A DNA stretch of 64,000 nucleotides from an uncultured Verrucomicrobiae bacterium (GTDB taxonomy: Bacteria; Verrucomicrobiota; Verrucomicrobiia; Chthoniobacterales; UBA10450). Position numbers and translations under genes: made by a program. Shown here piece after piece: positions 1 to 64,000 of this stretch. Under the pieces are notes generated by a model that saw only the letters and a list, made by a program, of their open reading frames with translations, did no database searches and had not been told where the DNA came from. The stretch spans positions 288,001 through 352,000 of the forward strand of contig CAVWPA010000001.1 of assembly GCA_963756875.1 (NCBI GenBank), in the 5' to 3' direction. The first letter of the stretch is position 1. Every line of letters begins with the position of its first letter.

Positions 1-2895
1 CAGGTAGTAACGGTTCGAGCTCCGTAACGCATTGCTGAACAGGCGTGCCTGGCCGATCCCGGAGTAAACCGGATAAAGCTGATCGTTGCCGAAATCCGTG
101 TCGTTCCAAATCGGCGTCATGGAGTTGAAGTCCTTAAAGTCGGCGATGTTCTTGCCAAAGTTCACTTCGTAATGCTGGTAACCGTAGGTGGTCGAGATTC
201 CCAGCTCTTGTCCCGGGAAAATAAGCGGCACGCCGTCGATGGTGCTGCAAACGGCATATCGAATGACTCCCTGCCAGGGATCCTGATAGGCTTCTTCGTC
301 GTGCGACATGTTATTGAGCAGAACCAGGCTTTGCCCGTAAGAGCTGCGGCGAGCGTCAAAGATGCCGCGATAGTCGCTGGTCGAACCCGCATTCTTGAGC
401 GGGAAAACGATGTTTTCGTTAAGGATATCGAAATGCCGGTTGGAACGATAAGTGACAGCCCCGCCGTCGAGCGATTCGGCCATGAAAACGAAATTCCATT
501 TTCGTGTCCGGGTCTTGTTAATGATGTACTCCCAAAGTTGTGGAGGAAGGCCCTGGCCAAAGTCGGCGCGCAGGCCATCGATTCCATGAGCGGTTTGCGT
601 GGCCAGATCGGCGCCCGCATGCACGCCTGTCTGATCCAGCCAGTAAAGCGTGTAATTCGAAAAATATTTCCAGACATTTTGTGTGACCTGATCGAAATGA
701 CCATTGCCATCGCCGGATAAGTTTTCGGTGCCGATCGAGTAGTCGAACCAATCCTGTTCGTTCAGGTAGTTCCCGTTGTCGTCGGGATTGATGTCCACCA
801 GCGCCGCATAGCGCCCAAAGTAAACGTCGCGGACGTCATCCCATTTTCCAAAGTCGCCGCGATCGGGCGCAACGGCGATGCTATTGGCATCGAATGCCCG
901 CATCGCGTAGTTGCCGCTTCGAGAATAAAATCGTGCGTCGACGTCGCGGAACAATTGTGATGCGCTTGGATTGGAGCCGAAAAGGCTTGTGCCTTGCGAG
1001 CTGATCTCGCAATCGGGTGCCGTGTGATTGAACGGGGCATCGAGCATTACGCCCACGCCTGCGTCATCCGCGGCGCCGACCAGCCCGACAAAAGCTGCTT
1101 TGGCCGCATCGCGGTTTTGCTGGTTGGTGATGGCATTCGGCAGGTTCGGGTCGTAGTTCATCGACATCAGCGGATCGATCTCGAAGAAATTGCGGATGGA
1201 ATAGGGGCTGCCTGGGTTATGGCCCTGTTGTGCTTCGAGCGTGATCGGATGAATCGGCTGAAACCAGAGCCAGTTGGAGCCGAGCGTCTTGAGGTAGTTC
1301 AAATTCCAATGATTGTTTGCCCCTTGATGCGGTGCATTCGGCGCGTCGAACAAATCTTCCAGCGTGCCGCGGTTGGCGAATTGATCGCCGTCCGCTTCGA
1401 CGTTGAAGACGTTCATTTCATAGAGATTGATGTCTCTTGCGTCGACCGGGGAAACAACAATTGCGTGGTCGCGTCGTCCCGCTCCGATATCCGTATAGTA
1501 ATGCCAGTTCGGATCGCCTTGCACTTTCCAGCGCGCAGTCAGTCGATAAGCGCCGGTCTTGTTCGCATCGAGCGTGAGCGAGTATTCCCCGGGATTTCCG
1601 TCTGCCGGCATGGTGTACGCCTTGTAGTAATGCGAATCGTCGCCCGCCACGAGCAGGTTGCCGTCCAGAGGTTCGATTCCTTCTTCGGTTTGGATCCCAT
1701 TGGTGTCGGTATAGGGGAGGGTCGCCTTGTCCCGACGGTTCAGGTTCGTGTAAATCTCCACGGCTGTGATGTTGGGCTGGCCGGGCTGAAAGACGATCGT
1801 AAATGGGATTGAATCGCCGTGCGTCTCGTCAATGAACACGTGGCTCGTGGTGTAATTCGCGTTCAACGTGCCGTTCGTCGGACTCGTGACCGTCAAAACC
1901 GGGTCGCCAACGTTGCCGATGTTGAAGAGAAAATGTGCCCGTGGTAATCGGTGCCGTCACCGGCGTTGTAATCGCCGAATTTTTGTTCGTTGTTCGCCGG
2001 ATTCCAGAACCCAACCTTGTATTTGATTGTTGTGCCGAGCGGCTCGTTTAACAGATTCGGACCGGTCGCGACCCACCACATGGCGGTCCCGGCTGCGCTT
2101 CCGGTGCCGCCATTTTGTCCGTTGTTGTTGTCCGGGTGATCGTAAATGAAATTCGACCACCTGCGTGGAGCCGCTCCGGCCGTGCCCGGAGATCGTGCCG
2201 GCACCGGGTCGGTCCATCGGTCGTATAATAAAGAGCGCCGTTCGTGGCCCATCGCGTCGACAAATCGTTGATGTCGCCGATGTAACCGATCTTCGCCCAG
2301 AACTGGATATCCGAGCCGGAGTTCGCCCGATTGTTCGCGTGAAAAATCCAGCCGGGCCGATTGCGAATCGTGAACGGAAACGTTGCAGCGGTACTTTGTC
2401 TGATTCGTGACATCGCCGCCGTGATCGCCTGAGCCGGTACGGCGCATAAATATAGGTGTTCTCCGCGCCGCGAATCGAAAGTCAGATAGAGATAATATTG
2501 AATGACTTCGTTCGCGCCGATCCCCGCACTGGCCCGGCGTGAAACTGCGCCTGCCAATACTGATTGTTATCGATAGTCACGACCTGGCCATAGACGTGTC
2601 GAATGGAACGAAGTTCCAGGTACCTTGGGACGCGCCTTTGTAATAGAGCTCCGCCGCCCGTCTGGTTCGCGTGTGCCATAGGAGTTATTGAATTTTTGGA
2701 CGCCGCTATAAATCGTGATGCCTTGTGTGTTGCTGATCTCCATCCACGGATCGCGCATGTGCGTGTCCCGCTCAGATCGGTGTTGTTATCCGGGATATGC
2801 CAGGCGTTCGCGGCGTGGCCGAATCGGATGGGCAAAGCTTGCCAAAGCCGATGAGCGCAAGGACCGAAACACGAAAAAACAGATCTCCCTTTCAT
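1..2895 (-). CDS. Large secreted GH13 alpha-amylase-family protein, frameshifted in its N-terminal half, 3' end runs off the window
   Basis: Manual minus-strand translation gives WNLNYLKTLGSNWLWFQPIHP, GSPYSIRNFFEIDP, VMLDAPFNHT, DGLRADFGQG, FMAESLD, NNMSHDEE and DGVPLIFPGQELG (GH13 conserved regions, catalytic D/E/D present). ATG at 2895 has AGGA upstream. N-terminus is split over ORFs 2482-2895, 2567-2758, 2048-2557 and 1893-2447. Confidence 0.85.
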
Positions 2896-2903
2896 ATTCC
2901 TGA

Positions 2904-5900
2904 TTACTTATGGCACAGACTTACCTGCAGTTTATAGAACCGCGGTTGCGCTGATGTCGGCGGTGAACCGGTGTCGGTTCCGTTGTCGATGTAGGTAATC
3001 ATCGACCCCGTTCCCGAAATTGCGTTGCCCGCCGGCATCCATGGACCGTTGATGCTGCCGGCATAAAGAATTTGATAATTGCGATCGTGAATCGTCGAGA
3101 ACGTCAGGTCGACGGTCGATGGAGTCGGCCGGGTAATGATTAACTCGGCTTTGGCGCTGTCGGCCAGGACCGGGTTCGTCCCAAGAATGTATTCCTGCAG
3201 ATTGGTCAGGCCATCGCCATCCGGATCGTCGCCCGCGCGCGAAAGATCGCCGGCCTGGGCGGTTGGGTGACCGAAATACTGCTGGCTCCACCAATCGGGA
3301 ATTCCGTCGCCGTCACTGTCGTAGGTGACTGCCGCGCCCGTCTCAAATCCCAGTGCGAAATTCATAGTTCCGTTTCCTTGCAACTCTACCTGTTGCGTTT
3401 GCGCCTGGTTCCGCATCGCGACCGTATCGAGGACGTTGGCGTCCGAGTCGTTGCGCCGTCGCATTGAACGAAGCTCCAGAATAACCCGCGCCGCCAAAGC
3501 GCAGATATGCTCGCACCATGCGGCTTGGATTGGTGTTCAACAAATCGACTTCGCTCGAGCTGGTGATCAAGTTTCCGAGGTGCGATTGGCCCGCGGTCAA
3601 AAGATCGAGAAGATCCGGCGACAAGCCGAAGCGCACAAAGAGCTGAACAAATCCAGTCGTTGTATAGCTCGCCTGCAACTCACTTTTTCCGGGGGCAAGC
3701 GTAATCGTTTTGGAAATGTTGCCGTCGGAACTGGTAAATTTCCAGCCAACGCTGGAAGGCGCCGGCGCGACGGAGTAATAGTCGTTCACGTACTGGAACG
3801 TCCCGTTGCCCATGGCGTCGGTCTTGGCGAACCAGTCCTTGAACCCGGATGTTCGATAAGCGTTGACCGCAGCGCCGTTGAAATTTCCCGCGCCTTCTTC
3901 TTCGGTTTCCGATCCCGCATAGCTCGCAAAATTTCCAAGCACCTGTGAAACAGAGCCCGTGTCGATATCGCGCAACCAGGCGCCGATCAGGCGGCCACCG
4001 AGCGATTTTGCCGGTCCGTTTGTCGGGCCACCGCTTTCGAAAACGGCCAGCAGCCGATCGTTGTAGAGCAAATACTCATTTTCTCCGTCAAGATCCACGT
4101 CGGCCTGCTCGGAAACTGCGCTGCCATTGTAAGTGCCGTTGTTCGCCGCTTGCGCCCAGGTATTGACCCGCGCGTAAATCGCCGCCTCGCGCGTTTGCGC
4201 CTGGGCGATCTTCGAAAATCCGGCGAGATTTTGGAAGCCGGTGTCCGGATAGATATAGGCGCCGGTGCTGAATTTGCTCAGATCGTTCGCTGTCTCATTA
4301 TGAAACGCGGTCTCGAATTCCGAGGCGTGGATTGTCGCGCGGCCGAGCGAAAGCAGGCCTGTGTTTGTCGGTCCGGGAACGATTCCACCGAGCGCCTGCC
4401 AGCTGGTCAGGACAATTCCCGCCGGGTTGGGCGCGCCATCCAACCAGCCGTAAGGCGTTGGCATGGCCACGCCGGTCCGGATATTGAAGACCTTGCTGCT
4501 CAAACTTTCTTCGAGCGCCGAACCGAAATACCAGTTGTCGTAATTTTCCTCGTCTGCGTGGTCGATAAAATCCTTGGCCACATTTGGAAGATTCAGATTG
4601 CTGCCGCGGTTCACCGTACCCCATTGCGTTGCGGTGCCGCCGTTCGAATTGAAGCTGACCTGGTTGTTCGCAATCTGATCGGGCGTGACGATCTCGATCC
4701 ATGGATGGCTTGCCAGCCAGCGAATGTTCTTGTCGTAGGCGTCCGCACTCGCCTTTGTCGTAAAGTCTTCCCACTGATTAATGAAAATGACGGCCTGGTC
4801 CTGCTGACTATCGCGCGTTTTACGGCTCAACAATTGCCGCAGCAGGATGGGCAGACCGTTATCGTCGTTCTGGAGCAAGTAAGCGCCTACAGCATCGTTG
4901 ATGACGAATGCTTTCGTGTTGTTAATCTGGTTAATGCGGTAGCCATCGTCGCCGAGCGCCGAGTTGCGGCCGAACCATTTGAAGATATGCCGCATCTGAT
5001 CGACAAACGTGTACTGGAATCCAAGATCGGTGACCTTTTGAAGCACGCCGGGATCGGAGACGCGTTCGGGTGTCCAAAAGACGGTGCTGGAAGGCGCGTG
5101 CCCATAAATCGTGGTTAGAAAATCGTTGGCCAGTTCGACGTTGTCGGTGTTGTACGCGGTCGGGAAATAGTCGAGCATGTGGTCGGAGAATGTGCTGCCG
5201 ATCAGATCGATGGTTCCGTTGCCGATCAGATTGGAGATGCGGGCGTTGAAAGCCGGGCCATCTCGAAAACTATTTGGCGAACCGGCATCCACCTTTGCCC
5301 ATTGGATCGCGGAGGCGAGTGGCGGCGTGATGTGCAGCGTGACCGGCACGTTAAAAGCCTCATGCGCGTCGAGTGGGCGATAATAGCCGCCTCCCAGGCC
5401 ATTATTGATCAGATTCTGCGTGACGCTCCCAGGTTGAATCGCCTCGTTCCCATGGATAATGCTCACCACTTTCACCCGTTTGCCGCGATCGTTGTCGGCA
5501 TTGATCCCTACCCATTGAGTTAGCATGCTGTTGGCACCTGCAATATTCGGCTGATCCTGCCAGTAATCCGACGCGATCTTATCGTTGCGGATCGAATCGC
5601 GAATATCCGAGCGACCGCCGATGTCTCCCGCTCCAACCGGATTGTCCTGGGTGCCGTCCCTCGTCGTGAACACCTGGTAAAGAAGATTGTTCGGATCTCC
5701 ATTCCAGCCCGCATCGAGCAATGCCTGGCGGCTGATCGAGAATTCGACCGCGTCGAGATCGGAATTGTAATACGCCTTCTTAAATCCGTTCGCGGTGTTT
5801 TGATCGCGCGCGGTGACACCGAATTGGGCGAGGTCCTGGCCGATTGCCGTCGAATGGGTCGGCGAATTTTTGTCCCAGAGATAAACACGGCCAACGTCGG

Positions 5901-8900
5901 ATTGGTAAGCCACGACCACGGCCTGCCATTTCAAAGCGGTTCCGGTATCCACCTGATCGGGCAGATTGTATTCGCCGGTGCCGGGGTTTCCGAAGTTGAT
6001 CGCAACGTATATATCGAGGTGGCCCTGTTCGGCGTAAGCCGCCAAATCCTCCATGTCCACGCGGAAATAGAAATTGCCGTCGCCGCCTTGCGCGACCGCG
6101 CCACCGTCATGGGCATAGAACGCGACCATATCGCGCGACGAATCGAATCCATCGTAGGCATGATACACGTCGCCCTGATTGAAATTGATTCCGTCACCGT
6201 CATACGGATCGAGAGCAATCAAATCGTTCTCCGTCCAATCTGTGAGTTCGTGTTGGTTGGTCACCGCGCCGACGGTCGTAGTCGAGCCGGGCCCGATTGT
6301 GATTGCGCCCGGCGGCGGAGGCGGCGGTGTTCCCGCGACATTCGGGTCCGTGTTGGCCAGATATTCCAGGTAATTGCTGACGCCGTCTGCCATCCGGATC
6401 GCCATTGTCGCCGTTGTCCGTGGTCGTAATGAGTTTGCCGGTGTGAAGATTGTAATGACCAACTACGCCGTCATCGAACGGATCGAGGTTATGCTGAAGC
6501 TTCCATCCGTCCGGCAGGTTCGTATCCGTGGTGCTGAACCGTCGCGGATCGGTTTCGAGCCAGATCACATCGAGCTGATCGGCTCGAATGTTTCCACCTG
6601 GGCGGAAGACATTGTTCAGTTTCGTCTTGTCCAGCCTCGTTGAGGCGTAGGTGAGCCCGTCCTTTGGATCGACGAAGGTCGAGCAGAAGTTGGAGTAATA
6701 GAACGTGACCAGTTGCGACCCTGGCGCGGAACCGGTGACCGTGACATTCTTCTTGAAATCGTCCAGGGTGCCGAGCACGACGAAGTTGCCCTGTCCGTCC
6801 GTCTGATTCCGATCGATGATTGCGAGGTCGACAATTCCGTTATGATTGGCGTCTTCATTGCCATCGGTGATTCCGTCGCCGTCCGTATCCGCGTTGTTCG
6901 GATCGGTCTCCAGCCACACCGCATTTGGCGCGTGGGCCAACACCTTGGCCTTGTCGATCTTCGAAGTGTTATAGACGGTCGGCGGATGCGCGACGGCGTG
7001 AAGCACACCGCCGCCATCCGGAACGCCGATGTCGACGCGGCCGTTGTGAATCAGCCGGTAAGTAGCCGGATTATTGTTGCCGTCGAGAGTGATGGCGAAC
7101 GTGCGGTCTTCAAAACCGTCGTACACAGCGTCGTCATCTGTGTCGGGTTTGTTCGGATCCGTCATTGACCCGGCGATCTGGTCCGTGCGCGAGTTGTTCA
7201 GGTTATACGGCCAGGGATCGAAGAAGCTGTAATCCTCGCCGGCAGGCGGACCGCCGTTGTCCGTCGTGTTGTAAACCGGTGGATCAAGATCCGATTGGAA
7301 ATTTGGGACCCCGTCGCCGTTCGTATCGGTGTTGACGTTCGTATCGCCAACGGCGGTTCCCCAACCGAGTTCCAACCCATCAGACAGACCGTCCCCGTCC
7401 GTGTCGGGATTTAACGGATCGGTCTTGCCGGAAATTGCCCAAATGTGGACTTGATCGTTCGTCCAGGTTTCCGAGTTGGTCGTCGGCAACGGAATCGCCG
7501 TCGTTTCGATCGGCGCGGATGTTGGACCGTAGAGGCCGAGTCCGTCATCATCGAGATCGTCCTTCCCTGAGTTGGCATCGACGATTTGGCGGAAAACAAC
7601 CTGTGCATTTCGCGCGGCTGCAGCGGTGCCGCCGGGAGCTGTCACCGTGGAAACAAATTGATAGTTACCTTCGCTCACGTTGTTCCAGGTAAAATTCCAG
7701 AACTTGCTGGTGCCGTTTGTGCTTGGATTTGGCGTACTGGAAGTGCTCGGGTTGAGGGTGATATTTCCCGAGCCAATCGTGAAATTGATCGCCACGTCGG
7801 TTGCATCCGTATCGGTTTCGACCTGTACGGGCACGGCGCGCTGATCGGCGGTTGGCGACGCGACGTCGGGCAATATGATGACGTACGCCTTGCCGTCCGA
7901 ATCGACTTCCGGCGGCGTAACAATAACATCTCGAACGACCGGCACTGCGCGGGCCTTCACCAGCCGGGTCGCTTCCAAGCGTCGGATTGCCCGGATCGGT
8001 ATAAGTTACATCGATGGTATGAAGAAAATCGGGCTGATCGTTGTACAAGTTCGGGAGCTGGAAAGCCAGTTCGTGGTAATCGCTGGTGACATCGTAGTTG
8101 ATGGAATAATCCGTCCGGCTCTGCGCAACGCCGTTGGCGGAGGAACCAGACTCGCTGCTCGCTAATTTGATCAGGAAACGGTTGATCAGTGTTTGGGTGT
8201 CGGGGCCGTCGGCCAGCGATTTGCTGAACCAGACTTTCATGACGTAATTGGAATCGACGACGTCGCCATCATTAGGCGGGAAACGCAATGAACATCCGGG
8301 TATTCGGCCCGGCCGTGTTCACCTGTCGCATCAGCGTCGTGTAATGGCCTGCCGCGTCGCTTAAATTGAAATCCTTGTATTCAGCGGAGGACAGTTCGCG
8401 CAGCCGGACCTGGATCGTCGCGGTGCCGGTCGAAGGGATATTATTGTAGTTGAATCGCCATTCGCGAGGATAGATGCTGGTGACAGCGGGATTTGGCGTC
8501 ACTTCCGTCGCCATGCACCCAGGTGGTCGCGATGTTGTTGTTCCAGACGCCGTCGCCGTTCAAGTCCTGGAACGGTTCGCCCGGCATCCCAGGTGCCGTT
8601 GCCATTGCTGTCCGTAAACGGCTCGAATCCGATCCCGTTGCCGCCCTGGGTGTGAGTTGCCGTGTCGTTGTTCGACGCGATCGCCATCGTCAATGTGATA
8701 CCACACCTCGGTCACACTCGGGTCGGTCCGAACGACAACGCCATAACGCGAACCGCCAATGGTTTCGTTCTCGGCCGGAAACTTGATTTCACCCTGAGGC
8801 GACTGCGCATCGTAATAGAACGTCTGAACAAACGTGTTGTAGATCGAGCTGCGCAGACCGTTGCCCACGCCGGAGCTGTCACGTTTCAGAAATGCGCGGG

Positions 8901-11765
8901 CGCGCAAAACGTGAAAACCTTCGCTCAAGCCGGTCTGGGTCGAGCCATAATCGTCGTGCGGATAAATCAGGGCGGTCGTTCCATTGAAATGCGGAATCTG
9001 GAACGTGGTCAGCATTTTCTTCTTTTGGGCAACGGCGTCCGGCATTGCCTGGGAACACGCTGCTCACCGGCACGCCGCCGACGGTCGATTTGTAGATGCC
9101 CATCTTGTATTTAATCGGGCCGGCCGGGCGCGGCGTGAGCGTGGCTCTCCACCAGTTATCGCGGTCGCCGCTGGTGTGCGAGTAGTGCATCTCGGCCACT
9201 TGGGTCGTGCCGATACCCGTACTCCTCCCGCGCCCTCCGGATTCGAACCGTCCGTTGTGTAATAGACGAAATGCCCGAAACCCGCGCCCACGTAATTCGT
9301 TTTGCCCCAGAAATCCAACGCACTCGCCGTTATCGCGGAATTGGGTCGAAGGAAGGCCGGAAATGTTTCCGGAAACCGGGCCGTCCACCTATGCGTGCGG
9401 GATCGTGAAACAGAAACGACGCGACCGTGCCGCCCTGCGTATCGAGACTGGCGTTACCGTGCAGATTTGAACTAACATCGGTCGGCGGGCTGGTGCTGGT
9501 GTCGTAAGTGTCGGCCCCGGACGGATCCGAGGGTGTCGTTGGTGCTGTCTTTGGCCGCGAATTTTTCCGGATACTCGCGCTCGACAAATTGCGGTTGCTC
9601 GTAACCGAGAAAAACATCGGTGGAAAGTCCCGGAGGATGATCTCGTTTCTCGCCGGTGGTCGGTCCGAGCGGAATCTGCGAGTTGATGTCCACTCCGCCA
9701 TCGAGCTCGATCAGAATATTTTCCGCGGAGCCGTCTGCCCGGGCGATAAAACTGAAGGTCCGATCGCGTCTGGTCACGCGCGGGATCGTGTAACGGATAG
9801 GAATAACTGCCCGGAACGGCGTCCGGCACATGTAAGGATTGAAATTCGGATCGCCGTCCGGTCCGTCTTTGCGGAGGTAGGTCAACGTAGATGTCGCCTG
9901 CCCGCCTTGCAGGATGGTGATCGGTTTCCCGCCGCCCAGCGACCAGAGGTCCGATTCCTCGGGGTTGCGCCATGAAAAAACATAATAGCCGCCTTTTGGC
10001 ACAATGACTGCCCGGATCAGATAGCTGAGACCGCTTCCTCCGTCGCCTGTCGTGATATAAAAGCCGGTCATGGAATCGCCGCTCGGCAACGGTCCGCTGG
10101 CGTACTGCCACAAATAAGCGCCCGGTGGAAAATCCGTGCGCAGAGTTGCCGCGATTGCTGCCGAAATCGTTGTTGATGCCGATGCCGTTGGCGTAATTGT
10201 CGTTGATCAACACCAGCGCGGTGACGCCGTCGCCGTCCGACATGGTTGCGATTCTCGCGTTTATCGATTCTCTCGTAAGCCACCAGATCGCCATCGCTCC
10301 AGCGGCCGACTTGATAACCGCGGCGCGAACTGATTGTGAATGTAGAGAAGGTTCGGGATCAGCGGATCGCCAAACTGGCCGAGAAAATTGGTGTTCGCGT
10401 GCCGCGGAAACGCGCCGCCGCTCTGGCTTAAGCGTTTGGGACTGATGGTTGCCGTCGGTGTAAACGGAACCGAGCCCCTCGCGGGTCAGATAGAGCGCAA
10501 ACTGCAGTTCCCGGCGTGATAGCGTAATCGTTGTCGTGACTTTGGGCGTACATCACACTGATCCCGCTATCGTCGCCGCCGAACCCGTAGCTGCCGGGCT
10601 GATCGAGTCCCTGCAAGCCGGCCGACGGATTGCCCAGGATGCCATTCATCGCGCCTTGGAGCGGATTATCCACCAGACGCATGCCGACGTTGAAATAATC
10701 GCCGTAAGGCGGCGGTTGGCCCAGATGTTCGCCGAACATCATGGCGTTGTGGCGCGGCTTTTCCGTGTCGAAAAGCGACTCGCGCAAATTCACGTTCGAA
10801 CCCTGCGGAGTTGAATTGAATTTCGAATCGTTAAATCCGCGCGTCAGATTGAACTGCAACTGCGCCTGTCCGAGGTAGCCGTACGTCGCTGTAGTCCTTG
10901 TCCGCCCCGTAACTCGCGCCGAAGAAATCGTAGGGGACATGTTTGACCGCATCGAGCCGCAGCCCGTCGGCCTTCGTCCGGTCCATCAGCCAGCGCGCGC
11001 TCCGGTTCAAGAAATCCTGGACGTATTCGCCGTAGAAATCCGCGGTTGTCGGCCAGCATCTGGGCAGTGATGCCATTGTTCGGCCCGAATCCGACGTACG
11101 TCCCGTTCGGCAGGTAGCAATAGTACTCGGGATTGTTCGGTTGGCGGACGAACTTGATCTTCGGAAACGTCGAGCCCTCGGTGTAACCGAAATTCTGGTT
11201 GGTCGTGCCCGGTTCCTGGGCGAGGTCGATCAGATCGGAGAAAGTTCCGATGTTGCACCTGCCAGGTGTCGTTCCAGTTGGAGATGTTATCCCATTTCCG
11301 ATAAAAGCCTTCCTGGGTTAAGCGGAGATGAAAATCTTCCGGCACAAGCCCGGGATAAATATCGATCGGCGTGTTGGCGTCGTAGCCCGGCACATCGAAC
11401 GCGTTATGATTCATCACGTTGTCGAAGTAAACGCGAATGCCAAAGCGATGCGCGATTTCGATCATGCGGAGCAGGTCTGCTTCGGTCCCGTAGCGCGTCC
11501 TGATCGAGCCTCGCTGATCCTTGCTGCCAAGATCGAAGCGATCGAACAAATCGTAACCGACCGAGAGTCCGCCGCTGCCTTTTGTGGGCGGTGGCAGCCA
11601 AAGTGAATCGTAACCGGCCTCGGCCAATTCCGGCATCTTCAACGCGATCTCGTTCCAACTCGTGTTGAAATACTGGAGCATCGCCTCTCCGCGCGAGGAA
11701 GCGGGCAGAAGCAGGGCCGTGGCGCAGCTAAGGGCGAGGAGAACGCGACCGGCAAAAAACTTCAT
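2904..11765 (-). CDS. Giant (~2,900 aa) secreted multidomain glycosidase: signal peptide, GH13, beta-rich domains, DxDxDG repeats, DOMON-like domain, GH57-like domain, C-terminal FY-x-L tail; split by many frameshifts
   Basis: Successive ORF fragments join logically. GH13 motifs: SLWLPPPTKG, GYDLFDRFDLG, YFDNVMNH, DGLRLDAVKHV, FGEHLG, QSHDND. Repeats: DTDGDGLSDG, DTDGDGITDG, DSDGDGIPDWW. GH57-like motifs: HGNEAIQP, IDLIGSTFSDH, FWTPERV, YTFVDQMRH. Ends QPRFYKLQVS. Confidence 0.8.
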
Positions 11766-11926
11766 TAAATGGGATTCAAAGTTGGTCCGGTGAGGCGTTT
11801 AGGGGTCGAGCGGGAGCGCTCCAAAATAGTAGCGTTTTTCCCCGGAAAAATCCCGCTAAATCTTCGGAAATCTTTGCGGAAAATGGGCAGTTGTCAGGGG
11901 GACGTGGCAACGCGGATTCTGGGTCT

Positions 11927-12055
11927 GGGGAGCACAGGCCGCCGGCCTGTAGCAGTCGGCCGCTGGCCGACTGCAATTTGTGGCAACGGTCTTGCGAATT
12001 TGAGATGGTTCGCGGCAAGCTGCCGCGAACAACAGGCCAGCGGTCTGTGCTCCCC
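11927..12055. repeat. REP-like composite palindrome (GGGGAGCACAGGC...GGTCTGTGCTCCCC)
   Basis: Inverted terminal arms enclose internal hairpins (CAGTCGGCC-GCT-GGCCGACTG; TTCGCGGCA-AGC-TGCCGCGAA). Confidence 0.8.
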
Positions 12056-12065
12056 GGAAGAAAAG

Positions 12066-12094
12066 AAAAGCCCCGCGCGAACGCGGGGCTTTTT
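12066..12094 (-). terminator. Rho-independent terminator after the PEP-CTERM gene, possibly bidirectional
   Basis: AAAAGCCCCGCG-CGAA-CGCGGGGCTTTTT: GC stem flanked by A/T runs, about 25 bp past the stop at 12120. Confidence 0.85.
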
Positions 12095-12119
12095 AGGAGA
12101 AACGAATCTGGAGTTGATC

Positions 12120-12915
12120 TTAAGCGCGACGGCGTCGGACGAACACGAACGCACCCAAAAGCGATGAACCCGTCAGCAGGAACGAGAGCGTCGCCGGCTC
12201 GGGAACAATCGCCATGTTATTGAAGAACACATTGTTGTTGTCGCCATTGCCAGCATTGAAGTTGAACAGGCGGACCTGCGCGATTCCCTCTCCGCCGTTG
12301 GCGGTTTGATCAATGAGCGTGCCCCCGCCAGTGTCACTGTTGCCGTGCATATCGGAGAACGTGCCAGTAAAGGTGGTGGTCCCGGTTAATGTGAACGACA
12401 AATTGAACCCATCACCGCTGAAATGGAATGCTCGGCGACAGATCTTGTTGGCCACTAGCGTCGTTCGTCTTCCAAGTATTCGTGCCGCCGCCAATGTAGT
12501 AAATTTCAAACAGGGTTTGTCCGGAGGAGTTCTGAAGGCTAAGGCCGACCGTTGAACCGGTATCTTGATAACCCTGGTCGATCTGGATCGAAAAGGTTTG
12601 ACCGATCGACAAATCGCCGTTGAACGGACGAGTTGCATTAGCCGTGTCGCCAGTGTTTGCAAACAATCCCCAGGCGCCGTCGCCCGTCGAATTAATTCCG
12701 AGAGAGCCCCCTGCATTTGTTGTCGAGTCTCCAATAAAATGGCCGCTGTTCGTCGGGCCATCCTGAAAAACCCAGTCTCCGCCCCAGCCCGTACCCTGGC
12801 CGCCCGTCCAGTTACCGCCATAATTGCCGGCATTATCAGAGGCGTTGCTTGCCGCGTACCCCGCGGCGGTCATCAAGCCTAACGACACAATTCCCAAAGC
12901 CAATTTCTTAATCAT
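12120..12915 (-). CDS. PEP-CTERM surface protein, one frameshift near 12430-12450
   Basis: Signal peptide MIKKLALGIVSLGLMTAAGYAA, Gly/Asn/Thr-rich body, C-terminus VPEPATLSFLLTGSSLLGAFVFVRRRRA. Confidence 0.9.
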
Positions 12916-13062
12916 AATCTATTACTCCGTATTTGCTCCCGTGTTTGAGCACTCTTTTGATCAAAAATCGGTCGCCAAGTCAACACTAAATTCCAGAAAT
13001 TTATGGATATTACCGATACGTCGGATTTCGCCGGACGCTGGGGTGTTTTAGGGGAGGAACCG

Positions 13063-13146
13063 CTGTAGCTACGGCCCTGTGGGCCGTTCGCTGTTAGGGC
13101 TGGCCGGGACGGAAAACCCGGACGTGCCACAGGCACGTGGCTACAG
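13063..13146. repeat. GTAG-type REP pair
   Basis: CTGTAGCTACGGCCCTGTGGGCCGT ... ACGTGCCACAGGCACGTGGCTACAG; related to copies at 14910 and 19974. Confidence 0.75.
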
Positions 13147-13187
13147 GGTCGGCGGCGTCTGGGTGGCGCAGCGCCCCGACCTACCAC

Positions 13188-13751
13188 TCATTCCCATTTT
13201 TGCTGCGTCATGAGCGTGGAAGGGTTCGCGTATTCGGCGAATAACTGGCCGTTTTGGTAAACCCGCACCCATAAGCCGCTGAGCATGCCGGTCGCGCCCG
13301 GTTTCGCGCCGGACGTGTAAATCCAGTTGCCGACCAGGTTCGCTTTGTCCAATTCCACCGAATCGGTCGTGAACACTTTTTTCTCGTGTGGGTTCAGCAC
13401 CGGGATCGTGAACATGCCGGTCTGACGTTTTGCCGTGGCCGCCGCTTTTACCCCAAGCCGTTCCTGACTGAAAAAAATGGCGTATTTGACCTCCAGATTG
13501 GTGAGGTCCTTGAACGTCTTGTTTTCCATCGTGACGTCGTATCCCCAATGTTCCTTTGTAACCGCCGCGCCCCCGTCCGAGGCTTTTTTAACGTTCTGAT
13601 CGAGCCGTTTCGGAACGCAATGAATCTCAAGATCGAAATTCCCGGCACTAACCATTGCTGGCCGCGACAACGTTAATGCACGCAACCAGCTGAAAAATTT
13701 CCGCCTAACTGGTTCACACGTCTTTTGTAGCGGAACAGCGCCGATTGGCAA
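13188..13751 (-). CDS. Hypothetical, probably secreted beta-rich protein (start uncertain)
   Basis: Protein-like ORF (HWGYDVTMENKTFKDL...GLWVRVYQNGQLFAEYANPS) with host-like codon usage. Confidence 0.65.
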   Translation of the reverse strand: MPIGAVPLQKTCEPVRRKFFSWLRALTLSRPAMVSAGNFDLEIHCVPKRLDQNVKKASDGGAAVTKEHWGYDVTMENKTFKDLTNLEVKYAIFFSQERLGVKAAATAKRQTGMFTIPVLNPHEKKVFTTDSVELDKANLVGNWIYTSGAKPGATGMLSGLWVRVYQNGQLFAEYANPSTLMTQQKWE

Positions 13752-13904
13752 CGCGATTAAGCTCGTAGCAATTTAATGCCGCGATGCACACAGATGAAAC
13801 ACAGATCTTCGTCCACAAGAGGGCGCGTTTTATCTGTAAATCATGTTATCTGCGGCCTAACAATTCGTGTGCCGGCGTTTGGCTGAGCGCCTACCGCGCC
13901 GTAG

Positions 13905-14846
13905 CTAAGCGAAGGCGGGTTGGGCGTTTAGTCGCAAACTCCTTATCCGCCCCTTCGCTACTTCCGCCAAAATTGCTTTCTGCACATGCAGCCTGTTTTC
14001 CGCCTGATCGAAAATCGTCTGCGCGTGCGCTTCGAATGTTTTCGCGTCGATCTCCTGTCCGCGATGCGCTGGCAAACAATGCATGACCAATGCGTCCCGC
14101 TTCGCCAGTCTCACCACCGAATCGTTGATCCAATACGGCCCGAGCTCGGCCTGGCGCCGTGCTTCCTCGGCTTCCTTTCCCATCGAGACCCAGATGTCGG
14201 TGTAGAGAACGTCGGCACCGCGCGCCGCCTCCGGCACTTTATCGGTGCAAACAACGCGGCCCCCGGCGCTCTCGCGCAGTTTTCGCTTTGGCTGATATTT
14301 TTTAGGCGCTGCGATCCGCAATTCAAAATCGAGTTTACCCGCCGCGAAGAGCCACGACCGCGCTGTGTTGGAGAGACCGTCACCAATAAACGTAACAATC
14401 TTGTCTCGGATTTTGCCCCGTTTCTCCTGGATCGTGAAAATATCTCCCAAAATCTGACACGGATGCTCCTCGTCTGTCAGCGCGTTGATCGTCGGCACCC
14501 CGGAAAATTCCGCGAACTCCTCGATATCGCTTTGAGCATAAGTGCGAATCACCGCCCCATGGATCATGCGCGCCAGAACGCGCGCCGTGTCCTTGACCAG
14601 TTCGCCCCGACCCAGCTGCGCGTCCGCCGCGTTCATGTAAATCGATTCGCCGCCCAGTTCGCGGATTCCGACTTCAAACGAGACGCGCGTGCGGGTTGAA
14701 GGCTTCGAGAAAATCAGCGCCCAGGTTTGGCCCGCCAGCGGTTTCGCGGAGTTCTTCCCGCGTTTTGCTTTGAATTCGGCAGTCGCGCGCAAAATCCGCT
14801 CGATATCAGCGCGCGAGAGTTCTTCGATGCTCAGGAGATTTTTCAT
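13905..14846 (-). CDS. argF: Ornithine carbamoyltransferase
   Basis: FSKPSTRTRVSF, HPCQ and MHCLP motifs; QAENRLHVQKA. Confidence 0.97.
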   Translation of the reverse strand: MKNLLSIEELSRADIERILRATAEFKAKRGKNSAKPLAGQTWALIFSKPSTRTRVSFEVGIRELGGESIYMNAADAQLGRGELVKDTARVLARMIHGAVIRTYAQSDIEEFAEFSGVPTINALTDEEHPCQILGDIFTIQEKRGKIRDKIVTFIGDGLSNTARSWLFAAGKLDFELRIAAPKKYQPKRKLRESAGGRVVCTDKVPEAARGADVLYTDIWVSMGKEAEEARRQAELGPYWINDSVVRLAKRDALVMHCLPAHRGQEIDAKTFEAHAQTIFDQAENRLHVQKAILAEVAKGRIRSLRLNAQPAFA

Positions 14847-14855
14847 TTCGATCCC

Positions 14856-15045
14856 GCCACAGATTCACACAGATCAAACACAGATGGCAGCACCTAAATA
14901 GTTAAGGCGCTGTAGCCACGGCGCTGTGCGCCGTCTGAGATTGTGATGCGAACGTTCCACAGGACGGTGGCTGCAACAGCTATGAGATGCCTTGAGCCGA
15001 ACCGAACTGCTTCTATATCTGTGAGAATCTGTGTGCATCTGTGGC
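14856..15045. repeat. Nested repeat: outer ACAGAT-repeat inverted pair around an inner GTAG REP pair
   Basis: GCCACAGATTCACACAGAT...ATCTGTGAGAATCTGTGTGCATCTGTGGC surrounds CTGTAGCCACGGCGCTGTGCGCCGT...ACGGTGGCTGCA. A similar ACAGAT pair lies at ~13785-13856. Confidence 0.7.
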
Positions 15046-15070
15046 TAACGGCCTTTTCCGCTTTCACGTT

Positions 15071-16356
15071 TCAACCCTTCAACATTTCGACGACTGCCGC
15101 AATCGCGCCCAATCCTTCTTCCGCTTCAGCGCGGGTCAAATTCAGCGCCGGCAATAATCGAATTACAGAATTCGCGGCAGGCACTGTTAGCACGCCCCTT
15201 TCGTGCAGCCGATTGACTACCTGAAGGGCTGGCGACTTTTCGCTGCGCTTAAACGCCGGAAGTTCGGGATTGAAATCAATTCCAATCATCAATCCAACGC
15301 CTCGCACTTCACGGATAACGTCCGGATATTTATTTTGAAGGCCCCGCAGTTCGGAAATCAAAAGCTCTCCGGTTTGCTGCGCGTACTCAGCCAAATTATC
15401 GCGCTCGATTACGTCGAGAATTTTGAGCGCGACAGCGCACGCCAGCGGAGTGCCGCCGAACGTCGAGGCATGCGTTCCCGCCGATAACACGTCGGCGAAT
15501 TTTTCCCTTACCCAGAACGCTCCCATCGGAAACCCACCGCCTAACGACTTTGCCATCGAAACCCCGTCCGGCACGACGTCATTATTTCCGAGGATCCTTT
15601 GCCAGCTTTGAAATTTGCCAGTGCGAAAGTGCCCGGCCTGCACTTCATCAAAAAGCAAAAGCAAATTGTAGGTGTCGCAGAGCTCGCGCAAACCACTCAA
15701 ATATTCCGTCGTCGCCGCTGTGATTCCGCTCTCCCCTTGGATCGCTTCGATCAAGATGGCCACAGTCTGTGGCGTGATCGCGCCACGCATCGCCTCGAGA
15801 TCGTTGAAGGGAACCTGTTTGAATCCCTCGACTGGTGGTTCGAAACCCTTCTTGACTTTTTCCTGACCTGTCGCCGCGATCCCGGCCAGGGTACGCCCAT
15901 GAAACGATTCCAACGCGGTAATAATTTCGTAGCGGCCTTCGTCGTGTCCGAACTTTCTCGCCAGTTTAAACAAGCCTTCATTCGCTTCCGCGCCGCTGTT
16001 GCAAAAGAAGACCCGGCCGGGTGCGATGAGGTCCGCAATGCGTTTGGCGAGGCGGCCTTGGAGCTCATTATAATAGAGGTTCGAAACATGGATGAGTTTT
16101 TGCGATTGCTCGGTCAGCGTTTGCGTGATTTCGGGATTTGCATGGCCTAACGAACAAACCGCGATCCCGCCGCCAAGATCGAGATACCGCCGCCCCTCAA
16201 TGTCCCAGACATAACTTCCCTCCCCGCGCTCCAGGACGAGATTGAACCGCGAGTACCGACGGAACCACAAAGTGCTCAAATGTCCTCGCGCACCTCTTTC
16301 TGAGTTGAGCGTTGGGCGTTGGACGTTGGGCGTTGGACGTTTTCTTTCGTTTTCAT
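15071..16356 (-). CDS. argD: Acetylornithine aminotransferase (N-terminal frameshift near 16255)
   Basis: YLDLGGGIAVCSLGH, FFCNSGAEANE, SFHGRT, FDEVQAG, AKSLGGG, HASTFGG. ATG overlaps the argB stop (ATGA). Confidence 0.95.
16303..16341. repeat. Heptamer tandem repeat (CGTTGGG/CGTTGGA) in the argD 5' end
   Basis: GTTGAGCGTTGGGCGTTGGACGTTGGGCGTTGGACGTT; same family is intergenic at ~39926-39960 and ~46883-46913. Confidence 0.8.
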
Positions 16357-17228
16357 AAGACCACCTCCGTTCCAACCCCCGCGTCCGTAAAAATCTCGAG
16401 CAACACCGAATGCGGGATTCGGCCGTCGACGAATTGCACTTTTTCCACGCCGCTCTCGATCGCTGTGACCGCGCTGTCCACTTTCGGAATCATGCCCGCA
16501 TCCACGACGCCGGATTTTTTCAACGCCGGCACATCGGTGGTGCTTAAATGGGTCATCAATGATTGGGCGTCTTTCGGATCACGAAGCAGACCAGGCACGT
16601 CGCTCATAAAAACCAGCCGCCGCGCCTTGAGAGCGACCGCTGTTTTCGCCGCGGCGATGTCGGCGTTGCAATTATAGACCTTGCCGTCGTCACCGCGCGC
16701 CGTAGGGCTGATTACCGGCGTCACGCTGCGCCGGATGCATTCGCGCAACGGTTCCACATTTACATCGACCACCTCGCCGACGAATCCCAGGTCGACTGGC
16801 CGGCCGCTTTCATCCATGGGTAGAAATTTCCGGCAGCGAAAAATGTCTGTGCCGGCAAACCCGCGCGCTTTTCCACCGAAATCCTGAATCGTTTTCACAA
16901 TTTCGGGATTAATTTCGCGCGACAACACGCGATCGACAACGTCGGCGCTTGCGGCATCTGTCACTCGATAGCCGCGCACGAACTGCGATTTCACGCCAGC
17001 TTCTTCCAGCGCGCGCGTGATTGCTTTGCCGCCGCCGTGCACGACGACGGGATTAATGCCGACTGCTTCGAGGAAGACGACGTCGCGCGCGACGCGATGC
17101 CGTTCCTCCATATCGGGCGAGTCCATGAAGCTGCCGCCATATTTCACGACGAAAATCTGGCTACGAAAACGCTGAATGTAAGGAAGCGCCTCGAGCAATG
17201 TCGCAGCTTTGGAAATGATCTCTTCCAC
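16353..17228 (-). CDS. argB: Acetylglutamate kinase
   Basis: LLEALPYIQRF, VVKYGG, VHGGG, YNCNAD, GMIPKV, LLEIFTDAGVGT. Confidence 0.97.
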   Translation of the reverse strand: MEEIISKAATLLEALPYIQRFRSQIFVVKYGGSFMDSPDMEERHRVARDVVFLEAVGINPVVVHGGGKAITRALEEAGVKSQFVRGYRVTDAASADVVDRVLSREINPEIVKTIQDFGGKARGFAGTDIFRCRKFLPMDESGRPVDLGFVGEVVDVNVEPLRECIRRSVTPVISPTARGDDGKVYNCNADIAAAKTAVALKARRLVFMSDVPGLLRDPKDAQSLMTHLSTTDVPALKKSGVVDAGMIPKVDSAVTAIESGVEKVQFVDGRIPHSVLLEIFTDAGVGTEVVL

Positions 17229-17285
17229 GGCGGATCCTAGATTTGGAGGGCGCCGCGCTGTCGGCGCCCAAATATTTTGGGACAC

Positions 17286-17348
17286 TGTAGAGGCAGCCGT
17301 ATCGGCTGCGCTTCGTCGAATTTTGCAGGCGACACGCCTGCCGCTACA
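17286..17348. repeat. GTAG-type REP pair
   Basis: TGTAGAGGCAGCCGTATCGGCTGC ... GCAGGCGACACGCCTGCCGCTACA. Confidence 0.75.
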
Positions 17349-17372
17349 GATGCGCTGCTTTCAGTCTTCATT

Positions 17373-18703
17373 CTAACCTCCCAGCGTCTTTGGGTCGCTG
17401 ACATCACCTTTGTTGAAAGCCACATAGTCTTCGGTGAGATCGCTCGCGTACATCGTGAACCCGGCGCCGCCGAGATGAAGATCGACGTGAAGATCGAACT
17501 CCGGTGCCGATGTGATTTCGGCGAGTCTTTTCAAGGCGACATTTGTCGGACGTCCGCGGCGAAATGCAAAAATAATTTTACGGCTGGCAGGCCTGGCGTA
17601 ACCGACATCGACGACTGCCTCCCTGACGTGTGCTTTGGAATAGCCAAGCGCGCAAAGAATGCGACCCCAGTTTGGGTCTCCGCCACACCAACTTGTTCGC
17701 ACGAGAGAGCTGTTGGCGATTGCGCGCGCAGCCAATTCAGCATCCCGCGCATTTCGCGCGCCTCGCACGATCAATCTGACGAAGCGTGAGACGCCTTCGC
17801 CATCGCGCACAATCATTTTCGCCAACTCCAGGCAAACGTGATTAAGAGCCTGTCTGAAATTGCGGATTGCGGATCGCGGATTGCAGGATTGCCCGCCAGC
17901 CCGTTGGCGAGCATGATCACCGAATCGTTCGTGCTCATGTCGCCATCCACCGTGATCCGATTGAAGCTTTGCGCGACAGCGGTTTCGAGCGCGCGTTTCA
18001 AAACTCCGGGTTCGATCCCGACGTCGCTGGTGATGAATGCAAGCATGGTGGCATGTTTTGTAGCCGCGGCCATTCCCGGCTGGATCATTCCTGCTCCCTT
18101 GCAAATCCCGCCGATCCTCACCGTCGATCCTCCAATTTCGAATTCGACGGCAATTTCTTTGCGCCGCGTGTCCGTGGTCATGATCGCCTCGGCAACCTGA
18201 CGGGCGCTTCTGATCGAGCGCGCCAGCAACGGGGCGCACGTGCGAATCCCGCGCTCGACATTTCTCATCGGCATCGGCACGCCGATTCGGCCTGTGGAAC
18301 AGACAAGCACCTCCTGCGCGCTGATTCTTCTGTAGCGGCGGTCTATGACCGCCGCTACAGAGGCGGCGGCGATTTGCGTCATTTTTTCTGCGTCGTGTAA
18401 TCCCTGTTTCCCGGTGCAGGCATTGGCATTTCCCGAATTAACCACAATGGCTCGCGCGGATTTTTTTCCCGCGCGTTTGGCGCTGATCTTTACCGGAGCG
18501 GCGCATACCTGATTTGTTGTAAACATTCCCGCAACGGCTGCCGGAACCTCTGAAACGATCAACGCCAGATCATGCTTCTTGCCTTTCTCCGAACCTTTGC
18601 CCGTGCCGAGCTTTTTAATGTCGCAAAACACGGCAGCGGCGTTAAAGCCGCGTGGCGCGCAAATGGAGCCGGGGATTTGTTTGAAACGAGATTTGTTAGG
18701 CAT
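17373..18703 (-). CDS. argJ: Ornithine acetyltransferase, frameshift at ~17860
   Basis: VVNSGNANACTG, STGRIG, IMTTDT, KGAGMIQP, ATML, VDGDMSTND, then IVRDGEG and DPNWGRI in a second frame. Confidence 0.95.
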
Positions 18704-18715
18704 ACGATCTTATCC

Positions 18716-18866
18716 GGGTAGCGCACGCGTCTCGCGTGTTGGTTGCGGCGTCACGCCGCAACGCGCTTTTTTCGTCGACTTCCCTTTTGTCGAGGCTGCG
18801 CTTCCGTGATGGAAGTTCGCGACGGCGCGGACGCCGTCGCCAGCACGCGAGACGCGTGCGCCACCC
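18716..18866. repeat. REP-like composite palindrome (GCGCACGCGTCTCGCGTG family)
   Basis: GGGTAGCGCACGCGTCTCGCGTGTTGG ... CCAGCACGCGAGACGCGTGCGCCACCC; relatives at 22581-22731, 43536-43657 and a half copy at ~30938. Confidence 0.85.
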
Positions 18867-18882
18867 AAACCATCTGTTACGC

Positions 18883-19938
18883 TCACAGCAGTCCGATCGT
18901 TTCGGGGAACCCGCACATTAAATTGAAACATTGGACAGCCTGGCCGCTCGCCCCCTTGATCACGTTGTCGATCGCGCTCATTAGAATGAGGCGCCCGGTA
19001 CGCGGATCGGTCCGCCAGGCTATATCGATAAAATTGGTGCCGGCCACGTTCTTTGTGTCCGGCAACTGCTCGTTGCCCAGCAATCGCACAAAGGGCTCCT
19101 TGCCGTACGCGCTCTCGAACACGACCGCGGGATCCACCGCCACAACGTTGCCGCCGAACTCGGCATAAATGGTCGTAAGAATGCCGCGATTCACCGGCAC
19201 CAGGTGCGGTGTGAATTGGATCGTTACTTTCTCCTCGGCCAGAAGCGAGAGCTCCTGTTCGATCTCGGATAAATGCCGGTGCTTGGGCACGCCGTACGGG
19301 CGAACGCTTTCGTTGCATTCGGCGAACAGATAATCGGCTTCCACTTTCCGGCCGGCGCCGGTCACCCCGCTCAAACTTGTGACCAAAATTCTGCTGCGGT
19401 CGATGGCCTTCCTGCGAATTAACGGCCGAAGCGGAATCAGAATACTTGTCGGATAACAACCAGGGCAGGCGATCAGCTTCGCGCTCTGGATTTGGTCCCG
19501 ATAGATTTCCGGCAGTCCGTAAACGGCCTCGCCAAGCACGTCCGGCGCGGGATGATCGTGGCCGTAGAATTCCTTGTAAACCGCGGCATCGCGGAGTCGA
19601 AAATCGGCGCTCAGATCGATCACACGCGCGCCGAGTTGCAAGAGCGGCTTGGCAAACTCCGCCGCCAGTCCATGCGGCAAGGCGAGAAAAACGATCTCCG
19701 CGTCTTTCGCGAGCCGTTTTGGATCGGTGTCCGAAAAGCTGAGCGTTCTCGCTTTTTCAACGTGCGCGAAGCGTGGAAAAATTTGGGCGAGCGGTTTGCC
19801 GGCAAACTGCCGGGAAGTTGCGGCGACAAGATCGACCTGTGGGTGCGCCAAAAGCAGGCGCACCAGCTCTTCGCCGGCGTAACCGGACGCGCCGACGACT
19901 GCGACTCTGGTCAGCTGCTTCGTTGCCACAACGCGCAA
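18883..19938 (-). CDS. argC: N-acetyl-gamma-glutamyl-phosphate reductase
   Basis: VAVVGASGYAGEEL, FLALPHG, DLSADFRL, ACPGCYPT, SGVTGAGR, IDNVIKGASGQAVQ. Confidence 0.97.
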   Translation of the reverse strand: MRVVATKQLTRVAVVGASGYAGEELVRLLLAHPQVDLVAATSRQFAGKPLAQIFPRFAHVEKARTLSFSDTDPKRLAKDAEIVFLALPHGLAAEFAKPLLQLGARVIDLSADFRLRDAAVYKEFYGHDHPAPDVLGEAVYGLPEIYRDQIQSAKLIACPGCYPTSILIPLRPLIRRKAIDRSRILVTSLSGVTGAGRKVEADYLFAECNESVRPYGVPKHRHLSEIEQELSLLAEEKVTIQFTPHLVPVNRGILTTIYAEFGGNVVAVDPAVVFESAYGKEPFVRLLGNEQLPDTKNVAGTNFIDIAWRTDPRTGRLILMSAIDNVIKGASGQAVQCFNLMCGFPETIGLL

Positions 19939-19973
19939 TGCGTATTCCGTCTCCGGGCAATTGCAATTGGAAT

Positions 19974-20073
19974 TGTAGCCACGGCGCTCTGTCGCCGTGT
20001 TTTGCCAGAGAAGAGGAGCGCCTCGACAGAGCGAGGCGGCTATAGCTTCCGACGCTCATAGAGCGCCGCTACA
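19974..20073. repeat. GTAG-type REP cluster between argC and floA
   Basis: TGTAGCCACGGCGCTCTGTCGCCGT ... GCCTCGACAGAGCGAGGCGGCTATA ... CGCTCATAGAGCGCCGCTACA. Confidence 0.7.
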
Positions 20074-20123
20074 ACCGGATTGGACTTTCCGTGTTAGAAG
20101 ACTAACGCTACGTTCAAAAATCT

Positions 20124-21140
20124 ATGAACACACTTTATCTGGTTGGGATCGCGGTTCTTGCGGTCTTCGGTTTCGTTTTCGCGGTCGTTCTCTTCAACTT
20201 TTTCGGCATATGGCTGCGAGCCCGCATCGCCAACGCGCCGGTCGGTATCGGCAAAATGATCGGAATGCGGCTGCGGCGCGTGCCTGTGGGACTGATCGTC
20301 GATAATCGCATCACGGCGGTCAAAGCAGGGATCGACATTCCAAGCGACCCGCTTGAAGCACATTTTCTGGCCGGGGGCGACGTCGGCCATGTGATTCTTG
20401 CGCTGATTGCGGCCGACAAGGCCGGCATTTCACTCGATTTCAACCGGGCCTGCGCCATCGACCTTGCTACGAAAGGCACTGGCAAGACAGTTTTGGAAGC
20501 CGTCCGGACCAGCATCAACCCGAAGGTAATCGATGCGCCCAATCCCGCGATGGGACGCGCGACCATCGACGGCGTGGCTCAGGACGGTATCGGCGTTAAA
20601 GTTCGTGCCAGAGTCACCGTTCGCTCGCATCTCGATCGCTTTGTTGGCGGCGCGACCGAGGAAACAATCATCGCGCGAGTCGGCGAAGGAATTGTCAGCT
20701 CGATCGGTTCAGCGCCGAGTTACAAGGAGGTTCTGGAAAATCCCGATCGCATTTCGAAGACAGTGCTGGCCAAGGGACTCGACAGTGGGACGGCATTCGA
20801 GATTTTGTCGATCGACATCGCGGACGTGGATGTCGGCGATAACATCGGTGCGAAATTGCAGGCGGAACAGGCCGACGCGGACAAGCGAGTGGCGCAGGCG
20901 AAAGCGGAAGTGCGCCGCGCGGCCGCGGTGGCGGTGGAGCAGGAGATGCGCGCCAGGACTCAGGAGATGCGAGCGAAAGTGGTGGAGGCCGAAGCGCAGG
21001 TGCCGCAGGCAATGGCGGAAGCGTTCCGAGCCGGTCACCTCGGGATCATGGATTATTACCGAATGAAAAATGTGCAGGCCGACACGTCGATGCGCGACTC
21101 AATCGCGGGAACAGACAAACCGAGGCCGGAAGGAACGTGA
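20124..21140 (+). CDS. floA: Flotillin-like protein FloA (YqfA family)
   Basis: [73 protein letters not shown]. Confidence 0.93.
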
Positions 21141-21231
21141 TTGGTTAAATCGTTACAATGTTACGTGGTTACACAGGTCAAAAAAGCAGCGATTCATCGT
21201 TGTAACGTTTGTAACTTTTTTAACTGAGGAT

Positions 21232-21888
21232 ATGGCAGCGATACACTTAGAGAATCTCCTTTTTATTCTGTTCATCGCGGTCGCGTTCTTTTTTCAATTG
21301 CTGACCAAAGCGGCGAGCAAAGCAAGCAAGGGTTCTGGCGAAACAAGGCCGAAATCATCTTCGCCTCCACCATCCCGGACCATTCCGCGGGCTCCGGTGG
21401 AGAGCGACGAGGACCGAATTCGAAAATTCCTGGAGGCGCTCGGGCAACCACCCACGTCGAGCCCACCTCCACCGGTCAGACAGCGACCGACGTATCAAAA
21501 GCCGGTGGTGCTTCCGCACGTTCCGCCATTTGCGTCGTCGCTTCCGCCGCTCACAACACATCCGCCCGATCTGCCGCCGGAAATAAAACTGCCCGGGCAA
21601 ATCACGCCGATGCGCGAAGCCAAGGTTTTCACGCCGAGAGTGGCCGAGGCTCCCAAATTCGAGGTTCAGACAGGCGCCATTTTGCCGCCTGAAGCGCCGC
21701 CTGTCGTAAAAACCGCCGCGGAAGCCTACGCGATCGCGACTCAACCGGCCTCGACCGTCGATCAGACGCGCACGGATCTGGTTCGTTTGCTGAGATCGGG
21801 GTCGGGATTGCGCGACGCGATTATTTTGCGCGAGATTTTCGGTGAGCCACGAAGCCTGCAACCGCTCGACCTCGTTCGAAACATTTGA
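21232..21888 (+). CDS. Membrane-anchored Pro-rich protein, YqfB-like partner of FloA
   Basis: GAGGA RBS, N-terminal TM helix, C-terminal LRDAIILREIFGEPRSL motif. Confidence 0.75.
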   Translation: MAAIHLENLLFILFIAVAFFFQLLTKAASKASKGSGETRPKSSSPPPSRTIPRAPVESDEDRIRKFLEALGQPPTSSPPPPVRQRPTYQKPVVLPHVPPFASSLPPLTTHPPDLPPEIKLPGQITPMREAKVFTPRVAEAPKFEVQTGAILPPEAPPVVKTAAEAYAIATQPASTVDQTRTDLVRLLRSGSGLRDAIILREIFGEPRSLQPLDLVRNI

Positions 21889-21933
21889 GGTTCGGCGCAA
21901 GCCTCGTATTCTTTCGCTCCTCCTGTTCCAAAT

Positions 21934-22017
21934 GCCGGCGTGGCGGAACTGGCAGACGCGCTGGACTCAAAATCCAGTGATCGCAAGATCGTGTGGGTTC
22001 GAGCCCCTCCGCCGGCA
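21934..22017 (+). tRNA. tRNA-Leu(CAA), CCA not encoded
   Basis: GCCGGCG/CGCCGGC acceptor stem, GGCGGAACTGGCAGACGC D-arm, CTGGA-CTCAAAA-TCCAG anticodon arm, long variable arm GATCGCAAGATC, GTTCGAG T-loop. Confidence 0.97.
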
Positions 22018-22081
22018 GTCCGATGCCGGACTGGCGATTGCTCGCTTCGCTCGCGAACAATGTTGAGCGCGACCGGGAAAA

Positions 22082-22143
22082 TTGTAGGGCAAGCGCTCCG
22101 CTTGCCAGTGTAATGGTCGGCAACCGATGCGCTTGCCCTACAA
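22082..22143. repeat. GTAGGGC-type REP pair
   Basis: TTGTAGGGCAAGCGCTCCGCTTGCC ... GGCAACCGATGCGCTTGCCCTACAA; same family at 29696-29757 and 57814-57877. Confidence 0.85.
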
Positions 22144-22151
22144 ACAAAAAT

Positions 22152-22574
22152 TCACGCCGCGGGCGTCACCGGCTCAAGCCCAAACAGCTTTTTGACCGAT
22201 TCGCGCGAGAGAACGATCAGCGTGAAAACACCGAGGATCGTGCCGAACGGCATGAACAAACATTCGATGCATGCCATGACGAACGCGAACCGATAGCGTG
22301 TGCGTTTCGCAATCGTTCGGCCGGCAATCAGAATGCAGATGGCCATGGTCAGACCGAGTAGAAAAAAGAACAAACCGAATGCGACGAAGATCCAACCCAG
22401 GATCTCCGGCGGCGGTTCTCCAGTTTGCCTTGGATTTGGGTGTTGCGCTACCCAGACGAACACCGCGCCCATGCCGGTGTAGAGCAACGGGAAAAAAGAA
22501 AACAGCGCTGCTAAACCGGCAACAATGTAATGAAAGATAGAGAGTAACCGGAGATGTTCGGTGTCGGAGTTCAT
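22152..22574 (-). CDS. Small integral membrane protein
   Basis: Three hydrophobic segments; HLRLLSIFHY and CLFMPFGTILGVFTLIVLSRESVK motifs. Confidence 0.8.
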   Translation of the reverse strand: MNSDTEHLRLLSIFHYIVAGLAALFSFFPLLYTGMGAVFVWVAQHPNPRQTGEPPPEILGWIFVAFGLFFFLLGLTMAICILIAGRTIAKRTRYRFAFVMACIECLFMPFGTILGVFTLIVLSRESVKKLFGLEPVTPAA

Positions 22575-22580
22575 TCGTTA

Positions 22581-22731
22581 GGGGAGCGCACGCGCCACGT
22601 CCGGCAGCTGCCGGAGCGACCGAGCCCTCGCGATCGCGAACTTTATCTGCTGATGGTGGCTCATTTCGTCAAATAGAGAAAAACGTTTCGGCGAGGCGCC
22701 GAAACCAACACGCGAGACGCGTGTGCTCCCC
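22581..22731. repeat. REP-like composite palindrome
   Basis: GGGGAGCGCACGCG ... CACGCGAGACGCGTGTGCTCCCC with internal hairpins. Confidence 0.75.
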
Positions 22732-22756
22732 AGACGAGGAAGAGAAAGAGTTGCGA

Positions 22757-24217
22757 TCATGACGTGATATAGCCTTCTTCGCCATGCTCGTTGATGTCGA
22801 GACCCTGCCGCTCGACTTCCGGCGCGATGCGTAAACCGATGGCGGCTTTGACCACTCCGCCAATGATGGCAGTGCCAACAACCGCCATCAAGATCGTGAT
22901 CCCGATGGCTTTCAATTGCTCGAGCCACAGCATGTGGCCGATGATTCGGGCCAGGCCATTTTGCGTTGCCGCGCTCGCGGAGAGATTCGGGTTTATGTGC
23001 GCGGTTGCGAGCACGCCGGTGAGAAACGCGCCCAGCGTTCCGCCGACGGCGTGCACGCCGAACGTATCGAGCGCGTCGTCGTAGTGGAACCACGATTTCA
23101 ATTTCGTGCAGGCAAAGAACGGGATGATCCCGGCGGCGACGCCGATGATGATCGCGCCCGTCGGATCGACGTATCCGCAGGCCGGCGTGATCACGACCAA
23201 GCCAGCCACTGCACCGGAGCAAAATCCGAGCACGCTCGGTCTGCCACGCAGCGCGTATTCGAGCATTGCCCATGTGAACGACGCAACGGCGGTGGCGAGG
23301 GTGGTGGTGGTGAACGCATTTGCCGCGATGCCATCCGCGCCGAGTGCGCTGCCCGCGTTGAAACCGTACCAGCCGACCCAGAGCATTCCGGCGCCGACCA
23401 TGCAAAGCACCATGCTGTGCGGCGCCATGGTTTCCTTGCGAAAACCAAGGCGCGGTCCGAGCAAAAGGCAAAGGACAAGGGCCGACCAGCCGGAGGACAT
23501 GTGCACCACAGTGCCGCCGGCGAAATCGATGGCGGTAATCTTCGCGGCCGGATTCCAAACGCCGTTCATGAATCCGTCGATGCCCCAGACCATGTGGGCG
23601 AGGGGAAAATAAACAGCGAACATCCAGATGGCGACGAAGACGAGCACGGCGCCGAATCGCATGCGTTCGGCGACCGCGCCGATGATTAACGCCGGGGTGA
23701 TAATCGCGAACATGAGTTGATACATCGAGAAAACGTTCTGCGAGACCCAGTAGGAATAATCGCCGTTCGGTTGAGAATCGACGCCGCGCAGAAAGGCGAA
23801 CTTCAGTCCGCCAAGGAACGGCGAGCCGCGGGAGAAGACCAATGAATAGCCGACCGCCCACCACAGGATCGCGACCATTCCCGCGATGCCGAGGCATTGG
23901 GCCAGCACCGACAATACATTTTTTTGCCTAACGAGTCCGCCATAGAAAAGAGCGAGCCCGGGCAAAGTCATGAAAAGGACGAGCGCGGTCGCCGTCATCA
24001 TCCAGGCGTTGTGACCGGGGCCCGGGCCGGAGATGTTCGAGGTAACCTGCGCATTTGATGCGTCGGCGCCCCGAGCGGAATTGTTCATATAGGCCTCGAG
24101 ATCGGTCACGCGCTGCTCCAGAGACGGCGAGGGAGAAACGGTTTGTGCGAGTGCGACGTGAGCGAAGAAGAAAAGAGCGGTAAAAACAAAAACGCGAGCG
24201 AATGTGTCGATCTTCAC
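22757..24217 (-). CDS. amtB: Ammonium transporter
   Basis: LVLFMTLPGLALFYGG, FAIITPAL, DFAGGTVVH, LWVGWYGFNAGS, DDALDTFGVH, GLDINEHGE. Confidence 0.97.
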   Translation of the reverse strand: MKIDTFARVFVFTALFFFAHVALAQTVSPSPSLEQRVTDLEAYMNNSARGADASNAQVTSNISGPGPGHNAWMMTATALVLFMTLPGLALFYGGLVRQKNVLSVLAQCLGIAGMVAILWWAVGYSLVFSRGSPFLGGLKFAFLRGVDSQPNGDYSYWVSQNVFSMYQLMFAIITPALIIGAVAERMRFGAVLVFVAIWMFAVYFPLAHMVWGIDGFMNGVWNPAAKITAIDFAGGTVVHMSSGWSALVLCLLLGPRLGFRKETMAPHSMVLCMVGAGMLWVGWYGFNAGSALGADGIAANAFTTTTLATAVASFTWAMLEYALRGRPSVLGFCSGAVAGLVVITPACGYVDPTGAIIIGVAAGIIPFFACTKLKSWFHYDDALDTFGVHAVGGTLGAFLTGVLATAHINPNLSASAATQNGLARIIGHMLWLEQLKAIGITILMAVVGTAIIGGVVKAAIGLRIAPEVERQGLDINEHGEEGYITS

Positions 24218-24380
24218 GCGCAGCGTTATAGAACGGTGCAGCGAACATCGACAAGGAAAACTCTGGCGACATCCCAATTGCCCAGGGCGCTATGCCGCGA
24301 GCAGAAGCGATCGGGGAAGCACCGGCGCTGGAAAGGAGTTTGTGCTTTTACCATTTTTGACGCGAGCTAAACTCGGCGGC

Positions 24381-26183
24381 GTGAGTAGCGAACCCTCCGT
24401 CAACGGGCTGGACGTGACGTTGCGCGAGTTTACCAGTGGCCAAAAGCTTTTTAGCCGCTATCGACTGGTCAAAACGCTCGGCCGCGGCGGCATGGGAATT
24501 GTGTGGCTGGCGTGTGATGAAGAGCTGGAGCGCGACGTGGCCTTGAAATTTCTGCCGGAGCTGATCGTTCACGATCGCGCGGTGCTAGGCGATTTGAAGC
24601 GCGAGACGAGGCGGAGCCTGGAGCTCACTCACAAAAACATCGTACGCATCTACGATTTTATTCACGATGAAGCGTCCGGCTGCATCTCCATGGAGTACGT
24701 GGACGGGGACACGCTTTCCAATTTGCGCGCCGACAAACCGCTCAAGATCTTCGAGCCTGACGAGTTGGGGGACTGGGTCAGCCAGCTTTGTGACGCGCTC
24801 GATTACGCGCACAATCACGCCCGCATCGTTCACCGCGATCTTAAGCCTGCGAATCTGATGGTGAACCAGCGCGGCGATCTCAAGGTCGCGGACTTCGGGA
24901 TCGCGCGCAGCCTGAGCGACTCGGTGAGCAAGTTGACCATGCAGCACGGCAAGAGCGGAACGCTGGTTTACATGAGTCCGCAGCAACTCGAAGGCGAGCG
25001 CGGCAGTCATCTCGACGATATCTACTCCGTCGGCGCCAGCCTCTACGAATTGATCACCAGCAAGCCGCCGTTTTATTCCGGTAATGTCGATCGCCAGATT
25101 CGCGAAAAGGTTCCGCCACCGATGACCGAGCGACGCAAGGAACTCGAGATCAACGGCGGGTCGGTTGACCAGTCGTGGGAAAAAGTGGTGGCGGAATGTT
25201 TGTCAAAAGATCCAACCCGCCGTCCGCAATCGGTCGCCGAGATTGCGCAGCGTCTGGAGGTGCCATCGCCGAAAACGCGTCGGGCTCAACAAGCAGTGAC
25301 TCAGGAATCGAAGCGGACCGGTCTTGTCGTTGCAATCGCGGGGCTACTCTGCGTTGCCGCAATCGGCGGGTGGTATTTCGGAATCCACAAGCGGGCAAAG
25401 CAAGCACCCGCGCCCGAATTGGCGACATCGATAGAGAGCGCCACCGAGGGTTTTGGCGGTGTGATGCTGGATACTTCACCCAGCGGCGCAACCGTGGCGC
25501 TGGGCGGAGTGGATGCCGGCAAGAGTCCGGTGACATTCAAAAAGATCCGCGCGGGCAAATATCCGCTGAGAATTTCACTCGATGGTTACGAGCCGCTGGA
25601 AAAAGAGGTGGAGATCAGACGAGATCAGTTTGTCGACATGGGAACGCTCGCTCTTCAGCGCAGCGGCGCCAGGGTTGAACTGACCAGCACACCGCCGGGG
25701 ACGCGAGTTTTCGAAAGCGGAAAACTGATCGGGACGACGCCGTTTCAGGGCCAGATGCCGTCTGGCCACGCTACGTTCCTTTTCACAAAGGAAGGTTATC
25801 TTCCCACCCAGCTGAAAACGGAGCTGACGCCCAAGGAATTGTTCAAAACCAAGGTGACAATGATCAAACCTGCTCCGGCCTACCATGGAATAATCCATGC
25901 GCTCGGCGAACCGGACCGGCCGCTCACGGTGAAACTCGGTTCCGATGTTCGATCCGGCACGATGACTTACGTCAGCCATCATGGAGATTTTGTTGTGAAA
26001 TTCTCGGGTGTCTGGGAGGGGGGAATCCTGCACGCCGTGACCGGCGATGTGGTTTCGCAGCCCGCCGGAATTCGATGGACGCCTGAGTCGTTCACTTTGC
26101 GCTTCGGCGAAGGTGGCAGGAACGGGTCGTACGAGTGCAAGGCGGACAAGAAAACGTACTTCGCTGACTTAACAGCGCCATGA
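24381..26183 (+). CDS. Hanks-type Ser/Thr kinase with TM helix and extracellular PEGA domains
   Basis: LGRGGMG, VALK, HRDLKPAN, DFGIA, YMSPQQ; TM at GLVVAIAGLLCVAAIGGWYF; PEGA-like repeats (TSPSGATV, STPPGTRV). Confidence 0.93.
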   Translation: MSSEPSVNGLDVTLREFTSGQKLFSRYRLVKTLGRGGMGIVWLACDEELERDVALKFLPELIVHDRAVLGDLKRETRRSLELTHKNIVRIYDFIHDEASGCISMEYVDGDTLSNLRADKPLKIFEPDELGDWVSQLCDALDYAHNHARIVHRDLKPANLMVNQRGDLKVADFGIARSLSDSVSKLTMQHGKSGTLVYMSPQQLEGERGSHLDDIYSVGASLYELITSKPPFYSGNVDRQIREKVPPPMTERRKELEINGGSVDQSWEKVVAECLSKDPTRRPQSVAEIAQRLEVPSPKTRRAQQAVTQESKRTGLVVAIAGLLCVAAIGGWYFGIHKRAKQAPAPELATSIESATEGFGGVMLDTSPSGATVALGGVDAGKSPVTFKKIRAGKYPLRISLDGYEPLEKEVEIRRDQFVDMGTLALQRSGARVELTSTPPGTRVFESGKLIGTTPFQGQMPSGHATFLFTKEGYLPTQLKTELTPKELFKTKVTMIKPAPAYHGIIHALGEPDRPLTVKLGSDVRSGTMTYVSHHGDFVVKFSGVWEGGILHAVTGDVVSQPAGIRWTPESFTLRFGEGGRNGSYECKADKKTYFADLTAP

Positions 26184-26196
26184 TTGACGTCGGCGC

Positions 26197-26703
26197 ATGA
26201 ACCGATCGACTTATGTTCTGCTGGTCGCGTTGCTGCTCATTGTGACGACCCACAAGTTGCCCGCACCGGTTTCGGAGATTGAGACGCCAGCGCCCGCGCA
26301 TGAGCGCCAAGCGAAGGCGAAGAAAGCGTCTTCGAAACCAAAATCTGCCGAGTCGGAAGCGAAAGCCAAGTCCATACAGAAGCCATCCGCAACGCCGGTT
26401 CGCCCGAAGTTCGCGGGAGTGTGGACGGGCACGATAGAATCGAAAAACCCCTTGGTCGGTGTCGGATTACATCCGGCCACGTTTGTTGTTAATGGCGCTG
26501 AGAATTATGTGAAGGAAACAGGACCGGTGGGCACTTTCACCCATCCAGCGAGCGTGAACGGCAACATACTGACATTCACGACTGGCGTTTTTCGAGAAAT
26601 CACCGTTACGATGACGCTGATGGGCAATGGGCGCACGGGACAAGTAAATGTGAACGACAGGATTTGGGGCACTTGCTCGGGAACGATGAAGAAACAGGAT
26701 TAG
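26197..26703 (+). CDS. Secreted hypothetical protein (LPAP-type), paralog 1
   Basis: Signal peptide, HKLPAPVSEIETP, Lys/Pro linker, FAGVWTGTI beta domain. Confidence 0.75.
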   Translation: MNRSTYVLLVALLLIVTTHKLPAPVSEIETPAPAHERQAKAKKASSKPKSAESEAKAKSIQKPSATPVRPKFAGVWTGTIESKNPLVGVGLHPATFVVNGAENYVKETGPVGTFTHPASVNGNILTFTTGVFREITVTMTLMGNGRTGQVNVNDRIWGTCSGTMKKQD

Positions 26704-26858
26704 AGACCTGTGCATGCTACGTCCCGAACGATACAGTCCTTGGTTGCCACACAATCCATTCGGCGCGTACGCCAAGATGTTGCTGGACGTGCAAGAGCAT
26801 CGGTCCGGCAGCAAGCTCACGGACCCGAGTTCCGGCCCGCTTTTCGTAGTTCCATAAG

Positions 26859-27455
26859 GTGAAAATGCCATTGCGTATTAGCTTTGTCGTTCTTCTGCTT
26901 GTCGCCAGCGGGCAACGTCTGCCCGCGCCGATTACTGAGGTTGCAACGCCGACGCCTTCCCCGCAGGAGTCGCCCGGTCCGCAATTGAGACCTGGCGAAA
27001 AATGGAAGCCTGAAGCGGAGCAAGGAAAGCAGTCCGGCGCGAAAGAGAGTCCCGCGACGATCCCACATCCCCAAACAGCCGCGCGTTTTACTGGAACATG
27101 GAGCGGAAAAATTACGTTTGGGACGTCCGGCGTAGTGGAGTTGACTCTGATCGTGAACTCCAGTGCCACTTCGCTGATCCAAAAATCAAAAGCGTCTGGG
27201 GAGCACTCCCACGCGACCAACTACACCGGCAGCACGCTTTCGTGGAAAGGAGGGCGCAACGATGGATTCTCTTTTACGCTGGCTCCGAATGCGGACGGAC
27301 AAACGGCGGCGGTCACATCAAAGCCAAAGTCCGGGCCCATGAGCACCGCCACTTTCAAACGGGTCCATCCCGGGCAGGCTCCAGCGAAGTCCGGGACGCC
27401 CCGTAAGCGAAAACTGCATCCCGGCACAAAAACCAGACGGCATTCAGGTCAGTAA
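26859..27455 (+). CDS. Secreted hypothetical protein (LPAP-type), paralog 2
   Basis: Signal peptide, QRLPAPITEVATP, linker, FTGTWSGKI beta domain. Confidence 0.75.
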   Translation: MKMPLRISFVVLLLVASGQRLPAPITEVATPTPSPQESPGPQLRPGEKWKPEAEQGKQSGAKESPATIPHPQTAARFTGTWSGKITFGTSGVVELTLIVNSSATSLIQKSKASGEHSHATNYTGSTLSWKGGRNDGFSFTLAPNADGQTAAVTSKPKSGPMSTATFKRVHPGQAPAKSGTPRKRKLHPGTKTRRHSGQ

Positions 27456-27537
27456 CCAACTTCGACTTCGATGAAGCGACTCAACGGTGTTTTCAAAACA
27501 AATCTTTGTTCTTTGACCCTAAAAGATTGCTAGGGGG

Positions 27538-28449
27538 CTAGCAGCTGAAGAACTCGTGCTTGCCTTCGAAGCCTTTGAGTTCGTGAGCGCCGGCGGGCTC
27601 TGTTTTGGTCAGTTTGCCGAGTTTCGATTTGCCGGCGGCGCTGGTTAGCATTGGAATGCCTAACGAACCGGCCAGTTTTTCCATGCGGAAAACGAAATTG
27701 ACGTCCTTGCCCATCAAGCTTTCCTCGCCCATCGACGGCACTCCGCCGATGGCCACCAGTCCGTAATGCAACGCGATCCGAAAGCGCGGCGTGTCACGTG
27801 CTTGCGCCTGCTTCAGTTGCTCGAGGGTCGCCGCGACGTTTTTGGTCGCGTTTTCATCCTCGCGCCAGTAAGCGAAGAAACCGTCGCCCAGGTATTTGTC
27901 GATCATCCCCTGGTTTTGCTCGATGGTTTCCTTGCAATCGGCCACCCAGCCACCGATCAGCGCCGCCAGCTTATCGCTGGTTAGACTTCGGCTCAGCGGG
28001 GTGAAATTTTCGATGTCCGCTACCAATAACCAGCAGGGGACGTTTTCAATTTCCCGAATTGTCCGCTCGGCGAAGGTCGACCGGAAATTCTCAGAGATCT
28101 CCGTCGGCTGGCGAAATACGAAAGCAGTGTCGCCAATCGCGATTTGGTCCTGGTCGCAAAGCTGCACCGGCTGATGCACGCGCCGCTTGTTCAAAAAAGT
28201 GCCGTTGCTGCTTCCCAGATCGATCAGCCAAAATTCGCCGACGTTCTGTACGTTGATAATGGCGTGCCGGCGTGAAATTTTTGGGGAATCGAGAAGGAGG
28301 GAATTCTTGGCGGACCGGCCAATCGACAGGTCCCCCTGAATTGGAATTCGTTTGCCGCCTGCTTCGAGCCACGCGCTCTCTCCGCCACCGGATTCGGCAT
28401 CGGGCGGCTGGTTTTCAATCACATCGCGCTTGCGCTCGTCTGCAGCCAT
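27538..28449 (-). CDS. FHA domain + class III adenylate/guanylate cyclase
   Basis: FHA: IGRS, ISRRHA, DLGSSNGTFLN. Cyclase: ADIENFT, IDKYLGDG, RIALHYG, GKDVNFVFRME. Confidence 0.92.
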   Translation of the reverse strand: MAADERKRDVIENQPPDAESGGGESAWLEAGGKRIPIQGDLSIGRSAKNSLLLDSPKISRRHAIINVQNVGEFWLIDLGSSNGTFLNKRRVHQPVQLCDQDQIAIGDTAFVFRQPTEISENFRSTFAERTIREIENVPCWLLVADIENFTPLSRSLTSDKLAALIGGWVADCKETIEQNQGMIDKYLGDGFFAYWREDENATKNVAATLEQLKQAQARDTPRFRIALHYGLVAIGGVPSMGEESLMGKDVNFVFRMEKLAGSLGIPMLTSAAGKSKLGKLTKTEPAGAHELKGFEGKHEFFSC

Positions 28450-28649
28450 CGCGCCATCTTAAAGGTCGAAGCGAGAACGGCGCAAGCACCACATTGCGAT
28501 TCAGGGAGAAGCAAAACCAGCAGTCAGCCGGAGGGGGGCAGGCAGGACTCCGCCGAGCGGCGCTTTCGCCCCCGGAAGTTTTCGGGGTTGGCCGAGATCC
28601 GGTTAAGGAGCCCGGCGGAGTCTCTCCCTGTCCAAGAGATCGTCAATCG

Positions 28650-29681
28650 CTATGTGGAGACAGTGTCAACTGACTGAACTGTTTCATCGTTACGACGGCC
28701 GTTCCCGTCAACGCCGGAATCATTGCCTTCGTTGGTACCGTGCGGGGAGATGGCCGCCGGCAAATCGTGCTGCTGCAATTTTTCGTAGCGCTGGCGCACG
28801 TCGGGCGGGACTTTATCCAAATCTTCTTTTGTCTCGACCGGTCCGCTGAACAAAAGCAAACCCTGCGGGTCTTTCGCCGTCAGCACTTTCTTGCCGTCGA
28901 TCTTCTCAATTCGCAGCTCGCCCTTGTCGTCCGAGTAAACGATCTGCGCTTTGCCGATGTCGATTCTGGTCGTTTTCAATCCATTCTCGTCGTTGCGCGT
29001 AACCAAGATTCTTCCTTCGCGGCGTGCTTCCTCGGCAGCGCGCATGGCTTGCTCCTGCGCTCGCATTGCTTCTTCGCGCGCCTTCATGACCGCGTCGCGG
29101 ATCATTCCCCGGTTTTGGTCTCCAAGTCTTTCCTTCAGGTCCTGCATCCGCTCTTTTAGATCGCCCATATCAAAACCGCCAAAGTCAAAATGAGAATGCT
29201 GATGGCGACCCGGGCCGAAGTCGGGCCGCTGCGGCATATCCCTTTTTCCTAGTTTGACCGCGACTTTCTCTTCCTTCCCTTTGCGCAACAGGGTGAAGGT
29301 AACGCTTGTTCCTTCGGAATAACTGCGCACCAGTTTGGCCAGTTGATCCGGCTCGGTCAGGATCTGGTCGTTCAACATTTTGAGAATGTCATTTTGCTTG
29401 ATCCCGGCAGCGGCTGCCGGACCATCCGGGGCGACATAATCGACCACCAGACCAAAGCCCTTGGGCAAACCGAGTTGCTCGCTCACCACGCTTGGGACTT
29501 CGGATGTTTCCACGCCGAGAAACGTTACCGGCACCATTGGCATTTTTTCATGCGGCCCGCCCGGCGGATGACGCGGAACTGGCGGATTCGGAGCGGCAGA
29601 CGGATTGGGTACGGCCTGCGCAAATCCCGTGAGTGGCAGGAGCGCAATGGCGGCGATGGTTGTGATCAGTTTTGTTTTCAT
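28650..29681 (-). CDS. Secreted PDZ-domain protein
   Basis: Signal peptide; FLGV, GLVVDYVAPDGPAAAAGIKQNDIL, TLLRKG. Confidence 0.88.
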   Translation of the reverse strand: MKTKLITTIAAIALLPLTGFAQAVPNPSAAPNPPVPRHPPGGPHEKMPMVPVTFLGVETSEVPSVVSEQLGLPKGFGLVVDYVAPDGPAAAAGIKQNDILKMLNDQILTEPDQLAKLVRSYSEGTSVTFTLLRKGKEEKVAVKLGKRDMPQRPDFGPGRHQHSHFDFGGFDMGDLKERMQDLKERLGDQNRGMIRDAVMKAREEAMRAQEQAMRAAEEARREGRILVTRNDENGLKTTRIDIGKAQIVYSDDKGELRIEKIDGKKVLTAKDPQGLLLFSGPVETKEDLDKVPPDVRQRYEKLQQHDLPAAISPHGTNEGNDSGVDGNGRRNDETVQSVDTVST

Positions 29682-29695
29682 AATGTTTTCTCAGC

Positions 29696-29757
29696 TTGTA
29701 GGGCGGGCGCTCCGCCTGCCGTCTGTTCTCCCGGCAAGCGACGCGCTTGCCCTACAA
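29696..29757. repeat. GTAGGGC-type REP pair
   Basis: TTGTAGGGCGGGCGCTCCGCCTGCC ... GGCAAGCGACGCGCTTGCCCTACAA. Confidence 0.85.
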
Positions 29758-29790
29758 TTGTTCCGTAGCTAACAAAATTCGTGTTGTTGT

Positions 29791-30327
29791 TCATTGGCCT
29801 GGGGCGCGGACGAGAGAGATTTCCTCGGCTGGATAAGAGACGCGAAGCGATGCGCCGGTTGCGGGATTGCGCCACTGCACGGTCTCCTGTTTTTGCGATC
29901 GGAACCGGCGCATCGGGCGATCCGAGCCCACTGGGAAACGCAGCCCTTCGTCGCGCGTATTATAAACAACTTCGGTAAGGGTGGTCGGAACAAACTCGCC
30001 GGAGGATGCGACCGGCAATCTGGTAGCGAGCGCTGGTGAAATCGTGGCGATGCTGGGAGCTTTTTTTGGAGAGCGATCGATATCGACACGCGCGTAGATC
30101 AGGAGAGCTGCAGCGGCCGCAGCGGCTGCGAGGCCGAGCGGTATTTTGTAGGGCGTTTCTGTGAAACGCCGCACCCACGCCCATCTGCGGCCGGCGTCCG
30201 CCGCGGCGGACGCCCTGCAATTTGCCAGCTCGGTGAGCGTGCGGTCGATTCTCGCCACCAAATCCTCAGACGGAGTGACGGGCCGCAGATTTCGCAACCG
30301 GTTTTCGAGGTCAGAAAAGTCGTTCAT
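29791..30327 (-). CDS. Putative anti-sigma factor
   Basis: Overlaps the sigma gene end; LENRLRNLRPVTPS N-terminus, single TM (LGLAAAAAAAALLI). Confidence 0.75.
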   Translation of the reverse strand: MNDFSDLENRLRNLRPVTPSEDLVARIDRTLTELANCRASAAADAGRRWAWVRRFTETPYKIPLGLAAAAAAAALLIYARVDIDRSPKKAPSIATISPALATRLPVASSGEFVPTTLTEVVYNTRDEGLRFPVGSDRPMRRFRSQKQETVQWRNPATGASLRVSYPAEEISLVRAPGQ

Positions 30328-30815
30328 TGTGGAGGGGGTCTCTTCTCAAGGCGGCAAGCGCATAGCGATAGCGCGACGCGGCGGTGTTTTGCGAAATGCC
30401 AAGCGCGCTTCCGATTTCGGCGAAAGTGAGATCGTTCCAAATTTTCATGACCAGCACTTCGCGTTGTTCGTGAGGCAGACCATCCACCGCCGCTGCCAAA
30501 GCTTGTTGCGATTCATCTTCGATTGCAAATTTCGGTTGGACCGACGATTCGGTTTCGGCAACGGCATTGGATTCGCGGCGCGCGCGGCGGCTTTCGCGAC
30601 GCAAAAAGTCGAGCGCGATGGAGCGAACGGCTGCGTAGAGGAGGCGCACGATTGTCCAGGTTGTGATTACGCTTCCAGAAGCGAACGAACGCTTCCTGGA
30701 CGACATCTTCCGCATCGGCCTTGGAAGGCATCCATTGGCGGGCAAAGAGGAGCAGACCAGGAGCGAGTTGGGAAAAACGGACCTTCCAATCTTCATCAAT
30801 GGCGACATTCTCCAT
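30311..30815 (-). CDS. ECF sigma-70 factor, frameshift near 30648
   Basis: DAEDVVQEAFVRFW (region 2), then in the other frame LPHEQREVLVMKIWNDLTFAEIGSALGISQNTAASRYRYA (region 4). Confidence 0.92.
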
Positions 30816-31080
30816 GACCTGTTCACGGTCTTTTATAATCAAGACGCCGCCAACTGATGATTTTGTCTAGAGAAGCCCGAAGTTTTTTGCGCGGGAACGT
30901 GGGTGTGGTTCGTGCCCGACGCTGGGATACGAAAGCTCCGGGGAGCGCACGCGCCCTCCCCGGATTTTGAGGAAGAGGTCGCGGGCTTTTAGCCTCCGAC
31001 TGCATCGCGCTGGCGCCTACTGCCCTTAAAACTTCGGATTTTTCTTGCCGCACGGGAGGTCGAGTGACAAAACGGCCTCT

Positions 31081-31470
31081 ATGAACTGGTTAGCTATTTT
31101 TTGCGCAGCACTCGCTTACTGGGTCCTCGGTTTTATCTGGTATTCGGTTTTCGGGAAGATCTGGAAAAGCGGTCTTGAACAGCGTGGCCTTAGATTGGAA
31201 CGAGGCGGTATGGCCCCGAAGATGGTCGGCAGTTTTATCGCCAACTTTGTGGCGGCCGTGATCATGGCCCACCTGGTACAGCGAATTGGAACAGCGGAGA
31301 TCGTCCATGGTTTGCGGCTCGGCGCAGGCATGGGCGTCGGTTTTTCCGCCACCGCGCTGACGATCCAGTATATCTGGGAATCGAGACCGTTTAGCGTCTG
31401 GCTGATCGACGCGGGCCATCATTTTTTTGGCTGCATCCTGCTTGGCGTGATTCTTTCGGTCTGGCATTAG
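31081..31470 (+). CDS. DUF1761-like membrane protein
   Basis: MNWLAIFCAALAYWVLGFIWYSVFGKIW and WLIDAGHH; four TM segments. Confidence 0.82.
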   Translation: MNWLAIFCAALAYWVLGFIWYSVFGKIWKSGLEQRGLRLERGGMAPKMVGSFIANFVAAVIMAHLVQRIGTAEIVHGLRLGAGMGVGFSATALTIQYIWESRPFSVWLIDAGHHFFGCILLGVILSVWH

Positions 31471-31479
31471 ACCGCGTTT

Positions 31480-31586
31480 GTCATTCCGAACGACAGATGG
31501 GAATTTCGCGCAGGTCGGCGCGATTCTACGCTAGATTGCGTGATCCAATCTTCGGGTGAGAGGTCCCTCGTTTCACTCGGGATGAC
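31480..31586. repeat. GTCATTCCGA...TCGGGATGAC inverted repeat between convergent genes
   Basis: GTCATTCCGAACGA ... GTTTCACTCGGGATGAC. Confidence 0.6.
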
Positions 31587-31630
31587 AGCGTGAGCATGCC
31601 GCCATCTTGGCGGAAACGTTCCCAGGCGTT

Positions 31631-32749
31631 CTATTTCGGCTTGAGAGATGGAAGCGCCCGGAGGATCAGATTGCCTAACCAGTACGGGTTTACCACGCCC
31701 TGGCGATACGCTTCCAGCGCTTCGACGGAAGAATTCACGTGCAGGTTGCTGTAGGAACCGTCGGCGTTCTCCCAGCGCTCGTGCCAGTAAACTGCCGCTT
31801 TGATCCGGGGATAACGCGTGCGGAAAAGCTCGAAACCCTGCCTGATCCATTGGGCCTTGTTACCCGAGTTCGGAAACTCGCCCACGCCCCATTCCGCGAT
31901 CATGATCGGCTTGTGCGGATCAAGCCGGGACATCTCCTGGTACGGCCAATCAATCAGCGCCGGAATGTTCGCCCACGGTTCGTCATCGAATTGCTTGCCG
32001 TAAACACTTAGTCCGAGCCAGTCGACGTACTCCGGCCCCGGGTAATAAGCCGGCGCGAAGTTCCAGGTATTGTAGGGATAGGAATAGTTATTGGTGTGAA
32101 ACATCCATTTGATGTTGGTGGCGTCACGGGCGCGAACGCGATCGACCACGTGCCTGTACGCGGCTTTGAAGCGTTCCGGGCCTTCCCATCTGTTAGGCTG
32201 TCCGTCGACCGGCTTGTTGCCGCCGTAGTAAATGCCCGACCACGGAAACCAGTCGCCGTTCATCTCATTAGCGAATACAACAACCATCGGCTTGCCGAAT
32301 GCCTTCGCCGCGTCAGCCCACCGGTCGATGTAGTTGTCCCAGTCGCCGGCGATGATTTTATCGAGACTAAACCGGTCGGGACCTTTGTGCTGTTCGTAGG
32401 GCTTGTCCCATGGCGACCAGAAAACCAGCGGCATCGACCCGTGATCCCAAATCACGTTTAAGCTTCGCGTGGGAAAATCCTGTTCGCCCCAGTAGCTGGA
32501 GGAGGCAATGATCGCCTGATGCTTGCCGACCATCGTCTCGAAGTCCTCGATGGTTTCAAGTGTCACGTCCTCTTCTTCTTCGCCGAAATCGATGAAGGCT
32601 CCGGTGTATGCGCCGTGGCTCGGAATAACCACTTCCACGGGCGCGTTTGGATTCAGCGGCGCAGTCGCCGCGCGTTTGTGGCACCCCGCGAGCGCGAAAG
32701 TCGATGCAATCGTTAGAAACGAAACTGCAGCAATTCCACGGGCGCGCAT
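31631..32749 (-). CDS. GH26-family glycoside hydrolase lipoprotein
   Basis: Lipobox LAGC; FANEMNGDWFPW, YYPGPEYVDWLGLSVY, KPIMIAEWG. Confidence 0.88.
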   Translation of the reverse strand: MRARGIAAVSFLTIASTFALAGCHKRAATAPLNPNAPVEVVIPSHGAYTGAFIDFGEEEEDVTLETIEDFETMVGKHQAIIASSSYWGEQDFPTRSLNVIWDHGSMPLVFWSPWDKPYEQHKGPDRFSLDKIIAGDWDNYIDRWADAAKAFGKPMVVVFANEMNGDWFPWSGIYYGGNKPVDGQPNRWEGPERFKAAYRHVVDRVRARDATNIKWMFHTNNYSYPYNTWNFAPAYYPGPEYVDWLGLSVYGKQFDDEPWANIPALIDWPYQEMSRLDPHKPIMIAEWGVGEFPNSGNKAQWIRQGFELFRTRYPRIKAAVYWHERWENADGSYSNLHVNSSVEALEAYRQGVVNPYWLGNLILRALPSLKPK

Positions 32750-32845
32750 TCGGTCGGGAAAGTCTCTGCAAAGCCGGCAACTGTCTAGGAGACTGTTTCT
32801 TTCATTTCTCGCCGCACGGATTTGTGATTCGCTCGAAATGTTGTT

Positions 32846-35116
32846 ATGCCCGAGACCTCAAGAACGCTGATCGCCATTGGCTTTTTCCAACTGTTTGCGA
32901 CCGCCATGCTGATCGGATCGGGCGAACCAAAAGATCTGCAAAGTTCGTTTGTTGTGTCTGCAGTCGTAGCTGCCGAGCATCCGGTGAATCGCTGTTTGCC
33001 GGCAGAAACGCTCGGAGCTGGAGTGGACGGCCATGAGCGAGGCGAATGTGCGCAGATGCTTTCAAACAAAAGCATTGCCGAAATGCTTTCCGCCGGACTG
33101 GGGCCTTTGACATATCGGCTGCGCACGGAGCTGGCAGGCGAGGTATGGCACTGGAATCCTCATGGCAGCTGGAGCGACGGCGCTCACCACTGCGGATACT
33201 GGACATCGGATGACGTTGCCGCGAGTCCGATCGAGGTTTCATACGGTTATCGTTTGCCGCGGCGCGGGAACACGATCGATCAGGCAAACGACGATAACTA
33301 TTCGCGCATCGACGATGGCGACAAAAATTCCTTCTGGAAAAGCAACCCATACCTCGATTCTTCGTTTACGGGAGAATCGGAGCAGGCCCATCCGCAGTGG
33401 GTGGTGATCGATTTAGGTGCGGCCAAGCCGGTTGATTCGGTCCGAATTCATTGGGGCGCGCCGTACGCGCGGCAATATGAAATCGAATATTGGACGGGGA
33501 ACGACCCGATGCATTTGCACATCGATCGCCCGGATGAATGGCGCGCCTTTTCCCAAGGGACAATCAGCCACGGCGTGGGCGGAGACGAGTGCGTTCGACT
33601 CGGCGACCGGCCGATTTCAGTCCAGTTCGTACGGATCGTCATGAATGGCAGTTCGCGCACGGCGATTGGGACGTCGCAGGATGTTCGCGACCGGCTTGGT
33701 TTTGCCATTCGCGAGATCGATGTCGGTACCGTTGACGGTGAGGGCCATTTTCACGACGAAGTCCGTCACGCGTCGGACAGACACAAACAGTCGGTCGTCT
33801 ACGTTTCGTCAACGGATCCCTGGCATCGGGCAACAGACATGGACGAACGAATCGAACAGCCCGGCTTGGATTTTGTTTTGAAAAGCAAATTGACCAATCG
33901 GATGCCGGTCCTTGTGCCGGTCGGTGTTTTGTACGACACGCCCGATAACGCGGCTGCTGAGATTAAATATCTGCTACGGCGAGGATATGCTTTGGAAGGC
34001 GTCGAGCTCGGTGAGGAACCTGACGGGCAATGGGTTTCCCCGGAAGATTACGCGGCGCTGTATGCCGAGGTGGCCCACCGGCTCCGGCCGTTGGATGCGC
34101 GGTTGAAACTGGGAGGCCCGAGTCTCCAGAATTTCCAATCCCATCTGCTCACGTGGCGGGACGCTTCCGGCAACCGCTCGTGGATGAACCGGTTTCTGGC
34201 TTACATTCACGCCCAAGGCTGCCCATTCCAGTTTTTCTCATTCGAATATTATCCCTTTGACGATGTTTGTGCGGATGCGGCGGCGCAGTTGTTGCAAGTT
34301 CCAACGCGCCTTGCCGAGATGATGTCCGATTTGCACGAGGACGGTGTCCCTTCTCAGATACCGTGGTTCATGACGGAATACGGTTACTCGGTTTTTGCGG
34401 GACGTCCTGAAGTGGACATGGAAGGGGCTCTTTTCAATGCGGATGCAGTCGGCTCGTTTCTTACGCTCGGCGGCAGCAGAGCTTATTTGTACGGCTACGA
34501 ACCGAATTATCTATTGGACGAGTTGAAGTGTTCCTGGGGCAACCTCATGATGCTCCAGTTAAATGGAAAGAGCGACCGACCGAACCGCCTGGCGAGTTAC
34601 TATGGCGCGCAACTGGTCGCCGAAGAATGGATGCAACCGGCGCGTGAATTGCACGAAATATACCGGGTTGACGTTGAGGGAAGCGACGCCGCGCTTCCAC
34701 AGGCGGTCAGCGTTTATGCCCTGCGGCGGCCCGACAGTCACTGGGCGATCCTTGCGATCAACAAGGACCCTGTACGGTCGGCGCAACTGCATTTGAGATT
34801 CAAATTGTCTGGCGCGCAGCCATCGGTTTCGCTCGCGGGCAAAGTCGATGCCTTTCAATTTTGCCGCCGACAATACGTCTGGTGCGATGACGGAGAGAAT
34901 GGACATCCGATACGAAGCGAACCCCCAGCGCATTCACTGCGTCCGGCTTCGGCGTCTTACGAGTTACCGCCTTACTCCCTCACTGTTTTGCGCGGAAAAC
35001 TGCCGGGATCTTCGCCGCGTCACGCGCGCACCGGGACCGATGCAGTGCGCTCTAATTTACCCCAGCTTACCCACGCTCCTTTGACCCCGAGAAGGACAGC
35101 TTTCCAGATGCAGTAG
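32846..35116 (+). CDS. Secreted clan GH-A-like glycoside hydrolase with inserted F5/8 type C (discoidin/CBM32) domain
   Basis: [57 protein letters not shown]; ends in [12 protein letters not shown]. Confidence 0.75.
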
Positions 35117-38100
35117 CTGAGCATCGGGCGGTAAATCAGGCGCATCGGCAAAATTCGCCATGCGCGGCTGATCGGTTCGCGTTCAAGAATGCAGGCAAGC
35201 GTGGCGAGAAACACGTCCATCGCCAAAAACGTGATGACGAATGGGAGCACGGCGCGCCAAATGCCGAACGGAAGCGACGCGAGGAGAAACAAATCCACCA
35301 TTGGTGTCACGGCGACGAGAATGATTTGGAAAAACCAGACGCTGGGCAAACTGAACCAGCCCAGCGCGCGATAATTCCAGTTGAAGACCATGTCGCGATG
35401 TTTCCAAAGACATTGCAGAGTGCCGTAGGCCCAGCGGAATCGTTGGCGCGCCAGCGTGCGCACGGTTTCCGGAGCCTCTGTCCACGCAACTGCTTCCGGC
35501 ACGTAAACGATCCGTTGTCGATCCTTATGCAACGCCAGGGTCAAGTCGGTATCTTCGGCAAGCGTTTCCAAGCTCAGCCCGCCGGTCTGATCGATTGCGC
35601 TTTTGCGGATCGCACTGATCGCCCCGGGCACCACAGTGATGCAATTCCATCGTGTGTACGCGCGCCGGTCGAGATTGAAGCCGCAGGTGTATTCGAGCGC
35701 CTGACAGCGAGCGATGAAACTCCTCAGATTACCAACTTTGGCGTGACCCGAGACCGCGCCGACGGTGGGGTCAGCGAGCGGTTCGAGCAACCGCGAAATC
35801 GTATCCCGCTGAAAATGCGTGTCGGCATCGATAAAAACGACAACACCGTGGCGCACGGCCGCGAGCGCGCGCTGCAGGGCGCGCGCTTTTCCGCGGTTCT
35901 CCTGTTGCAGGAAACGAACGCGCGAGTCCGCGTCCGCGACGCGCTGAACTTCTTCGGCAGTGTTGTCGGCAGAGCCGTCATCGACAACGATCACTTCGAG
36001 TTCGCCTCTGTAGTCCGTGTCGAGCAGTGACCGCAGAGTGCCGGCAATCACTTTTCCTTCGTTATAAGCGGCCATCACCACGCTCGCGGGTTCGGCGAAA
36101 TCGGCTCTCGGCGAACGACGGAAACGATACGCCAGCCAGACAACAACCAGCGTCCGCACCACCACCAGGGCCGTCGCCACGATCATGAACGCCCACAAAA
36201 ATTCCTCCAGCGCATGCAAAATTCGAAACCCGGTGCCGCTGACAAAGCGATTGAGAGAACGGGCATTGCCTTGGAGTGGCGGCATGACTTCGTCGCGCGT
36301 CAGCCCAAGCAGAGTGCTCAACGGCACAATCGTGTCCCCACGCGTGTGCAGCCAATCAAGAATCTTTGGCAGGGCGGCGACAGTTTGCGACCGGTCGCCT
36401 CCAGCGTCGTGCAGCAAAATAATGTTCCCGTCCCGACGTTGCTGCTTTATCCGCCGGAGGATGATGTCGGCGCCGGGCTTGGCCCAGTCCTGCGGATCGA
36501 TGTTCTCGAGGACGCAGAGGTAATTGAGGTCCTGCGCAATTTTCAGCGGCACGAGCTCGCTCATTTGCGATGGGCTTGTATCCGCTCCATACGGCGGACG
36601 AAATAGGGTGGTGGAGCGACCGGTAATTGTTTGGATCAAAAGCTGCGTCGCGTTCAATTCCAGTCGCACATGCTCCGGCCAGCACAGCGCCAGGTTCGGA
36701 TGATAGTAAGTATGGTTCCCGATCTCGTGGCCTTCGTCGACGATGCGCTTGACCAGGCCGGGATAGCGCTCGGCATTCACGCCCACGAGAAAAAAAGTGG
36801 CCTTCACATGAGCCGCCTTCAAAATATCGAGAACCTGCGGCGTCCATTGCAAGCTCGGACCGTCGTCGAATGTGATCGCGACCTCATGCTCGCTCCCTGC
36901 GCCCTGATGATACAGGGTGGGAAACTCAGGGAACTTCGTGTAATTGGCGGTCAGATATCCGGCGGTATCGACAGCCAGATGGCGCATCCCGTCCGACCGG
37001 CTTTCATCGACGGTAACAATTTCTCCATCCCCGACATCCGTAATGGTCTCGGTGCCTTGAAGGACCTCGAGTGCTTTTCGTGTGCTGGCGTTAATCTTGA
37101 AATCGTGCGGCACGTTCAGCGCGTCCCAGATCGCCGTGTCTTCGGTGCCGAGCCGGTAGATCGCAAATCCGCCGGCCTTTTCGTCGCGAACTTCGCGCAG
37201 TTGATTCAGAAAGGTGATGACGTCGAGAAACGAGACTGTGTGCACCTTGTCACCGTCCTGGTAATCAAACGTCGGATTGTAATCGGGCGCCGCGACTGAC
37301 ACCGAACCGACCTCGGCGCTGCTGGCCCGGCTCATCGCTTCCGGAAAACTGATCAACTCGGCTTTTTTTGCTCCCTCCGTCCAGTCATAACCGTACTCGC
37401 CCAGAGCGATGATCCATTGTTTGGGGTCGGTGTCCTCCAGCAGAACGTGCATCCAGCCTTCGAACCAGGAACGCGATCCGAGCGGTCCAGGAGAGTCGTT
37501 ATCGGAGGTCTCGTCGAAAAGCATCGCCACGAAGCGGTCGACATTGTCGGACAAATCGTCGAAGTCGATGTAGTTCAACTCCTCTCCCGGTTCGACACAG
37601 AGCCACAATTGTTTCCCGTCGGCGTGCAGCGCGTCTGCAAATTTATCGATGAACGCGGTGATATCTTTTTTGTAGCTCGGATCGATCTGTTCCCAATCGA
37701 CCACTACGCCGGCTGCCTTCGCGTCGCGCAGGACCGAAAGCACTTTGTTGATGAAACGTTCCTGGCGGTCCGCCGGACCATGCGCAAGATTTTCGACCGC
37801 CTCCGGTTGCCAGGTGTCGCCGACAAGATTCGTGAGGAGGGGCATCAGTGCGATCCCCTTGCTGGCGGCAAATTTCGGAAGACGATTATCGGCGTCGATT
37901 TGCAAATCGCCCAGGCCATTGACCACTGCCATCCATTCGGGACAAACGTGCGTGATCTGTGCCGCGTGTTGCTCGAGCGACGAATAACTGTACGGATCGC
38001 CGTTTGTGTAAAACGCCAGCCGCACCTCGTTGTTCGGCATTTTTCGACGAGGTTTCGCGGGCGTAGCTGTCGCTTGTCCGGTAAGTTTCCTGGCAGCCTG

Positions 38101-38382
38101 GCGCGCGGCTGCAAATTTTCGCCACAGCAACGAAGCCGGTGAAACCGCTGCCTGCCCGGCCGGGTTCGCCTTTTGCAGAGATTTCAGCTGCCCTTTCAAC
38201 TGGCGCAACGAAAACGGCACGCGCAATTTCGGCGCCACAAAGAGCGTTTGCACGAAGAGCACCGTCCCCAGGAAGGCGAGCACGCTCAGAATGAGCAAGG
38301 CCAGCCGCAGCCGGGGCCAGCGTTTGCCGGCCGGGTCGGAAAAGACGAAGGGCGTCAGCCCGTCTGGAGGAACCTCAGGCAT
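35020..38382 (-). CDS. Trifunctional GH18-like / polysaccharide deacetylase (NodB, CE4) / processive GT2
   Basis: [55 protein letters not shown]. Confidence 0.92.
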
Positions 38383-38584
38383 GGAAGCCGCCTACCATCG
38401 TTCAAGCGCGGCAAGAAGAAAATCCCATTCTTTCGGCCTTTGTTCTCCTCTTAATCCTGCTCGTGCTCATGATCTTGATCGTCGTTCCAGTACAATGTCC
38501 GAGCATTGGACGTGGAATGCTGGGACTTAATCAAATAGGACGAGATTTATCCGGATCGATGGATGCGACGGTCGTAGACCGCCG

Positions 38585-39865
38585 CTACAGAAGAGTACGC
38601 GCGAGGTCGCCCGCCTTCTTTCGCACCAATTCCGCTGCGTGCTTTATCTGCTCCTGCTTGCTCATTCCCGAATCTGAGAGCGCATACACGCCATCGAAAA
38701 GGCCGCGAACTTCCCGGTCCTCGGTGGCACGGCCCACGATTGCCATGACGCGCTTATCAAGTTTCCGAGCAAGCTGCGCCACGCCCGCCGGCGTTTTTCC
38801 CTCCAAAGTCTGTCGATCCAGGCTTCCTTCGCCCGTGATGACCACGTCGGCGCTTTTCACTTTCGATTCGAAGTCGATCGATTTAGCGATCACGTTAAAA
38901 CCGGGACGAATTTTGGCGCCGCAAAAACTCATCAGCCCGAATCCGAGCCCGCCGGCGGCTCCGGCGCCTGGCTCGTTGCGATAATCGATCCCAAATTCCT
39001 TTGTGACGACGTCCGCCAGTTTCGTGAGCGCGGCTTCCAATACATCGATCGTGGCATTCGTTACGCCTTTTTGCGGACCGTACACTCGCGTTGCGCCATT
39101 CTCTCCGAGCAACGGATTACGTACATCAACCGCGGCGACGATTTTCGGCAGTGATGGATGGATTACGCCTAACGGGTTGCCCTCACCTTCATCTTCTCCC
39201 GGGCCCACTCCTTTTGCCCTCACTGGTTCGGCGGTTGCCGAATCCGTCTCTCCCGTTGGGAGAGAGGGGAGAGGAGGGGCAGCCTTTCGTCCCGCAGACG
39301 TGGGACTACGGCCCGGCAAGCGCGAAGCGCCGGGTGAGGGTCTCACGATGTGGGTAAGCGTCTGCAATTCGCTTATTTCTCCGCTCAACTCGTTGTCTCC
39401 GGCGAAAAATTGAAAACCCAACGCACGCGCCATTCCAAATCCGCCATCATTTGTGGCGCTGCCGCCAAGGCCGATGATGATTTCGAGAGCGCCGCGATGA
39501 GCGGCTCCCAAAATCATTTCTCCCACCCCGAACGTGTTCGCGCGAATCGGATCGCGTTCGCTTTCAGTAAGCCTTCGCATACCGGCGGCCTCGCTCATCT
39601 CGATGATCGCCAGCTTTTTATTGTCGATGTACGCGTAGCGCGCTTCGATCTCGCGGCTGAGCGGATCGTGCGCTTTGCATTTCAACCAGGAGCCACCGAG
39701 CGCCTCACAAATCACTTCCGCTGTTCCTTCGCCGCCATCCGCCATCGGTGCCATGTCGATCCTTGCGTCCGGTAAAACTTCGCGCAGCCCGGCTGCAATA
39801 TTTTCCGCAACTTCACGCGCGCTGAGCGAGCCTTTGAATTTATCCGGGGCGATTAATATTTTCAT
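38585..39865 (-). CDS. glxK: Glycerate kinase with ~55-aa internal insertion
   Basis: MKILIAPDKFKGSL, ADGGEGT, GLGGSATNDGG, DVRNPLLG, GAGAAGGLG, ITGEGSLDRQTLEGK. Confidence 0.95.
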   Translation of the reverse strand: MKILIAPDKFKGSLSAREVAENIAAGLREVLPDARIDMAPMADGGEGTAEVICEALGGSWLKCKAHDPLSREIEARYAYIDNKKLAIIEMSEAAGMRRLTESERDPIRANTFGVGEMILGAAHRGALEIIIGLGGSATNDGGFGMARALGFQFFAGDNELSGEISELQTLTHIVRPSPGASRLPGRSPTSAGRKAAPPLPSLPTGETDSATAEPVRAKGVGPGEDEGEGNPLGVIHPSLPKIVAAVDVRNPLLGENGATRVYGPQKGVTNATIDVLEAALTKLADVVTKEFGIDYRNEPGAGAAGGLGFGLMSFCGAKIRPGFNVIAKSIDFESKVKSADVVITGEGSLDRQTLEGKTPAGVAQLARKLDKRVMAIVGRATEDREVRGLFDGVYALSDSGMSKQEQIKHAAELVRKKAGDLARTLL

Positions 39866-39963
39866 TAGGCAGGGACGCACCTCCGGGGCGTCCGTCGAAT
39901 TCTAGACGCAAATTAGTCTGACTTCGGCGTTGGGCGTTGGATGTTGAGCGTTCGGCGTTTTCT

Positions 39964-41418
39964 TCAGCCTTTCAACTTTCGCTCCAGAATCTCCCCCACC
40001 AACTGCGGATTGGCTTTGCCTTTCGACAGCTTCATCACCTGGCCCTTTAGAAAATTCAGCGAGGCCGCATTGCCCGCCTTGAAATCGGCCGCTGGTTTCG
40101 GGTTCGCTGCAATCACATCGTCACACAGTTTTTCAATCGCGCCCGTGTCGCTCAATTGCTCGATCCCTTTCTCCTTCACGATGGCGGCCGCGCGTTTGCC
40201 GCTGGCGAACATTTCGGCAAAAACGTCTTTTGCCTGTTTGCCGCTGATTTTTCCGCTCTCGATCAAGTTGACCAGCTCATCGAGCGCTTCCGGAGGGACC
40301 GGACAATCGTCGATTGTTTTGCCGGCCGTGCTGAGTGCGTTTTGCAAATCGTTCAGAATCCAGTTGGCGACATTTTTCGGTTTCCTTGCCTTTTTCGCGG
40401 CGGACTCAAAATAGCGCGCCAGATCGAGATCATCCGCCAGCACGCCGGCGTCGTAGGCGCTCACTTGATATTGCTCCACAAAACGAGCGCGCTTGGCTTT
40501 TGGCAATTCCGGGACGCGCGCCCGCGCATCCGCCAGCAGCACTTCGCTTTTCACCGGCACAAGATCCGGATCGGGAAAATAGCGATAATCGTGCGCGGAT
40601 TCTTTCGTGCGCATGAGAAACGTCTCGCCGGCAGCGTCGTCCCAGCCGCGCGTTTCCTGTTCGAGTTTCTCGCCGCGCTCAATCGCCGCTCCCTGCCGCT
40701 GGATCTCATAAGCGAGCGCGCGCCGCACGCCGCTGATCGAGTTCATGTTTTTGATCTCAATTTTCGCGCCAAGCTCCGCCTGCTTTTCCGGACGCACCGA
40801 TACATTGCAATCGCACCGGAGCTGGCCTTTCTCCATATCGGCGTCGCTCACTGCGCCGTAGATCAAAATCTGTTTTAGCGACGTGAGAAACGCGAACGCT
40901 TCTTCCGGTGAATTGATTTCCGGCTGTGTCACGATCTCCATCAACGGCGTGCCGGCCCGGTTAAAATCGATCCCCGTGCTCGATTCGAAGTGGAAACTTT
41001 TCGCCACGTCTTCCTCGAGATGGATGCGCACAAGCGGCACTTCCTTTCCCGGTGTGGCGATGTTTTTCTGCGCGTCCTTTGGATAAGCCAGATCATGCAA
41101 CGGGACAGTGCCATTGGTGCAAAACGGCATGTCGTACTGAGAAATCTGATAATTTTTCGGCATGTCCGGATAAAAATAATTCTTCCGATCGAACTTGCAG
41201 ATCGGCGCGATATCGCAACCGAGCATGAGCCCGGTTAGCACAGTCATGCGCAGGGCTTCATGATTCATGACCGGCAGCGCGCCCGGCAGGCCGAGACAGG
41301 TCGGACAAGTATGAGTGTTCGGGGCGGCTCCGAATTCCACCGGGCACATGCAGAACATCTTGGAGCGGGTCTTCAGTTGCACGTGCACTTCCAACCCGAT
41401 GGTCGCGATGTAATTCAT
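39964..41418 (-). CDS. gatB: Asp/Glu-tRNA amidotransferase subunit B
   Basis: IGLEVHVQL, FDRKNYFYPD, DFNRAGTPLMEIV, EIKNMNS, YRYFPDPDL, GKANP. Confidence 0.98.
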   Translation of the reverse strand: MNYIATIGLEVHVQLKTRSKMFCMCPVEFGAAPNTHTCPTCLGLPGALPVMNHEALRMTVLTGLMLGCDIAPICKFDRKNYFYPDMPKNYQISQYDMPFCTNGTVPLHDLAYPKDAQKNIATPGKEVPLVRIHLEEDVAKSFHFESSTGIDFNRAGTPLMEIVTQPEINSPEEAFAFLTSLKQILIYGAVSDADMEKGQLRCDCNVSVRPEKQAELGAKIEIKNMNSISGVRRALAYEIQRQGAAIERGEKLEQETRGWDDAAGETFLMRTKESAHDYRYFPDPDLVPVKSEVLLADARARVPELPKAKRARFVEQYQVSAYDAGVLADDLDLARYFESAAKKARKPKNVANWILNDLQNALSTAGKTIDDCPVPPEALDELVNLIESGKISGKQAKDVFAEMFASGKRAAAIVKEKGIEQLSDTGAIEKLCDDVIAANPKPAADFKAGNAASLNFLKGQVMKLSKGKANPQLVGEILERKLKG

Positions 41419-42389
41419 TGCGATGGATTTTGCTGCGCCGCGTAGTCCAGCGCCCGCTCCAGATCGAATTGTTTAAGTCGTCTGGCCAGCTCCGGATCGT
41501 TGGCCGCCGCGATGATCTTGTCGTTGTGTAAAAGTTCGACCAATTGACCCTGTCTGATCATTCGTTGAATCTCCGGGTCGTCGCGCAAGGCCACGATTTT
41601 TGGGTCCTGGCTTAGCTCTCGCGCTCCCGGAAAAGAAAGGAAGCGCTCCGCGTTTTGAGGACTGGAAACCACCTGGCCGAGCTTGCCAAGCATTTCATAT
41701 TTTTTTCCCGGGACAGGGTCCGCCTGTTTCACAATCTGGCCGATCGTCCCCATCTCCAGCGAATTCTTCAGGCGCGCCAACGACGTCATGAGCGAGGTTG
41801 AATCGTCATCCCTCCATTCACCGAGAGAATGACGGCGGACGTCGACGGCGTGAATCACTTCCGCTTCCTCACCGGCTGGAGATGCGGACTGCTTCCTGAC
41901 CTGAGCGTTCGCCACGGCGCCGAGCGATCGCACGCCGACCACAACCACCCAGACGAGAAATGTACCGAAGAAAAGTCCAAGCGCCGCGCCGCCGACACCG
42001 TAAAGCAAGCGCATCAGTGCCGAGTCTTGCTGCCAGGTGCGTTTAAACAGAATGCTGCCGATGGCATTGATCACGACATAGAACACAAGCGCCAGGGCCG
42101 CGCCGGCCAGAATGACGAGGACAATGTCTGGTAGTTTGAAGAATGGCCGCCACAGCGGCGCGATGAATTTGCCGCCGAACAGGCCGGCGAAATAGGCGGC
42201 GAACAGCGCGCCGAGCCGGGTGAATTGACGCGCCACTCCGCGCCTCCAGCCGCGCAGCACCTCAAACAAGATCAACGCGATCGCAAACGAGAGGAAAACG
42301 AGTTGCCATAAAGGCGAGCCGGCGGCCGCATGGAGTTCTGGTGAAGGGCTTGCCAGAGGAGGAACAGAAATCTGCACGTGGGAATTCAC
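41415..42389 (-). CDS. CvpA (colicin V production) family membrane protein
   Basis: LRGWRRG motif, four TM helices, GGAALGLFFG; stop overlaps the gatB start. Confidence 0.75.
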   Translation of the reverse strand: MNSHVQISVPPLASPSPELHAAAGSPLWQLVFLSFAIALILFEVLRGWRRGVARQFTRLGALFAAYFAGLFGGKFIAPLWRPFFKLPDIVLVILAGAALALVFYVVINAIGSILFKRTWQQDSALMRLLYGVGGAALGLFFGTFLVWVVVVGVRSLGAVANAQVRKQSASPAGEEAEVIHAVDVRRHSLGEWRDDDSTSLMTSLARLKNSLEMGTIGQIVKQADPVPGKKYEMLGKLGQVVSSPQNAERFLSFPGARELSQDPKIVALRDDPEIQRMIRQGQLVELLHNDKIIAAANDPELARRLKQFDLERALDYAAQQNPSQ

Positions 42390-42399
42390 CTTATGTCGT

Positions 42400-43485
42400 T
42401 TACGAAAACGAGATCGCGCGCTGGCGCAACGCGTGATCGCACAGAACCAGCGCCGCCATTGCTTCCACCATGGGAACCGCCCGGGGAAGTACGCAAGGGT
42501 CATGGCGCCCGCGCGCGGCCAGCGTGGTCGCTTTTTTCGAAGCCAGCACCGTTTTTTGTTCACGGGAGATGGTCGCCGTCGGTTTGAATGCAATACGGAA
42601 ATAAATTTCTTCGCCGTTCGAGATTCCGCCCTGAATTCCACCGGAATAATTTGTGGTTGTCCGGACCCGGCCGCCGCGGACTTCGAATGGATCGTTATGC
42701 GTGGAGCCTTTCATGCGCGTCGCAGAGAAACCGGATCCGATTTCAAAGCCCTTGGTCGCGGGCAAGCTCAACATCGCCTTTGCCAGATCGGCCTCGAGTT
42801 TATCAAAGACCGGCTCACCAAGGCCGGCGGGTGCGTTGCGCACGACGCATTCGATCACTCCGCCTAACGAATCACCCGCCGCGCGCGTTTTCTCGATCAG
42901 CGATATCATTTTCTTCGCTGCGGCGTTGTCCGGGCAACGCACAATATTTGCGTCGACATTCTTCCGGGTCACTTTCGACCGGTCGACCTTCGTCGCGATC
43001 TCGTGGATTTCCGCGACGTACGCGACGATCTCGGTCCCCGGATGAAGTTTCTCCAAAACTTTTCGCGCAACTGCGGCGGCAGCGACGCGGCCGATCGTTT
43101 CGCGCGCCGATGCACGACCGCCTCCCTGCCAGTTTCGAATTCCGTATTTGGCCTGGTAGGTGAAATCGGCGTGTGACGGCCGAAACTTTTTCGCGACCTC
43201 GGCATAATCCTCCGGCCGGGCGTCCTTGTTGCGAACTAAGATCGAAATAGGCGTTCCCAGCGCTTTGCCATCGAAAACGCCCGAAAGAATTTCGCAGCGA
43301 TCTTCTTCTTTGCGCTGCGTGGTGATTTTGCTCTGGCCGGGGCGACGCCGATCCAGCTCGCGTTGGATTTCCGCTTCGCTGATGTCGACCATCGGCGGAC
43401 AGCCATCGATTACTACGCCGACGCCGCCCCCGTGGGACTCGCCGAACGTGGTAATGCGAAAAAGCTGGCCAAAGGTGTTGCCCAT
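42400..43485 (-). CDS. aroC: Chorismate synthase
   Basis: [44 protein letters not shown]. Confidence 0.98.
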
Positions 43486-43535
43486 GGTGGCGCAAAGTTA
43501 AATCGCCGACGCGTATTCACAATGCCGGATTCCAA

Positions 43536-43657
43536 TCCGGGGAGCGCACGCGCCTCGCGTGCCGGTTTCGGCGCCTCGCCGAAACAATCTTCGACAAAGT
43601 TCGCAACCCCGAAAGCGTTCGGGGTCGCCAGCACGCGAGGCGCGTGCGCTCCCCGGA
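43536..43657. repeat. REP-like composite palindrome
   Basis: TCCGGGGAGCGCACGCGCCTCGCGTGC ... GCACGCGAGGCGCGTGCGCTCCCCGGA with two internal hairpins. Confidence 0.88.
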
Positions 43658-43661
43658 GAGA

Positions 43662-44822
43662 TCAAATCGCCTCGAACGCGGTCTGCAGATCGTCAATCAA
43701 ATCGCGCAGATCTTCGACGCCAACCGACAGTCTGACCAGCGAATCGCCGATTCCAAGCGCTTCGCGTTGCTCTTTCGGCACCGACGCGTGCGTCATCAGC
43801 GCCGGATGATTGATCAAGCTTTCGACGCCGCCCAAGCTTTCCGCGAGCGAGAACAAATGTGTGTTCTCGAGGAAACGCCGGGTGCCTGCGAGATCGGTCT
43901 TCAAGACGATCGTGACCATTCCTCCAAATCCGCGCATTTGCGTGCGGGCCAGGTCGTGTTGTGGATGCGATTTGAGACCCGGATAATGGACCGATTTGAC
44001 CTCCGGGCGTTCCTCCAGCCACCGCGCGATCTCGATCGCGTTCGCGCAATGCCGCTCCATGCGGAGGGCCAGCGTCTTCAGGCTGCGCAAGACGAGAAAA
44101 CTGTCGAACGCTCCTGCAATTGCGCCCACGGAGTTTTGTAAAAAAGCAACCTGATCGCCGAGCTCTTTATTGTCGCCGACCACGATGACGCCGCCAACCA
44201 GGTCTGAGTGTCCATTCAAATATTTGGTCGCGGAATGTACGACCACGTCGAAACCCGATTCGATCGGTCGCTGGATCCATGGACTCGCGAACGTGTTGTC
44301 CGATACGGAAATGATTTCATGTTCCCGCGCGATTTTGGCGATTGCCTCCAGATCGATCAGTTTCAGCAACGGGTTGCTCGGCGTCTCCACCCAAACCATT
44401 CGCGTGTTCGGCTTGATCGCGCTCTCCAACCGGCTCGCATCGGTCAGGTCGACAAATGTGAAATCGAGGTTCGCTGAGCGGCGCCGGACTTTTTCGAATA
44501 ACCGAAACGTCCCGCCGTAAAGATCGTCGCTCGCGACGATGTGCGAACCGCTGTCGATCAGCTCGAGCGCGGTGGCCATGGCGGCGAGTCCGGACGCAAA
44601 AGCGAATCCGCGCGTGCCGCTTTCCAGATCGGCGATGCATTTTTCGTATGCGAGGCGCGTTGGATTGATCGATCGCGAGTAATCGTAGCCTTTATGTTTG
44701 CCCGGGCTTTGCTGCACGTACGTGGATGTCGCGTAAATAGGAGTCATGATCGCACCGGTGGAGGGATCGGGCGCCTGGCCGGCGTGAATCGCGCGAGTGG
44801 CAAATTCGTGTTCCTTCTTCAT
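43662..44822 (-). CDS. Cystathionine gamma-lyase/synthase
   Basis: YSRSINPT, FASGLAA, LYGGT, ETPSNP, DNTF, HSATKYLNGHSD, AESLGGVESL. Confidence 0.93.
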   Translation of the reverse strand: MKKEHEFATRAIHAGQAPDPSTGAIMTPIYATSTYVQQSPGKHKGYDYSRSINPTRLAYEKCIADLESGTRGFAFASGLAAMATALELIDSGSHIVASDDLYGGTFRLFEKVRRRSANLDFTFVDLTDASRLESAIKPNTRMVWVETPSNPLLKLIDLEAIAKIAREHEIISVSDNTFASPWIQRPIESGFDVVVHSATKYLNGHSDLVGGVIVVGDNKELGDQVAFLQNSVGAIAGAFDSFLVLRSLKTLALRMERHCANAIEIARWLEERPEVKSVHYPGLKSHPQHDLARTQMRGFGGMVTIVLKTDLAGTRRFLENTHLFSLAESLGGVESLINHPALMTHASVPKEQREALGIGDSLVRLSVGVEDLRDLIDDLQTAFEAI

Positions 44823-44902
44823 GTCGGTTTATTTTGACCGCGGGTTGCGCGGGTTAAGAAAGATAATTTCGATCAGTGTCATCCGCGCGGTGCGCGGTTC
44901 TC

Positions 44903-46360
44903 TTACATGAATTCGCGTTCGACCGGGGCCGCGGACTTGGGCATATGCCGCCGCAGATACGAAAGTAGATCGGTGCGCGTGATCAGGCCGAGGAATTTGT
45001 CGGCGGCCATGACGATTGCGACGCGGCCGCGATCGAAAACCTGCAGCAAATCCTTGATGTTCGCGTCGGGCGCAAGCGTTTCAAGCCGGTCGGTCATCGC
45101 GCTTTTCACCGGGTCGTTAAAATGGGTCGAATCGCGGTGCACTTTTACCAGCAAATCGGATTCGTCGATAATGCCGATTGGTCGTCCCTTTTGATCAACC
45201 ACCGGAAGTTGCGAGACGTCGGCGCCGTGCATGCGCTTGAATGCAGTCAGCAATGTGTCATCGGGCCCGATCGTAATCACTTCGCCGGCTTCGTAGCGAT
45301 GCATGATGAGATCGCTCAAATCGCCGTGGGGCAGGCGACGCATGAAACCTTGTTCGGTCATCCAGAAATCGTTGTACATCTTCGAGAGGTACTTGTTGCC
45401 GGTGTCGGGAACGAAACTCACAACGCGTTTCGGCTGCATTTGTTTGCGGCAATAACGGAGCGCGGCCGCCACCAGTGTGCCGGTGGATGAGCCGCCGAAA
45501 ATTCCCTCCTTGCGCAACAGCTCCCGTGCGGTGGCGAAGCTTTCTTCATCATCAATTTCAAACGCGTCTGTCACCAGCGACATGTCCGCGATGTCGGGAA
45601 CAAAATCCTCGCCAATGCCTTCGATAGTCCAACTTCCCGCTTCCACCAGCTTCCCGGTCTTCACGTATTCGAAAAGAATCGAGCCGGTCGGGTCCGCCAG
45701 AATCATCTCGATTCCGCGGCGGGGTTTGACGCGGTTGAAGAACCGTCCAAGCCCGGTGAGCGTTCCGCCCGAGCCAACGCCAACCACGATGGCATCGACG
45801 TCGTGCCGCATTTGCTCCCAAATCTCCGGACCGGTGCTGCGCTCGTGGGCGAGGGGATTCGCCGGATTGCCGAACTGGTTCACGTAAAAAGCGCCGGGGA
45901 TCTCTTCCGCCAGGCGCGCGGCAATGTCCTGGTAATATTCCGGATGACCGCGCGTTACGTCGGAACGTGTCAGAACAACTTCGGCGCCGAGCGCTTTGAC
46001 ATGCGAAATCTTTTCCTGCGACATCTTGTCCGGAATCACCAGCAGCACGCGGTAACCCTTCGCGCCCGCGACCAGCGCAAGTCCGAGCCCCGTGTTGCCG
46101 GCGGTCGCTTCGATCACGGTTCCGCCGGGATGCAATTTTCCGTCCCGTTCGGCCGCTTCAATCATCGTCAGCGCAACGCGGTCCTTGATCGAGCCAGTCG
46201 GGTTTTGATTTTCGAGTTTAAGAAAAAGCTGACACGGTCCGGTGTCGATCTGCGTGATCTCAACCAGAGGGGTGTCGCCAATCAGCGAAAGGATCGCTGG
46301 CGGTTTTTTCTCACTTGTTGGGGGAGCGGGCGGGACTTCGAGCATATTCGGTCCTGTCAT
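44903..46360 (-). CDS. Cystathionine beta-synthase with C-terminal CBS domains
   Basis: KLENQNPTGSIKDR, EATAGNTG, GVGSGGT, IEGIG, KYLSKMYND, followed by a CBS pair. Confidence 0.93.
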   Translation of the reverse strand: MTGPNMLEVPPAPPTSEKKPPAILSLIGDTPLVEITQIDTGPCQLFLKLENQNPTGSIKDRVALTMIEAAERDGKLHPGGTVIEATAGNTGLGLALVAGAKGYRVLLVIPDKMSQEKISHVKALGAEVVLTRSDVTRGHPEYYQDIAARLAEEIPGAFYVNQFGNPANPLAHERSTGPEIWEQMRHDVDAIVVGVGSGGTLTGLGRFFNRVKPRRGIEMILADPTGSILFEYVKTGKLVEAGSWTIEGIGEDFVPDIADMSLVTDAFEIDDEESFATARELLRKEGIFGGSSTGTLVAAALRYCRKQMQPKRVVSFVPDTGNKYLSKMYNDFWMTEQGFMRRLPHGDLSDLIMHRYEAGEVITIGPDDTLLTAFKRMHGADVSQLPVVDQKGRPIGIIDESDLLVKVHRDSTHFNDPVKSAMTDRLETLAPDANIKDLLQVFDRGRVAIVMAADKFLGLITRTDLLSYLRRHMPKSAAPVEREFM

Positions 46361-46860
46361 TGTATCGAAGGTTCGCCCTTGTGCGACCACTCCGATTTGC
46401 TGTCCTCGAGAAACTGCTGAAGCATCGGAAAACGGACTTCGCCATAATTAAGCGCGTAGCGAAGATCGCCACCCTTAAAAATCCAGGTCGTCGGGATCCA
46501 GGAGACGGGCAGACCGGCGAATTGTTTGATGTGATTGCTTCCTCGCGGGCCCGGATCCGCCAGAATCGTCACGTTCGGTTGATCGGCTATTCCGAATTTT
46601 TTTAACATCGCAAGGCCATCCTCGCCGTAGTTCCAGACTGAAACGAAATAGAATTTCACCTGCGGGTTGTCTTTTACTATTTTTGTCCAGCCGCCGCTTT
46701 TTAATTCGGCCTGGCAATTGGAACACCAGGGCGCCCAAAGATGAACGACGGTAAGATTGGGTGCCTTGATGGCATCAGCGACTTTTTGCTCGGCGGGCGA
46801 TTCCGCATGCAGCGTAGTCGCAATCAGGGCCGCCAGGATTGACAAGCGTAAGATTGGCAT
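46357..46860 (-). CDS. Secreted thioredoxin-like protein (TlpA-type)
   Basis: Signal peptide; WAPWCSNC; IPTTWIF; stop overlaps the CBS start (ATGA). Confidence 0.85.
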   Translation of the reverse strand: MPILRLSILAALIATTLHAESPAEQKVADAIKAPNLTVVHLWAPWCSNCQAELKSGGWTKIVKDNPQVKFYFVSVWNYGEDGLAMLKKFGIADQPNVTILADPGPRGSNHIKQFAGLPVSWIPTTWIFKGGDLRYALNYGEVRFPMLQQFLEDSKSEWSHKGEPSIQ

Positions 46861-47009
46861 GTTGTCGGTAACGTAAGGGGAAAACGCTCAACGCTCAACG
46901 CCCAACGCTCAATGTCGAAATGGAGGGATACGCGCCGTCGTGTCCCAAATATATTTGGCAGCCGCCAGCCCCAGGCTTCCTCCAGGGGGTAGTGTCCTAA
47001 TTTGAACGG

Positions 47010-48467
47010 CTAAGCGTAGTACGGGACGTACTTTGCGAATTTTCTCGATTTGTTTGCCGGATCGACCTGCCTAATAAACTTATTATCCAGCGCCTCCTGT
47101 ATTAGCACAGAGACCATTGACCGCTGCCTTTCCGGCATTTTGAGCCGTTCCCGCAAGGATGTATTCGTCATCCAGCTATCGGACAGATATTTCAAAATCG
47201 TGTGTTGGCGACAAGCTTCCAGCCGTTCACGAGCCGACATTTGCGCGAAAGTGCGGGGCGAATAGAGCGTAACTTTGAAGTAATTGGAACCAGCAGAAAA
47301 TTCCATCGGCGGAAGCCCGTAAAGTTCCACTTCAATTCCCGCCTTGAACAATCCTGAGCCACGTTCTTCACAAATCTTATAGCGCCTAAATCCTTTCGCT
47401 AATTGTTCATTTCTCGATTCCGGCTGCGTTCCGATAAGACGATCTAATTGTTTGGATGGAAGCAACCCGCCGGGATTAGACATTTCTATGCGGTCATCAA
47501 AGATTTCAACCAAAGGCCCAGCTCCACTAATTGAGAAATCTTGGTGAATCAGTGCGTTGGCGAGAAGTTCTCGCAAGGCGATTTCGGGATAAACAGTTCG
47601 CTTTCTTCTTAGCGCGCTCTCGATGACTTCACTTTGTGGCAAAAGAGACATTATGTAGGCCAAAATGCCGGGAAATCCGACGGCGTATCCTATTTTCCCC
47701 TCTCGTTCATGTTTGGTCTTGGCTTTGTTTAAGCCGTCATAGACGACCACCCGAATCGCTTTTCGACTGAGGTCTTCAAAATCGGAAAACTTACGGGCAG
47801 CCGCTATTGCCCCAAGATTCGTGACGTATCCTCCCCCCGAAGGCTCCCTGACAATGAATTTTTCGCCCGCCAACCACTCAATCATTTGATCTTCCGTCGT
47901 GGGAATCGGTCTCTCGGAGATTTTTAGAATGGGCTCAGCATCCAAACGCGCAATCAGTTCGGCGTCTGTCAGTAATAGCGAAGCGCGCAATTCCTCCCAT
48001 CGTGGAGTTCGACTGTGCAGCATCAACGTCCCGATTTCTTGACGCGATGCCTTCCGCGTCGTTCCTCCAGAACGAATGAAGGCCTCGTCTAAACCCTTTC
48101 CTCGCAAGTGAACCGGTTTAACGGGCGATTCAGGTATGAAAATTACCAACAGGCGAACCGATTCGTACGCATCCACTCCATGATCGAGTGCAAGAGGCGG
48201 TTCCACGGCATTACGACCAAGATTAGTCAGTTGAGTGGTCGTTTTCTGAATGGCATCTTCGTCGATCCCTATCGGAGTACCGGAGGGATCAATTCCATAA
48301 ACCAAAAAACCACCGCCCGGATGATTGGAGAACGCTGACAGGTGTTCTGTAAGCCGCTTCTTGTCAGGAGATAGGGCGGCCTTCCAATCCAATTCGTTCA
48401 GCTCGTGTCTCGGAGTGTCTAGGCTGACGTACAGTAATTCTAAAGCCCTAGACATCCACGCTTTCAT
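47010..48467 (-). CDS. AlbA_2 (Schlafen-like) domain + HATPase_c_4-like domain protein
   Basis: ELNELDWK, LSAFSNHPGGGFLVYGID, FIRSGGTTRKAS; YPEIALRELLANALIHQDF, IFDDRIEMSNPGG, SRNEQLA, CEERGSG. Confidence 0.88.
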   Translation of the reverse strand: MKAWMSRALELLYVSLDTPRHELNELDWKAALSPDKKRLTEHLSAFSNHPGGGFLVYGIDPSGTPIGIDEDAIQKTTTQLTNLGRNAVEPPLALDHGVDAYESVRLLVIFIPESPVKPVHLRGKGLDEAFIRSGGTTRKASRQEIGTLMLHSRTPRWEELRASLLLTDAELIARLDAEPILKISERPIPTTEDQMIEWLAGEKFIVREPSGGGYVTNLGAIAAARKFSDFEDLSRKAIRVVVYDGLNKAKTKHEREGKIGYAVGFPGILAYIMSLLPQSEVIESALRRKRTVYPEIALRELLANALIHQDFSISGAGPLVEIFDDRIEMSNPGGLLPSKQLDRLIGTQPESRNEQLAKGFRRYKICEERGSGLFKAGIEVELYGLPPMEFSAGSNYFKVTLYSPRTFAQMSARERLEACRQHTILKYLSDSWMTNTSLRERLKMPERQRSMVSVLIQEALDNKFIRQVDPANKSRKFAKYVPYYA

Positions 48468-48545
48468 GGCGATTTCTACTTAAATAACAAGTGCCTGAAT
48501 ATCAGTATGTTATACATCTATCCAATGAATCAGTTAATTAAGATT

Positions 48546-48719
48546 TCAGACCTGCTTTTGAGCGACCGACAGTAGCGCACCGCGAATCCAATCTGACAGA
48601 TTCTTGCTCTGATTCGCGGCAGCTTTTTCGACGAGCGCCCGCTCATCGGAGCGCAACCGAACACCTGTAATCCGCCCCTTTTTCTCGCTCTTTTTTAGCT
48701 TCGGACGACCAGTCTTCAT
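48546..48719 (-). CDS. Small ribbon-helix-helix-type DNA-binding protein
   Basis: MKTGRPK...ITGVRLRSDERALVEKAAANQSKNLSDWIRGALL. Confidence 0.75.
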   Translation of the reverse strand: MKTGRPKLKKSEKKGRITGVRLRSDERALVEKAAANQSKNLSDWIRGALLSVAQKQV

Positions 48720-48721
48720 TT

Positions 48722-48765
48722 TGTTTAACAAAAAGTCTTGCAAGAAAAATACTTTCTGTTAAACA
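48722..48765. promoter_or_regulatory. Inverted-repeat candidate operator between the divergent RHH and transposase-remnant genes
   Basis: TGTTTAACAAAAAGT (48722-48736) and ACTTTCTGTTAAACA (48751-48765), one mismatch, around TTGCAA. Confidence 0.65.
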
Positions 48766-48787
48766 TTAAGTCAATTAGAAAGTCACT

Positions 48788-49078
48788 ATGGCAAATAAAT
48801 TGAGCGTTGATGAAAAAGTTTCTGCGATCGGGATGCTCTGCGAAGGCAACAGCATCCGAAGCGTTGAACGAATGACTGGCATTCACCGCGATACGGTAAT
48901 AGGAATGGTCGAAACATTCGATCTTGATGGACATCCCAAAGCCAAGCGTTGCTATGCCTTTTTGATGAAGGATGAAAAAGACCCCGCGCGTGCCGGTGAA
49001 ATGGTTTTGGAGCTTCCGCCGGTTGGTTCGCCAGAAAGTGCCGTTCAGGTTGCGATTGCGAATAAGGCGAGAAAATGA
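48788..49078 (+). pseudogene. IS1-family transposase N-terminal HTH remnant fused to an unrelated C-terminal segment
   Basis: MANKLSVDEKVSAIGMLCEGNSIRSVERMTGIHRDTV resembles IS1-family transposase N-termini; no DDE domain follows; continues as VETFDLDGHPKAKRCYAF. Confidence 0.75.
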
Positions 49079-49323
49079 AAGCCCTGTTCGATTACGCCGC
49101 TTTGTTCCTGATCACTGGGTTTCCTGGGTATCTATTCTGCCTCGTCTTAATTAGTTGCTACGACACGCACCACCCAGTTATCGGGTTTCCCGTCCCGAGA
49201 GACGCTGAGGAATGGAACTCATATAGACGTGAGTGTAAGCGATTGATGAACAAATATGCCGCGTATGGCGGGATCTGGATTGGCGTAATTGCCATGATAT
49301 TAGCGAGATCATTTTCAAATTAG
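49075..49323 (+). CDS. Small two-TM hypothetical protein
   Basis: ATGA-coupled to the upstream ORF; two hydrophobic segments; stop codon lies inside the right IR. Confidence 0.5.
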   Translation: MKALFDYAALFLITGFPGYLFCLVLISCYDTHHPVIGFPVPRDAEEWNSYRRECKRLMNKYAAYGGIWIGVIAMILARSFSN

Positions 49324-49347
49324 GACACTACCCTCCAGGGAGGCGAG

Positions 49348-49376
49348 TTGACCTCCACATGGAAAACGCCTAGTGT
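49348..49376 (+). promoter_or_regulatory. Sigma-70 promoter for rpsA
   Basis: TTGACC-N17-TAGTGT, followed by a structured leader and GGAGG. Confidence 0.65.
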
Positions 49377-49463
49377 GGCGTCCCCGTTTCCGTAGCTTAG
49401 CTGCGCGGAAATATCGACCCCGCCGGGGCGGGGTCGCGTGCCCGAAGGAGGCCTTTTTTAATT

Positions 49464-51221
49464 ATGGTGCAAATGCAGGATGTAATGTCGAAACCGATGC
49501 CGGAGTTCCGTGAAGGCAGCATCGTTAAAGGACGAATTCTCGAAGTTCGTCCGCGCGAAGTGCTGGTGGACATCGGTTACAAATCGGAAGGTGTGATTCC
49601 AATCTCGGAATTCGAGGACGTGCAGAATCTGGACGTGGGCGACGAAGTGGACGTGTTGCTGGAGCGCCTGGAGAACGATGAGGGCATGGTTGTGCTTTCG
49701 AAGGAGAAAGCCGCCTATCGCCAGAATTGGAACAAGATCACCGGCGTCTTCGAGGGCGACGGCCTCATCAAAGGCAAGGTGAAATCCGTCGTCAAAGGCG
49801 GCCTCATGGTCAACATCGGCGTGGAAGCCTTTTTGCCCGCGTCGCAGATCGACATCGTGCCGCCGAAAGATTTGCAGCAGTTCGTTGGCAACACGTACGA
49901 TTTTAAGATCGTCAAGATTAACGACGATCGCCGCAATGTGGTGTTGAGCCGGCGCGAGCTGATCGAGCAGGAGCGGAGCGAGAAGCGCCAGAAATTCATG
50001 GAAAGCGTGAACGTCGGCGACCGCGTGACGGGCACGGTGAAAAATCTCACCGATTTCGGCGCGTTCATCGACCTCGACGGCATGGACGGCCTGTTGCATA
50101 TCACGGACATGACCTGGGGCCGGCTCGGCCATCCGAGCGAGCTCGTCAAAGTCGGTCAGCAGCTCGAAGTCGTTGTGCTCGACATTAATAAGGAAAAAGA
50201 GCGCGTCTCGCTGGGCCTTAAACAAACCCAGAAAAATCCGTGGGATCAGATTGAGGAACGGTTCCCGGCGGGCCAGAAGGTCAAAGGCAAGATCACAAAC
50301 CTTGTCCCGTACGGAGCGTTTGTGGAACTGGAAGAGGGCGTGGAAGGCCTCATCCACGTTTCGGAGCTTTCGTGGACGAAACGAATCATGCGCCCGTCCG
50401 ATATTTTGAGCGCCGGCCAGGAAGTGGAAGCCGTTGTCCTCGGTGTAAACAAAGAGGAACAAAAGATCTCGCTTGGCCTGCGTCAGCTCGAACCGAATCC
50501 ATGGGATGAAATCGAGAAGAAATTTACCATCGGCAGCAGGGTGAAGGGCAAGATACGCAACATGACCGCGTACGGCGCGTTCGTGGAGCTCGATGAAGGG
50601 ATCGACGGGATGATTCACGTCTCCGACCTGAGTTGGACGCGCAAGATCAATCACCCCAGCGAAGTCTTTAAGAAAGGCGACGAAGTCGAAGCGGAAGTCA
50701 TCGACATCGACAAAACCAATCAACGGATCAGCCTCGGTATTAAACAACTGACCGAAGACCCGTGGAAGACGATCGATGAGAAATACAAGATCGGCGACCT
50801 GGTGAAGGGGAAGGTGACGAAGCTCGCCAGTTTCGGCGCGTTCGTGCAATTGCAGGACGACATCGACGGGCTCGTTCACATCTCGCAGTTGAGCGAGGAC
50901 CACGTCGCGAAAGTGAAAGACATTCTCAAGGTCGGCCAGGAAGTCGAAGCGCGCGTGATCAAGGTGGACAAACTCGAGCGCCGTATCGGCCTCTCGATCA
51001 AGGCCGCCAATTACACTGAGGAACAATTGCGCAAGGAAGCCGAGACGTTCGATACGCTGCGTCCGGGCGAAGACATGGTCGGTTTGGAGAAAGCTTTCGC
51101 CGCTGCCGAGCAGGAAGAATATCGCCCCGGCGAATCGAAGAAGACTGCCAAGGAACCGAAAGAGGCGAAAGAGCCGAAAGAGCCGAAGGAACCCAAGCGC
51201 GAGAAGAAGGCGAAGAAATAA
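49464..51221 (+). CDS. rpsA: 30S ribosomal protein S1
   Basis: VDIGYKSEG, AFLPASQID, repeated FGAFV/DGLxH S1 domains; KEP-repeat tail. Confidence 0.98.
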   Translation: MVQMQDVMSKPMPEFREGSIVKGRILEVRPREVLVDIGYKSEGVIPISEFEDVQNLDVGDEVDVLLERLENDEGMVVLSKEKAAYRQNWNKITGVFEGDGLIKGKVKSVVKGGLMVNIGVEAFLPASQIDIVPPKDLQQFVGNTYDFKIVKINDDRRNVVLSRRELIEQERSEKRQKFMESVNVGDRVTGTVKNLTDFGAFIDLDGMDGLLHITDMTWGRLGHPSELVKVGQQLEVVVLDINKEKERVSLGLKQTQKNPWDQIEERFPAGQKVKGKITNLVPYGAFVELEEGVEGLIHVSELSWTKRIMRPSDILSAGQEVEAVVLGVNKEEQKISLGLRQLEPNPWDEIEKKFTIGSRVKGKIRNMTAYGAFVELDEGIDGMIHVSDLSWTRKINHPSEVFKKGDEVEAEVIDIDKTNQRISLGIKQLTEDPWKTIDEKYKIGDLVKGKVTKLASFGAFVQLQDDIDGLVHISQLSEDHVAKVKDILKVGQEVEARVIKVDKLERRIGLSIKAANYTEEQLRKEAETFDTLRPGEDMVGLEKAFAAAEQEEYRPGESKKTAKEPKEAKEPKEPKEPKREKKAKK

Positions 51222-51245
51222 CTTCGTCAGCTCCGAGGATTTTTC

Positions 51246-51345
51246 AGCCCGCGAATTACGCTAATTGATGCGAATCAAATGAAAAGTGCGAGGCCGCCGG
51301 TCCTTGCTCTTCCGTATTCGCGTTGATTTGCGTCATTCGTGGGCT
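51246..51345. repeat. GCGAAT/ATTCGC-type inverted repeat downstream of rpsA
   Basis: AGCCCGCGAATTACGCTAATTGATGCGAAT ... ATTCGCGTTGATTTGCGTCATTCGTGGGCT. Confidence 0.7.
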
Positions 51346-51401
51346 CGACTTTTGTTCGGTTTGTTTTCTCCGTGATTTCGCGGACTTTTCGCGGATTGAG
51401 A

Positions 51402-53045
51402 GTGAATCGGCAGAATAGAAATCGGGGCGACGGCAAAGGAAAGCGAATTCCTTCCTTCCTCCTGATCTTGATCATGATCCTGCTCATGATCGTGTCCAAT
51501 TCTCGCGCGGCCGATCCATCGTCCCTCGCTGCGTTAACGGTTGTCGTTTACAACAAAGACTCCGATGACTCGACTGAGCTCGCGAAATTCTACGCAAAGG
51601 CACGCGGCATTCCGCGCGATCATCTGGTCGCGTTGAGCTGTCCCATCGAAGAGGAGATCACCCGCGAACAGTATGAAGCGATGATTGCCGATCCGCTTCG
51701 CGAAGCTTTCGAGAAGCGGCACTGGTGGACGATGCGCGAAACGGCGGAGGAAAAAAAGAGCATCCTGACCACGTCGATCCGTTTCGTGGCGGTGGTCAGG
51801 GGCGTGCCGCTAAAAATTAGCGCTGCGACCACGCCCTATCCTGGGGACGTGCCGGACGGCGGGCCGATAAACAACCGGAACGAAGCTTCGGTCGATTCCG
51901 AGATCGCAGCGCTCGGTTTTTTAACCCCGCAAATCTCCGGTGTGACCGCGAACCCCTATTACCAGAACTTTCGGCTCATCGCCGATTTTGATGATCCCGA
52001 ATTGTTGCTCGTTTGCCGGCTGGACGCTCCGACGGCTGCAACCGTACGGCGAATGATTGTTGACAGTATCGCAGCGGAGAAGAATGGACTTTGGGGACGC
52101 GCTTATGTCGATGGCGCGCACAACACAGCTCCCGGTCTTGGCGTCGGCGATGCATGGCTGGCCGATATTGCGGGACAGCTTCACAAGGTCGGTGTTCCGG
52201 TTGTTTATGAAAATACGCCAGCAGTCTTTCCGAATGGCTATCCGATGAGCGACTGCGCTCTTTACTACGGCTGGTATGCTGGTGGAATCACCGGCCCATT
52301 CATGGAACCGGACTTTCGTTTCGTGCCGGGCGCCATTGCGGTGCATATCCATTCTTACAGCGCGAGCACATTGCGCAGCCCGACCTCCGGATGGGCCGGG
52401 CCGCTCGTTTCGAGAGGCGCCGCTGCGACCATGGGTAACGTTTATGAGCCGTATCTTCAGCTCACTACGCATCTCAATATCTTTAACGATCGGCTACTTC
52501 ATGGGTTCACGTTTGCGGAAAGTGCTTACATGGCGACCGCGGCCCTTTCGTGGATGAACGTAATGGTGGGCGACCCTCTTTATCGGCCTTACGCATCGTG
52601 GCTGCAGTTGGAGGGCGGGCATGAGTCGGGCAAAAAGGCGTCGAATTGGAAGGCCTATCACGAGTTCGCGGTGAAAAACATTTCCAAGCCGGAGCCCGAA
52701 TATCGCAAGCTCGCCCGCTTTGTGGCTTCGCGGTCCTGCAACGGTCCGATGCTCGAAGATCTCGGCCAGATGGAAGAGACGGACGCTAATTCTGCATCCG
52801 CGACAAGCTATTTTCTGCAGGCGCGCGCCTGCTATTCGAAGCGGGACGACATTCTCCGGGTGGTCCTGGAAGAAGCGAACGGATGGATCGAGCAGAAGAA
52901 ATTGAAGCGCGCGCGTGACCTGGTGCGCAGCACGCTGCGGATTGTGCCCGACGCGCCATCGGCGCCCTTGCTCAGAAAAATCGAACAGGAATTAAAGACG
53001 CCGGCAATCGGTTCGGTGCCGAAACCTTCGCCGCAGAGGCCCTGA
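51402..53045 (+). CDS. TIGR03790-family protein with helical C-terminus
   Basis: VVVYN..S.ELAKFYAKARGIP, ASVDSEI, LVCRLD, YYGWY, FVPGAIAVHIHSYSA, GNVYEPYL, VGDPLYRPY. Confidence 0.85.
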   Translation: MNRQNRNRGDGKGKRIPSFLLILIMILLMIVSNSRAADPSSLAALTVVVYNKDSDDSTELAKFYAKARGIPRDHLVALSCPIEEEITREQYEAMIADPLREAFEKRHWWTMRETAEEKKSILTTSIRFVAVVRGVPLKISAATTPYPGDVPDGGPINNRNEASVDSEIAALGFLTPQISGVTANPYYQNFRLIADFDDPELLLVCRLDAPTAATVRRMIVDSIAAEKNGLWGRAYVDGAHNTAPGLGVGDAWLADIAGQLHKVGVPVVYENTPAVFPNGYPMSDCALYYGWYAGGITGPFMEPDFRFVPGAIAVHIHSYSASTLRSPTSGWAGPLVSRGAAATMGNVYEPYLQLTTHLNIFNDRLLHGFTFAESAYMATAALSWMNVMVGDPLYRPYASWLQLEGGHESGKKASNWKAYHEFAVKNISKPEPEYRKLARFVASRSCNGPMLEDLGQMEETDANSASATSYFLQARACYSKRDDILRVVLEEANGWIEQKKLKRARDLVRSTLRIVPDAPSAPLLRKIEQELKTPAIGSVPKPSPQRP

Positions 53046-53127
53046 GCAGGAAGTCCGGGTAACGAATAGTGTGGTATCGGCATCCTGCCGATGTTTGTTC
53101 ACGGACTGGAAGGCCGTGCCGCGCAAT

Positions 53128-53907
53128 CTAACGAATGATTCCGCGCTCGCTGGTTTCTATGAATTCGACGATCTGCCCAATCTCCTCGGTCTGTGGCAAT
53201 TCCTTGTGCACCGCGTCGATCGCCTGCCGCGTGTTGTATTTCGAACGATAAATCAGGCGAAACGCTTCCTTAATCCACTTCACGTTCTCGGCCGGAAAAT
53301 TCTTCCGCTCCAATCCAACCAGATTAACTCCCCGAATCTTCGCAGGATTTCCGTCGGCGATCATGAATGGCGGCACATCCTGCACGATCTTGGAGCAGCC
53401 GCCGGTGATGGCGAAGCGTCCGATGCGGCAAAACTGATGAACGGCGGTCAGTCCGCCCATCACGGCGTTGTCCCCCACATGGACATGACCAGCCAGGGTG
53501 CCGTTGTTTGAAAACACCACTTCGTTGCCGACCTGGCAATCGTGCCCAATGTGGCTGTATGCGAGAAAATTTCCGCGGTGGCCGACGCGGGTTTTGCCTT
53601 CGCTCGTGGTGCTGCGATTGATGGTGACGAATTCGCGAAATGTATTCTCATCGCCGATTTCAAGATACGTCGGTTCGCCGCGATACTTTAAGTCCTGCGT
53701 TAGCTGCCCGATCGAGCAATAAGCGTAAAACTTGTTCCCCGCGCCGCCGCGCATCGGTCCACAAAGCGTGACATGATGCTGGAGCCAGCAATTCTCGCCC
53801 AGCACAACATCGGCGGCGATGACGCAATAGGGACCAATCGTCGTGCCGGCACCGATTTCCGCGCGTCCATCAACAATGGCCGTCGGATGAATCTGCGCGC
53901 CGCTCAT
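53128..53907 (-). CDS. lpxA: UDP-N-acetylglucosamine acyltransferase
   Basis: IHPTAIV, QDLKY, REFVTINR, HIGHDC, LAGHV, VHQFCRIG, QDVPPF. Confidence 0.98.
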   Translation of the reverse strand: MSGAQIHPTAIVDGRAEIGAGTTIGPYCVIAADVVLGENCWLQHHVTLCGPMRGGAGNKFYAYCSIGQLTQDLKYRGEPTYLEIGDENTFREFVTINRSTTSEGKTRVGHRGNFLAYSHIGHDCQVGNEVVFSNNGTLAGHVHVGDNAVMGGLTAVHQFCRIGRFAITGGCSKIVQDVPPFMIADGNPAKIRGVNLVGLERKNFPAENVKWIKEAFRLIYRSKYNTRQAIDAVHKELPQTEEIGQIVEFIETSERGIIR

Positions 53908-53934
53908 GTTTCCATCGTGAATTTCATTTTCTGT

Positions 53935-55122
53935 TTAGGGCACATTGTAAAAGTGTTCGACGCGGAGGATCAAAAATGTGGTTGGACTGTAGACATTGCC
54001 AACAACGAACAACTGATAGAATTGAAGAGCGTCCATCAGAACCATGAAAGCGACCCCGGCAACCAGCGCGCGTCGCGCCCAGCCTTTGCCAAACTTGGCC
54101 GTCAAATATATAGCGCATGCCGCCGCCGCGAACCGCAGAAACATGTCGGCAAAAAGAATGAGCCGCACATTCACGACTGGCATTTGGCCGAAAAGCAATA
54201 CGGCTCCCGCGAAGTAGATGAGGGCGATGTTGCGCCCATGGCGGGACGCGCCGTCTTGCGGCGCGGAGAAGCCGACCATTCCCGCTACAAAAACGATTGG
54301 CGCGATGGCAAGGAAATCCAGCAAGTAGCGAAACCAGGGGCCCTTTTCGTAATTAACAGTGTACTCGAGCGTCTGTTGCAGGCCGGCGTAGGTACGATAC
54401 GTGCCAATAAAAACGCCAGGCCCGCCACAGATCGCGATTTCGATGATGAGATAAATTGCCGGGGCAGCAAACAGCGGCAGCAACAGCCAGGGGGTGGTCC
54501 GCAGTCGCATCGCCCAAAAGTAGTACGCGGCCGCAATCCCCATCAGCGGATAAAGCAGCAACGACGATTCTTTAGTCAGCAATGCAAGCGACAGCAAACC
54601 GCCGAGTATGCAAAAGTCGAATATCGATCTTTGGCGCCAGCAGCGATCGAAAAAGTAGAGGCATGCCAGCATCAATAGTGCCGCAAAACTGTCTTGCGTG
54701 GCGCGACGAGAAAGCGCGGCAGCAAGCGGAGAACTGACGAGAAGGATTCCACAGAGGATGGACATTTTGTTCCCGGCAAGCTTTCCGGCGAATAGTGCGC
54801 CGAGAAGAACGAAGGCCAGCCCGGATACGAACGAAAGCCAAGCCAGGTTATCGGCATTAAAGCCGCCAAGGATCTTGCACGTGACCATGGCCGGAATAAG
54901 AAATCCTACCCGCAACATGAGTGGCGATTTCTGGAGGTTTTCGTTGATCGGATAATCGTGCAGCCATTGGTGGATGCCGGATACCCCGCCCCTATCAAGG
55001 GTCTGCGCAAAGACGACGTAAGCGCGTTCGTCCCAGCCGGTTCGTTTTACGCCAAACATTGTCGGGAGGCGCACGGCAACGGTAATGACCAGCAAAAGCA
55101 GCATCCACGTCTTCGCGCTCAT
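53935..55122 (-). CDS. GT-C fold (PMT/ArnT-like) integral membrane glycosyltransferase
   Basis: WDE motif after TM1, LALLTKES, PWFRYL; about ten hydrophobic segments. Confidence 0.72.
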   Translation of the reverse strand: MSAKTWMLLLLVITVAVRLPTMFGVKRTGWDERAYVVFAQTLDRGGVSGIHQWLHDYPINENLQKSPLMLRVGFLIPAMVTCKILGGFNADNLAWLSFVSGLAFVLLGALFAGKLAGNKMSILCGILLVSSPLAAALSRRATQDSFAALLMLACLYFFDRCWRQRSIFDFCILGGLLSLALLTKESSLLLYPLMGIAAAYYFWAMRLRTTPWLLLPLFAAPAIYLIIEIAICGGPGVFIGTYRTYAGLQQTLEYTVNYEKGPWFRYLLDFLAIAPIVFVAGMVGFSAPQDGASRHGRNIALIYFAGAVLLFGQMPVVNVRLILFADMFLRFAAAACAIYLTAKFGKGWARRALVAGVAFMVLMDALQFYQLFVVGNVYSPTTFLILRVEHFYNVP

Positions 55123-55135
55123 CCTGTGGAGATCC

Positions 55136-56461
55136 TTACCGATCAAGAAATGTGAACATTAATTCGCCTTCTGAAACGACGGCATCGTTGACGACGCAGT
55201 GACATTTTGCCTTCGCCAGGCGTTCGCCACGGTGCTTGGTCAGCTCGGCGTGGATAAAGATCGTGTCGCCGGGGAATACCGGTTTGCGAAATTTTACGTC
55301 GTCGGCGCTCATAAAGTAACCGATGCGGCTGGTCGTTTTCGCGAGCTTGAACAATAAGAGACTCGCGACCTGGGCCATCGCTTCCACCTGCATCACGCCA
55401 GGCATGACCGGATGCCCGGGGAAATGTCCCTGAAAAAATGGCTCGTTAATGGTTACTGATTTCACTCCGATGCATTTTGTTCCATCGTTCTCGAAGCTAA
55501 TGATTCTATCCACCATCAAGAACGGATAGCGATGCGGCAGAATTTGCAGGATTTCCTCGCTATCGAGGCCGCCATCGCCCTTCGGAACTACGCGCGGAAC
55601 GGCGAGGGCTGTTCTGCGTGCCTGCTCGCGTGCGAGGAGGCGGGCCAGCTCCGCGTTGACGGCGTGGCCCGGTTTTACGGCGATGACATGACCGCGAATA
55701 CGGCGGCCAACCAACGCCAGGTCACCGACGATATCGAGGATTTTATGCCTGACGAATTCGTCCGGGAAACGGAGCGGTTCCTTGCTCAGGACCGCGTCGC
55801 CTCGCAGCACCACCGCGTTTTCCAGGCTTCCCCCTTTGATCAAATTTTTTTCCATGAGCGGTTCGACGTCTTCGTAATAAACAAACGTCCGGGCGGCCGC
55901 GATCTCCCGCTCGAACAGAGCGGGCGTGATTTCCATCGACAAAAACTGGGTAAAACGGTTGTTCGGCCCCGCCTGCGTGCATGAGATGCGGAACTTATCG
56001 TCCGGCAACAAAACGAGGAGGCCGCCGCTCTTTGATTCGACATGCACCGGTTCGCGCGGCTCGAAAAACTTTCGCGGCGCTTCCTGCGCGGTCAATCCTG
56101 CTTTCTTAATGGCATCAACGTACGGCCGCGCGCTGCCGTCGCCGATTGGTGGCTCGTTTGCGTCCATTTCGACGATGGCGTTGTCCACGCCCATTGCGGA
56201 GAGAGCGGCCAAAACGTGCTCGACGGTGTGCACGCGCACTGAGCCTTCGCCGATCGTGGTGGCGCGCTCGACGGTTTTTAAATTGTCGATGCTGGCGTCG
56301 ATTGTCGGCTCATCCTGCAAATCCTTTCGCTTAAATTTAATTCCGTGATCGACCGGCGCAGCGTGCAACTTCAGCGAGACCTTTTCGCCTGTATGCAGTG
56401 ACGTGCCGCTGAATCCGGCGGTCTTGGCAAGGGTATGTTGAAACTCAACAGAGGCGGGCAT
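55136..56461 (-). CDS. lpxC-fabZ: Bifunctional LpxC-FabZ
   Basis: TVEHVLAAL, PIGDGS, ARTF, RHKILD; LPHRYPFLMVDR, FFQGHFPGHPVMPGV, FRKPVFPGD. Confidence 0.97.
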   Translation of the reverse strand: MPASVEFQHTLAKTAGFSGTSLHTGEKVSLKLHAAPVDHGIKFKRKDLQDEPTIDASIDNLKTVERATTIGEGSVRVHTVEHVLAALSAMGVDNAIVEMDANEPPIGDGSARPYVDAIKKAGLTAQEAPRKFFEPREPVHVESKSGGLLVLLPDDKFRISCTQAGPNNRFTQFLSMEITPALFEREIAAARTFVYYEDVEPLMEKNLIKGGSLENAVVLRGDAVLSKEPLRFPDEFVRHKILDIVGDLALVGRRIRGHVIAVKPGHAVNAELARLLAREQARRTALAVPRVVPKGDGGLDSEEILQILPHRYPFLMVDRIISFENDGTKCIGVKSVTINEPFFQGHFPGHPVMPGVMQVEAMAQVASLLLFKLAKTTSRIGYFMSADDVKFRKPVFPGDTIFIHAELTKHRGERLAKAKCHCVVNDAVVSEGELMFTFLDR

Positions 56462-56504
56462 AAGCGCTTAAGTAACAAAGATTTTGGGTCGTGACCAGCG
56501 TCAC

Positions 56505-56672
56505 AAAACCTCCAGGTTCCAACCTCCAAACACCAGGGAAACTCCAAATCTCAAGCTCCAGTCCAAAACTGTAGCTCAGCAGCTGCGTGGCTAAGGCGGG
56601 TTCGGCGTTTTCTTTTTAAAGCTTGGTTATTGGAGCTTCCCTGGAACTTGGGGTTTGGGATTTGGTGCTTTC
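56505..56672. repeat. CTCCAA/TTGGAG heptamer-like inverted array
   Basis: CTCCAAACACCAGGGAAACTCCAAATCTCAAGCTCCA ... TTGGAGCTTCCCTGGAACTTGGGGTTTGGGATTTGGTG. Confidence 0.7.
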
Positions 56673-56709
56673 AACTATCGCGAAATTTGGGTTCTGCGGT
56701 TCATCGTTG

Positions 56710-57576
56710 TCATTGCAATTCGACAAACCCGCAGTCGAAAGCCATGATCTTGTCGATGTTCGAGACGCGGAATTGTTCCACCACCGCGCCGTCATCCTGC
56801 CAGACGTACACGGATTTTTTGCCGCTTTTTGCGATCCATGCCCGAACCAGATGCGGGGTCTTGCTGACAGTGTAAAGCGGCAAATCGTCCATCGTTTTGA
56901 TAAAGCAGCCTTTGGCGTCGAACCCCACGCCGAGATCGATCACCGACCGTGTGTCGTTCAGGAGTGGATTAGCCACCAGCCTCACTGGCGCATGATCCGA
57001 ATCGATCGGCGGCGGTGCCGTCGCCTTTCCAAGATCCTGAACCTTGATGTCGCCAACCATGTAACCACGGGCGCGATATCGTCCCGCCGGCAAATAGCCG
57101 CCCGCGTCGTCCGTCCCATCCCAGGTGGTCGTTAGCGCGTCGGCTTCCGCGATGAAACTGTCGATTTTTGCATCTCGAAACAAAACGCGCACCAGGTCCC
57201 GATTGGCGTCGAAAATACCGAGGCTGATCGTTCCGTGCATCGGCGGCGGAACGAAAGTGAGGCGCACGGTTCGAGTCGGAGTGGGGATAGGCGCGAGCGA
57301 TGGCGTTTGCTCAGGGGTTGGCGACGCTATTTCTCCCGGTGTGGCCGAAGCCGTTCCCCCGGGTGTGGCGGAAGCCGCGCCCCCGGGGGCGACCGAAGCC
57401 GTTTGTTCGGGCGTTGGCGAAACTGTCGCCACGGGCGATGGCGCGGAGATGGGAGTTTGAGTGGCTGTCGGCGAAGGCGTCGGACTCGGCGAATTCTGTG
57501 CGCCTGCCAGCGCCGCCATCCCCAGCCAGCACGCAAAAATCAGCAATCCGTAATTGGCACTCCGCAATTTAAACAT
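56710..57576 (-). CDS. Secreted protein with Pro/Thr linker and FlgD-like Ig domain
   Basis: Signal peptide; SATPGG repeats; ISLGIFD..LVRVL, WDGTDDAG.YLPAGRY. Confidence 0.75.
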   Translation of the reverse strand: MFKLRSANYGLLIFACWLGMAALAGAQNSPSPTPSPTATQTPISAPSPVATVSPTPEQTASVAPGGAASATPGGTASATPGEIASPTPEQTPSLAPIPTPTRTVRLTFVPPPMHGTISLGIFDANRDLVRVLFRDAKIDSFIAEADALTTTWDGTDDAGGYLPAGRYRARGYMVGDIKVQDLGKATAPPPIDSDHAPVRLVANPLLNDTRSVIDLGVGFDAKGCFIKTMDDLPLYTVSKTPHLVRAWIAKSGKKSVYVWQDDGAVVEQFRVSNIDKIMAFDCGFVELQ

Positions 57577-59188
57577 AGTAGCGCCAGTTCACGTTCGGGA
57601 AAAGGTTGTCTCGCGATTCACAATCGGCCAGGAATTTTTCATCGACATGGTTTGCGATCAACTCATCGTGCAATCGATTGAAACGGACAAGGTGATCCTT
57701 GGTCCGTTTTGTCGCATATTCCCTGGCGGTATTTGTTTTCATTAAGAATGCCCAATCGCTCGCCTGCGCGAGCAACAGTTCGCGCGCCAGTTGCTTCAGC
57801 GCACGCTCGGTAAATTGTAGGGCAGGCGCTCCGCCTGCCGACTCTTCGGCCGGCAACCGGAGCGGTTGCCCTACAATCGCTGAATATTTTTTCGCAATTT
57901 CCTCCATTTGTCGCGCGGCTGTCTGCAGGTGCGGATAAATCCAGACGTTGCTCGGATCGAGCCAGACACCCAGGTGTCCTTTTTCGCCCCACGTCGATGG
58001 CGCCGCCTCGATCGTCTGTTGCGTTGGATGTGCGGCCAGATATTCGCTTGGAGTCGTCAGGTTGAAGTCTTGCTGATCGAAAGCCGCTTTGCGAATGAAA
58101 AGCTCGAGAAAGCGCGGTCCTTCAAACCACCAATGACCGAATAATTCCGCATCGAATGGCACCACGACGATTGGATCGCCCGGTAGCGCCGCCGCTTGCC
58201 GCAGTTGCGAACGCCGGTCCTGAAGAAAATGGGCTGCGTGCTTTTCAGCGGCTTCGTCTGCTGCCGCCCGATCGTAAAGTTCCTTCTCAACCCCGGCGCC
58301 GGTGATCCGGTGATATTTGACGCCGGAGAATTTGCGCATGCCGCGCGCGACCGGTCCCAGGTGCTCGAGAGGAAGGTCGAACCCGATGTCCCGATAGAAT
58401 TCGCGATAAGCCGGATCCCCCGGATAGCCTTCTTTTGCGCTCCAAACCTGCCGGCTCGAGTCGCGGTCCCGTGCAAAAGCCGCAGGGCCCGCGGCCGTGT
58501 AGCACGGCGCGTAGATTGCGCGACGCGGCCGCGGATGTCCAAAGAGGAGACCATGGGCGTCGAGAACGAACCAGCGGATGTTCGCTTCCTGAAAAATCGA
58601 TTCCAGCCAGGGCGCGTAAGCGCACTCAGGCAACCAGAAGCCGGCCGGATCGGCATGGAAAAATTCGGTGTACACATCGCGACCGATCAGAATCTGCGCT
58701 CGTGCCGCTGTGCGCGAATGCAGGGGTAACGCGGCATGTGTCGCGGCTGAGGCGATGATTTCAAGCGCGCCGCTGTCTCGAATTTGCCGAAAGGCTTCGA
58801 GCAAATCGCACTTCCATTCGTCGACAAAGAACCGGCGGGTTTCGGAAAACATGTTGAAATAGAAATCGGACAGCTCCCGCAGCTGTGGGTCGTGGCGGTT
58901 GCGTTTTCGCTCGCGCGCGGCCAAGTCGATCAGAAGATCGATATGTTGAATGTAGCGTTCGCGCAGAAGCTCGTCCTGCAACATTGCGCACAGGGTCGGT
59001 GTAATCGACATCGTGAGTTTGAATGGAACGTTGTCGTGAACGAGCCGCTGCATCATGCGCAGCAACGGGACATATGTCTCGGTGATCGCTTCGAAGAGCC
59101 ACGTTTCCTCGAGAAAATGTTCCTGCTCCGGGTGCCTGACGAATGGCAAATGCGCGTGAAGAATGAGCGCGAGAGAACCGGAAGGCAT
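57569..59188 (-). CDS. GH57 1,4-alpha-glucan branching enzyme (DUF1957 type)
   Basis: LHAHLPFVRHP, WLFEAITETY, GFWLPECAY, PFDAELFGHWWFEG, ELLLAQASDWAF. Confidence 0.95.
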   Translation of the reverse strand: MPSGSLALILHAHLPFVRHPEQEHFLEETWLFEAITETYVPLLRMMQRLVHDNVPFKLTMSITPTLCAMLQDELLRERYIQHIDLLIDLAARERKRNRHDPQLRELSDFYFNMFSETRRFFVDEWKCDLLEAFRQIRDSGALEIIASAATHAALPLHSRTAARAQILIGRDVYTEFFHADPAGFWLPECAYAPWLESIFQEANIRWFVLDAHGLLFGHPRPRRAIYAPCYTAAGPAAFARDRDSSRQVWSAKEGYPGDPAYREFYRDIGFDLPLEHLGPVARGMRKFSGVKYHRITGAGVEKELYDRAAADEAAEKHAAHFLQDRRSQLRQAAALPGDPIVVVPFDAELFGHWWFEGPRFLELFIRKAAFDQQDFNLTTPSEYLAAHPTQQTIEAAPSTWGEKGHLGVWLDPSNVWIYPHLQTAARQMEEIAKKYSAIVGQPLRLPAEESAGGAPALQFTERALKQLARELLLAQASDWAFLMKTNTAREYATKRTKDHLVRFNRLHDELIANHVDEKFLADCESRDNLFPNVNWRYYV

Positions 59189-59194
59189 TTAGAT

Positions 59195-59305
59195 GTTGCG
59201 GAATGCGGATTGCGGAATGCGGATTAGATCCGCGTGCCCGGCAAATCCAGGGTCGAATTGCTCCTGCTCCCGCAATTTGCAATCCGCAGTCCGAACTCCG
59301 CAATT
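59195..59305. repeat. TTGCGGA heptamer inverted array
   Basis: TTGCGGAATGCGGATTGCGGAATGCGGATT ... CCGCAATTTGCAATCCGCAGTCCGAACTCCGCAA; same unit as inside argJ. Confidence 0.75.
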
Positions 59306-59306
59306 G

Positions 59307-60470
59307 TTAGAGCGTCCGGCAAAAGTCCTGGAACCGGTCGAGGCCTTTTTTAATGACGTCGATACTCGTGGCGTAACTCAAACGAACGGTCCGATCGTCG
59401 CCGAAGGCTACTCCGGGGACGACGGCGACATTGGCCTTGCTGAGCAAGCGATCGGCAAAGTTTTGCGAGGTGAGTCCGAGCTGGCTGATGTTGACCAGAA
59501 CATAAAATGCGCCTTCCGGTTTGACCGCGGTCACATTCGGGATTTTCGACACGCGATCGAACATGTAGTTGCGGCGCATATCGAATTCCTCACGCATATC
59601 GGCCACCGGCTGCTGGTCGCCTTTCAACGCGGCCAGCCCAGCCCGTTGCACGAAAGAAGCCGGATGCGAGGTGCTGTGGCTCTGGATTGATTCCACCGCC
59701 TTGGCCACTGCTTCGGGCGCGGCCAGATAACCCAGGCGCCACCCGGTCATCGCGTACGATTTGCTGAAACCGTTGACGGTAAGGGTCAGATCGTAAGCCT
59801 CTTTTGAGAGCGAGGCGATGCTCACGTGTTTGGTATCGTCGTAAATGAGCTTTTCGTAAATCTCGTCGGACAGGATGTAGATGTCCTCCTCGGCCGCCAC
59901 CTCGACAATCGCCTGCAATTCTTCCCGGGTGTAAACCGACCCAGTCGGATTGCAGGGGCTGTTCAGGATCAACATCTTGGTCCGTGGGGTCATCGCGTTC
60001 TCGAAATCTTCGGCCCGCATCTTCCACGAATTGCGTTCCATCGTGGGTATAATCACCGGCTCCGCGCCGGCGAGCTTGACCATTTCCGGATAGCTCACCC
60101 AATAGGGCGCTGGAATGACGACTTCGTCATCGGGCTGGCAGGTCGCCAGAATGGCGTTGTAGCAAGCCTGCTTTGCGCCGCTGCTTACCACGATCTGGCT
60201 CGCCCGATAACTCAATTCGTTGTCGGCCGCCAGTTTCTCCGAGATGGCCTGACGCAATTCCGGAATCCCCGAGCTTGGCGTGTATTTGGTGAATCCGGCC
60301 TGCAGCGCTTCAATCGCCGCGGCCTTGATATGTTCCGGTGTATCGAAATCCGGTTCGCCCGCGCCGAATCCGCATACGTCCAGCCCTTCGGCTTTCATTG
60401 CTTTCGCCTTGCTGTCGATCGAAAGCGTAATTGAAGGGGTGAGTCGGGCGGCGCGGTTGGAAATTTCCAT
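59307..60470 (-). CDS. Class I PLP aminotransferase (aspartate aminotransferase-like)
   Basis: GAGEPDF, KYTPSSG, PYWVSY, NSPCNPTG, SDEIY, NGFSKSYAMTGWRLG. Confidence 0.95.
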   Translation of the reverse strand: MEISNRAARLTPSITLSIDSKAKAMKAEGLDVCGFGAGEPDFDTPEHIKAAAIEALQAGFTKYTPSSGIPELRQAISEKLAADNELSYRASQIVVSSGAKQACYNAILATCQPDDEVVIPAPYWVSYPEMVKLAGAEPVIIPTMERNSWKMRAEDFENAMTPRTKMLILNSPCNPTGSVYTREELQAIVEVAAEEDIYILSDEIYEKLIYDDTKHVSIASLSKEAYDLTLTVNGFSKSYAMTGWRLGYLAAPEAVAKAVESIQSHSTSHPASFVQRAGLAALKGDQQPVADMREEFDMRRNYMFDRVSKIPNVTAVKPEGAFYVLVNISQLGLTSQNFADRLLSKANVAVVPGVAFGDDRTVRLSYATSIDVIKKGLDRFQDFCRTL

Positions 60471-60508
60471 GTCTTTGTTAGGCGATTGCAGCATTCAGGG
60501 AGCGCACA

Positions 60509-61585
60509 CTATTGGCTGCGGTAGAAATTTTCAATCAAAGGTTTAAAATTGTTTTCCTCCACTTGGACAATCGCCATTTCGCGCTTCGCATTCTCGGCAG
60601 AGTCGGACGCATGCGCGGCATTGACCATGATGGTCTGGCCGAATTCTTTTCGGATTGAGCCCGGCGGCGCCTTGGCGGGATCGGTCGGACCGAGCACGTC
60701 CCGGATTTTGCGCACCGCATCTTCGCCCTGATAAACAATGGCGATGCATTTTTCCGTACCCGGCGCGTCGCGCTTTTCGGGCGGGCATTCACCGGGCGAC
60801 ATGCCCGACATGAACGCCACGATGCTCTCCCAATTTTCGCGTCCGCTTTTTTCTCCCAGTTTCTCTTTCAGAACGGGCAACACGGGGCCGTAGAATTCCT
60901 CCGCTTGCGCGACGCTCATGCGATGGACCTTGAACCCGATCATGGAAAGGCCGGTACGCGAAAACACTTCAATCACACTGCCCGGCCGCAGATTCGGAAA
61001 TTTGAAATTGTCCGGCTTAATCAACACCAGCGTCTTCTCGACTTTTGCGCCTTTCGGAAAATGGACCGCGTCGTCGAGGATGCCGCCGTCGGAATCGGAA
61101 AATTCAGCCCAGAGTTTCAGGTCGCGCTGAACGGCCTTCGGATCGAACGCAGCCAATACTCCTGGTTCGAAGTAAGTCACTTTGCCCGACTCGTCCGTGA
61201 CGTAGTCACCGAATGTATCACGGATTGTCTCGCCGCTGGTGCGCTCGTGCACGATGTGTCCGACCGAGCGATGGATTTTATCGATCGCGTGCGGACCTCG
61301 AAAGATTAGAAAAAGCGCGCGCGGACGTTCTCCCTTGATCTCGCCTGTAAAATTTTTCAGCACATAATCGCGAATGAGTTCCTGCGTTGCGCGATGACCG
61401 GCTTCCGCTTCGGTCACGATTGTCTGCGCGTATCGCTTTACGAGTCCCGCGCTCGGCGCAAACATCCGCGCGGCGACGAGATCGAGTCCGGTGCGCGAAA
61501 TGAGCCGCGCGATGATCCATCCGGTGCGCGATTTGCGCATCGAGTATGGCGTGACGATGGCGTAGGCTAGTTCTTCGGTCTGCAT
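60509..61585 (-). CDS. ndk: Tandem two-domain nucleoside diphosphate kinase
   Basis: C-domain EKTLVLIKPD, GPTDPAKAPPGSIR, NAAHASDS; divergent N-domain ETIRDTFG, FEPGV. Confidence 0.9.
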   Translation of the reverse strand: MQTEELAYAIVTPYSMRKSRTGWIIARLISRTGLDLVAARMFAPSAGLVKRYAQTIVTEAEAGHRATQELIRDYVLKNFTGEIKGERPRALFLIFRGPHAIDKIHRSVGHIVHERTSGETIRDTFGDYVTDESGKVTYFEPGVLAAFDPKAVQRDLKLWAEFSDSDGGILDDAVHFPKGAKVEKTLVLIKPDNFKFPNLRPGSVIEVFSRTGLSMIGFKVHRMSVAQAEEFYGPVLPVLKEKLGEKSGRENWESIVAFMSGMSPGECPPEKRDAPGTEKCIAIVYQGEDAVRKIRDVLGPTDPAKAPPGSIRKEFGQTIMVNAAHASDSAENAKREMAIVQVEENNFKPLIENFYRSQ

Positions 61586-61695
61586 GATTGCTCCAGCGGC
61601 TTATGATTTAAACCGCGGGGTGCAGAAAACCGTAGCCGCCAAAGGCAAATTGAATCTAGCTGGCGGCTTCTCTCGCGCAAATCTGTTTTGCTTTA

Positions 61696-61757
61696 CTGTA
61701 GCGGCGGTCTGCGACCGTCGCATCGATTCTGGTCGGCGGTCATAGACCGCCGCTACA
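61696..61757. repeat. GTAGCGGCGGTC-type REP pair overlapping the prmA 3' end
   Basis: CTGTAGCGGCGGTCTGCGACCGTCGC ... CGGCGGTCATAGACCGCCGCTACA; same family at 18329-18361 and 38562-38590. Confidence 0.85.
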
Positions 61758-62564
61758 ACGCGCTAGAATCGCCAGCCATTTTCCGCGTCGCCTGACCGCT
61801 ACAGTATTGATTCTGTTGCGCTTCAAGGCCCGAACAAATTCTCTTTCCTGCTCACGTAAAACGCCCGATAAAATCAACCAGCGACCTTTTGTTAGTGCCG
61901 GCAGAATTTCCATTAGCAATTCGCTGAACAAGTTCGCGGTGACCATGTCGGTGCGGGGCGGCAATTTCCACGCCCGCACATCGGCAACCCGAAATTGCAC
62001 GTTGTCGATCCGGTTTGAGCGCGCGTTTTTTTTGGCCGTGGAAATGGCGATTGGATCGTCATCGATCGCAATGATCCGCCCCGCGCCGAGCCGTTTCCCC
62101 GCAAGCGCGAGAATTCCCGTGCCGGTGCCGAGATCGGCCATCGACCAACCGGCTTTCCAGGCGCGGGTGGTTTGTTCGAGCAATCGCAACGACATGGCCG
62201 TCGTTGCGTGTTCGCCTGTGCCGAATGCTCCCCCGGCCGGAATAAGGAGACTGTAGGGGAAGCTGCCAGCTTCTCGTTTTCCAGGGGAACGAACGATGAT
62301 CAGCCGCTTTCCAATCTTCAGCCTTCTGGCTGTCTGTTTGCGTGCGAACCGCTCCAGCCAATTCGTTGGCAATCTGTCAATGCGGCCGCCAAATTCCTTC
62401 GTGAGCGCTCGCAAATCCTTCGACGACTGGCACGCCGCCTCAACCTGCAATCGTTTCCTGATCGGTCGCTCGATGATGGCCAGCCGATCGCCCAGCCGCG
62501 ATTGCAACCTCTCCTCGTTCTCCGCCAACCACTGCGGAGTAGCTAGCCTTTGCCACAAATACAT
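61740..62564 (-). CDS. prmA: Ribosomal protein L11 methyltransferase
   Basis: AFGTGEHATT, DLGTGTGILA, IDDDP, VTANL, LILSGVL. Confidence 0.9.
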   Translation of the reverse strand: MYLWQRLATPQWLAENEERLQSRLGDRLAIIERPIRKRLQVEAACQSSKDLRALTKEFGGRIDRLPTNWLERFARKQTARRLKIGKRLIIVRSPGKREAGSFPYSLLIPAGGAFGTGEHATTAMSLRLLEQTTRAWKAGWSMADLGTGTGILALAGKRLGAGRIIAIDDDPIAISTAKKNARSNRIDNVQFRVADVRAWKLPPRTDMVTANLFSELLMEILPALTKGRWLILSGVLREQEREFVRALKRNRINTVAVRRRGKWLAILARCSGGL

Positions 62565-62578
62565 GCGTCAATCGTGCT

Positions 62579-63529
62579 GTGAAGCTTTTGGGTATTCATC
62601 ATATCACGGCCATCGCCACCGATCCGCAGCGTAATCTCGATTTTTACACGCGCCTGCTCGGGCTGCGTTTCGTGAAGCGGACGGTTAATTTCGACGATCC
62701 GCAGACCTACCATTTTTACTTTGGCGACCGAATGGGGAAACCGGGAACGGTGATTACCTTTTTTCCGTGGCCGGGCGCGCGGCGCGGCAGCCGTGGAAAC
62801 GGTCAAGTCGTGGCGGCCGGCTTCGCTGTTCCTCGTGACGCAATCGATTACTGGAAATCACGATTCAAGGATCATGGAGTTTTCTGTGAAGAGACATCAC
62901 CGCGTTTTGGAGACACGGTCCTGCGTTTTACCGATGCCGATGGGCTGATGCTCGAACTGGTGGGGTCGGTTCGTCTCAACGACGTCGATCTCAATTTCGA
63001 AGGCGAAGTTCCCAGGGAATTCGCTCTTCGAGGTTTTCACGCGCCATCGCTGGAAGTGGAAAAGGCGGACGCGCCCGAATTGCTGCTGACCGAAACGCTG
63101 GGCTTTGAGTTCGTCGAGCAGGAAAACCAGCGTCGGCGATTTTCGCTGAACACGGAGTTGACCAGCGCGACAATCGATTTAATCGAGCGGCCGGGCGGAG
63201 GATTCGGGCACGTCGCGGCCGGAACGGTGCACCACATCGCTTTCCGAGCGGCCACCGACAAGGAGCAAGTGGCCTGGCGTAAAAAAATCATCGATCTGGG
63301 CCTGGTCGTTACTCCGGTGATCGACCGGCAATATTTTCATTCGATTTATTTCCGCGAGCCGGGCGGCATCCTTTTCGAAATTGCGACCGAGAGTCCCGGG
63401 TTCGCGGTCGACGAACCGGTGGAACATCTCGGCGAAAATTTGGAATTGCCACCGCAATACGAGCCGATTCGCGCCGAGCTCGAGGCGTCGCTTCCGCCGA
63501 TTCGGTTGGCAGGAGAACGCAACGCGTGA
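62579..63529 (+). CDS. Ring-cleaving dioxygenase (MhqO-like, VOC family)
   Basis: GIHHITAI, VKRTVNFDDPQTYHFYFGD, GTVHHIAFR, DRQYFHSIYFREPGGILFEIAT. Confidence 0.93.
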   Translation: MKLLGIHHITAIATDPQRNLDFYTRLLGLRFVKRTVNFDDPQTYHFYFGDRMGKPGTVITFFPWPGARRGSRGNGQVVAAGFAVPRDAIDYWKSRFKDHGVFCEETSPRFGDTVLRFTDADGLMLELVGSVRLNDVDLNFEGEVPREFALRGFHAPSLEVEKADAPELLLTETLGFEFVEQENQRRRFSLNTELTSATIDLIERPGGGFGHVAAGTVHHIAFRAATDKEQVAWRKKIIDLGLVVTPVIDRQYFHSIYFREPGGILFEIATESPGFAVDEPVEHLGENLELPPQYEPIRAELEASLPPIRLAGERNA

Positions 63530-64000
63530 AAGATCTCGATTTCATTCACCATTTTGTCCCGGCGAAGAACGGCTCGTTCCGGACACTTTTGCTTTTGCAC
63601 GGCACCGGTGGGAACGAAAATCAGCTGCTGGAGCTGGGGAGGGCGATCGATCCCTCCGCTGCTCTTTTAAGTCCGCGCGGCAAGATTTTGGAAAACGGCG
63701 CGCCACGCTTCTTTCGTCGTCTGTCGGAGGGCGTGTTCGATGAAGCCGACGTAGTTGCCCGCGCGGAGGAGCTCTCCCGTTTCGTTGGGCAGGCTACAGC
63801 CGGTTATGCGATCGACGCAAAGGGGTTGGTCGCGGTTGGATATTCCAACGGCGCAAACATCGCGGCGGCGATGATGTTGCTTGGCATCGCCGGCTTTTCG
63901 AGCGCGATCCTGCTGCGGTCCATGGTCCCGCTTTCTCGCCTGGACCTGCCGGCCCCGACACCAGGACGCGTATTGCTTTTGGCCGGAGAATCTGATCCAA
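63526..64000 (+). CDS. Alpha/beta hydrolase (MhqD-like carboxylesterase), truncated by window end
   Basis: GTG overlaps the upstream stop; LLLLHGTGGNE, LSPRG, RFFRR, VGYSNGANIA. Confidence 0.9.
   Translation, partial: MKDLDFIHHFVPAKNGSFRTLLLLHGTGGNENQLLELGRAIDPSAALLSPRGKILENGAPRFFRRLSEGVFDEADVVARAEELSRFVGQATAGYAIDAKGLVAVGYSNGANIAAAMMLLGIAGFSSAILLRSMVPLSRLDLPAPTPGRVLLLAGESDP

What the first reader, a model, noticed from the sequence alone, without database searches (positions are those of the whole stretch)
17859..62290. Several palindromic repeat families are translated in frame inside conserved proteins
Seen: REP-like units lie inside open CDSs in ArgJ (twice), the anti-sigma factor, glycerate kinase, the GH57 branching enzyme, PrmA and the ArgD N-terminus; for the ArgJ, GH57 and ArgD cases the same family also occurs between genes in this window. 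Known: GTAG-type REPs are spread by RAYT/TnpA-REP and are typically extragenic; coding insertions are best known for Rickettsia palindromic elements. Inference: a multi-family system that adds new peptide loops to enzymes in this lineage. No RAYT gene is present in this window.
Basis: partly seen in the sequence, partly recalled or inferred. Interest (0 to 1): 0.82.

Follow-up and report, generated by a model that had tools for sequence, protein, structure and literature searches.

The report
Mobile palindromes translated inside conserved proteins
Small hairpin-forming mobile DNA repeats have landed inside working genes of this soil bacterium without breaking the reading frame, so they are read as extra protein loops; the habit is real and widespread here, but it is already on record for related bacteria.

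Summary
The second ArgJ site (17859-17893) breaks the frame. The ArgD copy probably lies upstream of the true start. Orthologues without the inserts exist for every case tested.

Genome-wide, 38 more copies are bracketed by Pfam-matched parts of 29 ORFs, including MutS, MutL, UvrA (six copies), UvrB, DnaE, FtsK, SMC, LeuRS and AlaRS. The genome has six Y1 (RAYT/TIRYT) transposase genes, five of them flanked by inverted copies of a repeat. The multi-family mobile-element reading is therefore supported.

It is not new in kind. Di Nocera et al. 2013 (PMC3733652) reported intragenic GTAG REPs, most numerous in the verrucomicrobium Opitutus terrae.

More unusual is something outside the window. The hairpin-flanked Y1 transposase itself sits in frame, without stop codons (13 of 20 copies also lack a start codon), inside MetH here and inside AlaRS, ThrRS, RecG and CarB in relatives. 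This scan had already noted that arrangement on other DNA, and I found no paper describing it.

The parts
18329..18361 (-). Family-B GTAG REP, a perfect palindrome, in frame in ArgJ (aa 115-125, SVAAVIDRRYR)
   Evidence: (I11). It adds 27 nt compared with 5 of 8 relatives. G008 has a full REPIN (+60 nt) at the same site and in the same frame.
17859..17893 (-). 7-nt tandem array (GCAATCC units) in ArgJ, at the point where the gene changes frame
   Evidence: One soil contig lacks 1 nt at 17885.
17373..18703 (-). argJ, in two frames in this assembly (17813..18703 and 17373..about 17881)
   Evidence: (Pfam ArgJ 10-222 and 222-372)
30146..30220 (-). 75-nt REPIN (GCAGGGCGT../..ACGCCCTACAA) in frame in ORF 29791..30327, a putative anti-sigma factor, just before its hydrophobic segment
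   Evidence: An X2 contig is identical over 29943-30269.
39155..39337 (-). 61-codon insert in glycerate kinase (aa 182-242), from a ~150-165-nt nested-palindrome repeat family
38563..38594 (-). Family-B REP abutting the 3' end of glycerate kinase; its GTAG supplies the TAG stop
57815..57877 (-). Family-A REPIN in frame in the GH57 enzyme (aa 438-458, IVGQPLRLPAEESAGGAPALQ), in a loop between two helices
62250..62273 (-). Single REP unit (CTGTAGGGGAAGCTGCCAGCTTC) in frame in PrmA (EAGSFPYS)
61696..61759 (-). Family-B REPIN overlapping the last 6 codons and the stop of PrmA
16302..16347 (-). 7-nt tandem array (family D) between the ArgB stop and the conserved start region of ArgD; probably not translated
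22082..22144 (.). Intergenic family-A REPIN
29696..29758 (.). Intergenic family-A REPIN
39917..39964 (.). Intergenic family-D array between GatB and glycerate kinase
59199..59293 (.). Intergenic inverted pair of the 7-nt family seen in ArgJ site 2
   Evidence: D20; I6
43534..43661 (.). Intergenic family-C MITE (30-nt TIRs), a non-autonomous form of the TIR-flanked Y1 transposase element
   Evidence: (I1)

Best explanation
The window comes from a Candidatus Udaeobacter-like member of the Chthoniobacterales (Verrucomicrobiota). Its genome is colonised by several families of small hairpin-forming mobile repeats. These are GTAG-headed REPs and their inverted doublets (REPINs), a TIR-type MITE family, a ~165-nt element and 7-nt tandem arrays. 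They are most likely mobilised by the genome's six Y1 (HUH) RAYT/TIRYT transposases acting on single-stranded hairpins.

Most copies are intergenic, often abutting a stop codon. Copies that landed in coding DNA survive only where three conditions hold: the added length is a multiple of three, the reading phase has no stop, and the site is a tolerant loop, linker or terminus. Those copies are read through by the ribosome and become extra, mostly disordered peptide loops. Some are old and have been inherited and kept in frame while the palindrome decays.

Shown here: the repeat-family membership, the in-frame position, the lineage-specific presence, and the RAYT-repeat associations. Inferred: the mobilisation mechanism, translation of the inserts, and their neutrality.
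For: Family membership and non-chance occurrence.

In-frame position in recognised proteins.

Genome-wide survey:
- 541 short-repeat loci were found.
- 59 candidate in-frame copies lie in 49 ORFs.
- Of the 56 copies in the 46 ORFs outside the window, 38 are bracketed by Pfam-matched parts of the same ORF. 17 are inside a domain and 21 between domains, in 29 ORFs.

Frame preservation: 31 loci have coding-like flanks in the same open frame, against 9 on the same strand in different frames. In 5 of those 9 the upstream gene simply ends at the repeat.

Orthologues lacking the inserts.

Different repeat families sit in the same two ArgJ loops in different genera.

The GH57 REPIN has the same site and length in 5 of 53 sequences, all within one 17-member clade. 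Its state ranges from near-perfect to decayed.

In the AlphaFold2 model of GH57 (mean pLDDT 85.7) the insert is a loop with pLDDT below 50 at residues 441-453, between helices 417-436 and 455-474. The closest solved GH57 chain, 2b5d, has a gap there.

There are six Y1_Tnp genes, five flanked by inverted copies of a repeat.

Same phenomenon in print: PMC3733652.
Against: - No direct evidence of translation. No RNA holder was listed and no proteomics exists.
- No RAYT was found directly flanked by families A or B, which are the ones in GH57 and ArgJ.
A second gene in the window, the ECF sigma factor, has a 1-nt frame break. The assembly may therefore carry indel errors, or these genes are decaying.
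- The patchy distribution of the GH57 insert needs at least 3 gains or losses. The data do not say whether these are repeated site-specific insertions or precise excisions.
- The net gain in the anti-sigma ORF is only a few residues, so part of a native segment may have been replaced.
Confidence: 0.85

Rival explanations
1. Assembly or annotation artefact. The repeats were placed in genes by mis-assembly at repeats, or the 'CDS' is only a longest-ORF extension.
For: - The assembly is a 3-contig, 87.6%-complete MAG.
- There are two frame breaks in 64 kb, in ArgJ and the ECF sigma factor.
- The ArgD case does look like an ORF extension.
- The REPs at the 3' ends of glycerate kinase and PrmA touch only the stop region.
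Against: - Internal inserts keep the frame, with Pfam-matched sequence on both sides.
- Independent assemblies carry inserts at the same sites: G008 in ArgJ, and G012, L110, L111 and L112 in GH57.
- A contig assembled separately from run X2 is identical over 327 nt across the anti-sigma REPIN. That run may, however, be the source sample.
Confidence: 0.03
2. The inserts are in the DNA but are not part of the mature protein. They would be removed at the RNA level using the hairpin, skipped by the ribosome, or spliced out of the protein. Alternatively the host genes are pseudogenes.
For: - All elements form strong hairpins.
- There are no expression data.
- ArgJ is in fact frame-broken at one repeat.
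Against: - Removal before translation would put no selection on length or stop codons. Yet intragenic copies are almost all frame-preserving and stop-free.
- Decayed orthologous copies still keep frame and length.
- No intein or Hint family appears in the Pfam scans of 46 + 18 host ORFs.
- The hosts include single-copy essential genes. AlaRS is the only copy in 5 of 5 genomes examined. MetH is the only methionine synthase found in G000.
Confidence: 0.07
3. The inserts are adaptive. Under this reading the lineage recruits repeat-encoded peptides, or their mRNA hairpins, for a function such as regulation, localisation or interaction. That would explain why the same loops are hit repeatedly.
For: - The same loops of ArgJ, AlaRS and GH57 carry inserts in several genera.
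- The G000 copy in GH57 is still a near-perfect REPIN although the insertion looks old.
Against: - The hosts are functionally unrelated.
- The insert peptides differ by family and are predicted to be disordered.
- Close relatives do without them.
- Repeated hits on one loop are what a tolerance filter predicts.
Confidence: 0.05

Closest known systems
Intragenic GTAG/CGTC REPs (Di Nocera, De Gregorio and Rocco 2013, BMC Genomics 14:522, PMC3733652; passages and Additional file 3 seen)
   Same: - GTAG-headed palindromes, single or as dimers, lie inside ORFs of known proteins and encode about 7-30 residues.
- Many hosts are replication and repair genes, uvrA among them.
- GTAG often supplies the TAG stop.
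- N-terminal cases are often mis-annotation.
- The highest GTAG count was in the verrucomicrobium Opitutus terrae ('terrae' occurs 70 times in Additional file 3).
- TIR-flanked Y1 genes (TIRYTs) with TIR repeat families are also described there.
   Different: - A different verrucomicrobial order, Udaeobacter-like Chthoniobacterales.
- Here there is orthologue-by-orthologue evidence of gain and decay.
- Different families hit the same loop.
- A 61-codon element and 7-nt arrays are also involved.
- UvrA carries six copies.
Rickettsia palindromic elements (RPEs). Recalled: Ogata et al. 2000. Cited as refs 13 and 14 in PMC3733652; passage seen.
   Same: Palindromic repeats inserted in frame in ORFs that probably encode functional proteins.
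   Different: RPEs are CGTC-type or longer elements in an obligate intracellular alphaproteobacterium, with no dedicated transposase known. Here the elements are GTAG-type, with RAYTs present, in a free-living soil lineage.
REPIN-RAYT systems (Bertels and Rainey 2011, PMC3116915; search listing and abstract only)
   Same: Inverted REP doublets, many copies per genome, and Y1 transposase genes flanked by their own REPs.
   Different: The classical systems are described as extragenic. Here about 8% of the surveyed loci are candidates for being read as protein.
Inteins and homing elements in essential genes. This is a comparison of how the thing works, and applies only to the nested transposase.
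   Same: A selfish element lodged in frame in conserved loops of essential genes, where imprecise loss would be lethal.
   Different: There is no Hint or intein family match and no conserved splice-junction residues. The guest is a Y1 HUH transposase with hairpin ends.

Membership tests
REP/REPIN-RAYT system | Short palindromic unit with a conserved 5' GTAG-type head | tested here: met
   Families A (TTGTAGGGC..), B (CTGTAGCGGCG..), F (GTAGCCAC..), G (GTAGAGGCAGGC..) and the PrmA unit (GTAGGGGAAGC..):
REP/REPIN-RAYT system | Many copies per genome, mostly extragenic | tested here: met
   Seed counts are 143 and 93. There are 541 short-repeat loci, of which 59 are candidates for an in-frame position.
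REP/REPIN-RAYT system | Units arranged as inverted doublets able to form a long hairpin | tested here: met
   DNA folds give -28.5 kcal/mol for the GH57 copy and -19.1 for the ArgJ copy.
REP/REPIN-RAYT system | A Y1 (HUH) transposase gene flanked by copies of the same repeat | tested here: inconclusive
   Met for families G, F and C and for two GGAGGG-type families. No RAYT directly flanked by family A or B was found in this 87.6%-complete assembly.
REP/REPIN-RAYT system | RAYT binds and cleaves its REP hairpin | not testable with these tools
   Needs biochemistry.
Rickettsia palindromic elements (RPE) | Membership of the RPE sequence families (CGTC-type or RPE-1, in Rickettsia) | tested here: not met
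   The heads here are GTAG or GCAG, not CGTC. The organism is a verrucomicrobium. It works like RPEs but is not a member.
TIRYT / TIRtron with TIR-MITEs (family C) | Y1 gene bounded by terminal inverted repeats that also form a gene-less repeat family | tested here: met
   (two copies with intact TIRs of about 26 nt). Gene-less TIR-TIR copies include window 43534-43661.
Y1 HUH transposase fold (nested domain) | HUH motif, catalytic Tyr and the TnpA-REP fold | tested here: met
   H104, H106 and Y174 are invariant in 25 sequences. pLDDT is above 90 for about residues 52-200. The best PDB match is 4er8_A, TnpA-REP with a REP hairpin, TM 0.66 normalised by target.
Intein | Hint domain and conserved splice-junction residues | tested here: not met
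   No Hint or intein family appears in the Pfam scans. The junctions are TIR-encoded peptides.

The most novel reading that the evidence does not exclude
The short translated repeats may be the non-autonomous fringe of an element family adapted to living inside reading frames. The autonomous member is a Y1 (RAYT/TIRYT-type) transposase with its two hairpin ends. It has no stop codon, and in 13 of 20 copies no start codon of its own. It would be expressed only as an internal domain of essential host proteins. Those hosts are MetH here, and AlaRS, ThrRS, RecG and CarB in relatives; HrpB-type helicase domain sets also appear among the database proteins. The hairpin-encoded segments would serve as disordered linkers.

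Essential genes would then act as refuges, because only a precise in-frame loss is survivable, much as for inteins. The REP/MITE loops in ArgJ, GH57, AlaRS and UvrA would be relatives or footprints of such residents.

I found no paper describing this. This scan's earlier notes on other genomes describe the same arrangement.
Probability: 0.5. Interest if true: 0.8.

Novelty: new member of a known kind. Interest (0 to 1): 0.45.

Why it matters
The window gives a clean natural experiment on how much insertion conserved enzymes tolerate. Dozens of housekeeping proteins in one small soil genome carry repeat-encoded loops, with orthologues showing the before, after and decayed states.

For annotation it explains over-long housekeeping proteins and some apparent frameshifts in Udaeobacter-like MAGs, which are among the most abundant soil bacteria (recalled).

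For mobile-element biology, the genome also links short translated repeats to a transposase that is itself read as part of essential proteins. If that is confirmed by proteomics, it would be a new persistence strategy for a DNA transposon.

Tried and rejected
- A 12-mer over-representation map was too noisy in this 57% GC genome. I replaced it with a blastn-short depth map.
- The look-up of sequencing runs listed no RNA holder and only two DNA runs, with small word shares of 0.09 and 0.06.
- Laying those runs gave patchy contig cover. It did not cover GH57, glycerate kinase or PrmA, which were outside the stretch laid. It could not settle the ArgJ frame: one low-depth contig lacks 1 nt at 17885, which would give 133 nt and is still out of frame. 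The 'joints' between 18355 and 20050 are contigs from other REP loci, not deletions.
- The search of earlier findings by place found nothing for this genome, and one word search found nothing.
- I considered protein splicing for the nested transposase and rejected it, because no Hint or intein match was found.
- I considered a split ArgJ (alpha and beta subunits encoded separately) and rejected it. The break lies about 60 residues after the ATML autocleavage motif, not at it.
- Two of the 20 loci fetched for the nested transposase (L190, L206) gave no ORF with my MPDH[VI]H motif filter and were not examined further.
- Literature searches for an in-frame nested Y1 transposase found none. Quentin et al. 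[quoted passage not shown]
Full report
WHAT THE WINDOW IS

The window is G000:C1:288001-352000 of a 2.69-Mb, 3-contig, 57% GC genome scored 87.6% complete. The closest public GH57 genes come from MAGs labelled Candidatus Udaeobacter, Chthoniobacterales or Verrucomicrobia.

Pfam scans of 36 ORFs give an ordinary housekeeping stretch. It includes:
- argB, argJ and argC
- floA, amt and a PEGA Ser/Thr kinase
- an ECF sigma factor with a downstream small membrane ORF
- glycerate kinase, gatB, aroC and rpsA
- lpxA and lpxC-fabZ
- a GH57 branching-type enzyme, an aminotransferase and prmA

THE REPEATS ARE REAL

The repeat finder and a blastn-short depth map show at least six short-repeat families in the window.
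- A: TTGTAGGGC[hairpin]..[hairpin]GCCCTACAA doublets.
- B: CTGTAGCGGCGGTCTATGACCGCCG units and doublets.
- C: 30-nt TIRs, TCCGGGGAGCGCACGCGCCTCGCGTGC.
- D and E: 7-nt tandem arrays.
- A ~150-165-nt nested palindrome.
- A GTAGGGGAAGC unit.

Two pattern controls gave 6 window hits each, against 0.23 and 0.06 expected. No shuffle out of 100 reached 6. Genome-wide seed counts are 143, 93, 72, 33 and 19.

SITE BY SITE

1. ArgJ site 1 (18329-18361). This is a perfect 15+3+15 palindrome of family B, read as SVAAVIDRRYR inside the ArgJ N-part. Between the conserved anchors NSGNANA and (C/G)STGRIG, 5 of 8 relatives have 111 nt and G000 has 138. G008 has 171, with a complete family-B REPIN at the same place and in the same frame. 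G012 has 159, with a different palindrome family that also occurs in G000's TrpA. G011 has 168.

2. ArgJ site 2 (17859-17893). This is a 7-nt array. ArgJ changes frame here. The anchor distance is 134 nt, against 126-204 nt in 8 of 8 relatives, all multiples of three. In the same loop G012 and G011 carry other 7-nt arrays, G016 a GGTAGGGCGAGACTC-type REPIN and G017 another insert. This site is therefore not in an open CDS in this assembly.

3. ORF 29791..30327. It has no Pfam match, follows the ECF sigma gene, and has orthologues in 18 of 30 relatives. It holds a 75-nt REPIN at 30146-30220, read as NCRASAAADAGRRWAWVRRFTETPYK, just before a hydrophobic stretch. The net gain over orthologues is only a few residues. 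G012 and G009 carry other inserts at this spot. A contig of run X2 is identical over 29943-30269.

4. Glycerate kinase. Residues 182-242 (39155-39337, 61 codons) match repeats at C3:1052410 (76%), C3:1037268 (73%) and C3:1273415 (83%). All 23 relatives with a match align as two abutting pieces, 1-182 and 243-430. 13 of 13 aligned relatives lack the insert. The REP at the 3' end only provides the TAG stop.

5. GH57. The REPIN at 57815-57877 encodes IVGQPLRLPAEESAGGAPALQ.
- 18 of 19 relatives in the first set lack it.
- In the wider set 5 of 53 rows have it: G000, G012, L110, L111 and L112. All fall in one 17-member clade with SH-aLRT support of 99. They are not monophyletic, and well-supported branches force at least 3 changes.
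- The five copies share site, length and frame. They range from a near-perfect hairpin (-28.9 kcal/mol) to decayed (-14.8).
- The solved GH57 chain 2b5d has a gap there.
- In the AlphaFold2 model (mean pLDDT 85.7) residues 441-453 have pLDDT below 50, in a loop between helices 417-436 and 455-474.

6. PrmA. An internal REP unit at 62250-62273 is read as EAGSFPYS, in a loop of variable length among orthologues. G010 shares SFPY. The 3' REPIN covers only the last 6 codons and the stop.

7. ArgD. The array at 16302-16347 lies between the ArgB stop and the part of ArgD that aligns with orthologues' N-termini. The only in-frame starts are the TTG at 16375, which overlaps argB, and the TTG at 16277-16279. 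It is probably untranslated, but I cannot tell for certain.

UNPUBLISHED GENOMES IN THE COUNTS

The counts of relatives without inserts include rows from the unpublished genomes G002, G007 and G014.
- GH57: G002 and G014.
- ArgJ: G002.
- Glycerate kinase: G007 and G014.
- Anti-sigma ORF: G002 and G014.
The conclusions hold without those rows.

GENOME-WIDE SURVEY

A self-comparison gave 709 regions of depth 5 or more. After merging and a 20-250-nt length filter, 541 short-repeat loci remained. I scored the flanks with a codon-usage model.
- 31 loci have coding-like flanks in one open frame.
- 9 have flanks on one strand in different frames.
- 24 have coding flanks of other kinds.
- 218 have a coding flank on one side only.
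- 259 have none.

In 5 of the 9 different-frame loci the upstream gene simply stops at the repeat.

A relaxed screen gave 59 copies in 49 ORFs. Pfam matched 38 of the 46 ORFs outside the window. Of their 56 repeat copies:
- 17 lie inside a domain envelope
- 21 lie between domains of the same ORF
- 10 have a domain on one side only
- 8 have no Pfam match

The hosts include MutS, RsmE-type methyltransferase, MiaB-like enzymes, FtsK, TrpA, RmlD, TilS, SMC (2 copies), MetH (3), ThiC, GGT, LeuRS, Dxr, RNase R, an E2 acyltransferase, PolB, DnaE (2), MeaB, AlaRS, TsaD, UvrB, MutL and a 1488-residue UvrA with six copies.

TRANSPOSASES

The genome has six Y1_Tnp matches.
- C3:11963-12448 is flanked on both sides by tandem family-G REPINs.
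- C2:136825-137304 is flanked by family-F REPINs.
- C3:1385540-1386076 and C1:672209-672703 are flanked by two GGAGGG-type palindromes.
- C3:1631542-1632216 is flanked by family-C TIRs.
No RAYT was found directly beside family A or B.

WHAT IS ALREADY KNOWN

Di Nocera et al. 2013 (PMC3733652; passages and Additional file 3 seen) report the following:
- GTAG and CGTC REPs lie inside ORFs of known proteins.
- Many of those ORFs are replication and repair genes, including uvrA.
- The highest GTAG number is in Opitutus terrae.
- GTAG ends often supply TAG stops.
- Many N-terminal cases are mis-annotations.
- TIR-flanked Y1 genes (TIRYTs) have their own TIR repeat families.
The same paper cites RPEs in Rickettsia as the first in-frame case.

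The finding is therefore a new member of a known kind. What this window adds:
- Orthologue-resolved gain, persistence and decay of the inserts.
- Repeated colonisation of the same loops by different families.
- The sheer density of inserts in a 2.7-Mb genome.

OUTSIDE THE WINDOW: A TRANSPOSASE READ AS PART OF ITS HOST

The sixth Y1 match (C2:26168-26647) lies inside a 1542-residue stop-free MetH ORF, between the homocysteine and pterin domains. It is bounded by intact family-C TIRs. It has no ATG, GTG or TTG between the left TIR and the conserved YSKRRLPHFERPW, and no stop before MetH resumes. MetH is the only methionine synthase found in G000, and no MetE was found in this incomplete genome.

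Across 61 genomes of the family, 35 have homologues. 48 of the 57 listed matches lie in stop-free frames of 698-1663 residues. All 18 ORFs examined are host proteins with Pfam domains on both sides: MetH 5 (two sites, both occupied in G044), AlaRS 7, RecG 3, CarB 2 and ThrRS 1. In 5 of 5 genomes checked, the interrupted AlaRS is the only AlaRS.

The protein database holds 1166 clusters of 281-2000 residues with E at most 1e-20. Among the 120 listed, most combine PF01797 with AlaRS, MetH, ThrRS or HrpB-type domain sets. JGI's automatic names read 'alanyl-tRNA synthetase/REP element-mobilizing transposase RayT'.

The nested domain looks intact:
- The HUH histidines and the catalytic tyrosine are invariant in 25 sequences.
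- 13 of 20 nested copies have no start codon inside the element.
- The hairpin in the left end is kept, with a different stem sequence in the RecG-borne copies.
- The domain is predicted with pLDDT above 90, while the TIR-encoded flanks score below 55.
- The best structural match is TnpA-REP bound to a REP hairpin, 4er8_A.

On a tree of the domain, the RecG and CarB copies are each monophyletic. The AlaRS copies fall in at least two clades, with the ThrRS copy inside one of them. That suggests movement between hosts.

G000's own AlaRS carries only a gene-less family-C remnant, at a second hot spot shared with G058, G004 and G033.

Five literature searches found no description of this arrangement. 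Quentin et al. 2018 discarded over-long Y1 proteins as fusions or errors.

This scan had already noted the same arrangement in other genomes, in alaS, thrS, priA and valS. I reached it independently before reading those notes.

VERDICT

The novelty is modest for the translated repeats themselves and higher for the nested transposase to which they lead.

Noticed in passing
G000:C2:23186-27811 (outside the window; locus L076): MetH is a 1542-residue stop-free ORF. It contains a complete TIR-flanked Y1 transposase with no start or stop of its own, plus a further family-C copy. A tandem array of family-A REPINs lies just upstream at C2:27909-28518.
   Followed up: yes
G000:C3:700928-705391 (locus L083): UvrA-like ORF of 1488 residues carrying six in-frame repeat copies: four of family C, one of family G and one of family B.
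   Followed up: partly
window 30311-30842 (-): The ECF sigma factor gene is split over two frames by one extra C near 30643 (GCGCCTCC where orthologues imply GCGCTCC). This is either an assembly indel or a decaying gene.
   Followed up: partly
L031 (G017 argJ): G017's ArgJ is also in two frames. It carries a GTAGCCACGGCG-type REPIN immediately before the ATML autocleavage motif. G000 has a 6-residue extra segment (AAATKH) at that spot.
   Followed up: no
window 17859-17893, 16302-16347, 39917-39964, 59199-59293: 7-nt tandem arrays (GCAATCC and CCAACGC types) behave as dispersed repeat families. They recur in coding loops such as ArgJ, MiaB, ThiC, Dxr, UvrB and MeaB. Unit-number changes in them would shift the frame.
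   Followed up: partly
relatives G006-G016: 25-30-nt family-B REP sequences are 100% identical across several genera of the family, although flanking coding DNA is only about 70-74% identical.
   Followed up: no
window 47010-48467 (-): A Schlafen/AlbA_2 plus HATPase_c_4 protein lies in a stretch whose repeats look AT-rich compared with the rest of the window. It may be an acquired gene.
   Followed up: no
window 55136-56461 (-): LpxC and FabZ(FabA-like) domains are fused in one 441-residue ORF.
   Followed up: no
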